Below, piece after piece: positions 1-64,000 of a stretch of DNA of 64,000 nt. The position numbers were made by a program, and so were the translations under genes. The notes beneath the pieces are model-generated. The model was not told the origin of the DNA, ran no database searches, and was given only the letters and a program-made list of their open reading frames with translations. Positions within the stretch are counted from its first letter, which is position 1. Each line of letters opens with the position of its first letter. Source of the stretch: an uncultured Clostridia bacterium (lineage in GTDB: Bacteria; Bacillota; Clostridia; Christensenellales; UBA1242); assembly GCA_947649575.1 (NCBI GenBank), contig CANSRZ010000002.1, positions 68,049 through 132,048 of the forward strand, given 5' to 3'.

Positions 1-778
1 TTGAGCTGATATATTCTTCCCCTCGAACAACCAAGGTTGTACCCATAAGAGTGTCGTCAATCGCATGCGCAAATGGATAAGGCGGAATGCCGTCATCTTT
101 AAGCAAAATTACATCTTTTGCATTCGCTTTTGCTTCAATTTCGCCTTTGATAAGGTCTTTAAACTTGATTCTTTCGTTGCCAGAATTTTTTGTTTTCAAT
201 CTTATTGCAAACTTATCGCCTTTTGCAAGATGTGCTTTAACCTCTTCCAAGGTCAAGTCTCTGCAAGGGTCATATTCTCTTTCATCGTTTTCAATAAATT
301 TTGTTTTGCGTTGCTCCAAAATTTCAGCTTTGCCCTCAGTTCTTTTGCAGAAGCATGGAAATGCTTTGCCCTCTGCAACAAGCTTTTTTGCAAACACTTG
401 ATAAATTTCTTTTCTTTGGCTTTGAACATATGGACCATAAGCGCCAACATCTTTGCCGTCTAGAGTTTGATATTCATCAAAAGTTATGCCAAATCTGCCA
501 AGCAGTTCATAGATAAGTTCCTTTGCGCCTTTGATTTCTCGCTTATCGTCAGTATCTTCAAGTCGCAAGAACAATGTTCCGCCGTTCATTCTGCACAAAT
601 TGTAACTGATAAACGCCTGAAAAAAGTTGCCAATATGCATAAAGCCTGTTGGGCTTGGAGCATAGCGCGAAACTATCTGCCCTTTTTGCAATTTTCTTGG
701 CGGATATTTATCCAAAATATCCTGAGCAGATAACTTCACATTCGGAAATAGCAAATCTGCTAATTCTTGATTATTCAT
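1..778 (-). CDS. gltX: Glutamate--tRNA ligase, N-terminal ~259 codons (3' end lies beyond the left edge)
   Basis: Not in the ORF track because it runs off the edge. Manual translation from ATG 778-776 gives MNNQELADLL...SRYAPSPTGFMHIGNFFQAF...LRLEDTDDKRE...VVRGEEYISS, with a class-I HIGH-type signature and GluRS-like LRxEDTD. The frame stays open to nt 2. Confidence 0.8.
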   Translation of the reverse strand, partial: MNNQELADLLFPNVKLSAQDILDKYPPRKLQKGQIVSRYAPSPTGFMHIGNFFQAFISYNLCRMNGGTLFLRLEDTDDKREIKGAKELIYELLGRFGITFDEYQTLDGKDVGAYGPYVQSQRKEIYQVFAKKLVAEGKAFPCFCKRTEGKAEILEQRKTKFIENDEREYDPCRDLTLEEVKAHLAKGDKFAIRLKTKNSGNERIKFKDLIKGEIEAKANAKDVILLKDDGIPPYPFAHAIDDTLMGTTLVVRGEEYISS

Positions 779-783
779 ATAGA

Positions 784-1890
784 TTAAACTCCTGTTTTGA
801 AAATATTAATTAAATAACTAACATAGTCATTGCTATAATTGTTATAAAATTTTGTGATTTCGTTGGAATAATTTGTAGCATATTGAACTTTTGCTGTATA
901 AGCATCCATATTGCAAGAATAATTTACATAATAATCATATAAACTGAATTCTTCCATAGCCTTAGACAGCATTTTTCTTTCGTTTTCAAGTGCATTAAAT
1001 GCATCAAAAATTTTAACAATTGTTGTGTTGTTATATTTCACAACTTTGATTTCTTCGCCAACTTGTTCAGTCACAGCCTCGCCAGTCAAATCAGCAAGCT
1101 CCTCCGCTTTGATTGCTTGCAATGCCATGCTTGAAGTAAATTTGCTTTTTACATTTCTGATGAAACTTACAAAGCTTTGAACTTCTTTTGAGCCACTTAT
1201 GCTGGTGAAATCTTCCATTTCAAGATTAACAATGAGACAATTGTAAAAATCATTTGCGTGATTAAGCATAAGATAATCTCTTAGCATAATTGCTTGTTCA
1301 TTTGTTACAACAGCGGTTGTTTCTTTTAAAGAACTATAATCATTAAAGACTACATCTTTAACTTTTGCAAGTTTTAACGCTACTTCATAAGAAATTTTTA
1401 AAAATGATTTTAAAGACTGAACATATCTTTGTTTTGCACCCTCTGCTACAACAGTTGCAGAACTTACTGTTTTCAAACTAACATATTTTTCAACGCTATC
1501 AATATAAGCATTGTTGAGTTCAGGAATTGAAGTTTCAAGGTCATTAATTACTGCTTTTTTCTCGTTTGAAATATCTTCAAGAGCGCTTATTCTTTCCAAA
1601 TCTTGATAATAATTTTTTATAAAGTTCATTGGAATAATCATGCTTTGATTATAATACCCATAAGTTCCATCATTGAGATACTCAGTCAAAACATAATCGC
1701 TTGCGACTCCATTAACAAGAGACGCTGTAAACATCCCATTTGTTTTGTTGTCTTGTTCAACTTTTTCAATAAATTGCGTCAATCCCTCATAGGCGTCAAC
1801 CTTTTCAGGCTTTTTCCCGCAGGCAAACATAGTCGCACTAAATACGCACAATAAGAGGCAAACTATAATTTTACTTAAATATTTTCTCAT
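784..1890 (-). CDS. Lipoprotein of unknown function
   Basis: 368 aa. Signal peptide with lipobox (..SATMFAC|GKK). ATGA overlap with the upstream ORF. No enzymatic motifs recognised. Confidence 0.7.
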   Translation of the reverse strand: MRKYLSKIIVCLLLCVFSATMFACGKKPEKVDAYEGLTQFIEKVEQDNKTNGMFTASLVNGVASDYVLTEYLNDGTYGYYNQSMIIPMNFIKNYYQDLERISALEDISNEKKAVINDLETSIPELNNAYIDSVEKYVSLKTVSSATVVAEGAKQRYVQSLKSFLKISYEVALKLAKVKDVVFNDYSSLKETTAVVTNEQAIMLRDYLMLNHANDFYNCLIVNLEMEDFTSISGSKEVQSFVSFIRNVKSKFTSSMALQAIKAEELADLTGEAVTEQVGEEIKVVKYNNTTIVKIFDAFNALENERKMLSKAMEEFSLYDYYVNYSCNMDAYTAKVQYATNYSNEITKFYNNYSNDYVSYLINIFKTGV

Positions 1891-2792
1891 AAGCTAAGTT
1901 CCCCCTTTAAGAATGATTTTGCAGCGTCTAAAACATTGTTGACATCTTGCACAGGTCTCTCAAATGTAAAACCATCTTGCGTTATGCTTTTGATAAGAGT
2001 TGTCAAATCCACATCTTCGCCATAAACTTTGCTGAAATCTTGCACAAGTTTAACCTTGTTTTGAACTGTTGTATTAAATGGATATTTAGAAAGAATATTG
2101 TTACTTTTATTTAAATAATTTGTAAAGCTTGATAAATAGTTTATAAGCATTGTTGATTTTTCAAAGTTTGCATTTATACATTCAAGATAAACATCAACAT
2201 TATCAAGCACAAGATAGGTCATTTCATTTGCAATCACTCCGCTTGGAATGCAATCTTTAAAAACGTTTTTAAGCCCATTAACTGCATTGACATAACAATC
2301 CATATATTTAACAAAATATCCTCTAAATTCACGCCAAGCGCCCTCAATAAAACTTGTGTCAATTGGCCCAAGATATTGATTTACCTCAACAATAACCTCC
2401 TCCATATCTTCTTGATATGAATTTGCTTTGTTAAAGTTTCTCATAATTTTGTTATAGTTGTTAGAAAATGTTTTATTGCTTTCTGCAAAAACAAGATAAT
2501 CGTTATAGAACCCTACAATTCTGTTAAGTGAAAGGCTTAGGTTATAAACATTTTCTGTTTCTTGACCATATTTATCTTCGGCCGTTCCCCTAACTTTTGC
2601 TTGAAAAGTTTGATAAAGCTCTTTGCTTTCGTCTTTAACAATAAACATCGAGTTTGCTTGCTTATCCGTTTGCTCTACTGCTTTGCTTGTATTCTTTGGC
2701 AAGAACACAACAATAAGTGTAACCGTCACAGCAATCAAAACAAGGATTGTTAAAATGATTATCCACTTAACGCCTTTTTTCTTTTCTGCCAT
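1887..2792 (-). CDS. N-terminally membrane-anchored protein of unknown function
   Basis: 301 aa with a single N-terminal TM helix (WIIILTILVLIAVTVTLIVVFL). Tightly packed between dnaB and the lipoprotein gene. Confidence 0.65.
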   Translation of the reverse strand: MAEKKKGVKWIIILTILVLIAVTVTLIVVFLPKNTSKAVEQTDKQANSMFIVKDESKELYQTFQAKVRGTAEDKYGQETENVYNLSLSLNRIVGFYNDYLVFAESNKTFSNNYNKIMRNFNKANSYQEDMEEVIVEVNQYLGPIDTSFIEGAWREFRGYFVKYMDCYVNAVNGLKNVFKDCIPSGVIANEMTYLVLDNVDVYLECINANFEKSTMLINYLSSFTNYLNKSNNILSKYPFNTTVQNKVKLVQDFSKVYGEDVDLTTLIKSITQDGFTFERPVQDVNNVLDAAKSFLKGELSL

Positions 2793-2801
2793 ATTACCTC
2801 C

Positions 2802-4232
2802 CTATTCCTCATCGCCAAACACGTCAACATCAACTTGACTGTCCAGCGCAGTTTCTTCGATATCGCTCGAATTTATTTCTTGAACTTTTTGTACTTTAAC
2901 CTTATCGCCAAAACTAACAAAAGTAACATATTCGCCAATAAACCTAAGCTTGATTGTTCCAGTTTCGCCGTTTCTATGTTTTGCAACAATAAGTTCCACT
3001 GTGCCAGGCTCGTCAGGCTGCTCTGCGTCGTTATATTTTGCAGGGTTATACAAGAATAAAATAATGTCGGCGTCTTGCTCAATAGAACCAGAATCTCTAA
3101 GGTCGCTGACAACTGGGTGGTGGTCAGTTCTTGTTTCAGAAGCACGGGAAAGCTGAGAAAGCACAACAAATGGAACGTTCAACTCTTTGGCTGCCTCTTT
3201 CAGGCTTTTTGATATAAAGCTAACTTCGTCAACCGTATTTTTATAGTCCTTGCCCGAGTGCATAAGCTGAAGATAGTCCACCATAACAATGTCAATATTC
3301 TCTTTGGCTTTCAGTCGTCTGCACTTTGAGACAAGTTCTGACGGAGTAATTCCCGGCGTGTCATCAATATAAATTCCGCTTTGTTCAAGCTTTTTAGAAG
3401 CTGTCCAAACGCGCTGCCACTCGTCTGCGTTCATTGTTCCTTTAAGCGCTTTATTCATTGGCACTTTTGCAAGCGAGCAAATAGCTCTTTGCATAAGTTG
3501 TTCTCTAGGCATTTCAAGCGAGAATACTGCGCATTTTTTGCCTTGTTCAATTGACGCATTTACAAGCATATTCATCGCAAAAGAGGTTTTACCTATACCT
3601 GGACGCGCCGCTAATATGATAAGGTCAGAATTTTGAAGCCCGTTTGTTATAGCATCAAAATCGCGATAGCCTGTCGGAATGCCTTTAAGCGAGGTCGGGT
3701 CTTTTGCAATAGTATCAAACTTGTTAAGCACTTTCTTGATTGCTCCACCTGGCTTGCCAACGTGTTCAAGCGTTGCGCGCTGCTGTTTTTCAGCAATTTC
3801 AAACACAACTTGTTCGGCAAATTCAAGGTCGCGCTCTTTATCTTCATTTTTAAAAGTATTTTCAATAATATCTTGTCCGCTTTTGATAAGCTTACGTCTA
3901 ACGCTGTTCGCTTTAACAATATCACAATAATATCCAAAGTTTGCCGCTGACGGAACTGCGTTTGTAAGGAAAGTTATATAGTCAATCCCGCCAACCTTTT
4001 CCAAGATTTTGTCATCTTCAAGTTGAGCCGCCAAAGTAACGAAGTCAACAGGGATAGACTTTTGATAAATCTTTAACATAGAGCCATAAATATCTTTATG
4101 CGCATCAGAATAGAAATCTTCTTGATCGATTGTAGGAAAAATATCCGCCTGAGCAACATTATCCAATAAAATACAGCCAAGCACTGCCTGCTCGGCTTCT
4201 AGATTGTGTGGAAGCATTTTATAATCTGCCAT
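2802..4232 (-). CDS. dnaB: Replicative DNA helicase (DnaB family; DnaC in Bacillus nomenclature)
   Basis: 476 aa. N-terminal LPHNLEAEQAVLGCILLDN, Walker A ARPGIGKTSF, VMVDYLQLM, LSQLSR motifs. Confidence 0.95.
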   Translation of the reverse strand: MADYKMLPHNLEAEQAVLGCILLDNVAQADIFPTIDQEDFYSDAHKDIYGSMLKIYQKSIPVDFVTLAAQLEDDKILEKVGGIDYITFLTNAVPSAANFGYYCDIVKANSVRRKLIKSGQDIIENTFKNEDKERDLEFAEQVVFEIAEKQQRATLEHVGKPGGAIKKVLNKFDTIAKDPTSLKGIPTGYRDFDAITNGLQNSDLIILAARPGIGKTSFAMNMLVNASIEQGKKCAVFSLEMPREQLMQRAICSLAKVPMNKALKGTMNADEWQRVWTASKKLEQSGIYIDDTPGITPSELVSKCRRLKAKENIDIVMVDYLQLMHSGKDYKNTVDEVSFISKSLKEAAKELNVPFVVLSQLSRASETRTDHHPVVSDLRDSGSIEQDADIILFLYNPAKYNDAEQPDEPGTVELIVAKHRNGETGTIKLRFIGEYVTFVSFGDKVKVQKVQEINSSDIEETALDSQVDVDVFGDEE

Positions 4233-4241
4233 AAATCCTCC

Positions 4242-4502
4242 TTAGCGAGAAAAGGGGTCTCGATGTTTTTCTTCGGCGTCACGCTTTTCTCTCTTTTTAT
4301 CAATTTTAGCACATATTGCAAGAAAAATCAAATAGAAAACTGAGGCTGTAACGATAATTATAAAGCCGTTCCAAACTGCGGACAAGCCAGCCAAAATCAA
4401 AAGATAACATTCAACCAGGCAAAACACAAAAATTCCAACCAAAAACCACATAGTCCGCTTCAATGTTTTTCTTAAAGTTTTGCTTTCCTTTGGAGCTATC
4501 AT
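4242..4502 (-). CDS. Small two-TM membrane protein, unknown function
   Basis: The ORF-track start (4553) lies inside a palindromic repeat. The ATG at 4502 has GGAGG about 6 nt upstream. Two hydrophobic helices. Confidence 0.55.
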   Translation of the reverse strand: MIAPKESKTLRKTLKRTMWFLVGIFVFCLVECYLLILAGLSAVWNGFIIIVTASVFYLIFLAICAKIDKKREKRDAEEKHRDPFSR

Positions 4503-4528
4503 CCCCGCCTCCTTTTGTTTTCTTCTAT

Positions 4529-4647
4529 CTTCTTTTTTGAAAAAAAGAAGCAAAAGAAAACTATTAAACGTTTTAATAAATTCGATTTAACTTTAATTTT
4601 CTTTATATTAAACTCGCGTATTTAATAAAGCGTTTAAGAATTTTTTT
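4529..4647 (+). repeat. Composite palindromic element copy a (P1 hairpin + CAAAAGAAAAC + long hairpin + T-run), plus-strand orientation
   Basis: P1 is CTTCTTTTTTGAAAAAAAGAAG at 4529-4550 and the linker CAAAAGAAAAC at 4551-4561. The stem TTAAACGTTTTAATAAAT (4564-4581) pairs with ATTTAATAAAGCGTTTAA (4620-4637), followed by T7. About 120 nt align with 8130-8250. Confidence 0.8.
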
Positions 4648-4685
4648 ATTATCTAAAATAAGAAACTTTCACTTAACATTTCGAA

Positions 4686-4782
4686 AAATTGGCAAATATC
4701 TTGAACGAAGATATGATATAAAAGCCAATTTAAGAAATGTTAATAGTTAAAAGTTTTTTGTTTCTTTTTTTCAAAAAAGAAA
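4686..4782 (-). repeat. Composite palindromic element copy b (minus orientation), directly after the typA stop; terminator-like
   Basis: P1-like palindrome TTTCTTTTT/AAAAAGAAA at 4761-4782, 17 nt after the typA stop. Nested hairpin AAATTGGC (4686-4693) / GCCAATTT (4724-4731) with inner ATATCTT/AAGATAT. Confidence 0.7.
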
Positions 4783-4798
4783 AGTAATACAGTAAAAA

Positions 4799-6631
4799 TT
4801 AAGCCTCGCCGCGTAAAATCTTGCCACGCTCGCGCATACGCATGTTGTGGTCAAGGATAATCTTTCTTATTCTCATGCTCTTTGGCGTAACTTCCAAAAT
4901 TTCATCGTCAGCCAAAAATTCAATAGCGTCTTCAAGGCTAAGCTTCTTAGGTGGAGTTAATCTAAGCGCCTCGTCAGAGCCAGACGCACGGCAGTTTGAA
5001 AGATGTTTTTTCTTGCAAACATTAACAACAATGTCATCACCCTTAGGGTTCTGCCCGACAACCATGCCTGCGTAAACAGGAACGCCTGCCCCAATAAACA
5101 AATCGCCACGCTCTTGTGCATTGAAAAGCCCATATACAATTGCCTCTCCGCTTTCATGAGCAATAAGTGATCCATATTCTCTGCGATTGATTTCGCCTTT
5201 CCATGGCTGATAATCTTCAAAAATAGAGTTGATAACGCCCTCGCCTCGTGTATCAGTCAAAAGTTCGCTTTTAAAGCCAAACAGCCCACGCTCTGGAATA
5301 AGGAATTCCATTTTCATACGGCTTCCATGAGGAGTCATGCCAATAAGTTCGCCTTTGCGCACGCCCATTTTCATCATGACTGTACCCGTGCAGTCCTCTG
5401 GCACGTCAAGGAAGAGTCTGTCAATAGGCTCGCACTTAACACCATTAATATTTTTAATCAAAACCTTAGGCATTGAAACTTGAAATTCATAACCATCACG
5501 TCTCATGTTTTCAATAAGGATAGAAAGGTGCATTTCGCCACGACCTGAAACTTGAAAGCGTTCTGCTGTGTCGCCGTCCTCAACTTTGAGTGATAAGTCT
5601 TTAACTGCTTCTTTATAAAGTCTTTCTCTAATATGACGAGATGTAACATATTTGCCCTCTTTGCCAGCAAATGGGCTGTCATTAACCATAAAGGTCATCT
5701 CAACAGATGGCTCAGCAATTTTAACAAATTCAAGAGGTTTGATTTCTGCACCGTCACAAATTGTGTCACCAATCTGAACATCAGTCAAGCCTGCCACACA
5801 AACGATTTCCCCAATAGGAACATTTTCAACAGGAACACGTTTAACGCCCTCAAACACAAACAAACTTACAATTTTTGAACGAACTTGCTTGCTCTGGTCA
5901 TGATAATTGCAAAGCACAACATTTTGTCCAACGCTAAGCTTTCCTTGTGTAAGTTTGCCAACAGCAAGTTTGCCAACATAATCATTATGCTCTGCGGAAG
6001 ATATAAGCATTTGCGCTGGCTTATCTGAGTCTCCCTCTGGTGCTGGAATATGAGAAATGATTGTTTCAAAAAGTGGCTTCATGTCTATGCCTTTCTCATC
6101 TTTGTTTGTAGATGCAATGCCTTGTCTTGCAGAAGCAAAAACGAATGGCGAATTAAGTTGTTCTTCGTCAGCATCAAGTTCAAGGAACAGTTCAAGCACT
6201 TCGTCAATAACTTCGTCAATTCTGGCGTCAGCTCTGTCAACCTTATTGACAACCACGATAACTTTAAGCTTAAGCGCCAGAGCTCTTTCAAGCACAAACC
6301 TTGTTTGAGGCATTGGTCCCTCATATGCGTCAACAACCAAAAGCACTCCGTCCACCATTTTAAGAACGCGCTCCACTTCGCCGCCAAAGTCAGCGTGTCC
6401 TGGCGTGTCTATAACGTTGATTTTTACGTCATTATAAAGGCAAGAGCAATTCTTTGACAAAATAGTAATCCCTCTTTCTCTTTCAAGTGCATTGCTATCC
6501 ATAACACGGTCTTCCACCACTTGATTATCGCGGAAAACACTACCCTGTTTTAAAAGCGCGTCAACAAGACTTGTTTTGCCGTGGTCAACGTGAGCAATGA
6601 TTGCAATGTTTCTAATCTTTTCGTTTTTCAT
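4799..6631 (-). CDS. typA: Translational GTPase TypA/BipA
   Basis: [43 protein letters not shown]. The ORF-track N-terminus (6679) is probably an over-extension, so the start is set at ATG 6631. Confidence 0.93.
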
Positions 6632-6730
6632 AATAATAAAGTCCTTTTGAAAATAAAGTTTAATCGTTCCCTCTATCAATTAACTAATAAAGTATAACAC
6701 ACTTTAACGAATAATACAAGCCATGCAACA

Positions 6731-6756
6731 AAAAAAGTGCCGAGTGGCACTTTTTT
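6731..6756. terminator. Bidirectional intrinsic terminator downstream of rdgB
   Basis: AAAAAAGTGCC-gagt-GGCACTTTTTT. Confidence 0.75.
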
Positions 6757-6795
6757 ATTTTGTATCTATAACATTTTTTGTAATTTTATTTGTTT

Positions 6796-7395
6796 TTATA
6801 GTCTTTTCCCAAGGTCTTTCTTCAACATTTCTACTGCTCGCCCACGATGAGAAACTCTGTTTTTCTCTTCATTTGTTGCTTCTCCAAAAGTTTTGCCAAG
6901 TTCAGTTGAATAGAATAGGCAATCATAACCAAAACTTCTGTCGCCGATTTCATGTTCAGCAATATTGCCAAATGTTTTGCCCTCATAATGTTTATAACTT
7001 CCGTCCTCATTCATTTTGACTATGCAACATAACATATGCGCTGATCGATCATCTTTATCTTTGAGTGCGTTTAACAATTTGCCTCTATTTGCATCGTCAT
7101 CATGATAACCTGCAAACCTTGCAGAATAAATTCCCGGCGCTCCGCCAAGAGCATCAACACAAAGACCGCTGTCATCAGCAATAATTGTAGCGCATTCACC
7201 CTTTTCTTTCAAAAATTTATAAACTGCTTTTGCTTTGATAAGTGAGTTTTCTAAAAATGTTGTTCCGTCTTCTTCAATCTCTTCAAAAAAGCCAATGTCT
7301 TCAAGTGCTTTTACTTCATAGTCTGGAAACATTTCCTTGAATTCTTTGATTTTATGGTCATTGTTTGATGCTAACACCAAAATTTTATTTTGCAT
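6796..7395 (-). CDS. rdgB: Non-canonical purine NTP pyrophosphatase (RdgB/HAM1 family)
   Basis: 199 aa. LASNNDHKIKEF, DSGLCVDALGGAPGIYSARF, FGYD, SHRG motifs. Confidence 0.88.
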   Translation of the reverse strand: MQNKILVLASNNDHKIKEFKEMFPDYEVKALEDIGFFEEIEEDGTTFLENSLIKAKAVYKFLKEKGECATIIADDSGLCVDALGGAPGIYSARFAGYHDDDANRGKLLNALKDKDDRSAHMLCCIVKMNEDGSYKHYEGKTFGNIAEHEIGDRSFGYDCLFYSTELGKTFGEATNEEKNRVSHRGRAVEMLKKDLGKRL

Positions 7396-7406
7396 AATTT
7401 TCTCCT

Positions 7407-8120
7407 TTAATTTAATAATTTATTTAACTCTTTACATTTTCCTTCATCCATTTCTGGCACATCGTTAAGACGATATGGAATTTTGAGGTCACTGTATTTA
7501 TGCACGCCAATTGTTTTGTAAGGAAGCAGTTCTATTTTTTCAATATTTGCATAGTTTTTCAAGAAATCTTTAAGTGCAAGCACGCTTTCTTCAGTGTCGT
7601 TTATGCCTGGCACAATAACTTGTCTTATCCACATTTTTTTGTTTAGTTTTTGGCATAAATTCAAAAAATCAATTGTTTTTTGCATATTTTGTCCTGTCAA
7701 ATCTTTAAACAGTTGATTATTGCACGCTTTGATATCCAGAATAACAAGGTCGACCAACTCCAAGATTTCCTCTTCCTTGCCTGTTCCATGCCCTGCGGTG
7801 TCAAGGCAAGAGTGAATATCATTCTTCTTGCACAATTTCAGGCATTCAATCAAGAAATCAGGTTGAAGAAGTGGCTCACCGCCTGAGAAAGTCACACCTC
7901 CATCTTTGCCATAATAGTTTTTATATCTTAGAATTTTATCGATGAGTTCTTTTGGGGTGAGTTCAATTTTCTTTTCACCAATGTTCCACGTTTCAGGATT
8001 ATGGCAATATTTACATCTAAACTGACAGCCCTGCAAAAAGACCACGAACCTTATCCCTGGTCCGTCAACTAGCCCCATTGTATCAAAACTTGAAATATTC
8101 CCTTTTATCATTTTTAGCAT
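7407..8120 (-). CDS. pflA: Pyruvate formate-lyase activating enzyme (radical SAM)
   Basis: 237 aa. GPGIRFVVFLQGCQFRCKYCHNPETW (CxxxCxxC), GGVTFSGGEPLLQ. Confidence 0.92.
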   Translation of the reverse strand: MLKMIKGNISSFDTMGLVDGPGIRFVVFLQGCQFRCKYCHNPETWNIGEKKIELTPKELIDKILRYKNYYGKDGGVTFSGGEPLLQPDFLIECLKLCKKNDIHSCLDTAGHGTGKEEEILELVDLVILDIKACNNQLFKDLTGQNMQKTIDFLNLCQKLNKKMWIRQVIVPGINDTEESVLALKDFLKNYANIEKIELLPYKTIGVHKYSDLKIPYRLNDVPEMDEGKCKELNKLLN

Positions 8121-8129
8121 TTTTCATCT

Positions 8130-8250
8130 CTTCTTTTCTTTTAAAGAAAAGAAGCAAAAGAAAACCTTTAACGCTTTAATAAATCCGCTTCAATATTATA
8201 TTGCTTTATAACTAATTTGCGTATTTAATAAAGCGTTAAGTGATTTTTTG
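8130..8250 (+). repeat. Composite palindromic element copy c (plus orientation) in the pflA leader
   Basis: P1 is CTTCTTTTCTTTTAAAGAAAAGAAG at 8130-8154 and the linker CAAAAGAAAAC at 8155-8165. The stem TTTAACGCTTTAATAAAT (8167-8184) pairs with ATTTAATAAAGCGTTAA (8223-8239), followed by T6. Confidence 0.8.
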
Positions 8251-8298
8251 TTTTCTAAATATATTTTAGTTTTTTATAAGTTATTAAAAGTAAATTTC

Positions 8299-8378
8299 AT
8301 TTGCGATGCGAAGATAAGAAACTTATCGAGTATCGCAAATTATTTTTCTTTTGGATACTTTTCTTGAAAGAAAAGTAT
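8299..8378 (-). repeat. Composite palindromic element copy d (minus orientation), directly after the helicase stop
   Basis: P1 variant ATACTTTTCTTGAAAGAAAAGTAT at 8355-8378, 7 nt after the stop at 8385. Nested hairpin ATTTGCGAT (8299-8307) / ATCGCAAAT (8332-8340) with inner GATAAG/CTTATC. Confidence 0.75.
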
Positions 8379-8384
8379 CACAAG

Positions 8385-11300
8385 CTATTTGCTAGCCTTT
8401 TCAATTTCTTTGACTATTGAACTGATAACTGCCGTTGGATTATGCCACCAATCACGGCTCCAAACGCGCATAACTTTCCAGCCTTTTGATTTCAAGAATT
8501 GATTTCTAAACACATCGCGCTCTAAAACTGAATTTGACGATTTTGTCACTTCCTCATCGGTTTCAATTCCTAAAAGATATTTATCCTTTTTCTTGTCATA
8601 AACAGCAATAGAAATCTTGCTGTTAGAATTGCCCAAGTTAAGGTCTGTTTTATAGCCCAATTTATTAAGTTTTTCAGCAATCTGGTTTTCAATAGGAAGC
8701 AGGCTTAATAATCTTGGCTTTGTCATAACGCTTGTGCCAAAACTATTTAAAATTGTTTTAACCTCTTCTGTATTGCCATTAGAAACCGCTCTTACATAAG
8801 TCAAATAGCTACGCAAAAGTTTTGGTCCAACATGCTTAGCAGAATCAACTTTAAGTTCTTCTGGCTCTATGCTTGTAACAACATAAATTTTTTGTTTAGC
8901 ACGAGTAATTGCAACATTCAATCTATTTTCGCCACCCTCGTTTGAAAGCGAGCCAAATGTTGCATTAACTTTGCCAAACTCATTTTTAGCATATCCAATT
9001 GAGAAGATAATTATGTCACGCTCATCACCTTGAACATTTTCAAGATTCTTTACAAACAAGCTTACATCTTCACCGTTTTCAACACGATTGCATTCTTTTA
9101 AATAAAGATTTCTGAATTCAACGTCTTCAAAACATTTTTGCTCAATAAGTTCTTCAATACAGTTTTCTTGCTCAACGTTAAATGTGATGACCCCTATTGT
9201 TTCTTTATTCTTGCGGGTTTTGAAAATAGTCTTTATCAACTCGACAACACGTTTGGCTTCTGTTTCATTTCTACGATCTCTCCAAACGCCAGGCACAAGC
9301 ACTCTTTCAATCGGCTTATGTTTGATATTTTTTGAAACATTTGGAGCAATTTGCAAACTCCCAGAATAGAAAGCCTTATTTGAGAAATCAATAAGTTCCT
9401 CATTTTTACTTCTATAGTGATAAGTAATATTTGAGCTTGAATATCTTGAAACCGCCAAATCAAGCAAAGACTCCACTTCAAGCGCAGCCTGAGTTGTATA
9501 ATCAAGGTCATCTTCCACGCCTGCACCCATATAGCGTTTCATAAATGTAGTTGTTGGACGAAGCTGCTTTGCATCACCCGCAACAACAATTCGATTGCCT
9601 CTATAAATTGACGGAATAGTGTTTTCAATAAACACCTGAGAAGCCTCATCAAACAAAACTATATCAAACAAATTTCGCTTTAGTGGCAAAATTGAAGAAA
9701 CATTTTCAGGCGACAACAGCCAGCAAGGGAAAAGCTTGAAGAGATAATCACCATAAACTTCCGTTGTTTTTCTGATAGACCAGAAGTTCTGCTTTTTTGC
9801 AATTTGATAAAGATAATCTTTGCTTGCAGTGCTTCCGTCAATCATCTTTTTATATTCTTCATTAAATGTCTGCATAGCAATTTTCTTGCTTACTTCATTC
9901 AATTGTGCTTTAAGGCTAACAACTCTTGCTCTGATGTTTTCAAAGTCAACAGTGGCAGACAAAATGCTGTGTTTTTCCTCCTCACACTTAACAATTTCGT
10001 GATAAATTCTAACAGGCAAAACTGCTTTAAGCACTGCCATAAATTTAGGGAAAGTGCTTCCGTTTTCATAAGCAAAATCAAGCACATACTTTTGATTTTC
10101 ATCCAAGTTTTTAAGAATTCTGTTTGTGTCGCTAAGTTTAACATAATTTTCAACCGCCCACAAAAGCAAGCGTAAAATTTGATTATTGCCGTTAAGCAAG
10201 CCCTCAACTGCAAGAAGATATCCACTTTCTGTTAAAATATTTTGCAAGAAAGTGTAATCTTGAAGATATTCGTCAACCGCTTGCAAGGTTTCTTTAACCT
10301 CTTTTTTAACAATGCTTTCTTTTCTAAGCATATTGATTTTAGCAAACGGATAAAGTGGAAAAACAAAACAACTTGTTTTCAAAAAGTTTTCTTGCTTTGG
10401 ATATTCATATTTAGCAATCAATTTGATAAGAGCGTTGCTGTTTATATCGTTTTTAACTTCGTTATAATATGTCAAAACCTGTCTTGCATATTTGTATTTT
10501 TGCGTGTCGAACAATGCTCGTCTTGAAGCAAACAATCTTTGAAGTTTAGCCTGAGATTCAGCCACAACATGCACGCTTAAATTTTCTTTCAAGGCGTCAA
10601 CAAAAGGATTTTTCTTTTTCTCTTCAACAAAGTTGAAATAAAGTTCTGCCTTATTTTTCTCTTCCAATATACTGAGTGCCGAAACAAGCTCTTGATAATT
10701 TAAAGACATGATTTTTTTGTCTTTTTGCATTTCTTTATAAAGTGCATATTCTGTGCTTTTCTTGCCAATCTTATAAGAATTGTAATACATTTCTTGAAGT
10801 GAAAGCCCGAACTCTGTTTTTTCATTCAAGCAGTTTGAAATAGTATTAAGGTTTTCTATTTCATAATTTAAACGCTTTTCAAGGTCAACATATTCTTTAT
10901 ACAACTTTTCATCATAAGAAGATTTCATCACTTTTTCATGAAAGTCTTGACAACGCTTATAAAATTCGTGCTTCTCTTTCTCGGCGTCAACAATAAACAT
11001 TGCCTTTTCGTTAAGATTTGAAAGACGATTATAAACAACTTCCAATGCCGCTTTCTTTTGAGAAACAACAAGCACTTTTTTGTTCTTGCAAATAGCATCC
11101 GCAATCACATTAACAATTGTTTGGCTCTTTCCTGTTCCAGGAGGTCCATAAATCACCATATTGCCTTTCTCGTTAACATTTCTCACAACTTGCTCTTGCG
11201 CATAGTCAACGTTATTGATAAGGAACAAATCATTGCATTTGGTCTGTTTATGCTTGATTTTGCCTGCATTTAAAAGTTCATTGATAGAATCATTTGTAAG

Positions 11301-12137
11301 ATGTTTCTTTTCAAGCGCTGAGTAATCTTGATAAATGGAGTTTGCCAAACTGCATCTTGAAAGCAAACATAAATTTTTAACTTCAAGAGTATTTGCCGTT
11401 CCTGGCTCGCCAAATTTATTGAATGAATAAAGTTTTTTGTCGTTTTTATAAGCTATCTTTATGCCAAATTCTTTAAGATAGTCAATCAAGCCTTGGATAG
11501 AGCCAAATCTTGCTTTGATTGAAGAAAACTCCATTTCCATATCTTGTAAATTGAGGTGCTTGCTGTTTGCAATTGCAAGCATAAGCGCTTTATTAAGTTG
11601 GATTTGCTCGCCATATTTCAAGCAAATATTGATATTAGAGTCATCCAAAACATCAATCTCAACAGGGAACATCAACAGCGGAGCTTTGAATGCCAAATCG
11701 CGCACATTGCCATACACAAAAGGATAGCACAAGAATAGTTCATATCTGCCTGTTTCTTTTTCAATCTCTTCAATTTCACGTTTAAGGGTTTTTAAGTTAT
11801 TGCCCTCTTGCTCGTAAACTTTTTTGATAAAATTACGTTTTTCATTTTCATATTTTTGCTTTTCACTATCATCGCTGAAAGTTTTGGCAGGATATTTTGC
11901 AGAAACATTGTTTGCGCTTGCAATCAAATCTTTCATGCTTTTGCTGAAAATGTTGAAAGGAACTGACTTTCCACTCATTAAGATATCCAAAAATTCATCA
12001 GTTTTTTCACCGTTGCAAAACAAAATACGACCTATGTCATAGCCGTTTTTCTTGTTAAAACTTTTCAGATAAAGGCTTCTGTTTTTTCCGCTTATTTCAA
12101 TAAGTCTTTCTTTGTAATATGTATAAATACTTTTCAT
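8385..12137 (-). CDS. Large SF1 (Upf1-like) helicase with DUF4011-like N-terminus and C-terminal Vsr/DUF559-like PD-(D/E)xK nuclease module (Hhe-like)
   Basis: 1250 aa. Motifs: YGPPGTGKSQT (Walker A), FDEASQ, YHYRS, VQGDERD, RLNVAITRAK. C-terminus: ISIAVYD..LGIETDE..RDVFRNQFLKSKGWKVMRVWSRDWW. RBS is GAGG 7 nt upstream. Confidence 0.85.
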   Translation of the reverse strand: MKSIYTYYKERLIEISGKNRSLYLKSFNKKNGYDIGRILFCNGEKTDEFLDILMSGKSVPFNIFSKSMKDLIASANNVSAKYPAKTFSDDSEKQKYENEKRNFIKKVYEQEGNNLKTLKREIEEIEKETGRYELFLCYPFVYGNVRDLAFKAPLLMFPVEIDVLDDSNINICLKYGEQIQLNKALMLAIANSKHLNLQDMEMEFSSIKARFGSIQGLIDYLKEFGIKIAYKNDKKLYSFNKFGEPGTANTLEVKNLCLLSRCSLANSIYQDYSALEKKHLTNDSINELLNAGKIKHKQTKCNDLFLINNVDYAQEQVVRNVNEKGNMVIYGPPGTGKSQTIVNVIADAICKNKKVLVVSQKKAALEVVYNRLSNLNEKAMFIVDAEKEKHEFYKRCQDFHEKVMKSSYDEKLYKEYVDLEKRLNYEIENLNTISNCLNEKTEFGLSLQEMYYNSYKIGKKSTEYALYKEMQKDKKIMSLNYQELVSALSILEEKNKAELYFNFVEEKKKNPFVDALKENLSVHVVAESQAKLQRLFASRRALFDTQKYKYARQVLTYYNEVKNDINSNALIKLIAKYEYPKQENFLKTSCFVFPLYPFAKINMLRKESIVKKEVKETLQAVDEYLQDYTFLQNILTESGYLLAVEGLLNGNNQILRLLLWAVENYVKLSDTNRILKNLDENQKYVLDFAYENGSTFPKFMAVLKAVLPVRIYHEIVKCEEEKHSILSATVDFENIRARVVSLKAQLNEVSKKIAMQTFNEEYKKMIDGSTASKDYLYQIAKKQNFWSIRKTTEVYGDYLFKLFPCWLLSPENVSSILPLKRNLFDIVLFDEASQVFIENTIPSIYRGNRIVVAGDAKQLRPTTTFMKRYMGAGVEDDLDYTTQAALEVESLLDLAVSRYSSSNITYHYRSKNEELIDFSNKAFYSGSLQIAPNVSKNIKHKPIERVLVPGVWRDRRNETEAKRVVELIKTIFKTRKNKETIGVITFNVEQENCIEELIEQKCFEDVEFRNLYLKECNRVENGEDVSLFVKNLENVQGDERDIIIFSIGYAKNEFGKVNATFGSLSNEGGENRLNVAITRAKQKIYVVTSIEPEELKVDSAKHVGPKLLRSYLTYVRAVSNGNTEEVKTILNSFGTSVMTKPRLLSLLPIENQIAEKLNKLGYKTDLNLGNSNSKISIAVYDKKKDKYLLGIETDEEVTKSSNSVLERDVFRNQFLKSKGWKVMRVWSRDWWHNPTAVISSIVKEIEKASK

Positions 12138-12274
12138 TTTTTCAACCTCATATAAAAATTAAGATAGGCCAAAAACAGCCTATCCTAATTATAAAACAAA
12201 ATATAGAATTTTCAAAATGCTTACGCCAGTTTTTAGAAATTTTATTAATTTATAGAAAGTTAAAAATAACATAA

Positions 12275-12361
12275 AACAAAGCCTTTCGCATAAGTAAAAG
12301 ACTTTAAGAAAGGCTTTGTTTTTAGTTTTCTTTTGCTTACTTTTCTTTAAAAGAAAAGTAA
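12275..12361 (-). repeat. Composite palindromic element copy e, directly after the pflB stop (P1 + linker + intrinsic terminator)
   Basis: P1 is TTACTTTTCTTTAAAAGAAAAGTAA at 12337-12361, 7 nt after the stop. Linker GTTTTCTTTTG at 12325-12335. Terminator stem AAACAAAGCCTTTC/GAAAGGCTTTGTTT at 12275-12321. Confidence 0.8.
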
Positions 12362-12367
12362 TGTGAT

Positions 12368-14623
12368 CTAAACTTTTTCGTGGAAAGTACGAGCAATAAC
12401 TTCTTCTTGGTGAGCGCGAGATAACTTGTTAAAATTAACAGCATATCCTGACACACGGATAGTTAATGTAGGATATTTTTCAGGATTATTCATAGCGTCA
12501 ATCAACTTTTCGCGATCCAAAACATTTACATTTAAGTGCTGAGCTCCTTGTGCGAAATATCCGTCTAAAAGAGAAACTAAGTTTTTAATTCTTCCATTCT
12601 CGTCGTGTCCGAGTGCATTTGGAATAATTGAAAATGTGTTTGAAATTCCGTCTTGACAGCAGTCGCAATAAGGTATTTTTGCAACAGAGTTAAGTGAAGC
12701 AAGCGCTCCTGAATTATCTCTTCCATGCATTGGGTTAGCGCCAGGTGCAAATGCACATCCGCCTTGACGTCCGTCAGGAGTTGTGCCTGTCTTTTTGCCA
12801 TACATTACGTTTGAAGTGATTGTAAGTGCAGACAATGTATGTTTTGCGTCTCTGTAAAGTTTATGTTTCTTTAAAGCGCCAATAAAATGTTGTACAATTT
12901 CAACAGCAATTTGGTCAACGCGGTCATCATCATTGCCGTATTTTGGATAGTCGCCCTCAACCTTAAAATCAACCGCCACCCCTTGCTCGTTACGCACAGG
13001 AGTAACCTTTGCATATTTAATTGCAGAAAGTGAATCTGTTGCAACAGAAAGTCCAGCAATTCCAAAAGCCATAAGCCTTTCAACGTCAGTGTCATGAAGA
13101 GCCATTTGTCCAGCCTCATATGCATACTTGTCATGCATATAGTGGATAATGTTCATGGCGTCAACATAGGTTGAAGCAACCTTATCAAGTGTTTCAAAGT
13201 AAGATTTTTTAACTTTGTCAAAATTAAGCACCTTGTCAGTCATCTTTTTAACGCCATTAACAACAAGCTTGCCACTCTTTTCATCAACGCCCTCATTGAT
13301 TGAATAAAGCAGTGATTTTGCAAGATTGCAACGTGCGCCAAAGAACTGCATTTGTTTGCCAACTTTCATGGCAGAAACACAGCAAGCGATTGCATAATCA
13401 TTGCCATAAATAGGCTTCATAACATCGTCGCTTTCATATTGAATAGAGTCAGTCAATATAGAAATCTTAGCACAGAATTTTTTAAAGTTCATAGGAAGTT
13501 TTGTTGACCAAAGCACAGTTAAGTTTGGTTCTGGACTTGGGTCAAGGTTAACAAGTGTGTGCAAAAATCTGAATGAATTTTTTGTAACAAGACTCTTTTT
13601 GTCATCAGCCATTCCGCCAACGCTTTCTGTAACCCAAGTTGGGTCACCTGCAAAAACTTCATCATAATCAGGCGTTCTTAAATGACGAACAAGGCGAAGT
13701 TTGATAACAAATTGATCAACAAGTTCTTGTGCTTCCGCTTCAGTCATAGCTCCGTTTTCCAAATCACGTTCAACATAAATATCAAGGAAAGTTGAAGTGC
13801 GCCCCAAACTCATAGCCGCGCCGTTGTTCTCTTTGATTGCTGCCAAGTATGCAAAATATAGCCATTGGAAAGCTTCATAAGCATTTGTCGCTGGCTGAGA
13901 AATATCATAGCCATAGCTTTTGCCAAGTTCTTTAATTTCGCCAAGCGCTCTGATTTGCATAGAGATTTCTTCGCGGTGGCGGATATTCTCCTCACTAGTC
14001 ACATCAAGATGTCCCTCTGCTAAATCCTTTTTCTTTTCTTCAATAAGTCTATCAATTCCATAAAGAGCAACTCTGCGATAGTCGCCGATAATTCTTCCTC
14101 GACCATAAGCGTCTGGAAGCCCTGTCAAAAGCCCAGCCGAACGCGCTCTTCTGATTTCTGGAGTGTAAGCATCAAACACGCCGTCATTGTGAGTTTTTCT
14201 GATAGTTGTAAAAATCTCTTCAAATTTTGGAGATAACTTTTTATTATATGCTCCAAGTGCTTGCTTAGCAGTTCTAAGTCCGCCATAAAGATTAACAATC
14301 CTTTTTAAAGGTTTGTCTGTTTGAAGTCCAACAACAACTTCGTTCTTTTTATCAATATAGCCTGCCTTGAAAGAATTGATTCCTGAAATATTTTTAAGGT
14401 CAACATCCAATAGTCCTACTTGACGTTCCTTTGCCAAAAGTTTTTCACATTTAGCCCAAACTTTAGCAGTTTTTTCACTTTTGCCAGCCAAAAAGCTATC
14501 ATCTCCGCGATATTCTTTATAGTTTGAAAGTATAAAGTTTTGGACGTCAATTTTATTCTTCCAATCTTCACCTTTAAAGCCTTTCCAAGCGGCTGATTTA
14601 TCTAAAATAACTTGTTCTTTCAT
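12368..14623 (-). CDS. pflB: Formate C-acetyltransferase (pyruvate formate-lyase, glycyl radical enzyme)
   Basis: 751 aa. Active-site ACCVSAM and C-terminal glycyl-radical motif [11 protein letters not shown]. Confidence 0.95.
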
Positions 14624-14756
14624 AAATATTCTCCTTTGTGTTTTTTAGTGTGCGAACTCATTATAACACAATATATTGTTTTGTCCAAACAAAAATAGCC
14701 ATTTTAAACACAACTTTTTGAAATATTTTTAACATTGTTTATTGTTGCCAAACAAA

Positions 14757-14786
14757 AGAAAAAAGTTACATCAAATGTAACTTTTT
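14757..14786 (-). terminator. Intrinsic terminator at the end of the 327-aa lipoprotein gene
   Basis: AAAAGTTACAT-caa-ATGTAACTTTT overlapping the stop codon. Confidence 0.6.
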
Positions 14787-15768
14787 ATTGAAATCTAATG
14801 GTATTTAAAATTGTCTTTTCTAAGTTTGAATATTGAATCATATGCTCATAATCTTTATCTTTTTTCTTGCCTGCCGATTGCATAATAACGCCATTGCCTT
14901 TATCTTTGCAATCTTTGTTGACTGATGGAATGCTTTCTGCCAAAACTTTATCTTTCATGTCTTCTTCAACATCCAAATGATATCTGCAGTCTGGGCAATT
15001 TTCAAGCTCAATTTCAGCACATTCTTCACAATCTTTGTCAGAATTATCCAACACCTCTAAGCTTGTTTCTTCACAATCTTCACATTCTTTGTCACAACAA
15101 TTTTGTTCATCTTGCTTGCATTCTTCGCATTCTTTAATACATGGACTTTCGTTCTCTTCGCAGCTTTTTTCATCCTCTTCTGTCACAACATTTTCTTCAA
15201 CTTCATCGCTCTCTTCTTGCAAAGCAACTTCTTTGATTTTCAACTCGTCCATGTTTTCAAAACTTGTAGGCTCTGCTTGGCTAACCCACTCAAAATCAGC
15301 TTCAAACTTTTCTTCTCCAACAGGCAAGGAAACAACAAAATCATAAAGATCATCAAGATTTCTTCTAAGGTCAATATAAAAATTTCTGCCGTCAAACTTG
15401 CCGTCGTTGCCTCTAATAATATTAAAGCCATACATGTCTTTGGTTAGGTTGATTAAAAGTTGGTCAAAATTGAGTTCGTCAACAGTCAAAGGCTCTTGAA
15501 AAGCAAATCTCAGCCAAATGCCGTCTTCAACAGCCTCCATAGTTTTGTCGTGCAAACTAACGCCAAGCGCTGGCATAGGATAAGAGCCTTTTAAAGCAGT
15601 TGTAAAAAGCTCGTCAATCTTGCTTGCATCCTCTTGGGTTATTTCTATTTTATATCCATTATTGTATGCGTCAAACATAATCTCCTCTTTAAGTGCATCA
15701 GGCGAAGAGCAGCTGCCTGATGAAAACATTGTACAAATTGCCATGAAAGCAAATAAGATTTTTAACAT
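14785..15768 (-). CDS. Putative lipoprotein with acidic, Cys-rich (multiple CxxC) C-terminal half
   Basis: 327 aa. Signal peptide ending SSGSC. The stretch CEENESPCIKECEECKQDEQNCCDKECEDCEE...CEECAEIELENCPDCRYH sits in a Glu/Asp-rich context. Confidence 0.7.
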   Translation of the reverse strand: MLKILFAFMAICTMFSSGSCSSPDALKEEIMFDAYNNGYKIEITQEDASKIDELFTTALKGSYPMPALGVSLHDKTMEAVEDGIWLRFAFQEPLTVDELNFDQLLINLTKDMYGFNIIRGNDGKFDGRNFYIDLRRNLDDLYDFVVSLPVGEEKFEADFEWVSQAEPTSFENMDELKIKEVALQEESDEVEENVVTEEDEKSCEENESPCIKECEECKQDEQNCCDKECEDCEETSLEVLDNSDKDCEECAEIELENCPDCRYHLDVEEDMKDKVLAESIPSVNKDCKDKGNGVIMQSAGKKKDKDYEHMIQYSNLEKTILNTIRFQ

Positions 15769-15882
15769 AAATTATCTCCTTTTTACAATTGTAGTTTGAG
15801 GAGATAACTTAAAATTATGTAAACAATTTCCTACTAAATTTGTCGAAGTTTAGCAAATAATAAAAAGCATTGATAAATATTT

Positions 15883-16185
15883 TTATTTTGCTTTATCAAC
15901 ATATCTTTTTGATGGCTTAGCTCTTTTAGTTCTAACGCTATCATCCAAGAAATGCTCATCATGCATTTTTCCAGTCAAGCCTTTTAAAAACTTATGATTT
16001 GTTTTTGGATAATAGCTTTTGCATTTAGGATTCATGCAAACCCAGCGTTCTCGCCTAACCATGAAAAAAGTTTGATAGACGCCATCCCAAATAGACTTTT
16101 GAACGACTCCCTCTGGTATTTCATCTTCTGCAACCAGTGGCTGACCGCAATCCAAACAGCATTCTTTTATTTTAATTAAAGGCAT
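15883..16185 (-). CDS. Small zinc-ribbon protein, unknown function
   Basis: Start moved to ATG 16185, which has AAGGAGG upstream. CCLDCG...CMNPKC form a four-Cys ribbon. Basic C-terminus. Confidence 0.6.
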   Translation of the reverse strand: MPLIKIKECCLDCGQPLVAEDEIPEGVVQKSIWDGVYQTFFMVRRERWVCMNPKCKSYYPKTNHKFLKGLTGKMHDEHFLDDSVRTKRAKPSKRYVDKAK

Positions 16186-16285
16186 ATTATCCTCCTTATG
16201 TTGATAGTATATCACAAAGCGCAAACTTTATCAAAAAGATTTCTATATTTTAATCAAAAAAGTGGCATCATCCGCCACCTTTCTT

Positions 16286-17710
16286 TTATGCGTTATCTTC
16301 TGCTTTTGGAGTTCTTTCTTTTATAGTCTTGCCAATAAGTTGATAATCTCCGCCTGATTTTGCAACGCGATACATATAAATATTGCTGTCTTTTTCAACT
16401 TCAATTTCATTGCCATCTTTGTCAATTTCTGGCTCAAGCTCAACATCTTCAAGTCCGCCAAAGAAATACAGATATTTATCATCATAGCCAAACTCACCTG
16501 ACTGAACTGATGATAATGTTGCCAAAGTTTCAATAGTTATTTGACCTGTTGCGCTTGATGGCTTAACAGACACTCTGCTGACTGATGTTGAATTTGAGAA
16601 ATAAACTCTGTCGCCCTCAACAAACAAGATGTTACTGCATTGCTCGCTTGTTGCAAGAGGCTCACGTCTTTCAAGGGCTTGACCAAGTTTAACATAATTA
16701 AGCGTTGAACTTCCCATATAAACATAGCCTTCATCAATATCGCCTTCTGAAATGATTTTCAAGTTTGAGATTGAAGAATTATAAACAAATATGTCTTGAC
16801 CATTTTCAAAATTTTCATTTGCAGACAAATTTGCAATATTGCGATAGAAAGTTACATTTGAGTTTGCATCTGAAGTGTAAAAAACAACATCTCTGATTTT
16901 TTCAACAAACTTAACTGATTTGCCATTGCTGTCATATTTAACCTTGTTTTCGCCAGAATAATCAATGCTGTAAATTGCATTTTCAGTTGTAGTGCCAACC
17001 TCTTCAGTTGTTGTGTAAAGAATTTTGTTAAAAGAGCCGTCATTATTCACGTCAGAGAAAGCAACAGAAGAAACTTCATCAGCAACAAGTTTTGCTTTTG
17101 CTGTTTTGTTGCCAAGTTTGATTGAATATACTTGTCCAGAGAAATCTTTTTCATCAGAATAAGTTCCTGTATAGCAAAGCCAATAATATCCTTGTTCTTT
17201 GTTTCCAACAGGAGCAAACTTTGCACCTTCACCAAAATATTCTGTAGTAAAAAGTTCTTTCACACTGTCGCCATTAAGCTTGCTTCTCCAAAACGTTACA
17301 AGGGAATAATCGGTCTTGAGATTTTTATCTTTGTGCAAGTTCATAGATGTATAATATATATAGTTGCCAAGCACAAACATATCTTGATTTTGATAGCCCA
17401 TAACTTTTGAATTAACTTTTTCTACACTTGCAGGACTAAAGTCTTTGCCGTTTGGGAAAGAAACTTCATCGTTATTGATTCTTGCAAGATAAGAAATTTC
17501 ACTGTTGCCGTCATAATCAAAGTCGTTTGCATCAGAATATGCTGTATAACCATTGGCAAAATATGTGTGATTGCCAACAGTGACAGTGCTTCCTCCAGTA
17601 TAAATCATTTCTGTGTTAGGATTTGTGATATTAGGAACAGTTGCACATCCTGTTAACAGCAATGCGCATCCAAAAATTCCAACTAATAATTTTGTCAATC
17701 TTTTTTTCAT
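16286..17710 (-). CDS. Lipoprotein with repeated beta-strand-rich modules (possible beta-propeller), unknown function
   Basis: 474 aa. Lipobox LLLTGC. Recurrent ..Y(Y/F)..G..(I/V)Y.. repeats. The fold assignment is inference only. Confidence 0.65.
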   Translation of the reverse strand: MKKRLTKLLVGIFGCALLLTGCATVPNITNPNTEMIYTGGSTVTVGNHTYFANGYTAYSDANDFDYDGNSEISYLARINNDEVSFPNGKDFSPASVEKVNSKVMGYQNQDMFVLGNYIYYTSMNLHKDKNLKTDYSLVTFWRSKLNGDSVKELFTTEYFGEGAKFAPVGNKEQGYYWLCYTGTYSDEKDFSGQVYSIKLGNKTAKAKLVADEVSSVAFSDVNNDGSFNKILYTTTEEVGTTTENAIYSIDYSGENKVKYDSNGKSVKFVEKIRDVVFYTSDANSNVTFYRNIANLSANENFENGQDIFVYNSSISNLKIISEGDIDEGYVYMGSSTLNYVKLGQALERREPLATSEQCSNILFVEGDRVYFSNSTSVSRVSVKPSSATGQITIETLATLSSVQSGEFGYDDKYLYFFGGLEDVELEPEIDKDGNEIEVEKDSNIYMYRVAKSGGDYQLIGKTIKERTPKAEDNA

Positions 17711-17872
17711 AATAACTCCAAGTAAATAATTTTAGTTTTTTAGTCTGATTAAGTTTACTACAAATCAGGCATGTTTGTCAATCTTTATTTATTAAATATT
17801 AACTTTATATATAATTAATAAACATATTATAAAGCAAATTTGCTTAAAAACAGCATAAAAATCAACAATAAA

Positions 17873-18574
17873 TCAGTCCTCAGCAATCAAAACAAGTTGA
17901 TTTTCTACAATGTCGCATGAGGTCAAATAATAATTTATTCCATTTCGAACAAAGCTTTTTTTGACATTTTTATAGCCATGCAAATGCCCAAAAACAACAT
18001 CGTCAACATGATATTTTTCAAGCAATAATGAATATGCGCTGTCTTGCCTTTTAAAATTTATTGGCGGATAGTGAAGCATGCAAATAAGCTTATCTTGCTC
18101 AGTTCTCAGCTTTTCACCTGCTTGCAAAGTAAGTTCCAGCCTTATTGCTTCCCTGTCGAAAATCTTTTTATTCTCTGGCGTCATCTCGTTATCATTTTCA
18201 GGAACTTGCCAAAGCCTTGTGCCACAAACAACAAAATTGCCAAACTTTAAGGCGTCGTTTTGAATAGCATAAAACCCCTCTGGAATAAACTCACGCACAC
18301 CTGAAATTGATTTCCACCAATAATCGTGATTACCTCTGATAATAATCTTTTTGCCAGGCAAATCTTTCATTAAATCAAAGTCAGCACGCGTTTCATTCAA
18401 ATTCATAGCCCAAGAAAAATCGCCAGCGAGCAAAACAATATCTTCCTCGCCGACTTTCTCTTTCCAATCGTCAAAAATTTTGTCAACATAATTATCCCAA
18501 GCAGGTCCAAAAATGTCCATTGGCTTAGGATTATTTAAAGACAAATGTAAATCACTTATTGCCCAAACTTTCAC
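17873..18574 (-). CDS. Metallophosphoesterase (calcineurin-like)
   Basis: ISDLHLS, AGDFSWA, IRGNHDYWW, FGHLHG motifs. The likely GTG start at 18574 forms a GTGA overlap with the upstream stop. The start is uncertain (ORF track gives 18616). Confidence 0.8.
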   Translation of the reverse strand: MKVWAISDLHLSLNNPKPMDIFGPAWDNYVDKIFDDWKEKVGEEDIVLLAGDFSWAMNLNETRADFDLMKDLPGKKIIIRGNHDYWWKSISGVREFIPEGFYAIQNDALKFGNFVVCGTRLWQVPENDNEMTPENKKIFDREAIRLELTLQAGEKLRTEQDKLICMLHYPPINFKRQDSAYSLLLEKYHVDDVVFGHLHGYKNVKKSFVRNGINYYLTSCDIVENQLVLIAED

Positions 18575-18996
18575 AAGCCTGCCCTTAAAACTTCTTGAAC
18601 AAGCCTCATGTCGCATTGTCCGTTATAGTTAGCTTTGAAATGTTTCATAACATTTGGAATGCTTTTATCATCGAATCCCGCAATAATCGCAGCAATCTCT
18701 TCTCTTGATAGCATTTTAGGCAGATATTTTTCAACAATAGCAATTTGTTTTGCAAGGTTTTCAACTTGTGCAGAATTCCCTGCTTTTGAATAGTTCTCTT
18801 TTTCTTCATTCAATTCTTTAACAGCCTTGTTCAAAATATTAGAAACATCAGCGTCAGTGAGTTCTTCTGACTTTTCTCTCTTTTTGATTTGTTCAAGCAT
18901 AATTTTGTTTAAAAGCACACTGTAAATGCTTCTTGCAACAGCGTCTTTATCTTTCATCGCTTGCACATTTGCTTTTTTGATTTCGTCATGTATCAT
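18571..18996 (-). CDS. yqeY: GatB/YqeY domain protein
   Basis: 141 aa. MIHDEIKKANVQAMKDKDAVARSIYSVLLNKI and ..YLPKMLSREEI.. are typical of the YqeY family. Confidence 0.8.
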   Translation of the reverse strand: MIHDEIKKANVQAMKDKDAVARSIYSVLLNKIMLEQIKKREKSEELTDADVSNILNKAVKELNEEKENYSKAGNSAQVENLAKQIAIVEKYLPKMLSREEIAAIIAGFDDKSIPNVMKHFKANYNGQCDMRLVQEVLRAGL

Positions 18997-19134
18997 ATTT
19001 ATTCTCCTTTACTAATATATTTTAATACAATAAAAAAAAATTGTCCAGCAGATTGACTAATTTCATAATTTTAAGTAAAGTTCAGCTCTTGACAATTGAT
19101 TTTTATTATAATATAATATGATAAAGGAGTTTTT

Positions 19135-19527
19135 ATGGATAAGTCCTTTAACACAATAGATATATATTTATTAAAGCTTGCCAGAATTACATCATTGTAT
19201 AAGAACTATCAAAATCCCAACAGCGACAACTGGTTTGACCGAATTGAAGAAATGCCACAAGCCGACGACCTTGATGGTTATTATCCTGCAAAACTTGCAA
19301 AGAACAGCAATAGCAAATTTATATTGGTCACACACGGCAGTAAAGTTATAAAGAAAAACCTGAATACTGATTATTTAATGTTTGACTATATGGGTGAACT
19401 TTGCATAAAAGAGCAAATTCCATTGGCAATAACAGAAAAATCAACAAAGGTTCGTTTAAGCCGACTAAAACAAATTGAAGAGGAAAGTTATAAAAAAGAT
19501 TTTTCTGACTCAGAAATAGGATTTTAA
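19135..19527 (+). CDS. Hypothetical protein
   Basis: 130 aa. AAAGGAG RBS. Consensus promoter TTGACA-17-TATAAT just upstream (about 19090-19118). Confidence 0.55.
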   Translation: MDKSFNTIDIYLLKLARITSLYKNYQNPNSDNWFDRIEEMPQADDLDGYYPAKLAKNSNSKFILVTHGSKVIKKNLNTDYLMFDYMGELCIKEQIPLAITEKSTKVRLSRLKQIEEESYKKDFSDSEIGF

Positions 19528-19690
19528 GGGAAAAACATGAAATATAAAACACAAATTTATACATTATCAAATTAAAAAGATTAACAAAATTATATTACAC
19601 TAACACAAATTCTTATTGTGATTACACAATAAACAAAGAATTTGAACTCATTAAAGGAGTTTTTATAGCCAAACGTTTAAAAAAGACAGG

Positions 19691-19939
19691 TTGCTTTATC
19701 GAGAGCTATCCTTATTAATTACAAGCGGAAACAATATTATTAAGTATAACCATGCCGACACAACTATGCACCAGTCGGATATAGGCATAATTTGCTACTA
19801 CGATCCTACTCCACTTGGTCTTTACTTCCCTAAAAACAAAGTCAACTTAGAAACACTTAAATCAATAGAGGAGGATTTTAATAAAAAAAACAACCCGCGA
19901 CTCATAAAAAGGGGAAAGGAGAAAAAGTATTTTATATAG
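19691..19939 (+). CDS. Hypothetical small protein (weak call)
   Basis: 82-aa ORF with a TTG start and no convincing RBS. The upstream SD copy is followed by ATA rather than ATG. Confidence 0.25.
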   Translation: MLYRELSLLITSGNNIIKYNHADTTMHQSDIGIICYYDPTPLGLYFPKNKVNLETLKSIEEDFNKKNNPRLIKRGKEKKYFI

Positions 19940-19994
19940 ACCTTGATAATTATGGCAAACAATCATAAAAAATAAAAAATATTTTGGTTTTTTA

Positions 19995-20023
19995 TTGACA
20001 AATAACTTTAAAGTCGCTATAAT
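19995..20023 (+). promoter_or_regulatory. Consensus sigma-A type promoter of tRNA-Met
   Basis: TTGACA (19995-20000), 17-nt spacer, TATAAT (20018-20023), about 20 nt before the tRNA 5' end. Confidence 0.8.
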
Positions 20024-20043
20024 ACAATAGTGACTTCAAATAT

Positions 20044-20120
20044 GGCAGCATAGCTCAGCTGGCTAGAGCGCACGATTCATACTCGTGAGGTCACTGGTTC
20101 GATCCCAGTTGCTGCTACCA
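20044..20120 (+). tRNA. tRNA-Met (anticodon CAU), elongator type, CCA encoded
   Basis: GGCAGCA acceptor, GCTC-AGCTGGCTA-GAGC D-arm, CACGA-TTCATAC-TCGTG anticodon arm, ACTGG-TTCGATC-CCAGT T-arm, TGCTGCT-A-CCA. Closely resembles Bacillus elongator tRNA-Met as I recall it. Ile2(CAU) is not formally excluded. Confidence 0.9.
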
Positions 20121-20126
20121 TAAAAA

Positions 20127-20152
20127 ACACTTGCAAACGCAAGTGTCTTTTT
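20127..20152 (+). terminator. Intrinsic terminator after tRNA-Met
   Basis: ACACTTGC-aaac-GCAAGTGT followed by CTTTTT. Confidence 0.8.
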
Positions 20153-20710
20153 ATTATTTATAAAAATTGAATATTTGTTGATATACCCATAGCGCTTATA
20201 ACAAATAAGTTTGCTTTTGAAGAAATAAAAATTCGCAAACAGTCAAAGCATGATAGTTTACGTTACAAGTTTTATATTTGCATAATACTTTCTTTAAATA
20301 ACAAACTAACTTAATAGTTTTTATCACAAAACAAAAAAAATAATATGATGATATTATAAACAAAAATATTGATTTTTGAAACAAAAAATACAATCCTTAA
20401 AAAACGATTATTTTTGCCATAATTTTTACAAAACTAAATGAGTCAAATGCCATTTTTCGATGAATTTACATTGAAAAAACATGTTTTAATAATATTATTC
20501 GACCTTTTTAGACAATTTTTACAATGTAATTAACTATTAAAGATTATGTTTTGATTACTTTTTTAAAATAGTCTTTATTTTGTTGGTTTTTGTCGAATTT
20601 TTGTAAAAATATAAAGTATATTGAAAATATTTTTAAAAATTTCAAAAATCGCTTTACTTTTTTATCTTAATATTTTATACTAACCAAGTCACATAAAGGA
20701 GGTGACAAAA

Positions 20711-21172
20711 ATGCAAAAAAGTAGCTTTATTATACAAACAACCACAAGCAATACATTACTAGCTTCAGGTTTACCAGCACACTTACAAGGTTTTAACTTT
20801 GCAAAAGATGCAGTTATCCTTTCAATCAAAAAACCAAATTCATTACAACATTTAACAAAAGAGCTTTATCCAGAAATAGGCAAGAAGTACGGAGTTTCAG
20901 GAAGCATCGTAGAAAGAAGCATACGCAGTAGCATTGACTATGCATATGACTCTGAATCGTTATATGGATTAAACGATCTTTTAAATATACAATTTTTTAC
21001 AGGCAAAAACAAACCGTCAAATGGTTACTACATAGCTCTCATTGCCGAAATAGTTAAAAACAAAATTTTAGATATCATCACAAACAACACTTCAGAGGGT
21101 CAGAACAGTCGCACACAAGCTTTAGATTTTATACAAGAAGAAATGGCGGACTTTATTGCAGAAAACGCATAA
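20711..21172 (+). CDS. Standalone Spo0A C-terminal (DNA-binding) domain protein, no receiver domain
   Basis: 153 aa from ATG 20711 (AAAGGAGG upstream). GLPAHLQGFNFAKDAVILSI...LTKELYPEIGKKYGVSGSIVERSIRSSIDYAY...KPSNGYYIALIAEIV parallels the Spo0A effector domain (..GVPAHIKGY.YLR.AI...T..LYP.IAKK..T..SRVERAIRHAIE..KPTN.EFIA). Confidence 0.75.
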   Translation: MQKSSFIIQTTTSNTLLASGLPAHLQGFNFAKDAVILSIKKPNSLQHLTKELYPEIGKKYGVSGSIVERSIRSSIDYAYDSESLYGLNDLLNIQFFTGKNKPSNGYYIALIAEIVKNKILDIITNNTSEGQNSRTQALDFIQEEMADFIAENA

Positions 21173-21385
21173 CATATTTTCAATTAATACAATTTTAAAC
21201 TAGCATTATCAATACATCTTTAATTATTTATTTTTTTTCAAAAGACCACATGTCTTTTATTTTCTGATGTTTATATATAAAAATATAACTATATAATTAT
21301 AAAGCATAAGTATAAAAAATATTGACAGCAATTAACCTGGGATATAATTAACAAATTCAAACCCCATTCTTTTTTCATAAAAAAC

Positions 21386-21415
21386 AAAAGAGCCTTTACA
21401 TAAAAGGCTCTTTTT
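21386..21415. terminator. Intrinsic terminator downstream of the rubrerythrin gene
   Basis: AAAAGAGCCTTT-acata-AAAGGCTCTTTT. Confidence 0.75.
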
Positions 21416-21429
21416 AGTATAATTATTTT

Positions 21430-21969
21430 TTAAAATTCTTCATTATGGATTTGGAAGTATGCTTTAGGGTGAGCACATACAGGACAAGCCTCTGGAGCAA
21501 AATCTCCAACATGAATATGTCCGCAATTTCTGCAAATCCATATTTTCTTTTCGGTTTTCTTAAATACGCTTGCATTTTTTACGGCTTCGGCTAACATTTT
21601 ATATCTTTCTTCATGTCTTTTTTCAATAGCAGCTACGCCGTCAAATTGTTTAGCAATTGCTTCAAAGCCCTCTTCTCTGGCTTCTTTAGCCATTCTCACA
21701 TACATATCTGTCCATTCGCCATTTTCACCAGCTGCTGCCTCTAACAAATTAGACAATGTATCATTAACAGCTCCTCCATTTAGGTGTTTAAACCAAAGTT
21801 TAGCATGCTCTTTTTCATTATCTGCAGTTTCGATAAAAATTTGAGCAATTTGCTCATATCCGTCTTTTTTAGCTTGAGATGCGAAATAGGTATACTTATT
21901 TCTAGCTTGACTCTCGCCCGCAAAAGCCTCTTTTAAATTTTGTTCAGTTTTACTTCCTTGTAATTTCAT
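21430..21969 (-). CDS. rbr: Rubrerythrin
   Basis: 179 aa. Ferritin-like di-iron helices ([24 protein letters not shown]) plus a C-terminal rubredoxin-like CRNCGH...CPVCAH. Confidence 0.92.
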
Positions 21970-22130
21970 AAAATCCTCCTTTTTAATTACATATATAGTT
22001 TAAATCATTTTTAGACAAAAGTCAAACAAATAACACAATTAACAAACTTTCCCAATTTTATTAAACAACAATACAAAAAGCAGAAAAATCTTAATGCGCT
22101 AGATATTTTTTTTATAAAAACAAGTCAAAA

Positions 22131-22146
22131 TGTTCCACGTGAAACA
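22131..22146. promoter_or_regulatory. parS site 1 (perfect consensus)
   Basis: TGTTCCACGTGAAACA equals the Firmicute parS consensus TGTTNCACGTGAAACA. Confidence 0.9.
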
Positions 22147-22182
22147 TTTTCTAATAATACGGGAACAGATTTTTAGCAAAAT

Positions 22183-22198
22183 TGTTTCACATGAAACA
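22183..22198. promoter_or_regulatory. parS site 2 (one mismatch)
   Basis: TGTTTCACATGAAACA. Confidence 0.75.
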
Positions 22199-22233
22199 TT
22201 TTTCCTTTAAAACCACACTCGTTTATTCTAGTT

Positions 22234-22249
22234 TGTTCCACGCGAAACA
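22234..22249. promoter_or_regulatory. parS site 3 (one mismatch)
   Basis: TGTTCCACGCGAAACA. Confidence 0.75.
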
Positions 22250-22384
22250 TTATTTTTGTTTATAGCTAAAAATACCCTGTTATTGATTTGTATAAAACGT
22301 TAAATGATTATAAAATACAAGTTGAATACAAAATAAACTAAATTTAAATAAAAGAGCACGCAGTTTTAATGCGCGCTAATATTT

Positions 22385-23326
22385 TTAATGTCTTTTATTG
22401 TAATTTTTCAAATCTTCAAGTGTTATTTCTTTCTTTTTAAGCAATTCTACCAAATCCGCTAATCTATCCAAATCATCTCTTGAATAATAGTCAATATAAA
22501 TTCTGCCTTTATTATCATTTCCAATAGCCGAGACTTTAGTGGCAAAGATTCTTTGCATTTCATTTACAAGTTCTTTCAGTTCAAGAGATTGCTCAACAGG
22601 CTTTGCGGTAACTGTTCTATTAGGAGATGTATAATTTTTTACAGCTTTTTCCAAGTCTCTAACACTTAACTTGCCTGACGCAGCAGAATTTGCCAATTTT
22701 GTCTGCAAATTAATATCATCAATCACAACCAAACTTCTTGCGTGACCTGCAGAAAGCTTACCGTTTTCTACTAACTTAACAACATCTGGAGTTAATGTTA
22801 ATAACCTTAAAGTATTTGCTACGTTTGAGCGGCTTTTTCCAATTCTTTCCGCAACAGTTTCTTGTGTAAGCTTATATTCATCCATCAATTGCCTGATCGC
22901 TCTTGCGGCTTCAATAGGATTTAAATCCTCTCTTTGCAAGTTCTCAATCAAAGCGATTTCTTTAACTTGTTTTTCTGTATAATTCTTTACAATAACTGGA
23001 ACTACTTCTAAACCTGCAATTTGAGAAGCTCTCCATCGTCTTTCACCAGCAATGATCATATATGAGCCATCTTGCTCTTTATTAACCACAAGAGGTTGAA
23101 TAACTCCATGTACCTTAATAGAGCTTGCAAGATCTTGCAAAGCTTCTTCATCAAAGAATTTTCTTGGCTGATTTGGATTAGGTCTTACATCTGCGACTTT
23201 AACTTCCATAACACCGTCATTCTTTTTTTGAGGTTTTTCTACAGTTATATTTTCATTACTAACGTCATTATCATACATGCCAAATAATGCTTCAAGACCT
23301 CTTCCTAAACCTTTTTTGTTACTCAT
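22385..23326 (-). CDS. parB: Chromosome partitioning protein ParB/Spo0J
   Basis: 313 aa. NPNQPRKFFDEEALQDLASSIKVHGVIQPLVV, GERRWRA, HTH ..TQETVAERIGKSRSNVANTLRLL. Confidence 0.95.
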   Translation of the reverse strand: MSNKKGLGRGLEALFGMYDNDVSNENITVEKPQKKNDGVMEVKVADVRPNPNQPRKFFDEEALQDLASSIKVHGVIQPLVVNKEQDGSYMIIAGERRWRASQIAGLEVVPVIVKNYTEKQVKEIALIENLQREDLNPIEAARAIRQLMDEYKLTQETVAERIGKSRSNVANTLRLLTLTPDVVKLVENGKLSAGHARSLVVIDDINLQTKLANSAASGKLSVRDLEKAVKNYTSPNRTVTAKPVEQSLELKELVNEMQRIFATKVSAIGNDNKGRIYIDYYSRDDLDRLADLVELLKKKEITLEDLKNYNKRH

Positions 23327-24146
23327 CTTTATTCACCCTCCTCAAATTAATTTTAGTGTCTTTTGTTATAGTTTTATAACTAACCTTATTTCTATCCAAA
23401 AATTCTTCTGCCAAACTTAAATATGCATCTGCCCCTTTTGAAGCAGGCTCATATACCACAATCGGCTCTCCATGACTTGGCGCTTCCGCCAATCTGATAT
23501 TTCTTGGAATATAAGTAAAGAACACTTTTTTGCCAAAGAATTTTAAAATCTCATCGCTAACCTGGTTCGTAAGATTAGAGCGTTTATCTTTCATAGTCAT
23601 AACAACGCCCTCAATGTCAATCTTTGGATTAAGTTGGAATTTAATCAATCTGATTGTATTCATAAGCTGAGTAATTCCAACGAGCGGATAATATTCACAA
23701 GGCATCGGAATAATAACGCTGTCACTTGCAGTCAAAGCGTTAACAGTTAGCAAACTTAAAGATGGTGGCAAATCCAGCATAATGAAGTCATATCTATCTC
23801 TTAAAGGATCAAGAATGCCTTTAATAATCTTCTCTCTTTGTGGCATTTGAACCATATCAAGTTCCGCTCCTGACAAATCAGACGTCGATGGCAATATATC
23901 TAACCCCTCAATCAAAGTTTCTTTGATAACCTCATCAACAGAAGTATCGCCTGAAATTAAGTCATACATTGTTTTTAAATCATCAGTTTTGTCAATGCCA
24001 AGACCTCCTGTCGCATTGCCCTGAGCATCCAAGTCTACAACCAATACTTTTTTGCCCATAACTGCCACATATGCAGCCAAGTTTACACAAGTTGTAGTTT
24101 TGCCAACTCCACCTTTTTGGTTGGCAAATGAAATAATCTTTCCCAT
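23319..24146 (-). CDS. parA: Chromosome partitioning ATPase ParA/Soj
   Basis: 275 aa. Deviant Walker A NQKGGVGKTT. 8-nt overlap with parB. Confidence 0.95.
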   Translation of the reverse strand: MGKIISFANQKGGVGKTTTCVNLAAYVAVMGKKVLVVDLDAQGNATGGLGIDKTDDLKTMYDLISGDTSVDEVIKETLIEGLDILPSTSDLSGAELDMVQMPQREKIIKGILDPLRDRYDFIMLDLPPSLSLLTVNALTASDSVIIPMPCEYYPLVGITQLMNTIRLIKFQLNPKIDIEGVVMTMKDKRSNLTNQVSDEILKFFGKKVFFTYIPRNIRLAEAPSHGEPIVVYEPASKGADAYLSLAEEFLDRNKVSYKTITKDTKINLRRVNKDE

Positions 24147-24281
24147 AACACCTCACAGTATATTTACAACAATATAATAGCACAAAAAAGTGTAAAAATA
24201 AAGAAATTTCGCTTTAATTTTCAAAAAATTCACTGATTTTGCATAATTTGTTTAAATTTTGTCCTATTTTGATAAAAACTA

Positions 24282-24310
24282 TTGAATTTGCCTTTTTTAT
24301 ATGGTATAAT
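24282..24310 (+). promoter_or_regulatory. Promoter of the 24330-25964 two-gene operon (extended -10)
   Basis: TTGAAT (24282-24287), 17-nt spacer ending in TGG, TATAAT (24305-24310). Confidence 0.6.
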
Positions 24311-24329
24311 TTAATCAAGGAGAAACAAT

Positions 24330-25229
24330 ATGTTAGAAAATAATTTTAACGAACTTGACGATGATTTTATTACAATTTGGTCAAGATTTATTACAGCAAA
24401 AGAATTTAAATACTTGAGCATTAAAGAAGATTTGGAAAAACTTGCTGAGCTTGGGCAGGTTAATGCAATGCAGTCATATTATCTTTTTTTGAAGGCAGGC
24501 GAACAACATAACCCTATTATAGATAAAAATGTTAACATGCTTTACAGAAATTCTTTTAACAATGTATTGGCAAAAGCTTATAAAGAGATGTCTGAAAATG
24601 GTTTTATGGACAAAATGGATTTTGATAAAAGTTTGGAGAAAAATAAGGGCACTTTGTCTTATGCATTATTGCAAGAAGCTAAAGAAATGTGCTTGGATGA
24701 ATATGAAAAGACAAAAAATCCATTATTTCTTTTAAGATTAAATGAAATTGCATCGCCAAAAGAACGAAAAGAAATTTTGAGAAAGCTAAAACGCGAAGTA
24801 CACATAAGTCTTTCCGGTCGTCAATCTAACTCGGTGTTTGCAAATGCAAAATATCTATATTATTTCGGCGAAAAATGGGAACATCCGCTTGGGCTTGAAA
24901 CTCTTAAAGAGTTGTCGCAACGTCCGTTGTCTAAAACTTTGACAGATTACCAACTTCAGCACAAGACAGATAATGAGTTATATCAAGCACAAAGTGAATT
25001 AAAAAACAAAGACGAACTTTGGCGCATGGCTGACAGTATTCCGCTTACCGAGCTTGTTTACACTGGCAAAAGAAAATATACAAAAGAGTATGAACAAAAA
25101 GATGCTGAAAACTTTTCTAGATATTTACATAGCGGCGCGGCAGATATTATAAGAAATCTGGCAATGCAAAGTGATTATAAAGCGCAAAACCATGAAAATT
25201 CAGACTGTAATCAAAATCAGCAACAATAA
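24330..25229 (+). CDS. Hypothetical protein (helical, one possible Sel1/TPR-like repeat)
   Basis: 299 aa. AAGGAG RBS. No catalytic motif recognised. Confidence 0.6.
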   Translation: MLENNFNELDDDFITIWSRFITAKEFKYLSIKEDLEKLAELGQVNAMQSYYLFLKAGEQHNPIIDKNVNMLYRNSFNNVLAKAYKEMSENGFMDKMDFDKSLEKNKGTLSYALLQEAKEMCLDEYEKTKNPLFLLRLNEIASPKERKEILRKLKREVHISLSGRQSNSVFANAKYLYYFGEKWEHPLGLETLKELSQRPLSKTLTDYQLQHKTDNELYQAQSELKNKDELWRMADSIPLTELVYTGKRKYTKEYEQKDAENFSRYLHSGAADIIRNLAMQSDYKAQNHENSDCNQNQQQ

Positions 25230-25247
25230 ATTGCAAAAGGAGGCAAA

Positions 25248-25964
25248 ATGGAGGGCAGCAATATAGATTTTTATGGCGATATTGAAGATTTTGACGTGTC
25301 TTTTTATAAAAATAACATTCTTTACAACGTTGTTCCTGTTATGAAGCCTCTTGAACTAGATGAAAAATTAGAAAATTTAACTCAAGAAGAAAAACTTGGG
25401 CTTTTGAAACTTTCTCATCGCGTTCGACCAGTTTTAAGATTTAACTTTGTTAAAGAACGTATTAATTACTACTTAGCAGGGTGGTCACCTGACGCTATTC
25501 AATTTTATGTTGAAAATGAATACGAATTTACAGAACATCCCGTTATAATTCCGCAACACGAAATTATTGATGAGGATAATACAAGATATGCAACAGGTTT
25601 TTATGGCTATATTAAATCAGGTCAAAATATATTCGAATCTTCTTTCTTATCAAATCCTGAATTCCTTTGCGGAACAAACAAGTTGAAAAAATTTGCAGAG
25701 ATTAAGACTTATCATTATTATGTTCGTCAGTTTTTACCAACCGAGACCGAAGTTTTGCTGCAAATACCAGATTATTTGTTAAAGCAAACGATCGCTTACG
25801 AGGTCGCAATGAATGAGATTTTACCAAATGAATACATTACACCAGACGGCGAACATATCGAGGCTACAGTTCGACTATTCAAAAAAGCTGATAAACAAAA
25901 GTACCCTGAAATCGCAACTGAATATTTTAAATCCTTAAAAAATATTGATAATTTATCAAAATAA
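25248..25964 (+). CDS. Hypothetical protein
   Basis: 238 aa. AAAGGAGG RBS. Lies 18 nt after the preceding ORF, so probably co-transcribed. Confidence 0.6.
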   Translation: MEGSNIDFYGDIEDFDVSFYKNNILYNVVPVMKPLELDEKLENLTQEEKLGLLKLSHRVRPVLRFNFVKERINYYLAGWSPDAIQFYVENEYEFTEHPVIIPQHEIIDEDNTRYATGFYGYIKSGQNIFESSFLSNPEFLCGTNKLKKFAEIKTYHYYVRQFLPTETEVLLQIPDYLLKQTIAYEVAMNEILPNEYITPDGEHIEATVRLFKKADKQKYPEIATEYFKSLKNIDNLSK

Positions 25965-25992
25965 AATGACACCTTGTTTTAGGTGTCATTTT
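25964..25992. terminator. Bidirectional terminator between convergent genes
   Basis: AAATGACACC-ttgtttta-GGTGTCATTT. Confidence 0.7.
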
Positions 25993-26155
25993 CATTTATA
26001 TTATTGTTTTCATGCACAATAATAACCTTTTGTGCAGGTGGATTTAAATTAGGCAAGAAACAGCCATATATCAAACCTATAAATCCAAGAAAAAAGCCAA
26101 TAACACAATAAGCTATTACTGCTACTAAAACATAAACTATTATATTCCAAAACAT
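25979..26155 (-). CDS. Small hydrophobic (2-TM) protein
   Basis: 58 aa from ATG 26155, with GGAGG 6 nt upstream. MFWNIIVYVLVAVIAYCVIGFFLGFIGLIYGCF. Confidence 0.5.
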   Translation of the reverse strand: MFWNIIVYVLVAVIAYCVIGFFLGFIGLIYGCFLPNLNPPAQKVIIVHENNNINENDT

Positions 26156-26174
26156 TTTCAACCTCCTTACCTCT

Positions 26175-26201
26175 ATTATACACGGGGGGGGGATTTGTCA
26201 A
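26175..26201 (-). promoter_or_regulatory. Promoter with a C9 (plus-strand G9) homopolymer in the spacer
   Basis: Minus strand reads TTGACA (26201-26196), AAT-C9-GTG (15 nt), TATAAT (26180-26175). The G9 tract is at 26184-26192. Confidence 0.6.
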
Positions 26202-26247
26202 GCAAATAGTAAAGAAAATAAAAACACCTTTTTAGGTGCTTTTTTTG

Positions 26248-26946
26248 TTATAAAGGCTTTGTTTTTGGCAGGTTTTTGCCACGAGGATATTTGTTAGGGG
26301 TGTGGCTTTCTTTTTTGATAAGAACAAATGCACGTTCCGCATCAATCTCTTCAATTTTAAGTTTTTCTATCTGAGTTTTTCCGCCACCTAATATTTTGAT
26401 AGCCGTCTTACCCGTTGCCAGTTCTTCCTCAATTTTTTGAGATTTATACATTACAGCTTGACCGCCAAGTTTTACAAATGGCAACAGATATTCACTGAGC
26501 GTGTTTACTTGTGCCACAGCACGAGAAGTTGCATAATCAAACTCTTCACGTTGTTTTATTGCAAAATCTTCTGCACGAGAATGAACTGCTTTGATATTTT
26601 GAAGTCCTAGTCTTTTAATCAGTTCATTTAAAAAATTAATACGTTTCAAGAGACTATCAAGCAATGTAACTTTCAAATCTGGTCTTAGAATTTTAAGGGG
26701 AACGCCAGGGAAGCCCGCACCAGTGCCAACATCTACAATGCAAGCATTGTTTTTAAGGTATTTTGCACCCAAAGAGCTGTCTAAAAAATGTTTAAAAATC
26801 ACATCGTCTAGGGCAGTTATTGCAGTAAGGTTAAACTTCTCATTTTCTTGCACCAAAAAGTTATAGTAAACCTCAAACTGCTCAGCTTGTAGTTTACTAA
26901 GTTTTATCCCATACTTTTCAAAAATTTTAATCAACTTTTCTTGCAT
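26248..26946 (-). CDS. rsmG: 16S rRNA (guanine527-N7)-methyltransferase RsmG (GidB)
   Basis: 232 aa. DVGTGAGFPGVPLKI SAM motif. Directly abuts mnmG. Confidence 0.92.
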   Translation of the reverse strand: MQEKLIKIFEKYGIKLSKLQAEQFEVYYNFLVQENEKFNLTAITALDDVIFKHFLDSSLGAKYLKNNACIVDVGTGAGFPGVPLKILRPDLKVTLLDSLLKRINFLNELIKRLGLQNIKAVHSRAEDFAIKQREEFDYATSRAVAQVNTLSEYLLPFVKLGGQAVMYKSQKIEEELATGKTAIKILGGGKTQIEKLKIEEIDAERAFVLIKKESHTPNKYPRGKNLPKTKPL

Positions 26947-28821
26947 TTATTTTTCCTTTAAATGTTTTTTGACAAGCACGCTGAGGACGGCAATGTCGGC
27001 AGGGGATACACCTGAAACTCGTGAGGCTTGTCCGATGTTGAGCGGTTTGATTTCGGCTAGTTTTTCGGCTGCCTCATGACGAAGTCCGTGATATTTGAAA
27101 TAGTCAAAATCTTCTGGAATTTTGATTTTCTCGTTTTTGAGCGACTTTTCTATATCTTCCTGTTGCTGATTGAGATAGCCCTCATACTTTGTCATTATAT
27201 TCACTTCGCGAAGTGCGTCGCGTGAATAGCCATCAAATATTTTTAACAATTCATTTACTTTAAAAATATCGATATTAGAACGTTTTAACATGTCTTTGAT
27301 TGACACACTTTCTTTTGGCACACTTTCGCCGTTTTGTTCATAAAAAGCGTATACGGTATCAGATATTTTAACCCTTTGGGCTAATTTTTCTTTAATTTCT
27401 TCAATTTGTTTTAGCTTGTTTAGATAAATATTATATCGCTTTTCATCAACTAAGCCAACTTGTTTGCCAACTTCTGTCAAACGCAAATCGGCGTTATCTT
27501 GGCGAAGCAAAAGCCTATATTCTGCACGGCTTGTCATCATTCGATAAGGCTCATTTGTGCCTTTCGTGACAATATCATCAATAAGCACACCAATATAGCC
27601 ATCGCTACGTTTTAGCACAAGCTGAGGTTGATTTTTAAGATATAGATTTGCATTTATTCCTGCAATAATGCCTTGACCTGCTGCTTCCTCATAACCGCTT
27701 GTTCCATTGATTTGCCCAGCAAAGAACAAACCTTTATGTCCTTTAATCTCAAGAGTAGGGTTCAGCTGAGTTGGCTCTATGCAATCATATTCAATCGCAT
27801 AACTATCACGCATAATCTCAGCATTCTCAAGGCCTTTCAAAGAATGTACCATATCTTCTTGCACATCAACAGGCATTGATGTTGAAAAACCTTGAATGTA
27901 AATCTCATTTGTTTTCACACTTTCTGGCTCTAAGAACAACTGATGACGTTCTTTATCTGCAAAGCGAACAATCTTCGTTTCGATAGACGGGCAATAGCGT
28001 GGCCCAACTCCTTTAATAAGCCCTGAAAACACAGGCGCTTTATCAAGATTATCTTTGATAATTTGATGAGTCTTTAAGTTTGTGTAGGTTAGATAACAAG
28101 GAGTTTGATCAAGTTCTTTCTTATCCTTTTCATCAGTTATAAAAGAAAAGCTTTGAATATCTTTTTCACCCTCTTGAATTTCAAGTTGAGAGAAGTCTAT
28201 ACTTCTGCTGTTTACACGTGCCGGAGTGCCTGTCTTGAATCGCAAAAGTTTAATGCCAAGCCTCTTTAAACTATCTGACAACATTTGAGCATTGCTAAAT
28301 CCGTTTGGCCCAACATCTTTTGTGTAATCTCCAATAATAATTCTGCTTTTTAAATATACTCCTGTTGCAAGCACAACTGCCTTGGCTTTATATTCTATTC
28401 CGACAGCTGTCTTAACAATTTTTTCTTCTGTTACCTCATCGCAAATTATGTCAATAACCTCGCCTTGACGAAGATAAAGATTTGGAGTATTCTCTAGCGT
28501 CTTCTTCATTTCATTGTGATATTCTATTTTGTCAGCTTGTGCGCGAAGCGACTGAACAGCAGGTCCTTTGCCACTGTTAAGCATTCTGATTTGAAGCATT
28601 GTTTTATCAATATTAACACCCATTTCACCACCAAGAGCATCAACCTCGCTTACAAGTTGACCTTTGGCAGTTCCGCCAATAGACGGATTGCATGCCAAAA
28701 ACGCTACTGCATCCAAACTTAAAGTCAGCAGTAGAGTTTTATTTCCAGTTCGTGCAAGAGCAAGTGCTGCTTCACAGCCTGCATGTCCTGCGCCAATCAC
28801 AATCGCGTCAAATTCTTTCAC
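26947..28821 (-). CDS. mnmG: tRNA uridine 5-carboxymethylaminomethyl modification enzyme MnmG (GidA)
   Basis: 624 aa. FDAIVIGAGHAGCEAALA FAD motif, GQINGTSGYEEAAGQG. Confidence 0.96.
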   Translation of the reverse strand: MKEFDAIVIGAGHAGCEAALALARTGNKTLLLTLSLDAVAFLACNPSIGGTAKGQLVSEVDALGGEMGVNIDKTMLQIRMLNSGKGPAVQSLRAQADKIEYHNEMKKTLENTPNLYLRQGEVIDIICDEVTEEKIVKTAVGIEYKAKAVVLATGVYLKSRIIIGDYTKDVGPNGFSNAQMLSDSLKRLGIKLLRFKTGTPARVNSRSIDFSQLEIQEGEKDIQSFSFITDEKDKKELDQTPCYLTYTNLKTHQIIKDNLDKAPVFSGLIKGVGPRYCPSIETKIVRFADKERHQLFLEPESVKTNEIYIQGFSTSMPVDVQEDMVHSLKGLENAEIMRDSYAIEYDCIEPTQLNPTLEIKGHKGLFFAGQINGTSGYEEAAGQGIIAGINANLYLKNQPQLVLKRSDGYIGVLIDDIVTKGTNEPYRMMTSRAEYRLLLRQDNADLRLTEVGKQVGLVDEKRYNIYLNKLKQIEEIKEKLAQRVKISDTVYAFYEQNGESVPKESVSIKDMLKRSNIDIFKVNELLKIFDGYSRDALREVNIMTKYEGYLNQQQEDIEKSLKNEKIKIPEDFDYFKYHGLRHEAAEKLAEIKPLNIGQASRVSGVSPADIAVLSVLVKKHLKEK

Positions 28822-28926
28822 TTTTTATCCTTTTGTTTTTTACTCTTTGAATATTATACATCAAAACATTGCAAAATCAAAATCCTTTGATAGTTATTTA
28901 AATAAAAAACAAGAATGACTCTTGTT

Positions 28927-29508
28927 TTAATATAATTCTTTGCCTTGCACAGGAGCTTCAATAGGTTCTATCGGAGAGATTTTGTAAGGGAATTTGCCAA
29001 GTTTAACAATTTCTCCATTTTTAGGAATTTGAAGTTTTTTGTTATACAAAATTTTGCTTAAAGCAACGTAAGTGCCGCCATGAGCAACTATCAATATTTT
29101 AGATTTTTGAGGCAATTGCTTTAAATCATTATAAAAGCTTTTAACTCTGCCCATAAAATCTTCATCCCGTTCTCCGCCATAATATTCTGGATGTTTATAC
29201 ACTTCTTCTTTTACATGCGGATTTGCTTTTAATCTTTTGCCTGCCATATTGCCAAGATCAAGTTCGATTATTCTTTTGTCTACAATTAACGAGGTGAGTG
29301 GATGAAAAGAGCCAATAATTTCAGCAGTTCTTTTTGCTCGCACAAGAGGTGAGGTGAATATCTTGCTAAACACTTCTTGCTTCAAAAATTCGCCTGCCAA
29401 ACGTGCTTGAGCTTTGCCAACTTCATTCAAAGCCGTGTCAAGCTGTCCATGAACAAGTCCTTTTGCATTTAAATCTGTTTGCCCATGTCTAACAAAAAAC
29501 AATTCCAT
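28927..29508 (-). CDS. Histidine phosphatase family protein (phosphoglycerate mutase-like)
   Basis: 193 aa. FVRHGQTDLN (RHG motif), later VAHGG. Confidence 0.8.
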   Translation of the reverse strand: MELFFVRHGQTDLNAKGLVHGQLDTALNEVGKAQARLAGEFLKQEVFSKIFTSPLVRAKRTAEIIGSFHPLTSLIVDKRIIELDLGNMAGKRLKANPHVKEEVYKHPEYYGGERDEDFMGRVKSFYNDLKQLPQKSKILIVAHGGTYVALSKILYNKKLQIPKNGEIVKLGKFPYKISPIEPIEAPVQGKELY

Positions 29509-29522
29509 AAAAGCCTCCTTCT

Positions 29523-30863
29523 TTATTTTCCTAAACAGAACTTTGAAAAAATCAGATCAATAATTCTTTCGTTTTCGCTTTCGCCTGTGATTTTGCCAAG
29601 TTCATTCCATAAACTTTTTATTTGCATTGCAAGAATATCCATGCTTGCTTCAATACTTTCAAGAGCTTGGCTGATAATATTTTTGCAATTTTTTAGAATA
29701 GCAATCTGTCTTTCATTTGTGACAATAATGTTAGAAAAGTCTAATTCTTCTGCTATAACTTTATTATAAATCACTTCTTTTATTTTGTCAATATCCTTTT
29801 CTTGCAAAGCTGAAACTTTTATCTCGTTTGGCTGAGGCTGCAAAACTCGCTTTTTGTCAATTTTGTTGACAATTGTTATAAAGTTTTTGTTTTTTACAAG
29901 TTCCAAAATTTCTGTATCCTCAGACTGCAATTCTCTTGAAGCATCCAAGACAAACAAAACTATATCTGCACTATCTATGCTTTTTCGGCTTTTTTCAATG
30001 CCGATTTTTTCAACTTGGTCACAAGTTTGATTTCTTATTCCTGCAGTGTCTATAAAATTGTATTTCAAACCTTTAAACAAAGTTTGCTCTTCAATAATAT
30101 CGCGCGTCGTTCCTGCAATATCTGTAACAATAGCGCGTTCATTTCCAACAAGAGCATTCAAAATGCTGCTTTTGCCAACATTTGGCGCGCCCACAATTGC
30201 AATATTTATTCCTTTTTGAATATATCTTGCGTTTTCAGACGCTTTCAAAAATTCAGATATTTGACTACTGATAGAATGAAGCTTTTTAACTATTGCCTCT
30301 TTTGCGCTTTTTTCAAAATCTTCTTCAGGATAATCAAGAGTAGCTTCAATGCTTGCGATTTCTTCTGTTAATGAATTTTGCAATTCTTTAATTTTTATTT
30401 TAAGCTTGCCATCAGCCACATTCAATGACGCCTTTAACTCGCTTTCGCTTTCTGCATTGATTTCATCAACAATAGCTTCCGCCTCATCAAGAGTTATTTT
30501 TCCGTTTTCAAATGCGCGTTTAGAGAATTCTCCAGGCTCAGCCAAACCCCCTCCATTGTTTAACAAAACATCCAATACCTTTTGAGTTATAACGCTTCCG
30601 CCATGCACTTGAAACTCAATCATATCTTCGCCAGTGTATGAGTTTGGTGCTTTAAAATATACACATAAACATTTTTCAAAAAGATTGTCTTCAAGTTTAA
30701 AATTGCCAAGATATAAAAATCTAGGCTGAATATTGTTATCAATAAAAGCATTGCAAGAAAACACTTTTTTTGCAATATTTAAGCAGTCTTTTCCGCTCAT
30801 TCGAACTATTGAAATTGCACCTTTGCCAAGCGGAGTTGAAATTGAAGTTATTGTTTTTGTCAT
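29523..30863 (-). CDS. mnmE: tRNA modification GTPase MnmE (TrmE)
   Basis: Start moved to ATG 30863 (MTKTITSISTPLGKGAISIVRMSG). GAPNVGKSS, DTAGIR, C-terminal CLGK. Confidence 0.94.
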   Translation of the reverse strand: MTKTITSISTPLGKGAISIVRMSGKDCLNIAKKVFSCNAFIDNNIQPRFLYLGNFKLEDNLFEKCLCVYFKAPNSYTGEDMIEFQVHGGSVITQKVLDVLLNNGGGLAEPGEFSKRAFENGKITLDEAEAIVDEINAESESELKASLNVADGKLKIKIKELQNSLTEEIASIEATLDYPEEDFEKSAKEAIVKKLHSISSQISEFLKASENARYIQKGINIAIVGAPNVGKSSILNALVGNERAIVTDIAGTTRDIIEEQTLFKGLKYNFIDTAGIRNQTCDQVEKIGIEKSRKSIDSADIVLFVLDASRELQSEDTEILELVKNKNFITIVNKIDKKRVLQPQPNEIKVSALQEKDIDKIKEVIYNKVIAEELDFSNIIVTNERQIAILKNCKNIISQALESIEASMDILAMQIKSLWNELGKITGESENERIIDLIFSKFCLGK

Positions 30864-30995
30864 GACGATATTATAGCATAATGAAACACAAATTGCAAGA
30901 TAAAAACAAATTGATAAAAGTTTTATTTTTAATAAAATCAAACAAGTAATTATTGTTTTAAATTTTTATTTTAAATAATAAAAGTTAAAGTCAAA

Positions 30996-31086
30996 ATAAA
31001 AGCCTTTATTAACTTTTAAATAGTTAATAAAGGCTTTTATTTTTAGTTTTCTTTCTCTTCTTTTCTTTAAAAGAAAAGAAGAGAAA
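30996..31086 (-). repeat. Composite palindromic element copy f, directly after the jag stop
   Basis: Perfect 35-nt palindrome TTTCTCTTCTTTTCTTTAAAAGAAAAGAAGAGAAA at 31052-31086, 4 nt after the stop. Terminator stem ATAAAAGCCTTTATTAAC/GTTAATAAAGGCTTTTAT at 30996-31040. Confidence 0.8.
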
Positions 31087-31089
31087 ATT

Positions 31090-31920
31090 CTATCTATCTT
31101 TATATTCTTTTGGAAAAACTATTACATATCTATGAGGCTCTGTGCCTTTTGACAAAGTTGTAACTCTATCGTCATCTTGAAGGGCTGTGTGAATAATTCG
31201 TCTCTCAGCTGGCTTCATTGGCTCAAGCTTATAATATCTTCCGCTTTTTGCAACTTTGCTTGCAATGCGCTTTGCAGTTGCTGTCAAACTTTCTTCACGT
31301 TTAACACGATAGTTGTCAATATCAAGCAAAAATCTCTTTTCTTGTCTGCCAGTAACTGCTTGGAAAATGTTTGTAAGCGCATAATAAGCTTCTCCTCTGT
31401 GACCAATTGCTTCGCCAAGATCGTCGCCAATAACTGAAAAAGTTTTGAACTTTTCATCTTCTTCAACAGAAATTTGAACTTCTTTGCCAAGCGCTTTAAA
31501 ATAACCTGTCAAGAATTCGATTGGATCTAAAACTTTTTCTTCTTTTGATTTAGAATATTTTTCTTTATTGGTTTCTTTTTTAATTTCTTTACTTTCTTGT
31601 TTAATCTCTTCAGATTCTTTTAAGATTTCTTGACTTTCCTGTTTTATTTCAGTAGTATCTTTTTCAATCTCTTCGCTTTCTTTTTTAATTTTTGCTTTTT
31701 CTGCTAAAATTTCTTCTTTTTCTTCCTGTCTAAAACTTTTTCGTTTCTCATATTTTTCTTTAGCGTCTTCAGAAATAGAAACCAATACTTTTGCTTTTTT
31801 AAAAAGTCCGCCTTCACTTAAAATTTTTATATCAACGTCTTCTCTTGGTGCTTTAAGTTCAAGCAGTGCATTTTCGATTGCTTTTTCTATTGTTTTTCCA
31901 GTGCTTTCAACTGATAACAT
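31090..31920 (-). CDS. khpB: RNA-binding protein Jag/KhpB (Jag_N, KH, R3H)
   Basis: Start moved to ATG 31920 (MLSVESTGKTIEKAIENAL). E/K-rich linker. C-terminal R3H ERRIIHTALQDD. Confidence 0.88.
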   Translation of the reverse strand: MLSVESTGKTIEKAIENALLELKAPREDVDIKILSEGGLFKKAKVLVSISEDAKEKYEKRKSFRQEEKEEILAEKAKIKKESEEIEKDTTEIKQESQEILKESEEIKQESKEIKKETNKEKYSKSKEEKVLDPIEFLTGYFKALGKEVQISVEEDEKFKTFSVIGDDLGEAIGHRGEAYYALTNIFQAVTGRQEKRFLLDIDNYRVKREESLTATAKRIASKVAKSGRYYKLEPMKPAERRIIHTALQDDDRVTTLSKGTEPHRYVIVFPKEYKDR

Positions 31921-31936
31921 TTTATCCCCCTTAAGT

Positions 31937-33265
31937 TTATTGTTTTCTTCTGTAATCCATTGTATTCGTATTTTTTTGTGCTTCTTTCTTTTCAGCATTT
32001 GCTTCAAGCTTATTCACAATCAAATCTTGAAGTGGAAGCAGTGCAGTGCTGATAAGCTGACTTGCCAACATATAGATTGAGAAAACTGCGTTATAGAATA
32101 TTGCAAATATTCCCATGATTAAAGGCATAACAATTTGCATAATTCTGCCTTGTGCTTTTGAAGGTGTTTTACCTTTCTTTTTAAGATTTCTTCTCATCAA
32201 GAATTGTGATAACCATGATGATAAGAATGATACTGCAATGATAAGGACTGGCAATATAAAATATCCATTTACTTTGCCTTGTGATTCTTTAAGCTTAGGC
32301 ATGAAAGAATTATATATTTCTTTTTCGCCAAGTTCAATATTGTTTTTGCGAACCATTCCCTCAAACTGCTCATAAGTGAACATTGAAGATTTCAATGGAC
32401 TGTCTGCAATCCAAATATTTTTAATCCATAAAAAACTTTCTTGATTTGCTTTATAAGTGTTTTCGATAAGTGGCATAGCGGTTTGCACAACACTTCCTAA
32501 AAGAGTAACTTTTTCAACACTAACAACTCCATCTTCGTCAACAACTTCTTTTTCAGAAATAATTTGTTCTTCAAAGCTTTTTCTGATAATGTTGATAACA
32601 TCGTTAGCTCTTTGCACATCATTTTCAACAGTTATATCAATTTCGTCTTTGGCTTTAAAATCTTCAAGCGTTAAATATTTTTCATAAGTGATAGCTTCTT
32701 GACTTTCCTTTTCAAAAAGGCCAATCATTTTATCTTCACCATTCATGTAAACTCTAAATTCAAGGTCTTTGCCATCATTTACAGCATTTTTATATACTTC
32801 AACATGCTCGTTAACAACATTTAAACAGTTTGCATAGTCTTCTTTCAAAAAATCATAATTTTCATAAATTTTATAGTTTGAAATTTTGTTTAATCCTGAA
32901 AATAATGTGAAGAAAACAACCAAGTTTAAAATCATAAACACGGCCATAAATCCGCAACTGCCAGCCATGTTGTAATTATGTTTTTTATAAATTTCGTTTG
33001 TTTTCTGGTTTAAAAGTTGCCTGTCATTGCCATATTTTGCTTGAATTTTTTCAAGTTCAGGCTTCATTTTTTCTTGCATTGCTGTGTTCTTGCTGGTGAT
33101 GCGCCTATTGTAAGTATCAAGAGGTGACCAAATAAGTCTGATAATAACAGTAATCAAAACAACTGCCCAGATGTAGTTGTTTGTAAAACTGTCAAAAGCC
33201 CAAATGATACTTTCCCACATTCCAGCAGGTTTAACAACAGAAAGAAGTGTGCTTAAAATAGCCAT
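31937..33265 (-). CDS. yidC: Membrane protein insertase YidC/Oxa1 family (long form)
   Basis: 442 aa. Multiple TM segments, conserved context rnpA-yidD-yidC-jag, basic C-terminus. Confidence 0.88.
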   Translation of the reverse strand: MAILSTLLSVVKPAGMWESIIWAFDSFTNNYIWAVVLITVIIRLIWSPLDTYNRRITSKNTAMQEKMKPELEKIQAKYGNDRQLLNQKTNEIYKKHNYNMAGSCGFMAVFMILNLVVFFTLFSGLNKISNYKIYENYDFLKEDYANCLNVVNEHVEVYKNAVNDGKDLEFRVYMNGEDKMIGLFEKESQEAITYEKYLTLEDFKAKDEIDITVENDVQRANDVINIIRKSFEEQIISEKEVVDEDGVVSVEKVTLLGSVVQTAMPLIENTYKANQESFLWIKNIWIADSPLKSSMFTYEQFEGMVRKNNIELGEKEIYNSFMPKLKESQGKVNGYFILPVLIIAVSFLSSWLSQFLMRRNLKKKGKTPSKAQGRIMQIVMPLIMGIFAIFYNAVFSIYMLASQLISTALLPLQDLIVNKLEANAEKKEAQKNTNTMDYRRKQ

Positions 33266-33525
33266 TTACTTTCTCCTTTTAAATTAATTGGCAGAAAATC
33301 ATAACCTGACTGACCATTAGGCTTACATCTTGCAATTCTCTTTAATCCTAAAACGCTTCCTTTAAAAATCCCAAACTCGCCAACTGCTTTAATAAAATAA
33401 TTGGAACAGCTTGGAACAAATCGACAAGTGTGAGGAAGCAGTGGTGAAATACAAAATTTGTAAATCCACACTGGAATAAGCAAAAGAACTTTAAACGGAA
33501 ATATAATTATTTTAAAAAATTTCAT
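33253..33525 (-). CDS. yidD: Membrane protein insertion efficiency factor YidD
   Basis: 90 aa. YKFCISPLLPHTCRFVPSCSNYFIKAV...GLKRIARCKP. Confidence 0.9.
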   Translation of the reverse strand: MKFFKIIIFPFKVLLLIPVWIYKFCISPLLPHTCRFVPSCSNYFIKAVGEFGIFKGSVLGLKRIARCKPNGQSGYDFLPINLKGESKWLF

Positions 33526-33536
33526 AATTTTCTCTT

Positions 33537-33899
33537 TCAGTCAGAATTTGCTTTGTTAAAAACATATTCAACTTGCTTTTTAAGGTCTGAAAATTCAAGT
33601 TCAGCAGTTCCCTCTCTTGCCAGCAAAACATAATTTTTGTAAGGCTTAACAAAATCGCCATTTCTAACAATTTCTCTAAGCCTGCGTTTTAACAAATTTC
33701 TTTTATTAGCCTTGCCGTGCTTTTTTGAGATAGAATATCCAATTTTATAACTTTGGAACTTACTGTTAACCTCATAAAGAGTAAAATATTTGCTTGATGT
33801 TCTTTTGCCTTTGCGATAAATGTAAGCAAAGTGCTTTCTTAGTTTTAGTCTGTGGTCAGGTTTCTTTTGTTTTTTAAGCAGAGAGTTTCTTTCTTCCAC
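33537..33899 (-). CDS. rnpA: Ribonuclease P protein component
   Basis: About 115-120 aa. ..[17 protein letters not shown].. and [14 protein letters not shown] (RNR-type motif). There is no ATG in frame. A GTG at 33899 would overlap rpmH by 26 nt, so the start is uncertain. Confidence 0.85.
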
Positions 33900-34008
33900 G
33901 ATTTCTTCTTCTTTTTAAAACATTTCTTCCACCAGTAGAACGCATTCTTTCTCTAAATCCGTGAACTTTGCTTCTTTGTCTTTTCTTAGGTTGGTATGTT
34001 CTTTTCAT
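33874..34008 (-). CDS. rpmH: 50S ribosomal protein L34
   Basis: Below the ORF-track size cutoff. Manual translation gives [54 protein letters not shown] upstream. Confidence 0.95.
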
Positions 34009-34123
34009 GTTCTTCTCCTTGTTTAGTCAAATTCTTTTTTTAACGAGGTTTTCAATAGTTTGTAATAAGTGAATAAGGAAAACCAAACATGCATACTCTC
34101 AATTAAAAAAAGTTTACGGGATA

Positions 34124-34152
34124 ATTATAAATTAAAAAATCTAATTTGTCAA
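34124..34152 (-). promoter_or_regulatory. Consensus promoter for rpmH-rnpA
   Basis: Minus strand reads TTGACA (34152-34147), 17 nt, TATAAT (34129-34124). Confidence 0.7.
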
Positions 34153-34307
34153 CCACAATCAGCAAACTAATAATAAAATATTTTTTAAGTTGTGCAATTA
34201 TTTTTCTAATAAGCCATAGTTTTTGTCTATTTATGTCGCTAAATAAAAATAACTCTTGCAAAATTTGCTAAGTTTTGATATAATAAAATTGTAACTTAGG
34301 AGGTTTT

Positions 34308-34841
34308 ATGAGTATTACACAAGTAACAGGCAATAAAGTGTATTTTGCAAAACTTAAAGAAAATGCAATTATTCCTAGCAAAGCAGAAGAAAATGCTGGC
34401 TATGATATTTATGCTTGCTTTGACGAAGATTTTATTTTGCTTAAAAAATTTCAAACAAAACTTATTCCAACTGGAATAGCATGGGCTTCTAGTAAAGAAT
34501 ATTATATGCAATTCTATGAACGTTCTTCAACAGGTTCAAAAGGAATAAAGGCTAGTGCAGGAGTTATTGACAGCAGTTATCGTGGAGAATTTAAAGTTGC
34601 AATATTTAATGCAACATGTAAAAATTTGATATTTACTTATCTAGACAATCCACAACTTTTTGAAAAATATAAAGAATTTGCAAACGAAGACGAGTATTTA
34701 ATATATAATTGCAAAAAAGCAATTGTTCAAGGAGTTATTCACAAAGTTAACAAAATGGACGTAGCAGAAATTTCTTATGATGAATTAATGAACATTTCTT
34801 CAGAACGCGGAGCAGGCGGCTGGGGCAGTTCAGGTAAATAA
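34308..34841 (+). CDS. dut: dUTP diphosphatase
   Basis: 177 aa. AGYDIYA, AGVIDSSYRGE, C-terminal ERGAGGWGSSG. TTGCAA-17-TATAAT promoter plus AGGAGG RBS upstream. Confidence 0.88.
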   Translation: MSITQVTGNKVYFAKLKENAIIPSKAEENAGYDIYACFDEDFILLKKFQTKLIPTGIAWASSKEYYMQFYERSSTGSKGIKASAGVIDSSYRGEFKVAIFNATCKNLIFTYLDNPQLFEKYKEFANEDEYLIYNCKKAIVQGVIHKVNKMDVAEISYDELMNISSERGAGGWGSSGK

Positions 34842-34907
34842 ATAGGTGGCAAACGCCACTTTTTTATATCTAACAATTTTTATAAAAATAAAAAATAGAG
34901 CAATGTT

Positions 34908-35366
34908 TTATTGCTCTATTGGTTTTTCAAGTGATTGTTCCACTTTTTTATAAGTTTCATTATAATAATCAAGCACAGTTTCAATATCATTGCCTGATAA
35001 AAGATTTATTGAAAGTATGTTTTTAGTTGCTCCACCTTCCATTTTTATAGGATGAATTTTACCAATTAAAACATGAATAGTGCAAACTTGAGGACATAAG
35101 CCAATTGTTTCACTTGGAATATATTTTTCGCAAAGAGTATTTATAAATATTTTGCAAAAATCTAGATAATCTATACCTTCCAAATGAATAGCTAAGTCAC
35201 TATCAGATAAAGTCATTGCTGGTGAAAATTTTGCTTTACCATTATGATTTAAAAGATAAACCTGAGAAAACTTGTTTCTATAATCATCACTTGCTAAATG
35301 TTCCTCTATCTTTTGAAGTAATTCATCAATTTTTTCTTTTATTATTAATTCTTGTTTATTTTCCAT
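34908..35366 (-). CDS. Hypothetical protein (predicted leaderless mRNA)
   Basis: 152 aa from ATG 35366. No SD sequence. A consensus promoter ends 6 nt upstream of the ATG. Confidence 0.55.
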   Translation of the reverse strand: MENKQELIIKEKIDELLQKIEEHLASDDYRNKFSQVYLLNHNGKAKFSPAMTLSDSDLAIHLEGIDYLDFCKIFINTLCEKYIPSETIGLCPQVCTIHVLIGKIHPIKMEGGATKNILSINLLSGNDIETVLDYYNETYKKVEQSLEKPIEQ

Positions 35367-35372
35367 AGAAAA

Positions 35373-35401
35373 ATTATAACACATAAATTTAATATTGTCA
35401 A
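35373..35401 (-). promoter_or_regulatory. Extended -10 consensus promoter placed for leaderless transcription
   Basis: Minus strand reads TTGACA (35401-35396), 17 nt ending TGT, TATAAT (35378-35373), then TTTTCT, then ATG. Confidence 0.65.
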
Positions 35402-35516
35402 TCATTAATTTAAAAATTTCTCTCTACAGTGAAAATAAAAGGTTATAGCGATTTTGCAGCCAGATTCTGCGTGATTATTTTTCTTTTATAATTTTAATTA
35501 AAATAAATAAAAAGTT

Positions 35517-35603
35517 AACAAAAGCCTTTTTGATTTTAATAATAAAATTCAAAAAGGCTTTTGTTTAGTTTTCTTTTGCTTCTTTTCTTTAAAAGAAAAG
35601 AAG
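35517..35603 (-). repeat. Composite palindromic element copy g, directly after the dnaN stop
   Basis: P1 is CTTCTTTTCTTTAAAAGAAAAGAAG at 35579-35603, 5 nt after the stop. Linker GTTTTCTTTTG at 35568-35578. Terminator stem AACAAAAGCCTTTTTGA/TTCAAAAAGGCTTTTGTT at 35517-35565. Confidence 0.8.
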
Positions 35604-35607
35604 TTAA

Positions 35608-36708
35608 TTACCCAATCACACGAACTGGTAAAATGAGATATAAGAATTCGTCCTCTTCGGTTGGCACAATAACACATGGAGTTGATGATTTGTTAAAGCA
35701 AACTTTTACAAACTCATTAGAGTTAACTCTCAAACTTTCCAAGAAATAACGTGGATTGAAAGAGATAATAAGATCCTTGCCTGTCACTGTAACTGGAATG
35801 TTTTCTTTGATATTTCCAAGTTCAGAATTTGAAGTTATGCAAAGATTGTTTTCTTTGATATCAAACTTAACAAAGTTATTTTGTGAAGCTTTTGAAAGAA
35901 GAGTAGCTCTTTCAAGTGCTTCTTGGAATTGCTCTGTATTTAAAATAACAAAAGTCTCATAGTTCACAGGAATGATTTGCTTATAATTGATATAATCACC
36001 CTCCAAAAGACGAGAAGTTACTTTTGTATCTCCAAGGTCAATCATGATAGTGTAGTCATCGATGTAAATGTTGATAATTTCATCATTTTCGTCGATAAGT
36101 TTAGAAATTTCATTCAAACTTCTTGATGGAATAACGATAGACTTCTTGATTGAAGAAGTTATATGTTTTTTAACGCGGGCAAGACGATAACCATCAAGCG
36201 CAACAACATTAAGCTCTTTGTTGTCAATATCAAACAAAACGCCTTTCAAGATTGGACGAGAATCATCCACAGCAACAGAAAAAATACATTTGCTTACAGC
36301 AGATTTAAAATCTTTTTTAGAAATTCCAAAAAATTCTTCTGTTTTAACTTTTTTAAATCCTGGATATTCAACAGGGTTGTAGCATTGAATAACACTTTCG
36401 CTGTCTTCATAACGAATTGTCAATTGATTTTTGTCATTAACTTCAAGTTCAATTTGGCTGTTTGTAAGATTTTTAACAAACTCTGTAATAAATCTTCCAG
36501 GAACAACAGTTTCACCCTCAACTTTTACTTCCGCTTTAATTTTCTTTTCAATTGAAAGTTCAGTATCAGTGGCAGACATAGTCAATGTGCCATCTTCAGC
36601 AATAATTTTGATACCCTCAAGAATTGGATTTGTGATTTTGTTTGAAATAGCTTTGCTTACTTTTATGAAAGCATCTGAAAGTTCTAATCCTTGGCAACTG
36701 ATTAACAT
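35608..36708 (-). CDS. dnaN: DNA polymerase III beta sliding clamp
   Basis: 366 aa from ATG 36708 (GGAG 8 nt upstream). Typical three-domain clamp sequence ending ..YLILPVRV. Confidence 0.94.
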   Translation of the reverse strand: MLISCQGLELSDAFIKVSKAISNKITNPILEGIKIIAEDGTLTMSATDTELSIEKKIKAEVKVEGETVVPGRFITEFVKNLTNSQIELEVNDKNQLTIRYEDSESVIQCYNPVEYPGFKKVKTEEFFGISKKDFKSAVSKCIFSVAVDDSRPILKGVLFDIDNKELNVVALDGYRLARVKKHITSSIKKSIVIPSRSLNEISKLIDENDEIINIYIDDYTIMIDLGDTKVTSRLLEGDYINYKQIIPVNYETFVILNTEQFQEALERATLLSKASQNNFVKFDIKENNLCITSNSELGNIKENIPVTVTGKDLIISFNPRYFLESLRVNSNEFVKVCFNKSSTPCVIVPTEEDEFLYLILPVRVIG

Positions 36709-36823
36709 AAATTTATCTCCTATCAAAATTTTTTTGTTTTGTTATGAGATTATTATAGCACACTTTTTGAAGAAAGGCAAGCATATTTAAACAGAGTTTT
36801 CACACTTTTTTGAAAGCTTTTTT

Positions 36824-37039
36824 CACGCGCGCAGGCGGGCGCAGATTATTATTTTATATAATACTTTTTAAGTAGTAGTATTAGTAGTAGCCTGTGTGTA
36901 TATGTGGACAACTCGCGAAAATTGTGTCGAATTTATGTAGTAAGACTGAAATTACACTATATATTGTGTAAATTTTGATTTTTAAAATGTGGATAACTTG
37001 TCGACAAGTGTGTGGACAAGCGTGGATAAGTTATCCACC
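36824..37039. other. oriC: oriC core: DnaA-box array, DnaA-trios, AT-rich unwinding element, GC clamp
   Basis: DnaA boxes: TGTGGATAA at 36988-36996 (perfect), TGTGGACAA at 36903-36911 and 37011-37019, TGTCGACAA at 36999-37007, and the head-to-head pair CGTGGATAA 37021-37029 / TTATCCACC 37031-37039. Trios TAGTAGTATTAGTAGTAG at 36873-36890. A 28-bp A+T block at 36845-36872. GC-rich CACGCGCGCAGGCGGGCGCAG at 36824-36844. Confidence 0.85.
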
Positions 37040-38383
37040 TTTCAACATTCGCTTAATTTCAGCCACCATTGTTTGTGTTTTTTGAGATGTTTTCATCTTT
37101 GCAGAGATATTATCGCGGGCATTTATCACTGTTGAGTGGTCTCTTCCGCCAAAAATCTTTCCAATTGCCTTTAATGGCATAGCCAAAAGCTCATCAATCA
37201 GATAAATTGCAATCATTCTTGGCTCAACAATCTCTTTGCTTTTCTTTTTGCTGACGATTTCTTCCTTTGTTATGTCAAAATATTTGCAAACTGTGGAGAT
37301 AATCATCTCAGGAGTGTAGTCCTCATTTTTATCTTCTTCTGCTTCGCTATCAAAGGCTTCAATAGCATCTTCTTTTGTTGCAGACTTTTTTCCAAGCAGG
37401 TTTGCAAAGAAATTAACCTTTGCAAGCATGCCCTCAAGTTCACGGATATTGCTGTCAACGCGCTCTGCGATATAGTTTATTGCGTCGTCGTCAATAACAT
37501 ATTTTTCTATCTGGCATTTTTTTCTAAGAATAGCAACTTTTGTTTCATAATCAGGGGATTGAATATCCTGTAATATTCCACTTGAAAATCTTGATTGAAG
37601 TCTGTCAGTAAGGGTAGGAATTTCTTTAGGTGGACGGTCAGATGTGATAATAACTTGTTTATTGTTTTGATAAAGTTCGTTGTAAGTATTAAAAAATTCT
37701 TCTTGAGTTCCCATTTTGTTAGAAATAGATTGAATATCATCAACCATTAAAACGTCTAGATTTCTATACTTTGCTCGAAATTCAAGAGTTGCCTTCATTT
37801 TGCTGTTAGAGCCTAGGCTTTCAGTGTAAGCATTAACAAATTGTTCGCAAGTTACATAAGCAACTTTCAAATTTGGATTAAATTCTCTTAAATAATTGCC
37901 AATTGCATGCAAAATATGAGTTTTTCCAAGCCCAACTCCTCCATAAATAAAAAGAGGATTAAATTTTTCACCAGGGTGTTCTGCGACAGCACGAGCGGCT
38001 GCATAAACAAATTGATTGCTTTTGCCTACAACAAAGTTATCAAAAGTATATTTGTTGTTAAATGGATTTTTAGTAACTTCTACTTCTTTTTGAGAATTTT
38101 TATCTCCATTTTTTTCAACATAAGCGATTTCTTCGTTTGGATCTAAAACTTCAATTTCAACAGAAGTTCCGATAATATCGTTTACGACCTCGCTAAGCTT
38201 GTCCATGTAATTTCTTAAAATTTGATTTTTTGCTGAAGTTGAGTTTGTTGCAATAACAAGTTTTTTGTTATCAACAAGATCAACAACTTTCAATGGTTTG
38301 AACCACATAACAAAAGAAACGTTTGAAACATTAAGTTCAAGTTTCTCCAAGATTGTAGCCCAAATATTTTTTAACTCTTGCAT
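37031..38383 (-). CDS. dnaA: Chromosomal replication initiator protein DnaA
   Basis: 450 aa from ATG 38383 (AGGTGG RBS; the ORF-track GTG at 38392 is less likely). GGVGLGKTHL Walker A, LMVDDIQ, C-terminal box-binding domain ..GGRDHSTV. Confidence 0.96.
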   Translation of the reverse strand: MQELKNIWATILEKLELNVSNVSFVMWFKPLKVVDLVDNKKLVIATNSTSAKNQILRNYMDKLSEVVNDIIGTSVEIEVLDPNEEIAYVEKNGDKNSQKEVEVTKNPFNNKYTFDNFVVGKSNQFVYAAARAVAEHPGEKFNPLFIYGGVGLGKTHILHAIGNYLREFNPNLKVAYVTCEQFVNAYTESLGSNSKMKATLEFRAKYRNLDVLMVDDIQSISNKMGTQEEFFNTYNELYQNNKQVIITSDRPPKEIPTLTDRLQSRFSSGILQDIQSPDYETKVAILRKKCQIEKYVIDDDAINYIAERVDSNIRELEGMLAKVNFFANLLGKKSATKEDAIEAFDSEAEEDKNEDYTPEMIISTVCKYFDITKEEIVSKKKSKEIVEPRMIAIYLIDELLAMPLKAIGKIFGGRDHSTVINARDNISAKMKTSQKTQTMVAEIKRMLKGG

Positions 38384-38487
38384 TTTATCCACCTTTTAAA
38401 TTTAATGCCAAATTATAGGCATATAAAAAATTGCGAAAGTTCCCTTTCGTAATTTATTATATTAGTTAATTTTGTTTTTGTCAATTT

Positions 38488-38525
38488 AAAAAGACAAATC
38501 TTTAATGAAAAAATTTGTCTTTTTT
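38488..38525 (-). terminator. Intrinsic terminator between the 366-aa lipoprotein gene and dnaA
   Basis: AAAAAGACAAAT-13 nt-ATTTGTCTTTTT. Confidence 0.65.
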
Positions 38526-38531
38526 GAAAAG

Positions 38532-39632
38532 TTATAATTCGTCAGGCAAATCCATAAAAACTTTGACAGTCACATTACGTCTTGTTCCACTGTTTGCAAC
38601 TTTAGCAGAAGAAGTTTTCATAACAAAGTGTATATCATGTAAATTGACAAAATACATTTGACCATAAACATTAAAAGTTGTTTTTTCAGAGTATCCAAAA
38701 TCTTGACCATAAAAGTCTACAATGCTGTCTTTATAAAAATTTTCTTCTTTTATTAAATTGCTGTTCAAAGTGCTAAGATAGCCGTAATTTTGCGTTAAAA
38801 AGTTAAAAATTTGCAGTTTTGTGCTGTTATTTTTATTAATTTGATTAAATTCTGTCAAATCTCTAACAAATTCTGTCTCGGTATTATTGATAGAATAAGG
38901 TGCTAACGCGCGATATCCTGGCGCGTTTTCGATTATTGAAAAAGCACTCGAATAGCTGTTTGTTGTATAGTTTGAGTAATCGTAAATTTGATTATTTTTA
39001 ATTTCATAGGTCATTTTGACATTGTTTAAAACTTCATTGTCTTCACGGGTTAACATAATTCCGTTAAGACAAGTTATATTATTTTCTTGTAAAGTAGCAT
39101 TATCTATTTGTTTATATGGATGAATGTCGCAATCATTGATATTAGCATTTCCATTTTTAATTTGAATTGCATTAGTGAAAGGTTGATTAAGATTATCATC
39201 AGTCAATGAAATATAATCATTGATAATTTCGATGTTAGAGATATTTATAGAATAGTTAATTTGTTCAGAATTTGCTAAATTTGTGATAAAAGAGCCAAAA
39301 ATTTTAGGTTTTTTGCGATTTTGCTTAACTCCCGTAATATTAATTGCTTTGTCTATTATATAGTTGACATACACATTCTCACTGTTTTGAGCAACTTTAA
39401 AACCGTTTTCTTGGAAAACTTTATTAGTAAAATCCTCTTTTACATCATTATATATATAGATAGTGTCGCCCGCATCACAAGCAACAATAGCCTCAGCAAG
39501 GGAATTATATTTTGTTTTGCCAATTTTGCAAATAGCTTTTTCGAACATAGCATTGCAACCCATAAAAGCAAAGCAAGGCAGAATAAGACAAAGCAGACAT
39601 ACAAAAACTGTAAAAAACTTAACTTTTTTCAT
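38532..39632 (-). CDS. Putative lipoprotein, Asn-rich, unknown function
   Basis: 366 aa. Signal peptide with lipobox AFMGC. GAGGAG RBS. Confidence 0.65.
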   Translation of the reverse strand: MKKVKFFTVFVCLLCLILPCFAFMGCNAMFEKAICKIGKTKYNSLAEAIVACDAGDTIYIYNDVKEDFTNKVFQENGFKVAQNSENVYVNYIIDKAINITGVKQNRKKPKIFGSFITNLANSEQINYSINISNIEIINDYISLTDDNLNQPFTNAIQIKNGNANINDCDIHPYKQIDNATLQENNITCLNGIMLTREDNEVLNNVKMTYEIKNNQIYDYSNYTTNSYSSAFSIIENAPGYRALAPYSINNTETEFVRDLTEFNQINKNNSTKLQIFNFLTQNYGYLSTLNSNLIKEENFYKDSIVDFYGQDFGYSEKTTFNVYGQMYFVNLHDIHFVMKTSSAKVANSGTRRNVTVKVFMDLPDEL

Positions 39633-39719
39633 ATTTACTCCTCAATATAAGTTAATTATATATAATTTTGTTTTTTTTAGCAAATTATTTCAGTTAAATG
39701 TAAAATTTATAATGATAAT

Positions 39720-39748
39720 TTGATTTCTTAAAACAAAAGTGATATAAT
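39720..39748 (+). promoter_or_regulatory. Extended -10 promoter positioned for leaderless recF mRNA
   Basis: TTGATT (39720-39725), 17 nt ending TGA, TATAAT (39743-39748), then AATGTT, then ATG at 39755. No SD sequence. Confidence 0.6.
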
Positions 39749-39754
39749 AATGTT

Positions 39755-40846
39755 ATGAAAATCAACACGCTGACTTTGAAGAACTTTCGTAATTATCAAA
39801 AAGAAGTTGTAAAGTTTGAGGATGGACTTAATATTTTGGTTGGCAAGAATGCTCAAGGAAAGACAAATATTCTTGAAGCAATCTTTTTTGCTGTTATTGG
39901 AAAATCTTTCAAGGCAAGTAAAGAAAAGGAAGCAATCAAGTGGGAAGAAGAGGTTGCTTCTATCAAAGCAGAGTTTTCACGAGAGTTTAGAGATGTGGCA
40001 ATTGAACTGATTTTTAATAAATCTGCTAAAAAAGCTGTCAAAATTGATGGAATATCTATAAAAAAAATTGGAGAATTGTTAGGCAATGTTAATGCAGTGT
40101 TTTTTTCTCCGCAAGAGTTGAAGTTGGTTAAAGAAAGTCCAGACGAGCGCAGACGCTTTATGAATGTTGATATTTCTCAAACAAACAAGAGATATTTTTA
40201 TGCGCTTAACCGTTATGAAAAAGTTTTGGCAAACAGAAATAAACTGCTCAAAATGTCAAAAGATTTCAATGCTCTTAAAGAAACAATTGATATTTGGGAC
40301 AAAGCTCTTGTTGACCTTGCCGAAAAAATATATCTTGAACGCAAGCTTTTTATAGAAAAATTAGCGCCTTTCGCTGAAAAAGCACATAATTATATTTCTA
40401 ATGGACAAGAAAAACTGGAAATTAAATATGATAGTTTTGATTTTGGTGATAAAGATTTCAAAAGTGAAATGCTTAAAGCTTTGCAAAAAAATCTTGAAAA
40501 AGATTATAAGCATGGATACACTTCTGTTGGAGTTCACCGTGATGACCTTGATATTTATTTAAATGGCGTTGAAGTTAAAAGTTTTGGATCTCAAGGTCAG
40601 CAACGAACAGTTGCGCTTTCTATGAAACTTGCTGAGCTTGAAATAATTAAAGAAAGAGCAGGTGAGTATCCAATTCTTTTATTAGACGATGTCTTCAGTG
40701 AGCTTGACATTGATAGACAAAAGCGACTTCTTAATTTTACTTCACGAACTCAAACAATAATAACTTGTACTGAATTTAATTTAAAATCAGAAGTTAACAT
40801 TTTGCAAGTAGTAAATGGCAAAGTACAAAAAAACACAGCAAATTAA
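39755..40846 (+). CDS. recF: DNA replication and repair protein RecF
   Basis: 363 aa. LKNFRNY..., GKNAQGKTNILEAI Walker A, GSQGQQRT signature, LLLDDVFSELD Walker B. Confidence 0.94.
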   Translation: MKINTLTLKNFRNYQKEVVKFEDGLNILVGKNAQGKTNILEAIFFAVIGKSFKASKEKEAIKWEEEVASIKAEFSREFRDVAIELIFNKSAKKAVKIDGISIKKIGELLGNVNAVFFSPQELKLVKESPDERRRFMNVDISQTNKRYFYALNRYEKVLANRNKLLKMSKDFNALKETIDIWDKALVDLAEKIYLERKLFIEKLAPFAEKAHNYISNGQEKLEIKYDSFDFGDKDFKSEMLKALQKNLEKDYKHGYTSVGVHRDDLDIYLNGVEVKSFGSQGQQRTVALSMKLAELEIIKERAGEYPILLLDDVFSELDIDRQKRLLNFTSRTQTIITCTEFNLKSEVNILQVVNGKVQKNTAN

Positions 40847-40861
40847 CGCTGTGTTTTTATA

Positions 40862-42664
40862 TTATTTAAGCCATTCAATTTCTTTATTGTAAAAGTCTTC
40901 TTGTAAAAGACGTGTATGCATTGGAATTAAGCTTAGTCCGCCACGTTTTAAAAACATTTCATGACCTCTAACAATAAGATCGGTCACAACAAAAAATTTA
41001 ACCTGGTCTTGAATATATGCTGGAATTTTCCCGCCATTCACAATACGTAGATATTCGCTAAAAAAACCTTTTTTGACTTCTGAAGAGCCCTCTTTAAACA
41101 TAAAAGGTATATTGTATCTGAAATTTATAACATCAAAACTGATATAAAAATTTTCGTTATCAACCAAACAAACTTTTTTGCCGTTATATAATATGTTGCC
41201 AAGTTTGATGTCACCATGAATAAGTTTTAATTTTTCGTTCTTAAAAGCTGGCTTAAATCTGTTTAATAAATCTATGATAGTTTTTTTGCTGCAAGGCATA
41301 AACTTTTTGTAAGGACTATTATAGACTTTTTCAAGCATTGCAAGATCAGACTGATAAACATCTTCAATAGTAACCGTTGGTAGATATTTTTTATTTATCT
41401 TTGCTTTATCTAGGTTTTTGAAATATTTTGTAACTTTTTTTGCGCATTGAACACCTGCATTAAAATCATTACGGTCAAAAAATAAATTATACTCTTTGCC
41501 TACAAAGAAATCTAAAACAACAAAAATTTTGTTTGAACTTTTTAAAACTCCGCAAGCGTGAAGTTTTGGAACTGGCATTTTGCAATCAACTGGAATGCTA
41601 TAGAAATATTTATATTTAGCAAGGGTTTCTTTATTGCCACGCATAACCTTTAGAAAATAATCTTTTTTATTAACTGTGATTTTAAAAACTGTATTGTCAT
41701 TATTATAACTGCCTTTCAAGTTTTTAAAACTTGCGTTTTTCAAAAATTCAACATCATTTCTGTTAAAAGTAACAAGCTCATTTTTAAGACTAATTTTCCC
41801 ATTGTTATAATATTTTTGAATAGTAGTAATATATTTTTCTGCATTTTTGTAAGCTTTTTGCTTTAAAAATAGCAAAATATTGCTAAAAGCATTATAAAGG
41901 AATGTATAATCACAACATTTTAAAATATTATCAGGTATATCAAATTGATATAAACCCTCTAGATAGCCTTGTGTAAAAATTATAGATTTTTCAATATGGT
42001 TTTCTTTATCACTGCATAAGGAATGCATAATTGTGGAAGTTATTTCATGATAATCTGTGTTTTCAATATCGCAAGCCAAAACAGAACCTGGCTTTTCAAA
42101 TAAAAAGTTGTCAGGGTGAACATTTGGCAAAGCAAAAACAAGAGAACTTTGTTTTAAGATATTTATGTTTTTTAAGATATAATCGCGCAGTTCAAACAAA
42201 AAGGCTTGGCTTTCAGTTGTCAATTTTTGAAAATTGTTAATTGAATTAAATTCTATAACTGTTTGTAAAATTTGTGTTGTAAGCAATTGATAGCTTTCTT
42301 CAGGCAAAGGCATGTCAGGATAGATATTGCGCAAGTTGAAACAATTTTGACTTACTCTAAAGCCAAGCTCATAAATATCCTTTGTGCTTAACATATCAAA
42401 ATAGTTAAGCAAGGTTTTGTAATCAGCAAATTCTTCAACAATAAAATATTGTGAACCAATCTTTCCAGAGCTAATTATTTTTACGCTTGGAATATTTGCT
42501 TCATTAAATATTTTCTTTAGTTTAGGATTGACAGGTTCATTTGTAAACTTAACAAAATATTTTTTATTCTGTTTTGTAACAATGTATATTTCAGATTTTA
42601 CATTGTTATAAACAGAACAATTTTCAAAGTTTTCAAGAAACTTAATTTGTTTTAACTTTTCCAT
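40862..42664 (-). CDS. Tandem protein-kinase-like (APH/CotS-type phosphotransferase) protein: degenerate N-terminal copy plus intact C-terminal copy
   Basis: 600 aa. The second half carries LIHGDIKLGNILY...LVDNENF (HGDxxxxN plus a DxD-like motif). The first half has only NVHPDNFLF...CDIENTDY. Confidence 0.7.
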   Translation of the reverse strand: MEKLKQIKFLENFENCSVYNNVKSEIYIVTKQNKKYFVKFTNEPVNPKLKKIFNEANIPSVKIISSGKIGSQYFIVEEFADYKTLLNYFDMLSTKDIYELGFRVSQNCFNLRNIYPDMPLPEESYQLLTTQILQTVIEFNSINNFQKLTTESQAFLFELRDYILKNINILKQSSLVFALPNVHPDNFLFEKPGSVLACDIENTDYHEITSTIMHSLCSDKENHIEKSIIFTQGYLEGLYQFDIPDNILKCCDYTFLYNAFSNILLFLKQKAYKNAEKYITTIQKYYNNGKISLKNELVTFNRNDVEFLKNASFKNLKGSYNNDNTVFKITVNKKDYFLKVMRGNKETLAKYKYFYSIPVDCKMPVPKLHACGVLKSSNKIFVVLDFFVGKEYNLFFDRNDFNAGVQCAKKVTKYFKNLDKAKINKKYLPTVTIEDVYQSDLAMLEKVYNSPYKKFMPCSKKTIIDLLNRFKPAFKNEKLKLIHGDIKLGNILYNGKKVCLVDNENFYISFDVINFRYNIPFMFKEGSSEVKKGFFSEYLRIVNGGKIPAYIQDQVKFFVVTDLIVRGHEMFLKRGGLSLIPMHTRLLQEDFYNKEIEWLK

Positions 42665-42731
42665 AACGCCTCACTATGGATATGTTATAAAAAAAGTTAA
42701 ATTTTGTCAAATGATTTAAACAAAGATATAT

Positions 42732-43418
42732 TTATACTTTATAATATTCCAAAATTCCGCCTAAAACGCAATAGCACATTTTTTTCATATAATCGTCTGT
42801 TTGTAAAAGCTTTTCTTCTTCTGGGTTAGAAAGAAAGCCAAACTCTACAAGAATGGCAGGTTTGTCTGTGCAGTTTAAAACAAAATAATCACCAATACTA
42901 GCCGTTTGTTTTGCTGTTGAAAATCCGTCGTGCAAAAAAGATTGCACTGAGGTTGCAAAATTTTTGCCTGCCTCATTGCCCTTTGCGTAAAAAACTTGTG
43001 CGCCTTTGCAAGAAGCTAGGTTGAAACTGTTCATATGAATGCTGATAACTAAATCGGCGTCGCTATTGTCAATAATCTGTTTACGCTTTTGCATTTCGCT
43101 TTTCTTTTTGTTGGAAGCGTTTGGACTGTACAGCCCGTTTTCATCCTTTCTTGTCATAACAACCTTTATATTAGAGTCCTCACACATCGCTTTAAGAGCC
43201 TTTGCATAACGCAAATTGAGATCGCTTTCTTTGACCCCTGTTGTTTTTCCAGAACTTCCCGCGTCAATCCCGCCATGCCCTGCGTCAATCACAATGGTGT
43301 GCAAAGGCTTTGGTGAAGTGCTGACCTTGACAGGAAAATACGCTCCACAGAAAACACCTATTGCAAGAATGCATAACAAAAAAATAATAATTGATTTCTT
43401 TTTTAAAATAAAAAACAT
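42732..43418 (-). CDS. cwlD: N-acetylmuramoyl-L-alanine amidase (Amidase_3, CwlD-like)
   Basis: 228 aa. N-terminal TM segment, IVIDAGHGGIDAGS, ESDLNL, ISIHMNS, EFGFLSNPEE. Confidence 0.8.
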   Translation of the reverse strand: MFFILKKKSIIIFLLCILAIGVFCGAYFPVKVSTSPKPLHTIVIDAGHGGIDAGSSGKTTGVKESDLNLRYAKALKAMCEDSNIKVVMTRKDENGLYSPNASNKKKSEMQKRKQIIDNSDADLVISIHMNSFNLASCKGAQVFYAKGNEAGKNFATSVQSFLHDGFSTAKQTASIGDYFVLNCTDKPAILVEFGFLSNPEEEKLLQTDDYMKKMCYCVLGGILEYYKV

Positions 43419-43473
43419 GTTTTCCTCTAAGTATTATATTAAAGTAAATTAAGAATAATACAAATAATAAAAA

Positions 43474-43502
43474 TTGACATAGATTTGTTTTTATGATAAA
43501 AT
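43474..43502 (+). promoter_or_regulatory. Extended -10 promoter positioned for a leaderless mRNA
   Basis: TTGACA (43474-43479), 17 nt ending TGA, TAAAAT (43497-43502), then TGTTAT, then ATG at 43509. Confidence 0.6.
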
Positions 43503-43508
43503 TGTTAT

Positions 43509-44180
43509 ATGAAAAAGTTGATTTCTGTTTTTGCGATTTGTTTGTTGTTATGCGGGATGATGTTTGGCTTTACTTTTCAAAAGTCGAATATAGTTTTTGC
43601 TGACAATTTAACTTGTCAAGTGGTGGCGGAAAGTTGCTATATATATAAGGATAGGAATTTTGAAGAAAAGGTGACTGATTCTGATGGAAAAACTGTTGTG
43701 TTAAAGCATGGTCAAGTTTTGAATGTTTTGGAAAGTGAACAAGAAGATTCCAACTATATATATATAGAAACAAATGACGAATTTAATCATCAGGGTTATG
43801 TTTACAAATATTATGTAACTTTTAATAAAAATCAAGAAACGATTTATCCTGTTTTTAATGCCAAAGTTGTTGTGAGTGAAGCAAAAGTTTACGACTTACA
43901 GCAAAACGCAACTGAACTTAGATTAAGTAAAGACACAGAATTATATCTTTATCAAGGCTATAAAAGAAAAGCCGATTTTACAGCTGTATGTTTTGTTCAA
44001 GAAAATGGACAGTTATATTATGGATTTTTAATGACTGACGATTTGGCTCCTTATGGAGTTAACGCAGGTTTAATCACTGGCATTATGGTTGTTGCGTCGT
44101 GTGTGACAATAATCTTGCTGTTGTTGTTTATGAAAAAAGTTAAAAAGGTTAAGAAAAAGAAAGTTAACAGCGAAATTTAA
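43509..44180 (+). CDS. Secreted, C-terminally anchored protein with two SH3b-like modules
   Basis: 223 aa. Signal peptide, C-terminal TM segment followed by KKVKKVKKKK. Confidence 0.6.
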   Translation: MKKLISVFAICLLLCGMMFGFTFQKSNIVFADNLTCQVVAESCYIYKDRNFEEKVTDSDGKTVVLKHGQVLNVLESEQEDSNYIYIETNDEFNHQGYVYKYYVTFNKNQETIYPVFNAKVVVSEAKVYDLQQNATELRLSKDTELYLYQGYKRKADFTAVCFVQENGQLYYGFLMTDDLAPYGVNAGLITGIMVVASCVTIILLLLFMKKVKKVKKKKVNSEI

Positions 44181-44263
44181 AAGCTTTTATTTATTAACTG
44201 GCAGTAAATATTGAAAAACAAATCCTCATTGTGTATATTTAGATAAACACAAGGAGGATTTTT

Positions 44264-45460
44264 ATGTATATTCAAGAAGAGCTTATAAACAAGATTGAAA
44301 AACTTGAAAAAGAAATTTGGTTTTTGGTTAAAAACAAATTGCCAGCATTAAAAGATGAAATTATTGCGCAAATTGGTCAAGGTGGAGGGAATAAAGATTT
44401 GCTTGATAAAATAAATGCTAATACAAACAATATCACGCAAATTTTGACGGACATAGAATCAATTAACAATCTGATTACAAGTATTAATACCACTTTAACC
44501 GCTAATCAAGAAAGTATTTCAAATCTTAACACTTCAGTTGCAACAAATCAGGAGAATATAGCAAATATCAATAAAGCGGTTGATTCGAACAAAACAGAAA
44601 TTGCCAACAATGCAAAAGCAATTTCTGATAATGCTGAGCAGATAGCCAGCAATTCTCAGCAGATAGCAACAAATACTCAACAATTGGCAGATAATCAAGC
44701 TGATATTGAGCGATGTATTGCAAAAGCAGATAGTGCCGCAAATAATTTTAGTTCAACAATAGGTAGGCTGAATGAACTTAATAACAGAGTTGCAGATATT
44801 TATGTTGATGTAAAAAGCAATACTGAGGATATTGCTTCAATGACCGACAATATTGCGGAGGTTAGAAGTAAAATTGACCAATCGGCCGTTAATGTTTCCA
44901 ATCTAACAAACAAAGTTGCGTCAAACACAACAACACTTCAAACGCTTTCATCGCAGGTCGAACAAAACACAACCAAGCTTGGAACTGTTGAAAGTGATAT
45001 AACAAGCACCAATCAAAAAGTAAGTTCTGTTGAGGATAGAGTTAAAACGCTTGAAAACAGTGGTGGCGGTGGCGGTCGTGTTTCCGAAGTGATTTATGAT
45101 ATGAATAGTGCAGACGCAGCAATAAATCAAGGTTTTACGACAGGTATGGTAACAAACAATGCTATTTACTGGCAAAAGGATTATGACTTTATAAGAGTAT
45201 ATGCTTCTCTTAATGGAAATGCAGGTTATGCAGAAGTTCCACTTAAAAACACAGTGCGTGACGATTTTATGGTTGTGGGTGTTAATGCAACAGGCAAGTC
45301 AATGAACTATATGCGCGGTTTTGTTTTTAAAACCCAAAAAAGAATAAATGCAGGTTTGCGTTTTACTTATACAGTTGGCTCAGACGGGAATATAACATTT
45401 GATAGTTCGTCAAACAACAAGTTTTTCTTTTCAAGAATTGAGGGAATTATTGGCGTGTAA
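44264..45460 (+). CDS. Coiled-coil, phage tail-fibre/receptor-binding-like protein (orphan)
   Basis: 398 aa with no signal peptide. About 230 aa of N/S/T/I-rich periodic repeats (..NxxxIAxNxxxI..), a G5 hinge (ENSGGGGGR), and a ~130-aa beta-rich C-terminal domain. Confidence 0.6.
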   Translation: MYIQEELINKIEKLEKEIWFLVKNKLPALKDEIIAQIGQGGGNKDLLDKINANTNNITQILTDIESINNLITSINTTLTANQESISNLNTSVATNQENIANINKAVDSNKTEIANNAKAISDNAEQIASNSQQIATNTQQLADNQADIERCIAKADSAANNFSSTIGRLNELNNRVADIYVDVKSNTEDIASMTDNIAEVRSKIDQSAVNVSNLTNKVASNTTTLQTLSSQVEQNTTKLGTVESDITSTNQKVSSVEDRVKTLENSGGGGGRVSEVIYDMNSADAAINQGFTTGMVTNNAIYWQKDYDFIRVYASLNGNAGYAEVPLKNTVRDDFMVVGVNATGKSMNYMRGFVFKTQKRINAGLRFTYTVGSDGNITFDSSSNNKFFFSRIEGIIGV

Positions 45461-45482
45461 AAAGTAATGTTAAAAAATTAAA

Positions 45483-45944
45483 TTATTCATCGCTGCCATT
45501 TAAACGTTTATAGAAATTGAGTTGTTTTTCAAGAGAGTTGTTTTTATTGTTTGCCTCAATTGTTTTTACAGCCTTGGAATACATTAAATGTTTTGACCTG
45601 ATATTTTTGCTGATAACAGTTTCGCACAAAGAGATAAAAAATCCATTCTTGGGACGAATATCAAAAATTGTATTGGTGGTTGGATTTTTTAACCTTTGAG
45701 TGTCAAATGTGGTTGTAATTATGTATCTGATATCTCTTTCAACGCGTTTTGCAGAAGTTTTAAAATGTTCAGCAATTGTGGGATATAGCTCGCTGGTCAA
45801 TTTGTGAATAGCTCCAGGATTTTTGTATGCAAGCATCACTGCATATTTCAAATAGGTGTAGCCCATATTGTTTGCTGGCAAATTGGTTGATATTAATAAT
45901 GATGAAATTTCATCTTCAATGATGACTTCAAGTTCGTTTGTCAT
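45483..45944 (-). CDS. Standalone Spo0A C-terminal domain protein (second paralog)
   Basis: 153 aa from ATG 45944 (GGAGG upstream). NLPANNMGYTYLKYAVMLAY...LTSELYPTIAEHFKTSAKRVERDIRYIITT...RPKNGFFISLCETV. Confidence 0.7.
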   Translation of the reverse strand: MTNELEVIIEDEISSLLISTNLPANNMGYTYLKYAVMLAYKNPGAIHKLTSELYPTIAEHFKTSAKRVERDIRYIITTTFDTQRLKNPTTNTIFDIRPKNGFFISLCETVISKNIRSKHLMYSKAVKTIEANNKNNSLEKQLNFYKRLNGSDE

Positions 45945-46350
45945 AAGACCTCCTAATAGTGATTGACAAGAATGATTATACAATGCGCAAAGAAAAAAGT
46001 CCAACGAATTTATGATATTTTTTAAAAAAGTTAGACAAAGTTTACAAAAAGCGACAAAATAATTAAAAAATTGCCAAAATTCAGCATAAAAAGGCTATTA
46101 TTAGACAATTTGACTTCAAACAGGCTTGATTTTATAGATTTGAATGGTTGAATTTTGTAAAAAAGTGTTTCAAATTGTTCCAAAACGTCTAAAATTTGCA
46201 TATTAATAATAGTAGGCTATAAAAATCAATCTGACAGGTTTGCTAATAAAGTTTTGCTATTACATTTTTATATATATTTCAACAAAAATCGCTTACTTAA
46301 TTTGATAATCCAACATACAATATTTATGTAAACTAAAAGGAGATAAAATT

Positions 46351-46584
46351 ATGAGCGAGCTTATTAAAACATTTGATAAACTTCCAAAACTTGTCAAGGT
46401 GATTTTGGCTTTGCCTGTGCTTGATATTGTTTGGGCAGTTTATCGTCTTTGCAGATCACTTGAAAAGAAGTCTGCAATCGGAATTGTTCTTGCAATTTTG
46501 ATGTTGTTCTTCTGTCCAGCTATTTTCTGGCTTGTTGACATCATCACATTGCTTGTAATCGACAAAGTTGTTTGGATTGACTAA
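46351..46584 (+). CDS. Small two-TM membrane protein
   Basis: 77 aa. AAAGGAG RBS. Confidence 0.55.
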   Translation: MSELIKTFDKLPKLVKVILALPVLDIVWAVYRLCRSLEKKSAIGIVLAILMLFFCPAIFWLVDIITLLVIDKVVWID

Positions 46585-46671
46585 ATAAAAGCCTCTAAAA
46601 AAGAGGCTTTTATTTTTAAAAAGTTTTCGCTTTTACTCATAAATGTTCTAGAATATAAGCGGAGGTTTTTT

Positions 46672-47616
46672 ATGAAGTTAAAAGAATGGCTGGAAGTTTG
46701 GCTGAACAAATATGTCAAACACACAATAAAATTAAGGAGTTATGTAAGATATCAAGAGATAATTGAAAAGCACATCAATCCTGTTCTTGGCGAAAATCAA
46801 CTTGACGCGCTAACTCCACAAATTCTGCAAGATTTTGTTTTAAGCAAGCTTACAAGTGGCAACTTAAAAACAGGACAAGCTTTGGCGACGAATTCTGTTT
46901 ATTCAATAGTCAATGTGTTAAAACAGGCAATCAAATTTGCTGTGATTTTAGGTTTGTTAGAAAAAGACAACACGCGTGCAATCAAATTGCCAGCAATTAA
47001 AGAGCGTCAAATTTTGGCGTTTGAGCAATTTGAACAAGACAGAATATTGTCTTATTGTTTTAAACATTGTTTAACTAATATGCTTGGCATTGTGTTATGT
47101 TTGTTTACAGGAATTCGTTTAGGAGAACTTTTGGCTTTAACTTGGCAAGATGTGAATTTTGAAAAAAGATATTTGAATATTAACAAAACAGCATTTTACA
47201 TAAAGCAAGATGGGCGAAATATGATTTTGACAAATGAGCCAAAGACTAAAAGTTCTAACAGAATTTTGCCACTATCCAAAAACTTGCTTGAGATGTTGGA
47301 AAATAAAAAGCAAGCATCAAACTCTGACTACATAATTTCAACTCGTGATGGCAAACAGGTCAGTCCACGATCTTATCAACGCACTTTTGAAAGGCTTTTG
47401 AAAAGATTGAATATACCGTATAAAAATTTTCATTCACTTAGGCACACTTTTGCAACGCGTGCGTTAGAGCTTGGACTGGATGTAAAAACAGTAAGCGAAC
47501 TGCTAGGACATAAAAACCCAGTCATAACCTTAAATCGATATGCTCATTCATTATTATCCTACAAGTTCCAAATGATAAATAAGTTAACCAAATCAATGTG
47601 CAAAAATATAAAATAA
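46672..47616 (+). CDS. Tyrosine site-specific recombinase (phage integrase family)
   Basis: 314 aa. SAM-like N-domain, TGIRLGELLAL (Arg I), HSLRHTFATRA (HxxR), LGHKNPVITLNRYAH (catalytic Tyr). Confidence 0.88.
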   Translation: MKLKEWLEVWLNKYVKHTIKLRSYVRYQEIIEKHINPVLGENQLDALTPQILQDFVLSKLTSGNLKTGQALATNSVYSIVNVLKQAIKFAVILGLLEKDNTRAIKLPAIKERQILAFEQFEQDRILSYCFKHCLTNMLGIVLCLFTGIRLGELLALTWQDVNFEKRYLNINKTAFYIKQDGRNMILTNEPKTKSSNRILPLSKNLLEMLENKKQASNSDYIISTRDGKQVSPRSYQRTFERLLKRLNIPYKNFHSLRHTFATRALELGLDVKTVSELLGHKNPVITLNRYAHSLLSYKFQMINKLTKSMCKNIK

Positions 47617-47642
47617 AAAACAAAGCGATTGCTTTGTTTTTA
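47616..47642. terminator. Bidirectional terminator between convergent genes
   Basis: AAACAAAGC-gatt-GCTTTGTTT. Confidence 0.7.
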
Positions 47643-48830
47643 AATTCCAAGTTCGTCCAAAACGGCTTTGATTTCTTTCATGGCTTTGTCCATTTGCTGT
47701 TTTGTGTGGGTTGCTGTGTAGCTTGTTCTTAAAAGTGCCATTCCTGGAGGTGTTGCTGGTGTGATAACTGGGTTTACATAAACGCCACGCTCAAGCAACA
47801 GTTTGCAGGCTAAAAAAGCTTTTTCGTCATCATAAGTATAGATTGGAATAATTGGAGTTGTGCTGTCAATGATTTTAATTCCTAAATTTTTAAGTCCATT
47901 TCTCATATATTCAGAGATGTCGGCAAGTTGTTGAACGCGCTCAGGCTCTCTTTCAAGAATTTGAAGCGCCTTTAATGCACATGCAACAGAGGCAGGTGTT
48001 ATGCTGGCAGAAAAAATGTAAGGGCGAGAGCAATGTTTTACATAATCAATCACGCGCTGACTTGCTGCCATATAGCCACCAAGTGAAGCAAGCGATTTTG
48101 AGAAAGTTCCCATAATGATGTCGACTTCATTTTCAAGATTAAAATATTCAGCCGTGCCAGCTCCGCGTTTGCCAAGCACGCCCAAACCATGCGCGTCATC
48201 AACCATAACGCGAGCATTATACTTTTTTGCAAGTTTAACAATCTCTGGAAGTTTACAAATCTCGCCACTCATAGAGAAAACTCCGTCTGTAACAATCAAT
48301 ATTCCGCTGTCAACTGGAACTGTTTGCATTTTTCTTTCAAGGTCAGTCATGTCGCTGTGATTGTATCTTATCATTTTGCCATAACTAAGTTTGCAACCGT
48401 CATAAATTGAAGCGTGATTTTCTTTATCGCACAAAATATAGTCATTTCTTCCAACGATTGCAGAGATTATGCCAAGATTGCTTTGAAAGCCTGTTGAAAA
48501 AGTCATAACAGCTTCTTTATGCAAAAAGTGAGCAAGTTCTTCTTCAAGTTTAACGTGCATATCAAGTGTTCCGTTAAGAAATCGTGAGCCAGAGCAACCT
48601 GAGCCATATTTTTGGAGCGCTTCAACGCCAGCTTTGATAACTTCTGGATGCGAAGTCAGGCCAAGATAGTTGTTTGAACCTATCATAACAGTTTCTCTGC
48701 CCTCCATTTGCACAACAGTGTCTTGACCAGAAGTTAGCTTGTGAAAATATGGATAAATTCCAGCTTCTTTGGCTTTATCATAAATATGCTCGCCTTGTGT
48801 TTTTGCGAACAAGTCTTTTCTTTCTTCCAT
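47640..48830 (-). CDS. PLP-dependent alpha-oxoamine synthase, serine palmitoyltransferase-like
   Basis: 396 aa. SNNYLGLTSHP, GSGCSGSRFLNGT, NHASIYDGC, DDAHGLG, GTFSKSLASLGGY (Lys), RPYIFSAS, VNPVITPATPPGMALLRTSYTATHT. By eye these are closer to SPT than to KBL or BioF. Confidence 0.8.
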   Translation of the reverse strand: MEERKDLFAKTQGEHIYDKAKEAGIYPYFHKLTSGQDTVVQMEGRETVMIGSNNYLGLTSHPEVIKAGVEALQKYGSGCSGSRFLNGTLDMHVKLEEELAHFLHKEAVMTFSTGFQSNLGIISAIVGRNDYILCDKENHASIYDGCKLSYGKMIRYNHSDMTDLERKMQTVPVDSGILIVTDGVFSMSGEICKLPEIVKLAKKYNARVMVDDAHGLGVLGKRGAGTAEYFNLENEVDIIMGTFSKSLASLGGYMAASQRVIDYVKHCSRPYIFSASITPASVACALKALQILEREPERVQQLADISEYMRNGLKNLGIKIIDSTTPIIPIYTYDDEKAFLACKLLLERGVYVNPVITPATPPGMALLRTSYTATHTKQQMDKAMKEIKAVLDELGI

Positions 48831-48840
48831 TTTTTTCTCC

Positions 48841-49614
48841 TTAACAATAAATCTTTTTTATAAGCCAGTCAAGCATTTTGACAGGCAAAATTTTTTGCAA
48901 AAATATTAATAACTTTAAAGCGCCAACGCTTTTGCGAACTTTTGGATGTTTGCTTTCAGCAAGTTTAACAACTTGTTTTGCAACTTTGAATGGGCTCATG
49001 CCATTGCGTTCATATTTTTCAAACTTCTCAACAGATTTATTGACCTTTTTGTCAGAACTTTCGCTTTTAATTCTAGCGTCAGTAAAGTTTGTCTTTACAT
49101 CACCAGGCATAACAACGCTCACATAGACATTGTAAGGTTTAAGCTCTGTGCGGGCAGTTCTTGACAAAACTTCAACGCCAGCCTTTGCTGAGCTATAAAT
49201 TGCTTGATAAGGTAAAGGGAAAACTGCTGATAAAGATGACATATTGATGATTTTGCCAAACTTTTGTTCTTTCATAATTTTGCCGACGATTGCAATATTG
49301 ACTGCCATTGCTGAAAGGTCGGTCGCGTACAAGTTTTGAATAACCTTTGTATCAGTATCAACAACTTCTCCACTTATTCCAAAGCCTGCATTATTTACAA
49401 AAACATCAATGCGTTTTTCTTTGTCCAAAATTTCATTAACAATGTGCTTAGTGTTTTCTGCGTCATTAACGTCGCCTTTATAACAAACAAAATCGTCGCC
49501 AGCATATTCTTCTCTTGCTATGCCATAAACTTTGTAGCCCTTTTGTAAAAACAAAGTGGCTGTTGCATGTCCAATTCCACTGCTTGCGCCAGTTATTATA
49601 ACAACTTTTTGCAT
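48841..49614 (-). CDS. Short-chain dehydrogenase/reductase (classical SDR)
   Basis: 257 aa from ATG 49614. TGASSGIG, NNAG, S...YSSAK catalytic triad. Lies 10 nt upstream of the acyltransferase gene. Confidence 0.85.
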   Translation of the reverse strand: MQKVVIITGASSGIGHATATLFLQKGYKVYGIAREEYAGDDFVCYKGDVNDAENTKHIVNEILDKEKRIDVFVNNAGFGISGEVVDTDTKVIQNLYATDLSAMAVNIAIVGKIMKEQKFGKIINMSSLSAVFPLPYQAIYSSAKAGVEVLSRTARTELKPYNVYVSVVMPGDVKTNFTDARIKSESSDKKVNKSVEKFEKYERNGMSPFKVAKQVVKLAESKHPKVRKSVGALKLLIFLQKILPVKMLDWLIKKIYC

Positions 49615-49823
49615 AAAAACCTCACTAAAATTACAGCACGAGTATAGCACAATATATTGACAAAACAAAATAATTTAGCGGGATTTTAAAAATTTTTTAT
49701 CAAAAACGCTAATCACCTTTATTTTAAAGAGATATAATCATTTTTAGTGAACTTGAATAAAAAAGCAATATTTTTAAGTTTAAAAAAGCTATTCGCCTGA
49801 AAATATAAGGCAAATAGCGATTT

Positions 49824-50270
49824 TTATTTTGTTAAAACTGTAATGCAAACTTTGTTGATTTCTAAATCAATTGTTTTGTCATAAATAAACTCATCATTAA
49901 GAGCGTTGTTGATTGTAACGTTTATTATGCCCATGTCATCAAGCACAAATCTTTCAACATTGGCGTTTGCGTTTATAGTAAATCCATTTTCAATATCTTT
50001 CACAATAAAATTTTCATCAGCGTTAAAATATCCGCTGTCAATCAAAGCTTGAATAAAAATTGCTGACCATTTTTCTTTCTCTTTTGAATCAAATAAATTG
50101 TTGCCAAGATCAATATCATTATCGCCTGCTGGTGGTTGCGGATCGCTTGGCTGGCTTGGAACAATAATCTCTCCGTTATCCAAAAAGCCGTTACTGCAAC
50201 CGACGAACACAAGTCCAGAGCCTGTAATTGCAAAGCAAACTAACAGCACTAAAAGTAATTTTTTAAACAT
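49824..50270 (-). CDS. Small lipoprotein, unknown function
   Basis: 148 aa from ATG 50270 (GAGG RBS). Lipobox VFVGC. Confidence 0.6.
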   Translation of the reverse strand: MFKKLLLVLLVCFAITGSGLVFVGCSNGFLDNGEIIVPSQPSDPQPPAGDNDIDLGNNLFDSKEKEKWSAIFIQALIDSGYFNADENFIVKDIENGFTINANANVERFVLDDMGIINVTINNALNDEFIYDKTIDLEINKVCITVLTK

Positions 50271-50393
50271 AACAACCTCATATATTCGACATAATAGTAA
50301 CATTTTTCGAGGTTTTGTGTCAAGAACTTTATACAGGTTTTTAAAATTTAATAATTGTTATAACAGGTTGATATTGCAAAACATATTATATAA

Positions 50394-51680
50394 ATGATGA
50401 AAAATTTATATAACTATTATTTTATTGGAATTGGTGGAATTAGCATGTCTGCTCTTGCAAAATTGCTTTTTGACAAAGGCTATGGCGTTATGGGTAGTGA
50501 CGCTTGCAAAAGCAAAGAAACAGAGAAACTAAAAAAGCTTGGCATAAAGGTTAACTATAAGCCAAATATAAAAGATGTTGAACTTTCTGACATAGTTGTA
50601 ACAAGCTCTGCGATTTCGGATGATAATAAAGAGCTTAAAGAAGCAGAAAGATTGAATAAACAAATCTTGACCAGAGGCGAACTGCTTGGGCAGATTTCAA
50701 AGACATATAAACATGTGATTGCAGTAAGTGGAGCGCATGGCAAAACAACGACCACGGCACTTATAGCACATATTTTTATGGAGGCGGGCTTACAGCCAAC
50801 TGTTCATATTGGCGGAATTATGCAAGGCTATGAAAGCAACCTGATTGAGGGAAGAAACAAGTTTTTTATAACGGAGGCTTGCGAATATAAAGATAACTTT
50901 TTAAATCTGCATCCAGATTTCTCAGTCATTTTAAATATAGAGCCTGAACATTTGGATTATTTCAAAACTTTTGAAAATGTTAAAAAATCCTTTAAACAAT
51001 TTGCCAAGCAAAGCAAAAATTTTATAGCGCAAGAGGGCTTGTTTGATAAAGGGCTTACGCTTGGCAAAGATTATGCATACTCAAATTTTTTAGAAACTAT
51101 AAATGGCATTGAATTTGATTATTATAAAAACAATACTTTTGTTTTTCATGTAAAATGTCCATTGCATGGCAAGCATAATGTGTTTAACATTTTAGCCGCA
51201 ATCGCAGTTGCAGAAAAATACAATATTTATGGTCAGTTAACGCAAAAAGCGCTTGCAAGTTTTAAAGGCGTAAAACGCAGAAGCGAAAGTTATCAGTTTA
51301 AAAATAACAGCAAGCTGATATTTGATTATGCTCATCATCCGACAGAAATCAAATGTAGCATAAACAGCATAAAAAAGTTTTGCAAAGGGGATTTGATAGT
51401 TATTTTTCAACCGCACACTTATTCAAGAACAAAAAAATTGTTTTCAGAATTTTTGCAAGCTTTTGACGGGGCGGATAAATTGATAATATTTAAAACTTAT
51501 CCAGCGCGTGAAAAATATGACAGAGCAGGCAGTGCAAAAATTTTAGCCAAAGTGTTAAAACAGAACAAAAAATGCAGATATTCGACAAATTATTGCATAT
51601 TGAAAAAACTGAATGTCAAGCAAGACGATTGCGTTCTTGTGTTTGGAGCGGGCGATTTTTATGACAAATGCAAATTTTGA
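50394..51680 (+). CDS. murC: UDP-N-acetylmuramate--L-alanine ligase
   Basis: 428 aa. FIGIGGISMSALA, VSGAHGKTTTTA, DYAHHP. Confidence 0.9.
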   Translation: MMKNLYNYYFIGIGGISMSALAKLLFDKGYGVMGSDACKSKETEKLKKLGIKVNYKPNIKDVELSDIVVTSSAISDDNKELKEAERLNKQILTRGELLGQISKTYKHVIAVSGAHGKTTTTALIAHIFMEAGLQPTVHIGGIMQGYESNLIEGRNKFFITEACEYKDNFLNLHPDFSVILNIEPEHLDYFKTFENVKKSFKQFAKQSKNFIAQEGLFDKGLTLGKDYAYSNFLETINGIEFDYYKNNTFVFHVKCPLHGKHNVFNILAAIAVAEKYNIYGQLTQKALASFKGVKRRSESYQFKNNSKLIFDYAHHPTEIKCSINSIKKFCKGDLIVIFQPHTYSRTKKLFSEFLQAFDGADKLIIFKTYPAREKYDRAGSAKILAKVLKQNKKCRYSTNYCILKKLNVKQDDCVLVFGAGDFYDKCKF

Positions 51681-51733
51681 AACAGACAGATTAGTCTGTT
51701 TTTTATTTTTTTTGAAAAAATTTGAAAAAATCC

Positions 51734-51788
51734 TTGACAATTGAATAATTGTTCAACTATAATGTTAATAGTTGAATAAATATTCAAC
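51734..51788 (+). promoter_or_regulatory. cadC-cadA promoter with two palindromic ArsR/SmtB-type operators
   Basis: TTGACA (51734-51739) and TATAAT (51758-51763). Operator 1 is TTGAATAATTGTTCAA (51741-51756), inside the spacer. Operator 2 is GTTGAATA-AA-TATTCAAC (51771-51788), with perfect 8-bp arms. Confidence 0.7.
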
Positions 51789-51816
51789 CAAAGAATATAT
51801 TTTTTTAGGAGAAATT

Positions 51817-52188
51817 ATGGGTAAAAATGAATTGATTTGTGATTGCGAAGTTATTCATGAGGAGCATGTTCAGAATGCTAAAAATAATATGCTTGACGAA
51901 GAAAAGCTTTTGCTTATTGCAGATTTCTATAAAGCGTTGTCGGACAGCACAAGGATAAAGATTATCAATGTGCTTGAGCAGGAAGAGCTTTGCGTTTGCG
52001 ATATTGCAGTTATATTGAATATGACAAAGTCAGCGGTATCGCATCAACTTAAAAATTTGCGTGAAATGAACTTGATAAAATCAAGAAAGCAGGGCAAAGA
52101 GGTTTTGTATTCACTTGCAGACGTTCATGTTAAAGAGGTTTTTGACATAAGTTTGGAGCATATATTGGAGATGAACTATGAAAGTTAA
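51817..52188 (+). CDS. cadC: ArsR/SmtB-family metalloregulator (CadC-like)
   Basis: 123 aa from ATG 51817 (AGGAG RBS). ELCVCDIAVILNMTKSAVSHQLKNLR, N-terminal CDC. Confidence 0.85.
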   Translation: MGKNELICDCEVIHEEHVQNAKNNMLDEEKLLLIADFYKALSDSTRIKIINVLEQEELCVCDIAVILNMTKSAVSHQLKNLREMNLIKSRKQGKEVLYSLADVHVKEVFDISLEHILEMNYES

Positions 52189-54217
52189 AATTCAAGGATT
52201 GGATTGTCCAAATTGTGCAAAGGCATTAGAAAATCATATAAACAAGTTGGATAGCGTTAAAAAGGCTGAAATAAACTTTGTTAAATCAAGTTTGGTCTTT
52301 GAAAGCGATAACGAAAGTAAGGCTTTGCAAGAAATAATTGAAGTGACTAAAAAAATCGAGCCTCAGGCAAGTATTGTCACGCCAGGAAAGAAGAATAAGG
52401 AAAGTCAAAGGATAATTATAGATTTTTGCTTGTTGTTGCTTGGAATTGCGCTTGGCGCGATAGTGATATTTGTTAAAATGCCAACTTGGCTTTATTGGAC
52501 GCTTTTTGTTATAAGTGCTTTAATTATGGGTTATAGAACTTATTATAAAGCACTTCGCCTGCTTTTGAAAGGAACAATAAACGAAAACTTACTTGTTACA
52601 ATTTCTGTTATAGGCGCAACCGCAGTTGGTGAGCATTTTGAGGGTTTGATGGTTATTGCTTTGTATTCAATTGGCAAAATTTTGGAAAGCATAGCAGTCA
52701 ACAAGTCCAGAAAGTCAATTGAAAAGCTGACCAGTTTTAAGCCAGAGTATGCAATCTTGCTTGATGGTGAGGAAGAGAAGCGGGTTGAGCCAAGTCAGTT
52801 AAAGATAGGTGATGTTGTGCTTGTAAGGCCAGGAGAGAGGCTTGCTGTTGACGGAATTATTGTTGATGGAAAAGCGTCTATTGACAAACAAAGCCTTACA
52901 GGTGAAAGTTTGCCTGAAAGTGTCAAAGAGGGTGATGAAATTTTGTCAGGCTCAATTATTTTGGACGGAGTATTAAAGGTAAGGGCAACAAAAGCTTATC
53001 AAGAAAGCACTGTCAACAAAATTGTTGAACTTATCGAACATGCGTCTGATAAAAAATCAAAAACAGAAACGGTTATTTCAAAGTTAACAAAATGGTATAC
53101 TCTTGGAGTTATTATATTGGCAGTCCTGGTTTGGGGAATTGTTTGGGCAATCACAAAAAATATAAACACGGCTGTTTATAGAGGGCTTATCTTTCTTGTT
53201 GTGTCATGTCCTTGCGCATTTGCTATTTCAGTTCCGCTTTCTTATTTTGCAGGGATTGGCAACGCTTCAAGAAAAGGGATACTTATAAAAGGTTCAAACT
53301 ATTTGGACGCTTGTGCAAAACTAAACTTGATTGCGTTTGATAAAACTGGCACATTGACGACAGGCGAGTTTGAGGTTGTGGACATTGAAGTTTGCAAAGA
53401 GACTCTAACAAAAGAGGACGTTTTGTTTCTTGCAAGTTTGGGAGAGCAATATTCTCTTCATCCGCTTGCAAGCGCAATAGTAAAAGGCAATAAAAGACAA
53501 CTTGAAAAAGTTAAGAATGTCAAAGAAGTTGCAGGCGAGGGCGTATATTTTGATTATAAAAAGGATAGTTATTTTGTAGGGCGAAAAAGCGAGAACTTGC
53601 AAGGAACTGTTGTTGAACTATTTAAAAATCAAGAAAAGTTAGGGCAACTGATTTTGAAAGATAAGGTCAAAGATACAGCCGTGTCAGCATGTAGCAATTT
53701 AAAAGCCATGAATATAAAGACGGATATGCTGTCAGGCGATAGCGAAAAGGTCGCTTATGAGGTTGCTAGTCAAATTGGAATTGATGAAGTTCATGCAAAA
53801 ATGCTTCCAGAGGCCAAGTTTGAATATATCAAGGGGTTGAAAGAAAACAAGGCAAATCATGTTGGCTTTGTTGGTGATGGAATGAATGATGCGCCATCAC
53901 TTACCCTTGCCGATGTTGGCTTTTGTATGGGGCTGAAAGGCAACGCTATCAGCATGGAAGCGTCAGACGTTGTTCTTGCAACGGATAATCCAGAAAAGGT
54001 TGCCGACGCAATCAAGCTGTCAAAATATACACGTAAAATTGTTTGGCAAAACATAGGACTTTCTGCAATTGTAAAACTTACATTTTTAATTCTCGGCGCA
54101 ATTGGCATAACAGGCATGTTAAGCGCTGTGATTGCAGACGTGGGAGTAACACTTATAGTGATTTTAAACAGTTTAAGAGCGCTAGGCTATAAAATCAAAA
54201 ACAAAAAACAGGCTTAA
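52178..54217 (+). CDS. cadA: Heavy-metal (Cd/Zn/Co-type) translocating P1B-type ATPase
   Basis: 679 aa. HMA domain GLDCPNCA, TGES, CPC motif (SCPCAF), DKTGTLT, GDGMNDAP. Confidence 0.93.
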   Translation: MKVKIQGLDCPNCAKALENHINKLDSVKKAEINFVKSSLVFESDNESKALQEIIEVTKKIEPQASIVTPGKKNKESQRIIIDFCLLLLGIALGAIVIFVKMPTWLYWTLFVISALIMGYRTYYKALRLLLKGTINENLLVTISVIGATAVGEHFEGLMVIALYSIGKILESIAVNKSRKSIEKLTSFKPEYAILLDGEEEKRVEPSQLKIGDVVLVRPGERLAVDGIIVDGKASIDKQSLTGESLPESVKEGDEILSGSIILDGVLKVRATKAYQESTVNKIVELIEHASDKKSKTETVISKLTKWYTLGVIILAVLVWGIVWAITKNINTAVYRGLIFLVVSCPCAFAISVPLSYFAGIGNASRKGILIKGSNYLDACAKLNLIAFDKTGTLTTGEFEVVDIEVCKETLTKEDVLFLASLGEQYSLHPLASAIVKGNKRQLEKVKNVKEVAGEGVYFDYKKDSYFVGRKSENLQGTVVELFKNQEKLGQLILKDKVKDTAVSACSNLKAMNIKTDMLSGDSEKVAYEVASQIGIDEVHAKMLPEAKFEYIKGLKENKANHVGFVGDGMNDAPSLTLADVGFCMGLKGNAISMEASDVVLATDNPEKVADAIKLSKYTRKIVWQNIGLSAIVKLTFLILGAIGITGMLSAVIADVGVTLIVILNSLRALGYKIKNKKQA

Positions 54218-54242
54218 GAGCTATAAATTATGAAACTAGCGA

Positions 54243-54276
54243 AAAATGTCTTATCGGTTTGATAAGACATTTTTTA
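54243..54276 (+). terminator. Intrinsic terminator after cadA
   Basis: AAAATGTCTTATC-ggtttg-GATAAGACATTTTTT. Confidence 0.8.
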
Positions 54277-54332
54277 ATTACCTATTGACTTTTTAACGGT
54301 AGAGTAATATAATAAGGTCAAGGAGCAGTACT

Positions 54333-55139
54333 ATGGCAAAGAAAAAGGGTATCCTTTATATTTCATTTAGCGATCAAATAACTTCGGCATATGTTGACTC
54401 TATGATGAATTTCAAAGTATTTGACAAACTAAAAAATGAAGTAGATTTATTACAAAAAGTTATATGTTTTGAGCCGTACAACCCATTTTGGAGCGGTGTT
54501 GTAGGTGCACAAGCAAAATATAATTATCGTTCTGATAAATATATTAATTCAGTAAAAGAGCAAATTGATTTATATGCACAAGAGATAGCAAATATGGCAA
54601 AAAAATATGATGCATTTTTGCCCGTTATTGATGTAGCTCTTCACCATTATCCTGAACGTGAATTTGAAAGATTTAGCGCTACGTCAGGCTTTTTGTTGGC
54701 AAAAGCTTTGCACGAAAAAACTGATTTAAAGCAAACAAAATTTGTATTAATTGAAGGCACAGAGGTTTATTTACAAGAAGATGCAAAAAAGTTTAATGTG
54801 TATTTAATAGAAAATGGGATTGCATATGGATATGGAAAAGATGACACCCACTGTGGTTATCATCTAAGTGAAGAAGCTTCAGCTGGCTCACCTTATCCTA
54901 TGTTTTTGAGAGTTTTGGATGAAGAACAGAATAAAGATACATATCTAAAATTTTACAACAAAAATTGGAATGTCCTTAAAGAAATTAAAATTGCACTCGA
55001 AACAAGCCCTCGTACGAGATTGTGTGATTTTTCAAATTTTGATCAACTACTAGCCTTGGATTATTTATCAGCTATTGCATTAAGTGAAAAAGAGAAGAAC
55101 CCGCCAAGTATAGACAATTTATCTAACTATCAAAGCTAG
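54333..55139 (+). CDS. Hypothetical protein
   Basis: 268 aa. TTGACT-17-TATAAT promoter and AAGGAG RBS upstream. No motif recognised. Confidence 0.6.
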   Translation: MAKKKGILYISFSDQITSAYVDSMMNFKVFDKLKNEVDLLQKVICFEPYNPFWSGVVGAQAKYNYRSDKYINSVKEQIDLYAQEIANMAKKYDAFLPVIDVALHHYPEREFERFSATSGFLLAKALHEKTDLKQTKFVLIEGTEVYLQEDAKKFNVYLIENGIAYGYGKDDTHCGYHLSEEASAGSPYPMFLRVLDEEQNKDTYLKFYNKNWNVLKEIKIALETSPRTRLCDFSNFDQLLALDYLSAIALSEKEKNPPSIDNLSNYQS

Positions 55140-55187
55140 ACGGCAGAAATATTCGTTTTATTTGAAAGTTTTGAGAGAGTAAAGGTA

Positions 55188-55222
55188 AAAAAACATAGAC
55201 AATTGTTTTGTCTATGTTTTTC
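55188..55222 (+). terminator. Intrinsic terminator
   Basis: ACATAGAC-9 nt-GTCTATGT followed by TTTTT. Confidence 0.75.
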
Positions 55223-55401
55223 TTTAATTATTCCGCTAGTTTCAAACTCCCGTGACTAAATTTGCCTGTTTTATTTTTCATCTTTATCTTTAGAGTTTTC
55301 AATATCTGCAATAAGAAAATTATACAGCCTATTTACTGCCTATCTTTAAAAATTACAACCTTTTTTAAGGTATAAATTTAAAAATAGTTATAAAAATATA
55401 C

Positions 55402-55428
55402 AAAAAAGCCCGCAAATACGGGCTTTTT
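55402..55428 (-). terminator. Terminator immediately following the tRNA 3' fragment
   Basis: AAAAAGCCCG-caaata-CGGGCTTTTT. Confidence 0.75.
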
Positions 55429-55431
55429 CAA

Positions 55432-55470
55432 TGGTTGGGATGAGTGGACTCGAACCACCGACCCCCACCT
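55432..55470 (-). other. tRNA 3'-half fragment (T-arm + acceptor 3' strand + CCA): prophage attachment-site copy
   Basis: Minus strand reads GGTGGGGGTCGGTGGTTCGAGTCCACTCATCCCAACCA. There is no matching 5' acceptor strand (TGGGATG) or D/anticodon arms upstream. Confidence 0.75.
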
Positions 55471-55619
55471 TATCAGAAATAACATTTGATAGTTGCAAAT
55501 AGTTTTATATGTGGCTATTATCCTTTTAAATAAAGGGGAATAGCCATTTTTTATTTTTATTATGTTTCTTTTTAATTTCAGTTCATTTTGTTTATTTGTA
55601 TAAATTTTCACACTTTTTT

Positions 55620-56747
55620 TCACACTTTTAGGTTTAAGGTTGCAACTACGCTTTCAACAGCTTCTTTTGCCTTTGCAATTGAAAAGTGTGTGTACGTGTT
55701 GTTTGTTATATTTATATTAGAGTGCCCCATCATTTTACTTCTTGTAGATAAGTCTATGCCTGTTTCAAAGCAAAGTTGGTTAAAATTATGTCTTAAGTCA
55801 TGGAATCTCATATTTATACCAAATTCAGATTTTATAAAATCATGAAATTTGTGTGTAAGATAAGATGGGGTTATGTTTCCTTGAAATATATTATCGCACA
55901 CGACATTGCTATTCAGGTTTTTATTAAGTTCCCTATGTGCTATCAGTTCTTGCTTTAAAAATTCAGGCATAACGAGTCTTCGTTTACTTGTTTTTGTTTT
56001 TAGTCGATTTTTGAATTGTGTTTTGCCATTTTCTTCATAGGCAGAATGTGTCAAGTATATAAGGTTATTGTTAAAGTCAATATCATCCCACGTTAAAGCT
56101 AATACTTCTCCTCGTCTTGGATCCATTAAAAGAGAAATAAGTGTAGGTATATAAAGATTATAACAATCTCTCTTTAAAGCGAATAAGATTTCTGATAATT
56201 GATCTGTTGAAAGTATTGTAGGCTCAAACTCAACATCGTCTTCCATATATTCTATTTTTTTAATTCTGTTGTATTCAAGGATGTCTTGAGATACAGCCCA
56301 ATTTAACACAGTGTTTAAAACTTTTACATATTCCTGGACAGTTCCCTTTTTTAATCGTTGTCCTTTCTTATGTGGATTATCAAGTTGCTCTAGTTGGTTA
56401 ACCCAATCTTGTGTATTTCTAGTGTTTATATTTTTGGCTCTAACATTGCCCCAGTAAGCAAGGACTTTATTTGAATATGATTCTTTATGTTTTTTAGTTG
56501 TTGGCGAAAATTTCTTTGATTTGGCATCCATATAAAGTTTATATAATTCGCCAAAAGTATAATCAGAATGTTGATTTATTCCTTGCTCAAATTCTTCTTC
56601 AAAAGTGTTGGCAAAAATCTTTGCCGCTGCTATAGTTGGGATGTTAGATTTCTGTTTAGTCTTTCTTTTGCCAAATTCATCAAAGTCACTCCATGTTCGC
56701 ACTTTGTATTTACCATTTGGCAACTTTTCTATTGTTGATGATGGCAT
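55620..56747 (-). CDS. int: Prophage tyrosine integrase
   Basis: 375 aa. N-terminal KLPNGKYKVR arm-binding type, RRGEVLAL, RFHDLRHNF, MGHSNINITNNTYTH. Confidence 0.92.
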   Translation of the reverse strand: MPSSTIEKLPNGKYKVRTWSDFDEFGKRKTKQKSNIPTIAAAKIFANTFEEEFEQGINQHSDYTFGELYKLYMDAKSKKFSPTTKKHKESYSNKVLAYWGNVRAKNINTRNTQDWVNQLEQLDNPHKKGQRLKKGTVQEYVKVLNTVLNWAVSQDILEYNRIKKIEYMEDDVEFEPTILSTDQLSEILFALKRDCYNLYIPTLISLLMDPRRGEVLALTWDDIDFNNNLIYLTHSAYEENGKTQFKNRLKTKTSKRRLVMPEFLKQELIAHRELNKNLNSNVVCDNIFQGNITPSYLTHKFHDFIKSEFGINMRFHDLRHNFNQLCFETGIDLSTRSKMMGHSNINITNNTYTHFSIAKAKEAVESVVATLNLKV

Positions 56748-56757
56748 GATCTACTCC

Positions 56758-57174
56758 TTACATAACATCTTTTAGAGATTTTATTTTTATTTTATAATAT
56801 TTTTTACGAGTTGTTTTAATTTGAATATCTATTGAATCTTCTTTTTTAATGTGTGGGCATTTAAAACTTACAACAATACTTTCATAGCTATTGAGATATT
56901 TATAAGTATATATGTGTTGGTGTAACTCGCGATTTAGTAAAACACTTTGATTATTAATATAAATATCATTTATAGTTATAGGTTTATCGCTTAAGTTAGA
57001 TATTTGTGCCACAATTGAATAAATACTACTTTCTAAATTTACATCAACTCTAATAATTTCAAATTGTATTTTATTTTTAAAAATGTTAATCAATAGAGCA
57101 ATAAATGGTGGAAATGCAAAGATTATGGTGCAAGTCAATGAAATTGTTGAAATTATATCAGCAGTAGACATCAC
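56758..57174 (-). CDS. Lysogeny-module membrane-anchored protein (possible superinfection exclusion)
   Basis: 138 aa. One N-terminal TM helix. ATGA overlap with the repressor gene stop. Confidence 0.6.
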   Translation of the reverse strand: MMSTADIISTISLTCTIIFAFPPFIALLINIFKNKIQFEIIRVDVNLESSIYSIVAQISNLSDKPITINDIYINNQSVLLNRELHQHIYTYKYLNSYESIVVSFKCPHIKKEDSIDIQIKTTRKKYYKIKIKSLKDVM

Positions 57175-57779
57175 AAACTCCTCCTAATTTCAACTGCAAC
57201 ACCTATAATGCGGACAGGTGTGTCGATTATCTGTTGGTTTGTATAGAATGCAGGTTTAAAATCGCTATAAGGGTTTTCTGGTAATATCCAAATGCCATTG
57301 GGCTCTTTTTTTATGCGCTTCAAAGTTGCATCAAAGCCGTTTATCATAACAACACAAATTTTACCACTATCAGCATCATCTTGCTGTTTGACAATTACTA
57401 CATCGCCATCATTAATAATAGGATGCATACTAACGCCTTTAACCTTAAGTGCAAAGTATTCTCCACGACTTGCCATATCTTCTGATATTTCCTCATAGTC
57501 GAGTATATCTTCAATCGCCTCAATAGGTATGCCAGCTGGAATAACACCAAGAACAGGTATTTTAATGCCTTTTTGCTTTTGTATATTGCCATTATATAAA
57601 GATGCTGGTTCTATATTTATAGCTTTGCAAATGTTCTCCAATGTGACTGAAGAAACATTCTTCTCTCCACTTATAATCTTATACACATGTTGTCTTGAAA
57701 TGCCTGCTCTTTCTGCAACCCTTGAAATAGGCATTTTACTTTCCGCAATTGCTTTTGCGAGTAGTTTGTTGATACTCAT
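57171..57779 (-). CDS. CI/LexA-like repressor (XRE HTH + S24 peptidase)
   Basis: 202 aa. HTH ..SRVAERAGISRQHVYKIISGE.., catalytic GVSM (Ser) and ATLKR (Lys). Confidence 0.9.
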   Translation of the reverse strand: MSINKLLAKAIAESKMPISRVAERAGISRQHVYKIISGEKNVSSVTLENICKAINIEPASLYNGNIQKQKGIKIPVLGVIPAGIPIEAIEDILDYEEISEDMASRGEYFALKVKGVSMHPIINDGDVVIVKQQDDADSGKICVVMINGFDATLKRIKKEPNGIWILPENPYSDFKPAFYTNQQIIDTPVRIIGVAVEIRRSL

Positions 57780-57920
57780 TTCCCACCTCTGTCAATTAAA
57801 GTTTACATTATAAATAAAAATTTTTCAATATTTTTTTTAAAAATATGTAATTTTTAGTTGACAAATAATTTTTTGTATGGTAATCTAAAAGCGACAATAA
57901 AAGGAAAGGAGGTGAAAAGT

Positions 57921-58100
57921 TTGGTTTACAACAAATCTGAAATAGCCAGAAAAACAGGACTTTCAAGGGTGGCAGTCACAAATATCTTGAATGGTAAACA
58001 AAAAAATCCAAAGTTAGATACTTTGGAAAGACTAGCTGAAACAATGGATTGCAGTATTGATGAATTAAAAACCAAAATCAAAACTGACGCAGTGTCTTAA
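57921..58100 (+). CDS. Cro-like XRE-family HTH protein
   Basis: About 59 aa from TTG 57921 (GGAGGTG 6-8 nt upstream). The ORF-track start at 57858 is the TTG of a TTGACA -35 box. SEIARKTGLSRVAVTNILNGKQ. Confidence 0.75.
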   Translation: MVYNKSEIARKTGLSRVAVTNILNGKQKNPKLDTLERLAETMDCSIDELKTKIKTDAVS

Positions 58101-58112
58101 AAGGAGGGGAGA

Positions 58113-58265
58113 ATGAAAGATTATACTATATCAAAAAAAGAATTAAAAGATGCTTTAATTGAACTAGATTATTCAGAATTAAAAGGGTTAGCTTTAGAAC
58201 ATACAAAATCGTTAGTCAAACTAATATTAGAAAAATCAGAATTTTACACCTTTTTGTTCAAGTAG
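58113..58265 (+). CDS. Small phage ORF (50 aa)
   Basis: AAGGAGGGGAGA-ATG. MKDYTISKKELKDALIELDY... Its 3' end overlaps the convergent 211-aa gene. Confidence 0.4.
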   Translation: MKDYTISKKELKDALIELDYSELKGLALEHTKSLVKLILEKSEFYTFLFK

Positions 58266-58871
58266 TTTTTTGGTTTTGTAGGAAGAATATTTTGCTGTAA
58301 ATAAAGTAATAAGATGCTCAACAGAAGCAATCATTTCATCAAGAGTAAATTCACTATCCCTTGCAGGGTGAACTTCATCATTGCGAATGAATTTTGAAAA
58401 TGTCAATTGAACTACAGCATCATCAAAATCTTTTAGTAATTTAATATTTTTACTAAAACTGTAAGTTGGAGTTTCTCCTTGAACTTTTACTAAATAATCA
58501 TACACTAATTGTTCAATTGCTTTACTTAATCCTATTCCAATTAAATTATTTAAACCAAAATTTGAAGCTTGATAGGTTTGTTGATATATTTCACAAAACT
58601 TGGGTGACAGTTCTTCAATCAATGGCGGTAATAAGATTTTTTCAGTAGAGGGAATTAAGTTTCTATAATAACCCGCTTGTTCTTCCTTACAAATAAGTGA
58701 ATATTCGTGGCAGCGAGGACATTCAACAAGAAAATTTAATCGATGATGGCTAAGTTTACCATATTGAATAGTAAACTCTACATCATGATTGCAATGAGGA
58801 CAAAGAGAAAGAAAATTTTCTTCGTAATATCTCTTAGTTTCATTAAATTCAGTGACATATTCTAGTTTCAT
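58236..58871 (-). CDS. Zn-ribbon + DUF4145-like domain protein with HEPN-type Rx4H motif (prophage moron, candidate Abi/exclusion effector)
   Basis: 211 aa. CPHCNH...(21 aa)...CPRCHE ribbon. C-terminal helical domain LSKAIEQLVYDYL...FIRNDEVHPARD. Transcribed opposite to all surrounding early genes. Confidence 0.7.
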   Translation of the reverse strand: MKLEYVTEFNETKRYYEENFLSLCPHCNHDVEFTIQYGKLSHHRLNFLVECPRCHEYSLICKEEQAGYYRNLIPSTEKILLPPLIEELSPKFCEIYQQTYQASNFGLNNLIGIGLSKAIEQLVYDYLVKVQGETPTYSFSKNIKLLKDFDDAVVQLTFSKFIRNDEVHPARDSEFTLDEMIASVEHLITLFTAKYSSYKTKKLLEQKGVKF

Positions 58872-58935
58872 TTATGACTCCTTTTCTAAGGAGTATAGCA
58901 AAACAAAATTAAAAAGTCAACAAGGAGATGAAATT

Positions 58936-59100
58936 ATGATACTCATAAATCACGGCTATATAGAAGAATACAACAGACGCATGTATTTAGAAGAAAACCC
59001 AGGTATAGAATCACTGTTTAAAAGCTTTGAGCCAAAACAACAAAAGGAGGTTAATAATGAGTCAAGAACAAGAAGAAGTTTTAAGAAAAGCGCGACATGA
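58936..59100 (+). CDS. Small phage ORF (54 aa, weak)
   Basis: GGAG RBS 8 nt upstream. Overlaps the next gene by 44 nt. Confidence 0.3.
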   Translation: MILINHGYIEEYNRRMYLEENPGIESLFKSFEPKQQKEVNNESRTRRSFKKSAT

Positions 59101-59299
59101 AATAGGTTTGTATTCAATAGTTGAACTTGCAACAATGTTTGATTGTGGCAGGCAAAGTATTGATAATGCTATCAATACAGGGCAACTCAAATATATTTCC
59201 CCAAACAACAAAACCAGGTATGTGTTTGTAAGCGATTTCTTAAAATATTCACAAAAAAAGACAATGCTGCGCCTGGAAACGAAAGCATTGCCTAAGTAA
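59057..59299 (+). CDS. Phage HTH DNA-binding protein (excisionase/MerR-like)
   Basis: 80 aa from ATG 59057 (AAAGGAGG upstream). ..YSIVELATMFDCGRQSIDNAINTGQLKY.. Confidence 0.6.
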   Translation: MSQEQEEVLRKARHEIGLYSIVELATMFDCGRQSIDNAINTGQLKYISPNNKTRYVFVSDFLKYSQKKTMLRLETKALPK

Positions 59300-59373
59300 G
59301 ATGCATAGGAAAAACATCTTACTTTAATTGTAACATAAAAAATTTAAAAAATCAATTAAAGGAGACAAATTTT

Positions 59374-59529
59374 ATGAAAAGAATTTTTATTTTAAAAGGC
59401 AAGGCAAGTGAGGTTTTGCATGAGTTGCACCAATACAAGCAACATTGCCTTAAGTATGACTTAGAGCCAACTATGACTAACTTTATAGAGTTACAAAGGC
59501 GTAGTGCTGCGGAGGTGCCAAATGGCTAA
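59374..59529 (+). CDS. Small phage ORF (51 aa)
   Basis: AAAGGAG RBS. The stop overlaps the next start. Confidence 0.4.
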   Translation: MKRIFILKGKASEVLHELHQYKQHCLKYDLEPTMTNFIELQRRSAAEVPNG

Positions 59530-60025
59530 GTTATATCAACTTGCTGATGATTTGGAAACAGCGTTCAAGCTTATGACAGAAAGTGTTGACGAAGAAACAG
59601 GTGAAGTTAACCCTGATGCATTGGCACTTTTAAATGAATGTAAGGAAGATTTTGACACAAAGATTGCAGGGCTTGTAGAGTTTATCAAAAGGCTTACTGC
59701 AGATTATGAGGCTTACGATAAGGAAGAAGAGAGGCTTTATAAAAACAAAAAAGCAATTGGCAATAAGATTGACTGGCTAAAGACTTATGTTAAAGAATGT
59801 ATGCTTAGAGCAAATAAAGATAAAGTCGAAACAACAAGCTGTAAGGTAAGTCTTGGCTCATCACATGCTGTAAACATACTTGAAATAGACCAAGTTCCAG
59901 CAGAGTTTAAGATGGTTGAAGAAAATGTTAAAGTTGATAAAAAGGCACTTGCAGAGGCCTTTAAAAACGGACAAATTATTGCTGGTGCAGAGTATGTAAC
60001 GAATACTACTGTGCGAATTAGATAG
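59522..60025 (+). CDS. Siphovirus Gp157-like protein
   Basis: 167 aa from ATG 59522 (GGAGGTG upstream). MAKLYQLADDLETAFKLM... The family call rests on its position before the SSAP gene. Confidence 0.65.
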   Translation: MAKLYQLADDLETAFKLMTESVDEETGEVNPDALALLNECKEDFDTKIAGLVEFIKRLTADYEAYDKEEERLYKNKKAIGNKIDWLKTYVKECMLRANKDKVETTSCKVSLGSSHAVNILEIDQVPAEFKMVEENVKVDKKALAEAFKNGQIIAGAEYVTNTTVRIR

Positions 60026-60034
60026 GAGGTTAAG

Positions 60035-60748
60035 ATGGAAGAAATAAGACTATTAAGACCTGAAGATATTGATGTAAAAGTTAAAAAAGTTATTGATGGC
60101 AAAGTGTTGCTCTTATTGTATAAAACATCACGAGTTGACATGGCAATCTTGGATGAAGTGTTTGGGGTTGAAAACTGGTGTGATGATTACAAAGAGGTTA
60201 AAGGTAATCTATACTGTGGTATAGGTGTTCGCACTGAGAAAACAGAAGACTTTGTTTGGAAATGGGATTGCGGCATTGAAAGCAAAGAAGATGAGGGCAA
60301 CCAAAAGAAAGGTGAGGCAAGTGATGCTTTCAAAAGAGCTGGTTTTAAACTTGGTATTGGCAGAGAGTTATATACCGCGCCAGTAATATGGGTAGATGCG
60401 GAAACAGTTTCAGATGGAAAAATGTTCAAGTTGAAAGATAGATATGCGAGTTATTCAGTAAATGAAATTGAATATAGCACTAATCGCGCAATCTCAAAAT
60501 TGGTTATCGTAGACAAACATGGCAATCAAGTTTATCCAAAAACAATGGGCAACAAGCAACCTGCTGAGCCGCCAAAGTCACCAGAAAAGATTATATGTGA
60601 ACGCTGCAGAAAAGAAATTGTAGGGCGTTCAGTAAACGGCTCATTTAGAACACCAGAGCAAATTAAAGAGAGTTGCAAAGGTTTATGCTTAGAGTGCTAT
60701 AAAGAAGAAACTAAACTATTGCCAAATAACGAAGTGGAGGTTAAATAA
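60035..60748 (+). CDS. Rad52/Sak-type single-strand annealing protein with C-terminal Zn-ribbon
   Basis: 237 aa. ..NLYCGIGV...GEASDAFKRAGFKLGIGRELY.. The tail carries CERCRKE...CLECYKE. Confidence 0.75.
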   Translation: MEEIRLLRPEDIDVKVKKVIDGKVLLLLYKTSRVDMAILDEVFGVENWCDDYKEVKGNLYCGIGVRTEKTEDFVWKWDCGIESKEDEGNQKKGEASDAFKRAGFKLGIGRELYTAPVIWVDAETVSDGKMFKLKDRYASYSVNEIEYSTNRAISKLVIVDKHGNQVYPKTMGNKQPAEPPKSPEKIICERCRKEIVGRSVNGSFRTPEQIKESCKGLCLECYKEETKLLPNNEVEVK

Positions 60749-61140
60749 TGAATAAGGTTATTTTACAAGGAAATGTTACAAAAGATGTTGAGCTCATAAC
60801 AACGCAAGCAGGCAAATTTATTGCAAATTTCAGCCTTGCAGTTAGAAGAAAATATGGCGATAAAGATGGTAATGAAATTACTGATTTTCATAATTGTGTT
60901 GCCTTTAACAAGACTGCAGAAATACTAAACAAATATGTAAAGAAAGGGCACAAGTTGCTTGTGTCAGGCGAACTTGTTTATGATACTTACGAAGATAAAA
61001 CAGGAGCAAAAAAGACTATTGCTAAAATTATGGTTGATGAGGTTGATTTAATCAATCCTAAGCCAGCTGAAACAGCAAATACAAAAGTTGCACCGCACCC
61101 AGAATTGACAGAGGTTATTGACCCTGACTTGCCATTCTAG
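60748..61140 (+). CDS. ssb: Single-stranded DNA-binding protein
   Basis: 130 aa. MNKVILQGNVTKDVEL OB fold. Acidic tip ..IDPDLPF. Confidence 0.9.
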   Translation: MNKVILQGNVTKDVELITTQAGKFIANFSLAVRRKYGDKDGNEITDFHNCVAFNKTAEILNKYVKKGHKLLVSGELVYDTYEDKTGAKKTIAKIMVDEVDLINPKPAETANTKVAPHPELTEVIDPDLPF

Positions 61141-61148
61141 GAGGCTAT

Positions 61149-61724
61149 ATGATAGCAAAAATACGGGTTGGGAACCCAACATACTCACAAAACTTAAAGG
61201 GTGAGGGTTTCCTTACTTTTTCTATAACCTCAGCACAAAATTGGTTGGCAAAACAAATTTGTGAAGAATTAGAAAATAATCAAAAAGAACTTAAGATTTC
61301 CTTAGCATATGCCACAAAGAAACGCTCTTTGAGCCAAAATGACTTGCTATGGGGATTGCTCACAGAAGAGGCTAAATTCCTAGCTGGAGGGCGTAAAAAT
61401 GGCGAAGCCCAGTGCACTGCTGAAACACTCTATTATGACGCTATAAACAAGTATGGAACTGATACAATGCTGAGCATAAAAGAGTGTGCCGTGCAAGCAC
61501 TTAAGCGGGTATATAAGCGAGTATTCATTATTGATAGATTCATCCGAGATGATGAAGTTTGGGTTAATTGTAAATGCGTAATTGGAAGTTCGAATTATGA
61601 CATAAAAGAAATGACCAACCTTATTGAGGGGGTTTTAGACGACATTGCTAAACTTGGAATTAGCACACAAGAAATTCGATATTTAAGGGAGGAGTTTAAT
61701 GAAATACGAACAAATAAAAAATGA
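61149..61724 (+). CDS. NinB/Orf-like recombination mediator (tentative)
   Basis: 191 aa. KKRSLSQNDLLWGLL resembles lambda Orf ..RNRSLDQNRKLWACL. Confidence 0.5.
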   Translation: MIAKIRVGNPTYSQNLKGEGFLTFSITSAQNWLAKQICEELENNQKELKISLAYATKKRSLSQNDLLWGLLTEEAKFLAGGRKNGEAQCTAETLYYDAINKYGTDTMLSIKECAVQALKRVYKRVFIIDRFIRDDEVWVNCKCVIGSSNYDIKEMTNLIEGVLDDIAKLGISTQEIRYLREEFNEIRTNKK

Positions 61725-62064
61725 GAAGAAACTCACTAAATTGCAGCGTGACAGATTAAATAAAATATATCAAAGAATGAATTTAGGAGTTGCTACAAAA
61801 CAAGAACTTATGAGTCTTATAAATGTCAAAGATGAAAGGATTGTAAGAGACTGTATTTCTTATATTAAAAAGTTCTATCCTGTTATTAGTTTAAGTGGTG
61901 CTAAGGGTTATCGTATTGCTAAAACAATAGATGATTTAGAAGATGCAAAGCACGCAATCAATGCTGAAACTGGACGAGCAAATGATATTGTGGATGGTGT
62001 TGTTGAGCTTAAAAAGTTTGTCATGGAAATGGAGGGAAGAAATGAGAAATCTAATATTTTATAG
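61699..62064 (+). CDS. Phage hypothetical protein
   Basis: 121 aa. GGGAGGAG RBS. Confidence 0.55.
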   Translation: MKYEQIKNEKKLTKLQRDRLNKIYQRMNLGVATKQELMSLINVKDERIVRDCISYIKKFYPVISLSGAKGYRIAKTIDDLEDAKHAINAETGRANDIVDGVVELKKFVMEMEGRNEKSNIL

Positions 62065-62677
62065 CTCCTATTATGAGGCTATAAAAGAACTTCCAGATGA
62101 GGAACAAGGCAAGGTTTATAAAGCAGTTATTGACTATGCTATGGAGCGAATTGAGCCTAATTTAACAGGTGTTTCAAAGGCAATGTTTGTTCTTATTCAA
62201 CCAAGCCTTGATGCATCTAGAAAGAACTATGAAAATGGCACGAAAGGTGGTAGACCTGCTAAGAACAAAACCCAAGTAGAAACCGAAGAGATAACCCAAA
62301 TAGAAACCCAAAGCATAACCCAACATAAAACCCAAACGGAAAGCTATCAGATCTTTGAGAAAGAGAAAGATAATAGAGAAATTATAAAGGAGAATAAAGA
62401 AGAAAAAGAAGAGAAAGAAAAAGAAATCACGCACACTTCTAGATTTGTTCCTCCTACCCTTGAAGAGGTTAAAGCTTATGCAGTTGAAAGGGGAAGTAAT
62501 GTTGACCCTCAAAAGTTCTTTGAATATTTTGAAACAGGCAACTGGACTGATAGCAAAGGCAACAAAGTTAAAAACTGGAAACAAAAATTTATAACTTGGG
62601 AGGGTGAGAGAAGAAATACACCTAAGGAAACAAGTGACACTCAACTCTCAAGAGCGATTAGGAGGTTGACGCAATGA
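62042..62677 (+). CDS. Phage replication-initiation/organizer-like protein containing a tandem 12-bp repeat array
   Basis: 211 aa from ATG 62042 (GGAGGG upstream). N-terminal YSSYYEAIKELPDEEQGKVYKAVIDYA. C-terminal ..FVPPTLEEVKAYA...FFEYFETGNWTDSKGNKVKNWKQKF. The family assignment is from memory only. Confidence 0.6.
   Translation: MRNLIFYSSYYEAIKELPDEEQGKVYKAVIDYAMERIEPNLTGVSKAMFVLIQPSLDASRKNYENGTKGGRPAKNKTQVETEEITQIETQSITQHKTQTESYQIFEKEKDNREIIKENKEEKEEKEKEITHTSRFVPPTLEEVKAYAVERGSNVDPQKFFEYFETGNWTDSKGNKVKNWKQKFITWEGERRNTPKETSDTQLSRAIRRLTQ
62267..62350 (+). repeat. Seven tandem 12-bp units (RAAACCCAARNN): candidate phage ori iterons
   Basis: Units: AAAACCCAAGTA, GAAACCGAAGAG, ATAACCCAAATA, GAAACCCAAAGC, ATAACCCAACAT, AAAACCCAAACG, GAAAGCTATCAG. 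Exact 12-nt register. Confidence 0.8.
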
Positions 62678-63192
62678 AGAAAGATGATTTGTGGAAAATT
62701 TATGCTTTTGCTGGTGCAGTTTGGACGAGTTTTAAATTACCTACTACAGATTTTGAGGCTAGATTGTTTGACGAGGTTTGGTATAGCATTTTGCAGCCAT
62801 ATGATGAGGAGCTTATTTTTACAGCTATACAAGAGTATGCGACTGAAAATGATTTTTGCAACATTGCTAAGATAGGTGCACTTTGCAAGAAATACACAGA
62901 AATTAAAAACGGCACATTTATGGATGAGGATATTGTATTGGAGCATATTTGCAATGCAGTATCATGGGATAAGTGCAAAGAGAATTTTGCTAAACTTAAC
63001 GATTTTGAAAAAGAGATTGTAGGAGGGGCACATATTCTAGCAAGGTGGTCACGAGACGAGTCATTTAATACTGTGATTTTGAGCAACTTGAGAAAGAAAG
63101 TTAGAAGTAAGTTGCAATTACGCTTGCATGAAAATCTTTTAAATCTCAACTACAACAATGTTAAAGTTTTGAACTTTGGAGATGTTAAATGA
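62674..63192 (+). CDS. Phage protein, G39P-like helicase-loader candidate
   Basis: 172 aa. ..WKIYAFAGAVWTSFKLP....FDEVWYSILQPYDEELIFTAIQEYA.. resembles the helicase loader/inhibitor fold family. Inference only. Confidence 0.45.
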   Translation: MKKDDLWKIYAFAGAVWTSFKLPTTDFEARLFDEVWYSILQPYDEELIFTAIQEYATENDFCNIAKIGALCKKYTEIKNGTFMDEDIVLEHICNAVSWDKCKENFAKLNDFEKEIVGGAHILARWSRDESFNTVILSNLRKKVRSKLQLRLHENLLNLNYNNVKVLNFGDVK

Positions 63193-63470
63193 AATCAATA
63201 TTGCAAGAACAAAAAGAATGCTGGTTTTGTGGCAAACAGTTTGACTTGCACTTGCATCACATTTATCCAGGAGCCAATCGAAAGGTTAGTGATAAGAATG
63301 GCTTTGTCGTTTATTTGTGTGCTTATCACCACAATCTTGGTGGGAATGGCAATTGTGTGCATCAATGCAAAAGAATGGACATTGAGCTTAGACGAGCATG
63401 CCAAAAGAAATTTGAAGAAACACATTCAAAACGTGACTTTGTGAAACTTATAGGGAGGAATTATTTATGA
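63189..63470 (+). CDS. Phage Cys/His-rich (HNH-like) small protein
   Basis: 93 aa. CWFCG..LHLHHI...LCAYHHN... Confidence 0.5.
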   Translation: MKSILQEQKECWFCGKQFDLHLHHIYPGANRKVSDKNGFVVYLCAYHHNLGGNGNCVHQCKRMDIELRRACQKKFEETHSKRDFVKLIGRNYL

Positions 63471-63862
63471 GAAAATCAACAAAGTGTTGGAGCTGTTCAA
63501 ATACTTGTGGTGGTTGCAGTTGGACACGAGATTTCAAACCCGTTGAGGGATGGGAGGCTGAGAAGATCAAGATTAAAAATAATTTCTACATTGAGGAAAG
63601 TTATATTGTAACGGATTGCCCACAATACAAACCGCTTTTTAAATTTAGAGAGAGCAAACATTTTAAGTTTGATGATTATTGCAGATTTAAAGAATTTGGC
63701 GAATATTTGAAACTAGATCAAAGAGTGTTTGTGAAAAACTTACTTACAAAAGACATGCAGCAGTTTACAGCGCTTTACAAAAGAAGTGAACGCACACTTG
63801 TAAGACGAATTAGTCAAGTAAGACAAGATTTAAAAACTTTAGAAGAGGCAGAGGCTAGTTAG
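63467..63862 (+). CDS. Phage hypothetical protein with N-terminal Cys cluster
   Basis: 131 aa. CWSCSNTCGGCSW. Confidence 0.5.
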   Translation: MRKSTKCWSCSNTCGGCSWTRDFKPVEGWEAEKIKIKNNFYIEESYIVTDCPQYKPLFKFRESKHFKFDDYCRFKEFGEYLKLDQRVFVKNLLTKDMQQFTALYKRSERTLVRRISQVRQDLKTLEEAEAS

Positions 63863-63870
63863 GAGTGGAA

Positions 63871-64000
63871 ATGCAGTTTGAGAAAGAAAAACAAGAACTT
63901 TTGAAAGCTCTGCCAGACTTGCCAGATTATAGCGGAATTTATATCTTAACTCGTGAAGAAAACGGATTTAAGTATGCGTATATCGGGCAAGCAAAGAATA
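63871..64000 (+). CDS. GIY-YIG nuclease domain protein, N-terminal 43 codons (continues beyond the right edge)
   Basis: AGGAG RBS. MQFEKEKQELLKALPDLPDYSGIYILTREENGFKYAYIGQAKN carries the GIY...YIG signature. Confidence 0.6.
   Translation, partial: MQFEKEKQELLKALPDLPDYSGIYILTREENGFKYAYIGQAKN

Follow-up and report, generated by a model that had tools for sequence, protein, structure and literature searches.

An invariant 19-nt palindromic core, an outer stem that varies only by compensation, an oriented purine tail and a second hairpin make up a repeat unit that is present in seven copies in the window (the whole 64-kb stretch of DNA analysed) and recurs across species of uncultured Clostridia, where it faces the nearest coding sequence (CDS) and lies preferentially beside replication and repair genes. 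By analogy, the element may belong with REP and NTS as a new family of short, non-coding repeats whose hairpin is recognised by a sequence-specific protein, an assignment that we favour tentatively, at somewhat short of an even chance.

Structure and Conservation of the Repeat Unit

Each unit follows the same order, namely the 19-nt core, three outer base pairs, a tail (CAAAAGAAAAC-TA) and a second hairpin of variable sequence. The core and outer pairs form a nearly invariant hairpin of ~25 nt, hereafter P1, which together with the tail spans ~40 nt. The core, CTTTTCTTT-W-AAAGAAAAG, is identical in 22 of 22 aligned copies, and the three outer pairs change only by compensation, with 98.3% of the cells paired in the 22-copy alignment and 20 double-change cells, compared with 6.3 in shuffles and near 0 in slid controls. 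At least three complementary outer bases, of eight triplet types, are present in 26 of 29 copies (permutation mean 6.1). G-U wobble is nearly absent, with one U-G, at an outer pair, in ~240 P1 stem cells. The compensatory outer stem and the strict invariance of the core go beyond what a previous, sequence-only reading of this DNA had described. The purine tail is conserved on one side of P1 only, and the bases 5' of P1 vary; since P1 is followed by this tail and not by a U-run, it is not itself a terminator. The length of the P1 centre ranges from 0 to 2 nt within the clade and reaches 6-7 nt (GTTCAC) in abundant metagenome variants, which suits a stem-loop and not a dimer operator with fixed spacing.

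A covariance model (CM) built from 22 copies and run unfiltered over all 64 kb recovered exactly the seven sites previously reported (30.4-69 bits). The next match reached only 15 bits (E ~0.4), so the window holds no further copies and none at 36-64 kb, in agreement with the seven composite copies in 31 kb of the sequence-only reading and its lack of copies in the 36-64 kb half. The exact palindrome CTTCTTTTCTTTWAAAGAAAAGAAG occurs three times in the window (8130, 31057 and 35579), with 0 occurrences expected from 100 shuffles. The neighbouring genes typA, SF1 helicase, pflB, jag, dnaN and pflA were identified by Pfam and NCBIfam. The components of the seven copies are the following:

4526..4565, + strand: variant P1 (CTTCTTTTTT-GA-AAAAAAGAAG) with linker CAAAAGAAAAC and TA (CM, 47.8 bits)
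4566..4647, + strand: long Y-type second hairpin (TTAAACG.TTTAATAAAT...ATTTAATAAAGCGTTTAA), then T-run (fold)
4686..4742, - strand: second hairpin of the typA copy (AAATTGGC...GCCAATTT, with CGAAGATA in the loop) (sequence, alignment)
4749..4785, - strand: degenerate P1 with linker (CAAAAAAC) (CM, 30.4 bits; typA stop ~14-16 nt before)
8127..8169, + strand: canonical P1 with linker (exact match; CM, 65 bits)
8166..8250, + strand: Y-type second hairpin and T-run (folds)
8299..8342, - strand: X-type second hairpin (TTTGCGAT..GCGAAGATAAG..ATCGCAAA) (alignment, fold; conserved in L006 and L010)
8339..8381, - strand: P1 variant GATACTTTTCTTTCAAGAAAAGTATC with CAAAAGAAAAA (CM, 41.2 bits; helicase stop 6 nt before)
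12275..12320, - strand: pflB intrinsic terminator hairpin (AAAACAAAGCCTTTC...GAAAGGCTTTGTTTT) (fold -31.3 kcal/mol, z -5.5)
12321..12364, - strand: P1 (TTAC...GTAA outer stem) with linker (CM, 61.6 bits; pflB stop 6 nt before)
30996..31041, - strand: terminator hairpin behind jag (fold -44.3 kcal/mol, z -10.2)
31042..31084, - strand: P1 (6-bp outer stem) with linker variant AGAAAGAAAAC (exact P1; CM, 62.9 bits; jag stop 8 nt before)
35517..35563, - strand: terminator hairpin behind dnaN (fold -35.7 kcal/mol, z -7.3)
35564..35606, - strand: canonical P1 with linker and TA (exact P1; CM, 69 bits; dnaN stop 4 nt before)

P1 at 4526..4565 faces the start of a small ORF and the dnaB operon (DnaB by Pfam), with ~30 nt to the likely ATG at ~4499, and P1 at 8127..8169 lies 9-12 nt upstream of the start codon of pflA (PflA being TIGR02493, above cut-off). 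On the - strand, 8166..8250 reads as a hairpin followed by GUUUUCUUUUG, upstream of pflA. The second hairpins at 4566-4647 and 8166-8250 are homologous, forming a 129-nt direct repeat of 71% identity. No clear strand bias relative to replication was observed, with five copies against two in one replichore. Read depth was 0-11 over 4-15 kb in the 'RNA?' runs with the pflB region, and contigs break at the repeat.

Position Relative to Genes and Terminators

In all ~27 oriented copies P1 points to the nearest CDS, at 4-30 nt from a stop or 5-60 nt from a start, and the tail points to a hairpin. The sequence-only reading had placed P1 at 4-17 nt past a stop codon in five copies; these gaps stand (4, 8, 6, 6 and ~14-16 nt), but the stop-codon rule is only half the picture, as about half of all copies precede a start. 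Similarly, the two copies facing the opposite way (4529 and 8130) do form the convergent pairs that had been noticed, but both border on the start of the gene that follows. Conservation of the tail does not depend on its orientation to transcription (~14 stop-side and ~13 start-side copies), which speaks for recognition of the DNA or for a layout of hairpin, spacer and TA resembling HUH or GIY-YIG substrates.

The variable hairpin had been interpreted as an intrinsic terminator in the five stop-side copies. This applies to the pflB, jag and dnaN copies, whose second hairpin is a G+C-containing hairpin followed by a U-run; in the helicase and typA copies no U-run follows the second hairpin in the sense direction, which leaves three canonical sense terminators among the five. 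The stem base AAAGCCTTT/AAAGGCTTT, described as common to three terminators, is visible in the sequence. In the minimum-energy folds, the tail pairs with the U-run behind the second hairpin. Many P1 sites occupy the junctions of classically co-transcribed pairs (ruvA/ruvB, pcrA/ligA, smc/ftsY and pflB/pflA), and some copies sit between convergent genes (L137 and L093). Promoter-like sites were found upstream of ruvB (L011; TTGACA-17-TATGTT) and dnaE (L003 and L004). A promoter inside the unit, with TA+GTTT as the -10 element, was considered as a general feature and rejected, good matches being confined to these three loci.

Replication and repair genes account for ~40% of the flanking genes and for 9-10 of the ~22 independent P1-side genes, with dnaN, dnaE, the dnaB operon, uvrB, pcrA, ligA, ruvB, smc, udg and the SF1 helicase as neighbours. 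A binomial estimate of this excess gives p ~1e-5 to 2e-4, taking a background of 7-10% of genes and a small neighbour sample drawn from an exact-pattern search. Other P1 neighbours handle nucleotides (gmk, folD and the pflA-Ham1 operon). In the window, dnaA and recF have no copy according to the covariance scan, and recA, lexA and uvrA were not seen among the neighbours of the examined copies. Both the bias towards replication and repair genes and the rule that P1 faces the CDS are new here.

Distribution and Turnover among Relatives

Apart from the source genome, six or more assemblies of uncultured Clostridia contain the repeat unit, so the motif does recur elsewhere; copies were located in five GTDB species assemblies, in L137 and in the 55%-GC contigs L082 and L093, one of which has three tandem units. 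Related assemblies contain one to five strict matches each. At some orthologous sites the copy is retained, and at others it is missing. The pflB copy has an orthologous P1 in L001 (362-386), though the terminator sequence is entirely different, and between L003 and L004 the dnaE-upstream module shows 98% identity despite a different upstream neighbour gene. The window and L137 share the dnaN copy, which L134 and L136 lack, and L002, with a TypA of 92% identity, has no typA pair. This gain and loss of copies had also escaped the sequence-only reading.

Comparison with Known Repeat Families

None of the 4227 Rfam models reached its gathering threshold on the element, with tRNA-Met as the only family reaching it in the window, and E-value scans of the element returned only chance microRNA and leader matches, all below threshold. 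Searches of plasmid and phage collections returned low-complexity chance matches inside genes and nothing else, and the repeat sequence was not found in the searchable literature, which bears out the view that the element belongs to no known repeat family.

The likeness to REP/BIME elements of Enterobacteria and Pseudomonas, served by RAYT (TnpA-REP), was proposed in the sequence-only reading and holds for position and pairing. Like REP/BIME, the element is a short extragenic palindrome next to which a non-palindromic flank is conserved; copies of both lie just past stops and between genes, singly or in inverted pairs or clusters, and both are specific to a clade or species. However, P1, with its invariant 19-nt core, is a near-perfect palindrome rich in AT, a second hairpin or terminator invariably accompanies it, about half of its copies precede starts, and no GTAG-type 5' tetranucleotide was found at the foot of its hairpin. 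A search for a RAYT/IS200-type gene, suggested as a possible cognate, yielded no Y1/HUH transposase and no Ssn-type GIY-YIG candidate in the window or in ~190 kb of gene-listed related loci; REP membership is therefore unproven and the resemblance one of analogy. A small single-domain GIY-YIG protein (cd10448) was likewise absent from the window. A weak GIY-YIG match of 186 aa on the prophage contig L141 looks phage-borne. The prophage genes of L141 are the same as those at the right end of the window, and L141 continues past the last common gene.

P1 also resembles the NTS/dRS3 and Ssn-related motifs, which are cut as single-stranded DNA by the GIY-YIG nuclease SsnA (PMC11893778), in having a hairpin core with oriented flanks, in being nearly always intergenic and in clustering at particular genes. 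NTS are recognised with a cut a few nt from the hairpin, and P1 might be handled in the same way. In contrast to NTS, no match to the SRM pattern HGTCWYN(0-2)YYVSBRHN(0-5)WNVSBRGN(0-2)RNCYNB (PMC11893778) was found in the window by regular-expression search, and P1 lies near genome-maintenance genes, whereas NTS cluster near surface-protein genes. The convergent pairs recall MITEs such as the Neisseria Correia elements, with 36-nt terminal inverted repeats enclosing ~180-230 bp between genes and with terminator-like and possibly promoter-like sequences. Unlike MITEs, their interiors are only partly related (~71% alike over one half only), many copies are single, and no target-site duplication was recognised at the copies. 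The second hairpin with the tail as A-tract and a downstream U-run is the standard form of a bidirectional intrinsic terminator, although the additional invariant 25-nt palindrome and invariant A-tract are neither needed nor normal there.

Proposed Origin and Alternative Explanations

For a REP/NTS-like repeat we infer a protein partner, a level of action (DNA rather than RNA), a mode of spread and an effect on expression. In favour of this explanation are the seven copies and their occurrence across species, the invariant core with its compensatory stem, the variable centre, the tail conserved in both orientations, the orientation rule, the persistence of P1 or its module beside differing terminators or neighbour genes, the turnover between relatives and the k-mer depth in metagenomes. 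P1 is probably recognised by some protein encoded elsewhere, and the recognised form would most likely be a single-stranded DNA hairpin with its tail, for which REP-RAYT, the IS200/IS605 ends with TnpA, and NTS-SsnA could serve as models. Such recognition would hold the core invariant and permit the gain and loss of copies. Copies may have docked tail-first on a pre-existing hairpin, usually an intrinsic terminator, so that the palindrome would land between the hairpin and the nearest CDS. Once in place, the unit would be co-transcribed, the tail providing the terminator A-tract on one strand and the U-tract on the other, and the P1 hairpin would form a few nt past the stop or just before the ribosome-binding site of the neighbouring cistron, where it could serve to mark transcript ends, insulate them and reduce expression. 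The replication and repair bias counts against this explanation, as a selfish-repeat model does not predict it. So do the lack of a candidate enzyme in the window and the ~190 kb of gene-listed related loci, the lack of a target-site duplication and the lack of a clear strand bias relative to replication. In addition, a perfect palindrome could be maintained by template-switch correction without selection.

It is possible, though rather doubtful, that P1 instead acts in the mRNA as a boundary element bound by an RNA-binding protein or RNase, capping, after processing or termination, the upstream cistron at its 3' end or the downstream one at its 5' end, and setting intra-operon expression ratios through selective processing and stabilisation or through ribosome stalling at the stop. 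Being palindromic, P1 gives the same RNA hairpin in either orientation; it lies 4-16 nt past stops and 5-60 nt ahead of starts, with many sites inside the co-transcribed pairs, and transcripts from the promoter-like sites of ruvB and dnaE would begin within the tail and have P1 at their very 5' end. In E. coli, translation of the upstream gene is reduced by REPs located less than 16 nt from its stop (PMC12306157), which is consistent with such a role. However, the tail is conserved both ways even though the RNA would read CAAAAGAAAAC in one orientation and GUUUUCUUUUG in the other, the near-zero wobble and the invariant stem sequence exceed a demand for mere pairing, and the promoter matches are not general. 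A DNA operator or RNA recognition hairpin coordinating genome-maintenance and nucleotide-metabolism genes, as in a non-LexA damage or replication regulon of this clade, would fit the proportion of replication and repair genes on the P1 side, the nucleotide-handling neighbours and the operator-like position of the start-side copies. We consider it unlikely, as half the copies lie past stops and some between convergent genes, dnaA, recF, recA, lexA and uvrA are missing from the neighbours described above, sites turn over among close relatives, the variable length of the centre does not sit easily with a dimeric operator, and the gene sample is small. The Firmicute LexA box is a CGAAC-N4-GTTCG palindrome in the promoters of recA, lexA and uvr genes; the sequence of P1 is unrelated to it.

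Site-specific recombination, with P1 and its tail as att-like or inverton-like sites for the insertion, excision or inversion of genes or promoter segments, is suggested by the Hhe-like anti-phage helicase between pflB and pflA, which is flanked by two P1-tail units in direct orientation, while relative L001 has the pflB-pflA spacer alone with a convergent pair. The inverted pairs at 4529-4782 and 8130-8378, the synteny break upstream of dnaE, which coincides with the module edge, and a tyrosine recombinase encoded at 46672-47616 point the same way. Nevertheless, we judge this quite improbable: most copies are single and beside housekeeping genes, the recombinase is an ordinary Xer-like protein, and no inverted or excised form was demonstrated. 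Metagenome joints, considered as proof of strain-level presence/absence or of helicase loss, were rejected because their short side is 21-45 nt and other repeat copies explain them. Integron attC sites carry R''/R' core sites (RYYYAAC/GTTRRRY) and form a cassette array with an IntI gene; no core-site match was found on reading the sequence, no integron integrase scored above cut-off, and the copies are scattered, unlike such an array. Least probable, with only a slight chance, is a DNA-uptake-type signal or a plain terminator variant or low-complexity coincidence. Like the element, Neisseria DUS and Pasteurellaceae USS form inverted pairs of short motifs behind genes, in terminators, but they are abundant as single copies within genes, whereas the half-site 9-mer AAAGAAAAG occurs 18 times, ~11 of them within P1, and is not over-represented outside the palindromes (same-letter permutations, 5-13 each). 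Sequence-specific DNA uptake is not known in Firmicutes. The genome-maintenance bias is shared with DUS, which are enriched in such genes according to Davidsen 2004, as cited in PMC11893778. As for a trivial origin, the element is AT-rich and beside terminators, but most terminators in the window lack P1, and the invariance spans species into 55%-GC genomes; the shuffles, the compensatory stem and the covariance scan refute a plain terminator variant or coincidence.

It is also improbable that P1 and its tail are the site recognised by a dedicated trans-acting system through which genome-maintenance operons of this gut-Clostridia clade are marked or coordinated. Such a system could be a non-LexA replication or damage regulon working through a DNA or RNA hairpin, or a Gram-positive counterpart of DUS or NTS-Ssn that could bias both transformation and recombination near certain genes. 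Descriptions of hairpin repeats whose partner protein is known (REP-RAYT, NTS-SsnA) come chiefly from Gram-negative bacteria; the present family, clean and invariant in sequence, is from uncultured gut Clostridia, follows simple rules, can be found with a sharp covariance model and shows a preference for replication and repair genes that was not expected. A partner protein, should there be one, could be traced by phylogenetic profiling and might turn out to be a hairpin-specific nuclease, transposase or regulator of a new type. Should the element act at the RNA level, it would amount to a portable module setting intra-operon transcript boundaries in organisms that cannot yet be grown.

Occurrence in Metagenomes

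The source genome is that of a mouse-gut Clostridia bacterium. In mouse-gut metagenomes, P1 k-mers are 10-25x deeper than their flanks. Among the matches listed, about a quarter of the bare 19-nt-core metagenome matches have CAAAAGAA nearby. The checked group of bare-core matches is archaeal (PolD, proteasome and NFACT); these matches, treated as a separate, possibly convergent family, do not count as proof of a cross-domain element.

Copy Number and Anatomy of the Repeat Unit

The unit formed by the palindrome P1, its conserved flank (the tail) and a variable second stem-loop (hairpin 2) represents a genuine repeat family, conserved and not described before; its structural rules are clear, and its bias towards certain genes is intriguing. 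The window contains three exact copies of the 25-nt palindrome, against none expected. A covariance model was built on an alignment of 22 copies, taken both from the window and from related loci; run unfiltered across the whole window, it recovered the same seven sites that the sequence-only reading had proposed, with scores of 30–69 bits. Since everything else in the window scored at most 15 bits, no hidden copies are present there, and the absence of the element from the 36–64 kb half, also claimed by that reading, was reproduced.

The oriented consensus is N3-CTTTTCTTT-W-AAAGAAAAG-N3'-CAAAAGAAAAC-TA, followed by the second hairpin. The 19-nt core is unchanged in 22/22 aligned copies, and the outer three pairs take eight forms (CTT/AAG, TTA/TAA, TTT/AAA, TTG/CAA, GTG/CAC, CTA/TAG, TAA/TTA, and ATA/TAT), with complementarity kept in 26 of 29 copies, where permutation gives a mean of 6. 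The covariation test gave 98.3% of cells paired and 20 double-change cells versus 6.3 in shuffles, while the slid controls collapsed. Within the clade, the P1 centre measures 0–2 nt; P1 variants with a 6–7 nt centre in place of the single base are plentiful in mouse-gut metagenomes (depth up to 50), with the central inserts GTTCAC, TGTTCAC, GTACAC, and TTTTCAA (window 35590/31070, metagenome contigs). Fold energies were -9.7 kcal/mol for P1 alone and -27 to -44 kcal/mol for whole units (z-scores of -4.4 to -10). In the predicted structures, pairing between the tail and the U-run 3' of hairpin 2 is frequent, which makes the tail the A-tract of a bidirectional terminator; on the opposite strand, it provides the U-tract (UAGUUUUCUUUUG). 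The proposal that the variable hairpin is an intrinsic terminator needs qualification, as the second hairpin is not a canonical sense terminator in either the typA or the helicase copy. One second hairpin, named 'X' (TTTGCGATGCGAAGATAAG...ATCGCAAA), has a conserved loop and is shared by three species, in which it lies beside different genes:

Window 8303–8342, 'X' hairpin
Related contig L006, ~4270–4310, 'X' hairpin
Related contig L010, ~1262–1296, 'X' hairpin

Placement and Neighbouring Genes

The gene names assigned from sequence alone (typA, SF1 helicase, pflB, jag, mnmE, dnaN, and pflA) agreed with Pfam and NCBIfam, and P1 was found shortly after stop codons as described, with a stop-to-P1 gap of 4–16 nt. 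The two copies taken to face the opposite way, at 4529 and 8130, are real copies, but there P1 adjoins the start of the following gene, namely a small ORF followed by dnaB in the first case and pflA in the second. Both an orientation rule and a neighbour rule had been missed. Without exception among the ~27 copies with an assigned orientation, P1 points towards the closest CDS, with a stop codon at 4–30 nt or a start codon at 5–60 nt, and the tail faces the hairpin, the next gene on that side lying 38–311 nt away. Stop-side and start-side copies are roughly equal in number. In the latter, the upstream gene is terminated by hairpin 2 together with the reverse tail, and P1 is located between this terminator and the ribosome-binding site.

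The P1-side genes include dnaN (twice), dnaE (twice), the dnaB operon, uvrB, pcrA, ligA, ruvB, and smc, genes for a uracil-DNA glycosylase and an SF1 helicase, as well as gmk, folD, and the pflA-Ham1 operon; genes on the hairpin side include xseA, ruvA, and a NUDIX gene. The remaining neighbours are typA, pflB, jag, ftsY, proS, a U32 peptidase, and a STAS protein. Counting orthologous sites once, replication or repair genes account for 9–10 of ~22 P1-side genes, an excess with a binomial estimate of ~1e-5 to 2e-4 assuming a 7–10% background. The indication of a real bias is strong but provisional, because the sample is small and was collected by exact-pattern search. Separately, the jag coding region contains a 21-nt unit repeated six times in tandem (window 31572–31724), encoding a 7-residue protein repeat.

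Distribution among Genomes

In a single scan of species-representative genomes, core and tail were found together at 13 loci, spread over five assemblies of uncultured Clostridia. The window's own species is not among these (best match, 75% DNA identity), and the same loci also hold extra degenerate copies and convergent pairs. A sixth assembly (contig L137) carries the unit 3' of dnaN. The same extended sequence is borne by two contigs of 55% G+C, L082 and L093, the former encoding a LytR_cpsA_psr protein typical of Gram-positives. On L093 (1455–1660), one stop codon is followed by a tandem array of three P1-plus-tail units and then by a common terminator, beyond which a mirrored P1-like unit follows the convergent gene. 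The window's organism is present in mouse gut metagenomes, according to sequencing-run matches, and in such metagenomes the depth of P1 k-mers is 10–25x that of their flanks. Plasmid and phage collections gave chance matches only, and the literature search found no paper with the P1 sequence.

The bare 19-nt core occurs in many environmental contigs among the matches listed, a quarter of which, again among those listed, have CAAAAGAA near the core; the group checked among them was archaeal. In five archaeal contigs (L014, L070, L103, L116, and L120), the palindrome lies 3 nt 3' of the gene for the DNA polymerase D large subunit, followed by CCAAAAGAA in all except L014, where the tail has diverged. 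It also adjoins proteasome and NFACT genes, forms the end of a CRISPR leader whose array contains a duplicate of it (L034), and lies ~70 nt 5' of a group II intron (L035). A T-run present on both strands would, in archaea, alone serve as a two-way terminator. The archaeal palindrome is considered a separate, possibly convergent family.

Conservation and Turnover

After pflB, P1 has a TTAC/GTAA outer stem common to the window and the related contig L001 (PflB 79% identical), although the adjacent terminators are wholly unlike. Two species with 89% identity between their DnaE proteins share a module 5' of dnaE that is 98% identical, despite a different upstream gene (a NUDIX gene in one species and whiA in the other). 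The typA pair is missing in the closest relative, L002 (TypA 92% identical), and the dnaN copy is missing in L134 and L136, two further contigs compared with the window. In these, an unrelated ~50-nt motif, 'Q' (CCAAATGYTG..ATTATC..TAAAAATCAAAYATT), separates the stop codon from the terminator downstream of both dnaN and jag, filling the slot of P1 in relatives without P1 there; 'Q' is not present in the window. L136 also retains CAAAAGAAAAC-TA and a terminator without P1. The motif was located as follows:

L134 6906–6955, motif 'Q'
L136 7253–7300, motif 'Q'
L136 12228–12275, motif 'Q'
L137 12261–12300, motif 'Q'

In the window, two units in direct orientation flank an anti-phage-type helicase gene located between pflB and pflA:

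8385–12137, minus strand, helicase of 1250 aa (DUF4011/AAA_11/AAA_12/MTES_1575)

This protein resembles the anti-phage Hhe, ProA, and PDC-S37 (E-values of 1e-85 to 1e-165, short of the full-length cut-offs), and its gene splits the usual pflB–pflA pair; in L001, pflA is directly 3' of pflB with only a spacer between them.

Possible Nature of the Element

The core is the same from 33% to 55% G+C with nearly no wobble, which points to sequence recognition by a trans-acting factor; a hairpin needed for its shape alone would drift by compensation, the kind of drift visible at the three outer pairs and in hairpin 2. A centre of variable length fits a stem-loop better than a dimer site with fixed spacing, and the tail is kept in both transcriptional orientations. 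In its order of hairpin, 11-nt spacer, and TA, the unit is similar to what hairpin-specific ssDNA enzymes act on, such as the substrates of HUH transposases in REP and IS200/IS605 systems, or those of SsnA on NTS (PMC11893778). Based on core invariance, the variable centre, tail conservation, and this likeness, we rank first, tentatively, a putatively protein-recognised hairpin repeat of the REP/NTS kind: a trans-acting protein would recognise the repeat, which would dock on terminators, and the docked unit would then be co-transcribed as a boundary hairpin. By analogy, the element may work like REP/BIME or NTS, yet it cannot be assigned to either, because neither a RAYT nor an Ssn gene was found among the annotated genes of the window and the related loci, P1 lacks the GTAG head of REP, and the SRM pattern of Ssn has no match in the window. 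An Rfam scan returned no match, so an Rfam family was rejected, in accordance with the earlier statement that the sequence matches no known repeat family. The LexA box and the attC site were also rejected as identities of P1.

A purely RNA-level boundary element is the nearest competitor, though rather unlikely. [quoted passage not shown] That P1 marks a regulon of genome-maintenance genes appears improbable, and a role as recombination sites even more so. Least credible is that P1 serves as an uptake signal or is a trivial feature; the P1 half-site is not over-represented.

Genomic Setting of the Window

The window, part of a 196-kb contig, has a G+C content of ~33% and contains a bacterial replication origin:

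37031–38392, minus strand, dnaA
35608–36726, minus strand, dnaN
36903–37039, cluster of five DnaA boxes (0–1 mismatch) in the dnaA–dnaN spacer

The DnaA-box cluster is likely oriC, since the sign of the GC skew flips nearby (34–38 kb). Three parS-like sites ~52 nt apart (TGTTCCACGTGAAACA and two one-mismatch copies, 22131–22249) are found just 3' of parB (22385–23326) and parA (23319–24146). Two small proteins consist of Spo0A_C only, without a receiver domain (20702–21172, plus strand; 45483–46004, minus strand), and L134 carries a third stand-alone gene for this C-terminal domain. The presence of such stand-alone proteins is indicative of Clostridia. A Xer-like tyrosine recombinase (46672–47616, plus strand) combines Phage_integrase and SAM-like domains and scores below the XerC, XerD, and XerA cut-offs. 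A prophage occupies ~55600–64000, with an integrase (55620–56747), a CI-like HTH/S24 repressor (57171–57779), and DUF6291. Contigs matching it also encode Sipho_Gp157 and SSB, and one contig, L141, carries its genes and, beyond the last common gene, a weak GIY-YIG match and an N6/N4 methylase.

Follow-up and report, generated by a model that had tools for sequence, protein, structure and literature searches.

A compact helicase related to anti-phage Hhe and ProA, inserted long ago between pflB and pflA

In the window analyzed, a 64,000-nucleotide stretch of an uncultured Clostridia genome, a single gene encoding a 1250-amino acid protein separates pflB from pflA, as the first-pass annotation had noted, and Pfam confirmed both flanking genes. 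Judged by its sequence, the protein is a compact branch of a superfamily that joins DUF4011, an Upf1-like SF1 helicase and a Vsr-fold domain; the members of this superfamily with names based on experiment are Hhe and ProA, both of them anti-phage. The gene interrupts an ancestrally contiguous pflB-pflA pair, by an insertion that is real but old. The explanation we favor, with a slight lean past even, is a compact cassette of this superfamily that was inserted once and that may act against phage by a mechanism read from homology. As an old, tightly conserved resident rather than freshly acquired, repeat-borne cargo, it is a fairly ordinary find. The gene, its flanks and its domains are as follows.

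8385 to 12137, minus strand: helicase gene including the stop codon, 1250 amino acids from an ATG start (ORF list; Pfam, PADLOC and NCBIfam scans)
12368 to 14623, minus strand: pflB, pyruvate formate-lyase, upstream flank of the insertion (PFL-like, E = 4.5e-202; Gly_radical)
7407 to 8120, minus strand: pflA, PFL activase, downstream flank (Radical_SAM, Fer4_12)
11583 to 12107, minus strand: DUF4011 N-terminal region, residues 11-185 (Pfam, E = 1.2e-7)
10707 to 11207, minus strand: first part of helicase domain 1A, residues 311-477, with Walker A GPPGTGKS (AAA_11, AAA_19)
9768 to 10706, minus strand: insertion of ~310 amino acids splitting domain 1A, residues 478-790 (conservation; BLASTP map to ProA)
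8871 to 9767, minus strand: rest of domain 1A (Walker B DEASQ, residues 830-834) and domain 2A (AAA_12, residues 890-1089) (Pfam)
8403 to 8690, minus strand: C-terminal Vsr/DUF559-fold domain (MTES_1575), residues 1150-1245 (Pfam, E = 1e-21; AF2 model)

The three-part architecture described earlier was borne out by Pfam matches above the gathering scores for DUF4011 (32.3 bits vs 22.2), AAA_11 (67.9 bits), AAA_12 (79.5 bits) and MTES_1575 (77.2 bits vs 38.2), with DUF559 marginal (21.0 vs 20.6). Across 118 full-length homologs (50-85% identity), the family is uniform in length and 274 columns are at least 98% conserved. All of the quoted helicase motifs, GPPGTGKS (331-338), DEASQ (830-834), YHYRS (906-910), QGDERD (1036-1041) and NVAITRAK (1074-1081), are present and conserved to at least 98%. 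Within the DUF4011 region, residues 8-36 and 121-158 hardly vary; AF2 pLDDT is above 85 over residues 30-260, and Foldseek searches with the DUF4011 fold returned no solved structural relative in the PDB (best E = 1.6) and nothing convincing in BFVD. The first part of domain 1A contains residues invariant in the homologs and matches IGHMBP2, the inserted segment is less conserved (0.49-0.67 per bin), and domain 2A carries YHYRS, QGDERD, R1072 and R1079 along with further invariant residues, in the part that matches Sen1 and Dna2. By sequence, the nearest solved structures are IGHMBP2 (E = 5e-11), Sen1 (4e-8) and Dna2 (8e-4). The core motifs are shared with these Upf1-like SF1B helicases and with the Mokosh proteins MkoA and MkoC, but the likeness is limited to the motor domains: none has DUF4011 or a Vsr-fold tail, and Dna2 carries a nuclease of another type at its N terminus.

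The protein had been likened in architecture to Hhe, the single-gene system of Gao et al. (2020) (NCBIfam NF042953, PADLOC PDLC02194). The superfamily relationship holds, given one gene that unites an SF1 helicase with DUF4011 and a Vsr-like nuclease-fold domain (E = 2e-112 and 1e-84), but we rejected membership: the NCBIfam score of 377 bits is far under the 2000-bit equivalog cut-off, and the match spans only positions 942-1682 of the 1797-position profile. The window protein is ~550-650 amino acids shorter than Hhe, and true ProA proteins outscore it on the Hhe model (775-825 bits). Phage DNA-metabolism functions reportedly activate Hhe, which turns toxic if a phage trigger gene is expressed alongside it (10.1101/2024.10.10.617714). 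The best PADLOC and NCBIfam matches were to ProA (553.6 bits) and PDC-S37 (548.6), ahead of Hhe (283 and 377) and MkoA (110). ProA (NCBIfam NF058533, "anti-phage protein ProA") is equivalent to the PADLOC candidate PDC-S37; no paper describing ProA was found in the literature searched, and the PDC systems, PDC-S37 included, are described as untested candidates. The ProA score is about a third of its 1500-bit cut-off, compared with 1783-2224 for plasmid ProA controls, such that both curated equivalog cut-offs were missed by a factor of ~3-5. The window protein has the ProA module order (DUF4011, split AAA_11, AAA_12, MTES_1575) and is 25-31% identical to bona fide ProA over residues 127-464 and 735-1231, but it lacks the ~350-amino acid N-terminal extension and the ~250-amino acid C-terminal tail of ProA (which includes DUF3320 in one control), its domain 1A insertion is ~150 amino acids shorter, and the ProA nuclease Asp (RIDLG) is replaced by Ser. 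The ProA controls are plasmid-borne beside IS110 or an integrase, whereas the window gene sits in the chromosome with core genes around it. Plasmids often carry distant superfamily members (565 records), and bona fide ProA is found on them beside IS elements or integrases. The comparison points to a distant, shorter relative of both ProA and Hhe.

The C-terminal 100 residues share the fold of Vsr/DUF559/I-Bth0305I-type PD-(D/E)xK endonucleases, with Foldseek hits of the AF2 model to 3hrl (probability 1.00, TM 0.75) and 3r3p (probability 0.99, TM 0.73). The first-pass annotation was thus right about the fold, but the active site it quoted is not clearly canonical. ERD...GW.V.RVW aligns with ERD...GWRVLIVW of Vsr, but neither catalytic residue of Vsr, Asp51 or His69, is kept at its equivalent position: the ProA/Vsr-type Asp position is Ser1176 in 112 of the 118 members, there is no canonical His, its equivalent position being variable, and E1192 is replaced by Gln in 15 members. 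These substitutions would be expected of a tail that retains the Vsr fold without catalysis and serves solely in DNA recognition or oligomerization, so that any effect, defensive or otherwise, would come from ATP-dependent translocation or remodeling and not from cleavage. We consider this doubtful. Conservation among the homologs is at least 98% at D1181, D1185, D1194, E1206-R-D1208 and the WSRDWW motif, and the Glu and the His are likewise missing from a bona fide ProA (L111). In one homolog (L099) the two residues trade places (Asp at 1176, Ser at 1181), which suggests that one acidic residue is kept in every case. Moreover, the alignment to Vsr from which the losses are read is weak (probability 3.4%). 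The catalytic competence of the domain is uncertain.

We compared the pflB-pflA locus across relatives, and the expectation that the two genes normally are neighbors was confirmed at 16 loci. Where PflA is at most 74% identical, most loci have pflB and pflA separated by 0-32 bp, and the helicase gene was never found between them (L007-L023, L032, L113); in L032, L113 and L022 it is missing from the syntenic locus with gene order otherwise kept. Where PflA is 81-90% identical (L029-L031), the helicase gene is directly upstream of pflA in all, and in L031 the two are joined by an ATGA overlap, translationally coupled, with no repeat at the junction. Conservation resembling that of a housekeeping gene at this locus is therefore seen in close relatives but not in all relatives, which partly matches what the first-pass annotation had named as counting against its own reading. 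Under the explanation we favor, a promoter-plus-ORF cassette would have been inserted once in an ancestor of this group of uncultured gut Bacilli, after the relatives at or below 74% had branched off but while those at or above 81% were still part of the line, and would have passed down vertically ever since, with strong purifying selection acting on it. Homologs at 72-85% identity occupy five unrelated neighborhoods and share DNA homology, which begins at 12216, only over window positions 12216-8395, so the gene does move as a promoter-plus-ORF unit. Within each species cluster its position is stable. The promoter and the palindromic elements around the gene are listed below.

12188 to 12215, minus strand: sigma-70-type promoter-like site TTGAAA-16-TATAAT for the helicase gene (scan, 11 of 12 matches)
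12157 to 12190, minus strand: 15-bp hairpin directly 3´ of the -10 box, in the 5´ leader (z-score -4.3)
8121 to 8259, no strand assigned: dispersed palindromic element, sub-type A, adjoining pflA upstream (fold z-score -5.6)
8260 to 8384, no strand assigned: second palindromic unit just past the helicase stop, with a core-like copy at 8340-8377 and a hairpin at ~8296-8338 (z-score -5.75)
12231 to 12358, no strand assigned: dispersed palindromic element, sub-type B, 10 bp past the pflB stop (fold z-score -4.95)

The proposal that the gene has its own promoter held up, with the -10 box conserved in homologous cassettes (L026, L028, L003); the leader hairpin is window-specific and missing from L026 and L028. 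The reported bracketing by repeats also is real. A 32-bp core is present in five copies in the window (94-100% identity, E = 1e-8 to 1e-12), among them those at 8133-8164 and 12326-12358, which are in inverted orientation. Positions 8340-8377 hold a third, weaker core copy, and a 34-bp inverted match (8133-8165 vs 12358-12325) is 97% identical. Together with a Logan contig (99.3% identity) ending inside both flanking repeats and the interruption of a conserved gene pair, this could suggest recently acquired Hhe cargo, brought in or moved by palindromic elements in the role of terminal inverted repeats, the original interpretation, which is already largely refuted and which we regard as very improbable. 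The repeat is multi-copy, which accounts for the contig ends: the terminal 30-mers recur at ~4.6, 31.0 and 35.6 kb. The two flanking elements share just the 32-bp core, and their longer bodies are different sub-types: A is 79% identical to 4518-4657, while B resembles 30956-31078 and 35484-35600. Sub-type B comprises an AU-rich palindrome and a 15-bp hairpin, then a U-rich tract, and likely is the pflB terminator; the unit past the helicase stop has no following U-tract, and its inverted counterpart in L029 and L030 surrounds an extra ORF. The element is lineage-specific, is dispersed through intergenic DNA of the genome, also follows unrelated genes, and is absent from the L031 junction and from homologous cassettes elsewhere, all of which argues against repeats as a vehicle. 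No transposase or integrase adjoins the helicase gene, and no target-site duplication is visible in its flanks. Recent acquisition is further contradicted by the finding that all relatives whose PflA identity is 81% or more carry the helicase at the locus and by a synonymous divergence that is saturated and equal to that of its neighbors (pS 0.70 vs 0.67 and 0.56), and the Hhe part of the interpretation by the missed cut-off. The flanking repeats may instead belong to an unrelated dispersed element whose spread through the genome came later.

Neither the window nor 77 related loci contain a defense island, phage or recombinase near the gene; the neighbors are housekeeping genes without defense-island enrichment, and the window is origin-proximal core chromosome. 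IMG/VR yielded no relatives, and phage records gave only two weak matches. The helicase dN/dS is ~0.04, tighter than for PflA (0.08) and RdgB (0.15) and matched by TypA, and its divergence roughly scales with that of a few co-located markers (L031, 88.7% vs 81% and 76%; L082, 68% vs 53% for RdgB). These values, the housekeeping neighbors and core location, the uniform length and conserved columns, the stable position and the ATGA overlap with pflA would suit a quasi-core gene of small-genome gut Bacilli and Clostridia, encoding an enzyme of genome maintenance or nucleic-acid processing that acts at replication forks, in repair or on RNA/DNA hybrids, with the Vsr fold used for DNA binding or structure-specific nicking and the likeness to Hhe and ProA reflecting shared ancestry only. 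A precedent is found in Pseudomonas aeruginosa, where a large DUF4011 gene, similar by shared domain annotation only, belongs to the core genome, occurring in all isolates rather than as variable cargo, and flanks the defense hotspot cDHS1 (PMC10250203). We rate such a role as possible but unlikely: the gene is missing from the syntenic locus of L032, L113 and L022, its movement between unrelated contexts is atypical for core genes, and the family has no characterized housekeeping orthologue, its sole named relatives being defense proteins.

A defense role is our best guess, held with moderate confidence. By homology to these relatives, the conserved DUF4011 module and the large domain 1A insertion would regulate or target an ATP-driven, SF1B-type translocase that may load on single-stranded nucleic acid from foreign (phage or plasmid) replication; the Vsr-fold domain might then nick, or at least clamp, the DNA, and either the invader or the infected cell would be kept from replicating. 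Substrate, trigger, nuclease activity and anti-phage role are inferred, while architecture, motif conservation, C-terminal fold, insertion history, selection and genomic context are observed. On the side of defense are the architecture with intact helicase motifs, the defense models as top family matches, the C-terminal fold, the mobility of the cassette, plasmid-borne distant relatives, and the lack of a conserved partner gene in the 77 loci, which fits a stand-alone system. On the other side, the compact clade is linked to defense only indirectly, both equivalog cut-offs failed and PDC-S37 is an untested candidate; the low dN/dS and the L031 coupling look more core-gene-like; and the housekeeping neighbors, the near-absence from viral records, the P. 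aeruginosa core gene and a nuclease site without the canonical Asp and His also count against defense.

For the downstream flank, the true pflA start probably is the ATG at 8111, as homologs begin MIKGN or MTKGN.

The first-pass annotation had described a single long ORF between pflB and pflA, and the ORF list and Pfam bore this out, with all three genes on the minus strand. The features of the locus are as follows.

12368-14623, minus strand: pflB (Pfam PFL-like and Gly_radical)
12215-12188, minus strand: promoter-like site of the helicase gene, TTGAAA-16-TATAAT, its -10 box kept in homologous cassettes of other genomes
8385-12137, minus strand: helicase gene, 1250 aa (ORF list)
helicase residues 11-185: DUF4011 (Pfam, 32 bits, cut-off 22)
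helicase residues 311-477 plus a second stretch: AAA_11, split (Pfam)
helicase residues 890-1089: AAA_12 (Pfam)
helicase residues 1150-1245: MTES_1575 (Pfam, 77 bits against a cut-off of 38, E 1e-21), with a marginal Pfam match to DUF559 also recorded for the protein
7407-8120, minus strand: pflA (Pfam Radical_SAM and Fer4_12)

The Pfam families that had been named as a check thus all matched, DUF559 marginally, and the claimed three-part architecture of DUF4011, SF1 helicase and Vsr-like fold in one protein holds. Across 118 full-length homologs that are 50-85% identical, 274 alignment columns were at least 98% conserved. All of the motifs quoted earlier were found, and the columns conserved at this level include G331-S338 (Walker A), DEASQ 830-834, G854/D855/Q858, YHYRS 906-910, QGDERD 1036-1041 and R1072..R1079, along with an N-terminal signature (residues 8-36 and 121-158). 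As in Upf1-like SF1 helicases, Walker A, Walker B (DEAxQ) and motifs III, V and VI are intact and conserved. Given these domains and motifs, and a promoter-like site whose -10 box is shared by homologous cassettes, we consider the observation of a helicase gene with its own promoter confirmed. The composition of the gene showed no anomaly, with GC of about 0.31-0.38, inside the range of the neighbouring genes. We also noted a perfect 15-bp hairpin directly 3´ of the -10 box (12157-12190, minus strand), not present in the homologous leaders of two comparison loci (L026 and L028), which could be an operator or a 5´-leader element acting on stability or attenuation.

The best whole-protein matches of the helicase were defence models, but no curated threshold was reached. 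The NCBIfam models ProA (NF058533) and Hhe (NF042953) scored 553.6 bits against a cut-off of 1500 and 376.7 bits against a cut-off of 2000, respectively. In PADLOC, where none of the three models has a curated cut-off, PDC-S37 (PDLC05009) scored 548.6 bits, Hhe 283 bits (profile 1335-1781 of 1911) and MkoA 110 bits. In every case, the match was confined to the C-terminal half of the profile. Annotated plasmid homologs served as positive controls for score calibration: WP_004118855 from an Enterobacter IncF plasmid (1963 aa) gave 2223.8 bits with ProA and 1181 with PDC-S37, and WP_104442400 from an Acinetobacter plasmid (1718 aa) gave 1782.5 and 1146. Since both controls score high on both models, ProA and PDC-S37 are essentially one family, whose real members clear the cut-off easily. 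Both controls reached 775-825 bits with the Hhe model, so the helicase, at 377 bits, is farther from Hhe than the ProA proteins are. The helicase resembles Hhe in carrying DUF4011, an SF1 helicase and a Vsr-like nuclease-fold domain on one polypeptide, but its best stretch in NF042953 is profile 942-1682 of 1797 rather than an end-to-end match. By this calibration, membership in Hhe is not upheld and the label 'Hhe-like' is an over-call.

Comparison with the ProA proteins located the differences. DUF4011 begins at residue 375-379 in the controls and at residue 11 in the helicase, and BLASTP to a bona fide ProA paired helicase residues 127-464 with ProA 480-812 and residues 735-1231 with ProA 1235-1695. 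Relative to ProA, the helicase is without an N-terminal region of ~350-370 aa, has a middle insertion shorter by ~150 aa, and is without the C-terminal ~250 aa, the tail that bears DUF3320 in the 1963-aa control. This tail is not strictly defining for ProA, as the 1718-aa control without DUF3320 still passes. An exhaustive HMMER search returned 7,407 superfamily representatives (50%-identity clusters) at E <= 1e-30. The nearest 150 are mostly 1200-1450 aa and end directly after the nuclease-fold domain, indicating that the compact form is no peculiarity of this genome but makes up a large branch of the superfamily. The helicase is a member of this compact, non-equivalog branch of the known Hhe/ProA superfamily. 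The PDC systems are put forward explicitly as untested candidates (10.1101/2024.01.29.577857), and our literature search found no paper describing ProA or PDC-S37.

By sequence, the nearest solved structures were generic Upf1-like motors (IGHMBP2, Sen1 and Dna2), with nothing closer. We turn to AlphaFold2 models of two sub-ranges, residues 1-310 and 1091-1250. The C-terminal model (pLDDT 78.6) matched Vsr/DUF559-type endonucleases in Foldseek, the top matches being 3hrl (probability 1.00, TM 0.75) and 3r3p, the I-Bth0305I catalytic domain (probability 0.99, TM 0.73); together with the MTES_1575 match, the Vsr/DUF559 fold of this domain is established. The N-terminal model was confident at residues 30-260 (pLDDT >85) and had no structural relatives in the PDB (best E 1.6) or BFVD. 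Its predicted fold (residues 1-310, window 11208-12137) starts with a long helix, after which comes a sheet of six strands. In the model of the isolated domain, the first 22 residues, which are invariant, were disordered; they probably dock on the motor.

The nuclease site itself does not appear clearly canonical from the alignments. Where ProA proteins read RIDLG or CVDIA, the window helicase reads KISIA, with Ser1176 at the Asp position, and this residue is Ser in 112/118 family members. An hhalign comparison with E. coli Vsr (the Vsr sequence used being 100% identical to 1cw0_A) likewise set Ser1176 opposite the catalytic Asp51, although this alignment was weak (probability 3.4%). Position 1192 is E in 103/118 members and Q in the other 15/118, and no His equivalent to Vsr His69 is conserved across the 118. 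Conservation of at least 98% was seen for D1181, D1185, D1194, E1206-R-D1208 and the WSRDWW motif. In L099, the most divergent member, the pattern is reversed (Asp1176, Ser1181). The Glu and the His are also missing from one bona fide ProA. Since a PDB sequence search with the C-terminal domains of the helicase and ProA gave zero matches, the active-site register rests on the ProA BLASTP, MAFFT and the weak Vsr hhalign. Of the nuclease module that had been claimed, the fold stands and the catalytic activity is putative. A nuclease-dead variant, for which the Ser at 1176 and the missing His would speak, and beside which the strongly conserved acidic residues must be set, is in our judgement less likely than not; it cuts across both the defence and the housekeeping readings of the protein.

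We next consider the age of the insertion. Among 15 GTDB loci with both pflB and pflA, one (L023, PflA 39%) has the order of the two genes reversed. The helicase was absent from between pflB and pflA in all of the other 14 (L007-L022, PflA 42-67%), where pflB and pflA are 0-32 bp apart in eight loci and 170-600 bp apart in four, with gaps of 1.3 kb (L014) and 2.9 kb (L012) in the other two. The window comes from an uncultured gut Bacillus. Its closest species representatives carry the labels Bacilli, Tenericutes, Eubacteriales or Candidatus Aphodocola and have PflA at most 67% identical, and an exact look-up of the window PflB gave no match on record. Occupancy of the pfl locus by the helicase tracks PflA identity to the window:

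L022, partly syntenic: PflA 67%, pflB-pflA gap 32 bp
L032, broadly syntenic: PflA 72%, pflB-pflA gap 8 bp
L113: PflA 74%, pflB-pflA gap 14 bp
L031: PflA 81%, helicase adjoins pflA upstream, pflB side beyond the contig
L029 and L030: PflA 89-90%, helicase adjoins pflA upstream, pflB side beyond the contig

These short gaps agree with the earlier statement that pflB and pflA are normally neighbours. Between the window and L031, the helicase is more conserved (88.7% identity) than PflA (81%) or RdgB (76%), and in L031 the stop of the helicase and the start of pflA overlap (ATGA), without an intervening repeat. Nei-Gojobori estimates for the same pair gave pS 0.70 and dN/dS 0.043 for the helicase, pS 0.67 and dN/dS 0.076 for PflA, and pS 0.56 and dN/dS 0.152 for RdgB, indicating that the helicase co-diverged in place with its neighbours. 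Its constraint is comparable to that of TypA (dN/dS 0.048, window versus L029). The insertion of the helicase into the pfl locus is real, derived, single and old, and a recent acquisition conflicts with a pS as high as that of the flanking genes.

Two minor points concern the pflA side. Window 4799-9555 shows mosaic DNA divergence from L029, which is otherwise of one species with the window: identity is 99.3% in the 3´ part of the helicase gene, 96.7% in typA, 87.7% in pflA and 79.5% in rdgB. For rdgB, L029 is as distant from the window as is L031, a different species, which points to a divergent pflA-rdgB segment brought in by recombination. For pflA, the start as annotated (MLKMIKGN, window 8111-8120) probably lies 9 nt upstream of the true one; close PflA homologs start MIKGN or MTKGN, with similarity from residue 4-5.

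The helicase block is flanked by dispersed palindromic elements, found in the window at these positions:

4518-4657
8121-8259
8340-8377
12231-12358
30956-31084
35484-35603

The 32-bp repeat core, TTTTCTTTTGCTTCTTTTCTTTAAAAGAAAAG, has five copies in the window, and three repeat copies begin 8-12 bp past the stop codons of minus-strand genes, pflB included. No good core copies were seen in the loci of relatives, and no Rfam family matched. The two flanking elements are of different sub-types, with the core alone in common, and fold to strong hairpins (z-scores -5 to -5.8). A fixed-spacing palindrome search recovered one copy, not above chance expectation, so a BLAST-type search is needed to find the repeat. 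We conclude that this is a lineage-specific element, a 32-bp core with variable hairpin modules in two sub-types, that behaves like a REP/MITE-type repeat and also supplies terminator-like hairpins.

Recent repeat-mediated delivery of Hhe cargo, a model that follows on from the first-pass annotation, could draw on the bracketing itself and on an inverted 34-bp match between the two flanking repeats, both of which are present. No target-site duplication was visible in the flanks of the block. The repeat unit beside the helicase stop is inverted in L029/L030, enclosing a 190-aa ORF, and absent in L031. A 4209-bp Logan contig, 99.3% identical, ends inside both flanking repeats because its terminal 30-mers are multi-copy, and for that reason we rejected it as strain-level evidence of presence or absence. 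The absence in L031, the inversion in L029/L030 and the multi-copy contig ends argue that the repeats came after the helicase and did not deliver it. A repeat-bounded mobile element (MITE-flanked or a composite transposon) was also rejected, the repeat being a general intergenic element that is absent at the L031 junction. The recent-cargo model is largely refuted, and we consider it very improbable.

Although old at this site, the gene is not fixed to it. Five unrelated neighbourhoods house homologs of 85, 83, 81, 78 and 72% identity. DNA homology to those cassettes covers window 12216 to 8395 only, the promoter plus the ORF, with both ends within the repeats, and each locus has its own downstream hairpin. 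We scanned metagenome and viral contigs with the helicase family alignment. Among 77 metagenomic loci with helicases of 40-76% identity, there was neither linkage to pfl nor a conserved partner gene, the flanking genes falling into 203 clusters; in 141 neighbour clusters from these loci, Pfam matches were mostly metabolic or housekeeping and specific PADLOC matches sporadic. Enrichment of defence or mobile-element genes near the helicase was not seen in the 77 loci or the window. IMG/VR held no relative, phage records gave two weak matches, and plasmid relatives were all <38% identical. In a bulk scan, the window is origin-proximal core chromosome (DnaA, DnaN, DnaB, ParA/B, GidA/B and MnmE). 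Screened for defence genes, the 46 other ORFs gave only generic ATPase matches, and no other convincing defence gene was found in the 64 kb. Its position varies across five contexts, and it is missing at the syntenic pfl locus of L022, L032 and L113. The helicase thus relocates over evolutionary time like accessory genes, but it shows none of the features typical of defence islands or mobile elements.

On balance, we favour an enzyme of the Hhe/ProA type that works by itself in nucleic-acid surveillance. Its SF1B motor would be under the control of the DUF4011 module and of the large insertion in domain 1A and would load onto intermediates of foreign replication, with the Vsr-fold tail nicking or clamping the DNA. 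The analogy draws on Hhe, which reportedly responds to phage DNA-metabolism functions and is toxic on co-expression with a trigger gene (10.1101/2024.10.10.617714). The main rival, a housekeeping role, is less probable in our estimate. In its favour are a dN/dS that is very low, the coupling to pflA in the operon, the core-genome setting and, as a precedent, a P. aeruginosa DUF4011 gene that belongs to the core genome (PMC10250203); the accessory-like relocation has to be set beside them. More tentatively still, an anti-phage superfamily member may have been domesticated in small-genome gut Bacilli, its nuclease fold without the canonical Asp and His, as a housekeeping surveillance or maintenance motor and not an accessory immune gene. 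This last reading draws on a quasi-core gene inside the pfl operon, pflA coupling in one lineage and a dN/dS of 0.04.

Architecture-based defence annotation would name the protein 'Hhe-like' and so hide three features: a distinct compact clade below curated family thresholds, core-gene-like behaviour (old, vertically kept, highly constrained and outside defence islands), and a nuclease site that may be rewired or dead. With >7,000 superfamily representatives and compact forms dominant among the nearest, whether the enzyme is immune or housekeeping affects the annotation of thousands of gut metagenome genes. The points to retain are the score calibration, the possibly rewired nuclease site, the core-like evolution and the reuse of the pflB-pflA junction. 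This junction holds a YhcG/DUF1016 PDDEXK nuclease in L014 (9003-9890, minus strand) and a three-gene ABC-2 transporter in L012 (5267-7816, minus strand); as it has accepted at least three independent insertions, unrelated to one another and each in another lineage, it seems to be permissive.

An extra 190-aa ORF with a GVCWD motif lies between the helicase and pflA in L029 (1222-1794) and L030 (1455-2027), with the palindromic unit of window 8256-8382 on both sides in inverted copies. We rejected the L029 ORF as a transposase for the repeats, its family match being only weakly transglutaminase-like. Elsewhere in the window, a prophage or remnant is suggested by two genes of the Phage_integrase family together with a Siphovirus Gp157-like gene, and there is an SSB-like ORF (60745-61137). 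A tRNA gene (20044-20117, plus strand) was the sole Rfam match at the gathering threshold in the 64-kb window. Upstream of pflB, a 327-aa ORF (14785-15768, minus strand) begins with a signal-peptide-like stretch, and its very acidic C-terminal half is rich in Cys, with CEEC/CEDC motifs recurring; L022 conserves its N-terminal 160 aa only (38%).

Follow-up and report, generated by a model that had tools for sequence, protein, structure and literature searches.

We propose that a small gene carried antisense within the early region of a prophage, in DNA from an uncultured Clostridia bacterium, probably encodes a RAZR-like single-protein abortive-infection nuclease of a temperate phage. The gene occupies 58236..58871 (stop codon included) on the minus strand of the window, by which we mean the whole 64,000-nucleotide stretch of DNA that was analysed, and its product joins an N-terminal zinc ribbon to a C-terminal HEPN domain of the DUF4145-like kind. 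A single-gene abortive-infection role had already been put forward in the sequence-only reading that preceded this work and, by analogy with RAZR, it still appears to be the most likely function. RAZR (PMC13017515), Tha (PMC11087260) and HepS (PMC13043305) may serve as precedents for prophage HEPN proteins that act in this way. The same reading had supposed the fusion to be uncharacterised, which is incorrect. A Zn-ribbon + DUF4145 fusion appears already in Table 1 of the HEPN survey by Anantharaman et al. in 2013, which also records a DUF4145 presence in dsDNA viruses (PMC3710099), PD-T7-4 ('Zn finger-HEPN') was shown in 2022 to defend E. coli against phage (PMC9519451), and its mechanism was solved in 2026 under the name RAZR, a ring-activated zinc-finger RNase (PMC13017515). 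The novelty of the present case is therefore modest.

The ORF begins with an ATG and encodes 211 residues, and its assignment draws on the ORF list, the sequence and the homologs. The identical protein was called on the seven contigs examined, yielding the same 211-aa product each time. An exhaustive HMMER search with the window protein as query recovered 725 cluster representatives at E<=1e-3 (33 at E<=1e-10), among which the four cysteines of the ribbon, N164 and H168 show little or no variation. These observations confirm that 58236..58871 is a real gene and not a chance ORF. The motifs quoted when the ORF was originally described are all found in the sequence, namely CPHC at residues 24-27, CPRC at 51-54, LSKAIEQLVYDYL at 115-127 and FIRNDEVHPARD at 161-172. 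A word-indexed homolog search with the window protein found P0002 alone, a distant relative whose family comprises 553 proteins, some of them named 'DUF4145 domain-containing protein' by NCBI. Megablast of the region against phages gave no match, and neither did a scan of genome contigs with the single window protein.

The N-terminal part of the protein (residues 20-73, 58653..58814 on the minus strand) is a Cys4 zinc ribbon and a putative sensor, as judged from conservation and the structural model. The CPHC...CPRC ribbon noticed at the outset is borne out: its cysteines (C24, C27, C51 and C54) are each present in 143-145 of 149 relatives, and in the full-length AF2 model the strands at 34-41, 44-50, 57-63 and 69-73 form a four-stranded ribbon. 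The family profile weakly matches RPB9/TFIIS-type zinc ribbons, and the RAZR ribbon was itself superposed on a ribbon of this type, 1QYP (PMC13017515). Outside its cysteines, the ribbon is the most variable region of the family, with a mean identity of 22% compared with 42% in the C-terminal domain. Such variability would fit a putative sensor-like N-terminus, as reported for RAZR, in which the ribbon likewise varies most and sets phage specificity (PMC13017515).

The remainder of the protein (residues 83-206, 58254..58625 on the minus strand) is predicted to be an all-helical HEPN / DUF4145-like domain and a putative RNase effector, on the strength of AF2 modelling, Foldseek comparison and the PF13643 matches of its relatives. 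The profile search that the sequence-only reading had proposed as a check, against PF13643 and the HEPN clan, gave nothing for the window protein directly: a Pfam scan returned no DUF4145 or HEPN-clan match even at E<=10, only sub-threshold zinc-ribbon noise. NCBIfam gave zinc-ribbon noise or nothing, PADLOC gave no match (with the PD-T7-4 model negative at E<=1), and phmmer against PDB sequences found no match. The relatives tell us more. In the 150 listed relatives of the 725 clusters from which we judged the layout, nearly all of 190-250 aa, the common arrangement is CPxC, some 23-30 residues, a second CPxC, a linker that includes P74 and 'LSPxF', and then a helical domain with the consensus motifs 'GxGxRKAxExLxKD' and 'WxGNDETH'. 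PF13643 was matched individually, at E<=0.01, by 78 of 134 scanned relatives and by 19 of 24 in a smaller set; P0005 and P0012 are named 'DUF4145 domain-containing protein' by NCBI, and P0081 has a precomputed PF13643 match. Thus the suggested DUF4145 identity stands for the family, most scanned members of which score against PF13643 (HEPN clan CL0291) and share with it a ...GN...H core, whereas the window protein itself falls below PF13643 detection and appears to be related to DUF4145 by transitive homology only.

Structure prediction, the other check proposed for this domain, points the same way. The full-length AF2 model (pLDDT 80.7) shows the ribbon at 34-73 followed by helices, with H168 in a low-confidence loop, and the C-terminal domain modelled alone reaches a pLDDT of 91.8 and a pTM of 0.86. 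When the domain-only model was compared with the PDB by Foldseek, the top 20 matches were HEPN proteins throughout, whose probabilities reach 0.99 and TM-scores 0.65, though the E-values are weak (>=0.055). They include the HepT toxins 6m6u, 7bxo and 5yep, the HEPN domain of sacsin, ST0689, TT1696, SsR10 and Csm6'; individual values are a probability of 0.99 and TM-scores of 0.60/0.55 for 4nqf_B, and TM-scores of 0.58/0.63 for 1wol and 0.59/0.65 for 2q00_B. The model therefore predicts the four-helix up-and-down bundle of HEPN proteins. The PDB entry of RAZR itself was absent from the top 50 structural matches, and the top viral match was U3PE05, a protein of 236 aa, equal in length to phiRS7 Orf55.

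The gene sits at the left end of a prophage, which is marked by a tyrosine integrase (55620..56747, minus strand; from the ORF list and tblastn to annotated phage integrases). This is followed on the same strand by a 138-aa protein (56758..57174; from the ORF list) and a cI-like repressor with HTH_3 and Peptidase_S24 domains (57171..57779; from the ORF list and the identical contigs). On the plus strand, a cro-like HTH gene of 62 aa (about 57912..58100; HTH_3 and HTH_26 matches in the identical contigs) opens the rightward early operon, and a 50-aa ORF of this early lytic operon (58113..58265; from the ORF list) runs convergently into the Zn-ribbon gene, the 3' ends of the two overlapping by 30 nt. 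To the right of the Zn-ribbon gene, plus-strand early genes continue uninterrupted to at least 63862 and include Sipho_Gp157, SSB and DUF6291. As to the host, its TypA has as best named relative that of a 'Clostridiales bacterium' MAG (87% identity), in keeping with an uncultured member of the Bacillota. All of the remaining minus-strand ORFs between cro (about 57912) and 63862 are nested wholly within longer plus-strand ORFs, and so the Zn-ribbon gene is the only credible opposite-strand gene of the early region, which makes its earlier description as such, convergent with a cro-proximal small ORF, a fair one.

The gene has an AAGGAG ribosome-binding site 6 nt upstream of its ATG (58883..58878, minus strand; read from the sequence) and, according to a consensus scan, a predicted sigma-70-like promoter of its own, TTGACT-17 nt-TGcTATACT (58920..58892, minus strand), which matches 10 of 12 positions, has an extended -10 element and was the top score in the regional scan. 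The first candidate stop for the minus-strand transcript is a terminator-like hairpin with a T-run at 58027..58007 (58007..58027, minus strand; a consensus match only) inside the cro-like CDS, so that the transcripts from the two strands would overlap across the small ORF and the 3' end of cro. On the plus strand, our consensus terminator scan predicted no terminator between cro and the Zn-ribbon gene; transcripts of the early lytic operon would therefore have to pass through the gene head-on. The GC content is about 30% throughout the lysogeny module and so carries no compositional moron signature. Several other features are those of a moron, namely a predicted promoter of its own, an orientation independent of the flanking operon and flanking genes that differ from those around the homolog in L171. 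With its antisense placement and a predicted promoter that is conserved with L171, the gene answers well to its earlier description as an antisense prophage moron.

Placement of this kind recurs in the family. Relatives are encoded at 397 loci in IMG/VR and at a minimum of 436 loci in species-representative genomes from Bacillota, Bacteroidota, Proteobacteria, Saccharibacteria, Acidobacteriota and others. Based upon crude gene calls at 77 viral loci, 42 homologs are antisense to both neighbours, 25 are placed where the coding strand changes and 10 run in the same direction as their neighbours. Four annotated phages, Javan331, Javan85, phiRS7 and H1-Guo, carry the homolog on the strand opposite to that of the lytic genes around it. 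The L171 and Javan331 homologs occupy a slot equivalent to that of the window gene. That of L171 (P0131) is the closest relative, at 40% identity, and there the order is cI, cro, a small ORF (30-nt overlap), the antisense gene and a 54-aa ORF. Upstream of P0131 we find TTGACT-17-TATACT, with hexamers and spacing as in the window, although the flanking small genes are unrelated. More generally, of 60 distinct regions upstream of viral homologs 67% contain a sigma-70-like site (>=9/12), compared with 24% for other genes, and TGnTATAAT stands upstream of the homolog in four annotated phages. The survey of similar morons that had been recommended thus found antisense homologs in other phages and an enrichment of promoter-like sites.

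This arrangement also bears on an alternative in which the protein acts as toxin in an addiction or TA-like module that stabilises the prophage, is restrained by the 50-aa ORF or by antisense RNA, and kills cells which lose or mis-express the prophage. HEPN domains are common as TA toxins (PMC3710099), the HepT toxins are the best structural matches of our model, and a convergent small ORF shares 19-30 nt with the 3' end of the gene in the window and in L171, Javan331, Javan85 and phiRS7. However, no homology is detectable among these small ORFs (E=0.29), so that a conserved partner is unsupported, and the neighbours are different at many chromosomal and viral homologs. In addition, the hypervariable ribbon fused to the HEPN domain fits a sensor better than it does a toxin controlled by an antitoxin, and RAZR acts without any partner protein (PMC13017515). 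We therefore regard the addiction module as unlikely and continue to favour a RAZR-like abortive-infection nuclease.

A second alternative, which we hold to be as improbable as the first, is that the protein is a Zn-ribbon DNA- or RNA-binding regulator of the lysis-lysogeny decision, with a helical domain that is no nuclease but a module for oligomerisation or ligand binding. The gene adjoins cI/cro, and the window protein matches PHROG 1305 (E=3e-19), labelled 'DNA binding protein', as is phiRS7 Orf55; this label is, however, an unverified annotation. The full-length model was also weakly like NrdR, which combines a zinc ribbon with a regulatory domain (Foldseek, E=3e-3), but the TM-score is about 0.2 and the likeness comes from the ribbon only, and we place no value on it. 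The links of the relatives to DUF4145 and PD-T7-4, and the spread of the family through many phyla outside prophage switches, are difficult to reconcile with a dedicated switch regulator. The same is true of the conserved residues of the helical domain: E120, D125, N164 and H168, together with an arginine that swaps position, look like an active site, as would befit the abortive-infection nuclease that we prefer.

The arginine requires some explanation. The putative active-site motif R163-N-D-E-V-H168 (58368..58385, minus strand; codons 58385-58383 for R163 and 58370-58368 for H168) was identified from the alignment of relatives and the register of H168 with RAZR H154, and it had been read beforehand as the Rx4H signature of HEPN RNases. 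The motif is present, its histidine recurs in 258 of the 259 full-length relatives, and 142 of 149 relatives have N164, but R163 is not conserved, the position being Gly in 133 of 149 relatives (about 96% of the 259 full-length set). The DUF4145 pattern used in the sequence-only reading, R..GN...H, had been placed out of register: its Arg corresponds to K160 and its Gly to R163, so that R163 does not belong to the conserved residues of the motif. At position 116, within 'GYRKALE', 142 of 149 relatives have Arg, but the window protein has Ser. Across the 259 full-length relatives the two positions covary without exception (Fisher p = 1e-10): 248 combine R116 with G163, five have R116 with A163 or C163, one has R116 with a gap at 163, and five have Gly or Ser at 116 with R163, while none has Arg at both positions and none at neither. 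An NJ tree calls for three or more independent swaps (P0001 with P0131, P0146 with P0166, and P0150), and the closest relative, from L171, is thus also of the swap type. We infer that one Arg guanidinium is indispensable near H168 and that either helix may provide it. The window protein would accordingly belong to a minority type in which a relocated R163 compensates for the loss of R116, giving the classical HEPN Rx4H spacing. The weakest alternative, a degenerate and inactive HEPN relative without R116 or RAZR's R146 that persists as a decoy, scaffold or decaying moron, could appeal to S116, to K160 at the R146 position and to the lack of a direct Pfam or PADLOC match, but is very improbable given that R116 loss is paired with R163 gain in every case and in at least three lineages, which argues for maintained function, that N164, H168, E120, D125 and the four cysteines are intact, and that the ORF is identical on the contigs examined and retains its predicted promoter and RBS.

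We return, then, to the nuclease reading and to how closely the window protein resembles RAZR, which derives from E. coli UMB1727 / Klebsiella (PDB 9Y9C and 9Y6U; PMC9519451, PMC13017515). The two are of similar length (219 and 211 aa) and have a Cys4 ribbon, a short conserved linker and a DUF4145/HEPN domain in that order, with the ribbon the most variable part in both RAZR and the window family; both are single-gene systems on a mobile element, near an integrase. Mutation of either H154 or R146 abolishes defence by RAZR (PMC13017515), and alignment suggests that catalytic H154 is in register with H168. This register comes from a weak match (E=0.15) between the profile of 134 relatives and PDB chain 9y9c_OA, a 219-aa 'DUF4145 domain-containing protein' of the RAZR cryo-EM structure, which is ungapped between profile positions 159-205 and chain residues 137-183 and places the family His on H154 and position 160 on R146. 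In PDB sequence searches 9y9c was reached only with the A3 profile (E=0.15) and not with the A1, C-terminal-only or proteobacterial-subfamily profiles or with two single relatives, and none of the collected relatives showed RAZR-like landmarks in a regex search. The PADLOC PD-T7-4 model was matched by 12 of 134 relatives (best 1.5e-6) but not by P0131, P0132 and eight other near relatives.

There are also differences from RAZR. The window protein has no PD-T7-4 HMM match, and K160 stands in place of R146, a position that in the family is most often A (52%), T (14%) or R (12%), and also S; the arginine of this branch is found instead at 116, or at 163 in the window protein. As a consequence the window Arg has Rx4H spacing and not the R-x7-H of RAZR (R146-x7-H154), to which the DUF4145 pattern R..GN...H, as given in the sequence-only reading, conforms. 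The genetic setting is also different, the window gene being antisense inside the early operon of a Gram-positive-type prophage. Since two features of RAZR, the PD-T7-4 HMM match and an Arg at the R146 position, are not found here, we class the protein as one that would work like RAZR and not as a member of its family; it appears to represent a divergent, phage-rich sister branch.

If the analogy holds, the system may operate as follows. In the lysogen cI would silence the rightward early promoter, so the gene would be transcribed from its own promoter. The variable ribbon may then bind a structural protein of a superinfecting phage; the known triggers of RAZR are ring-shaped phage assemblies such as portal, and the protein forms higher-order oligomers, with D179, D180 and R184 at the oligomer interface, and cleaves ssRNA (PMC13017515). 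Trigger binding would rearrange oligomers into HEPN dimers with a composite active site that includes H168 and R163, and this site would cleave single-stranded cellular and phage RNA, such that translation stops and the infection is aborted. Upon induction of the prophage, early transcription from the cro side would run head-on through the Zn-ribbon gene, and transcriptional interference together with the pairing of sense and antisense RNA could turn the nuclease off and protect the prophage's own lytic cycle, in a manner akin to Tha/Ith (PMC11087260). We infer this shut-off from the gene layout and from the consensus promoter and terminator scans.

Tha, a tail-activated HEPN anti-phage system of Staphylococcus aureus prophages, is informative in this respect. 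This HEPN RNase is encoded by the prophage, is expressed in the lysogen and brings about abortive infection, and it avoids autoimmunity by means of an antisense 'non-contiguous operon' (PMC11087260); a comparable antisense layout is seen at the window gene. Tha differs in being a 301-aa protein whose N-terminal domain is undefined and which lacks a zinc ribbon, and in lying within the cI operon with a dedicated antisense inhibitor gene, ith (PMC11087260), and its sequence shows no detectable relationship to that of the window protein. HepS, from the Salmonella Gifsy-1 prophage, is likewise a single HEPN protein in an accessory slot of a lambdoid early region, which is made constitutively and, once a structural protein of the infecting phage has activated it, cleaves tRNA (PMC13043305). 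It too is without a zinc ribbon, and it uses a canonical R100-x4-H105 in a tetramer and belongs to a separate HEPN family (PMC13043305).

More tentatively, one may combine the arginine swap and the gene placement into a fuller proposal: that the catalytic Arg of this branch is the helix-1 R116 and not a RAZR-type R146, that it has moved at least three times to position 163, thereby restoring Rx4H, and that the head-on placement, with the gene's transcript continuing antisense into cro, acts as a switch that silences the nuclease upon induction and could reinforce lysogeny as well. We offer this as a possibility whose likelihood we judge to be well below that of the abortive-infection role itself. 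If it is true, the branch would provide an example of natural migration of an active-site residue in a defence nuclease.

The basic picture established by RAZR, Tha and HepS is unchanged by this work, the value of which is incremental, and the only new elements are the relocation of the arginine and the conserved antisense placement. Nonetheless, the 397 viral loci indicate that temperate phages commonly carry the RAZR-type architecture, in which a ribbon sensor is fused to a DUF4145/HEPN RNase, and the phage homologs tend toward genes on the opposite strand with a predicted promoter of their own. The R116/R163 swap provides a clean and testable handle on the catalytic Arg of this branch, and the layout of the gene suggests how a prophage may escape its own nuclease.

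The 3′ end of genes of the target type overlaps a small convergent ORF by 19–30 nt in five different phages. In the window, the gene for the 211-aa Zn-ribbon and HEPN/DUF4145-like protein (58236..58871, minus strand) shares 30 nt (58236..58265) with a 50-aa ORF that follows the cro-like gene, and the overlap is again 30 nt (1022..1051) at L171, the locus of a 40%-identical homolog. Among Javan331, Javan85 and phiRS7, it measures 29 nt at two loci (L001 4533..4561 and L004 4341..4369) and 19 nt at the third (L002 3296..3314). When the small ORFs of these five phages were compared, no homology was detectable among them. Approximately 210 nt beyond the target stop codon, at 58007..58027, the minus strand carries a terminator-like hairpin and T-run. 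Because this hairpin falls within the cro-like coding sequence, the target transcript would, as judged from sequence, run antisense to both the small ORF and the 3′ end of cro.

Immediately 5′ of the RBS of the cro-like gene we read a plus-strand site (57858..57886) composed of a perfect −35 hexamer (TTGACA), a 17-nt spacer and TGgTAATCT. This site, which has a poor −10 and was left unscored by the promoter scan, is likely to be the early rightward promoter. Given that predicted position, the 80-aa TTG-start cro ORF is too long, and the true product is 62 aa.

Further downstream, a 237-aa protein with a C-terminal CxxC...CxxC (60035..60748, plus strand), for which the family search returned no match, occupies the slot which in L006 (a contig of matching gene order that encodes an identical target protein) is taken by a 203-aa ERF recombinase (1065..1676). 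Here the single-strand annealing protein has been replaced in mosaic fashion. Elsewhere, the target homolog in Lactiplantibacillus phage H1-Guo (L003 3995..4729) is annotated 'DUF1492 domain-containing protein'. An unrelated neighbour has the identical label, which on the homolog is probably a carry-over error in the deposited record.

Approximately 45 kb away from the prophage, a 1250-aa host protein (8385..12137, minus strand) resembles two anti-phage helicases in NCBIfam, ProA at E=1e-165 and Hhe at E=2e-112, with scores far under the curated cut-offs of both, and its gene is a candidate chromosomal defence gene. Within the prophage, a 138-aa ORF (56758..57174) whose product has a hydrophobic N-terminus sits between integrase and cI on the minus (lysogeny) strand; it had no match in the family search and may be a second accessory gene expressed in the lysogen, for example for superinfection exclusion.
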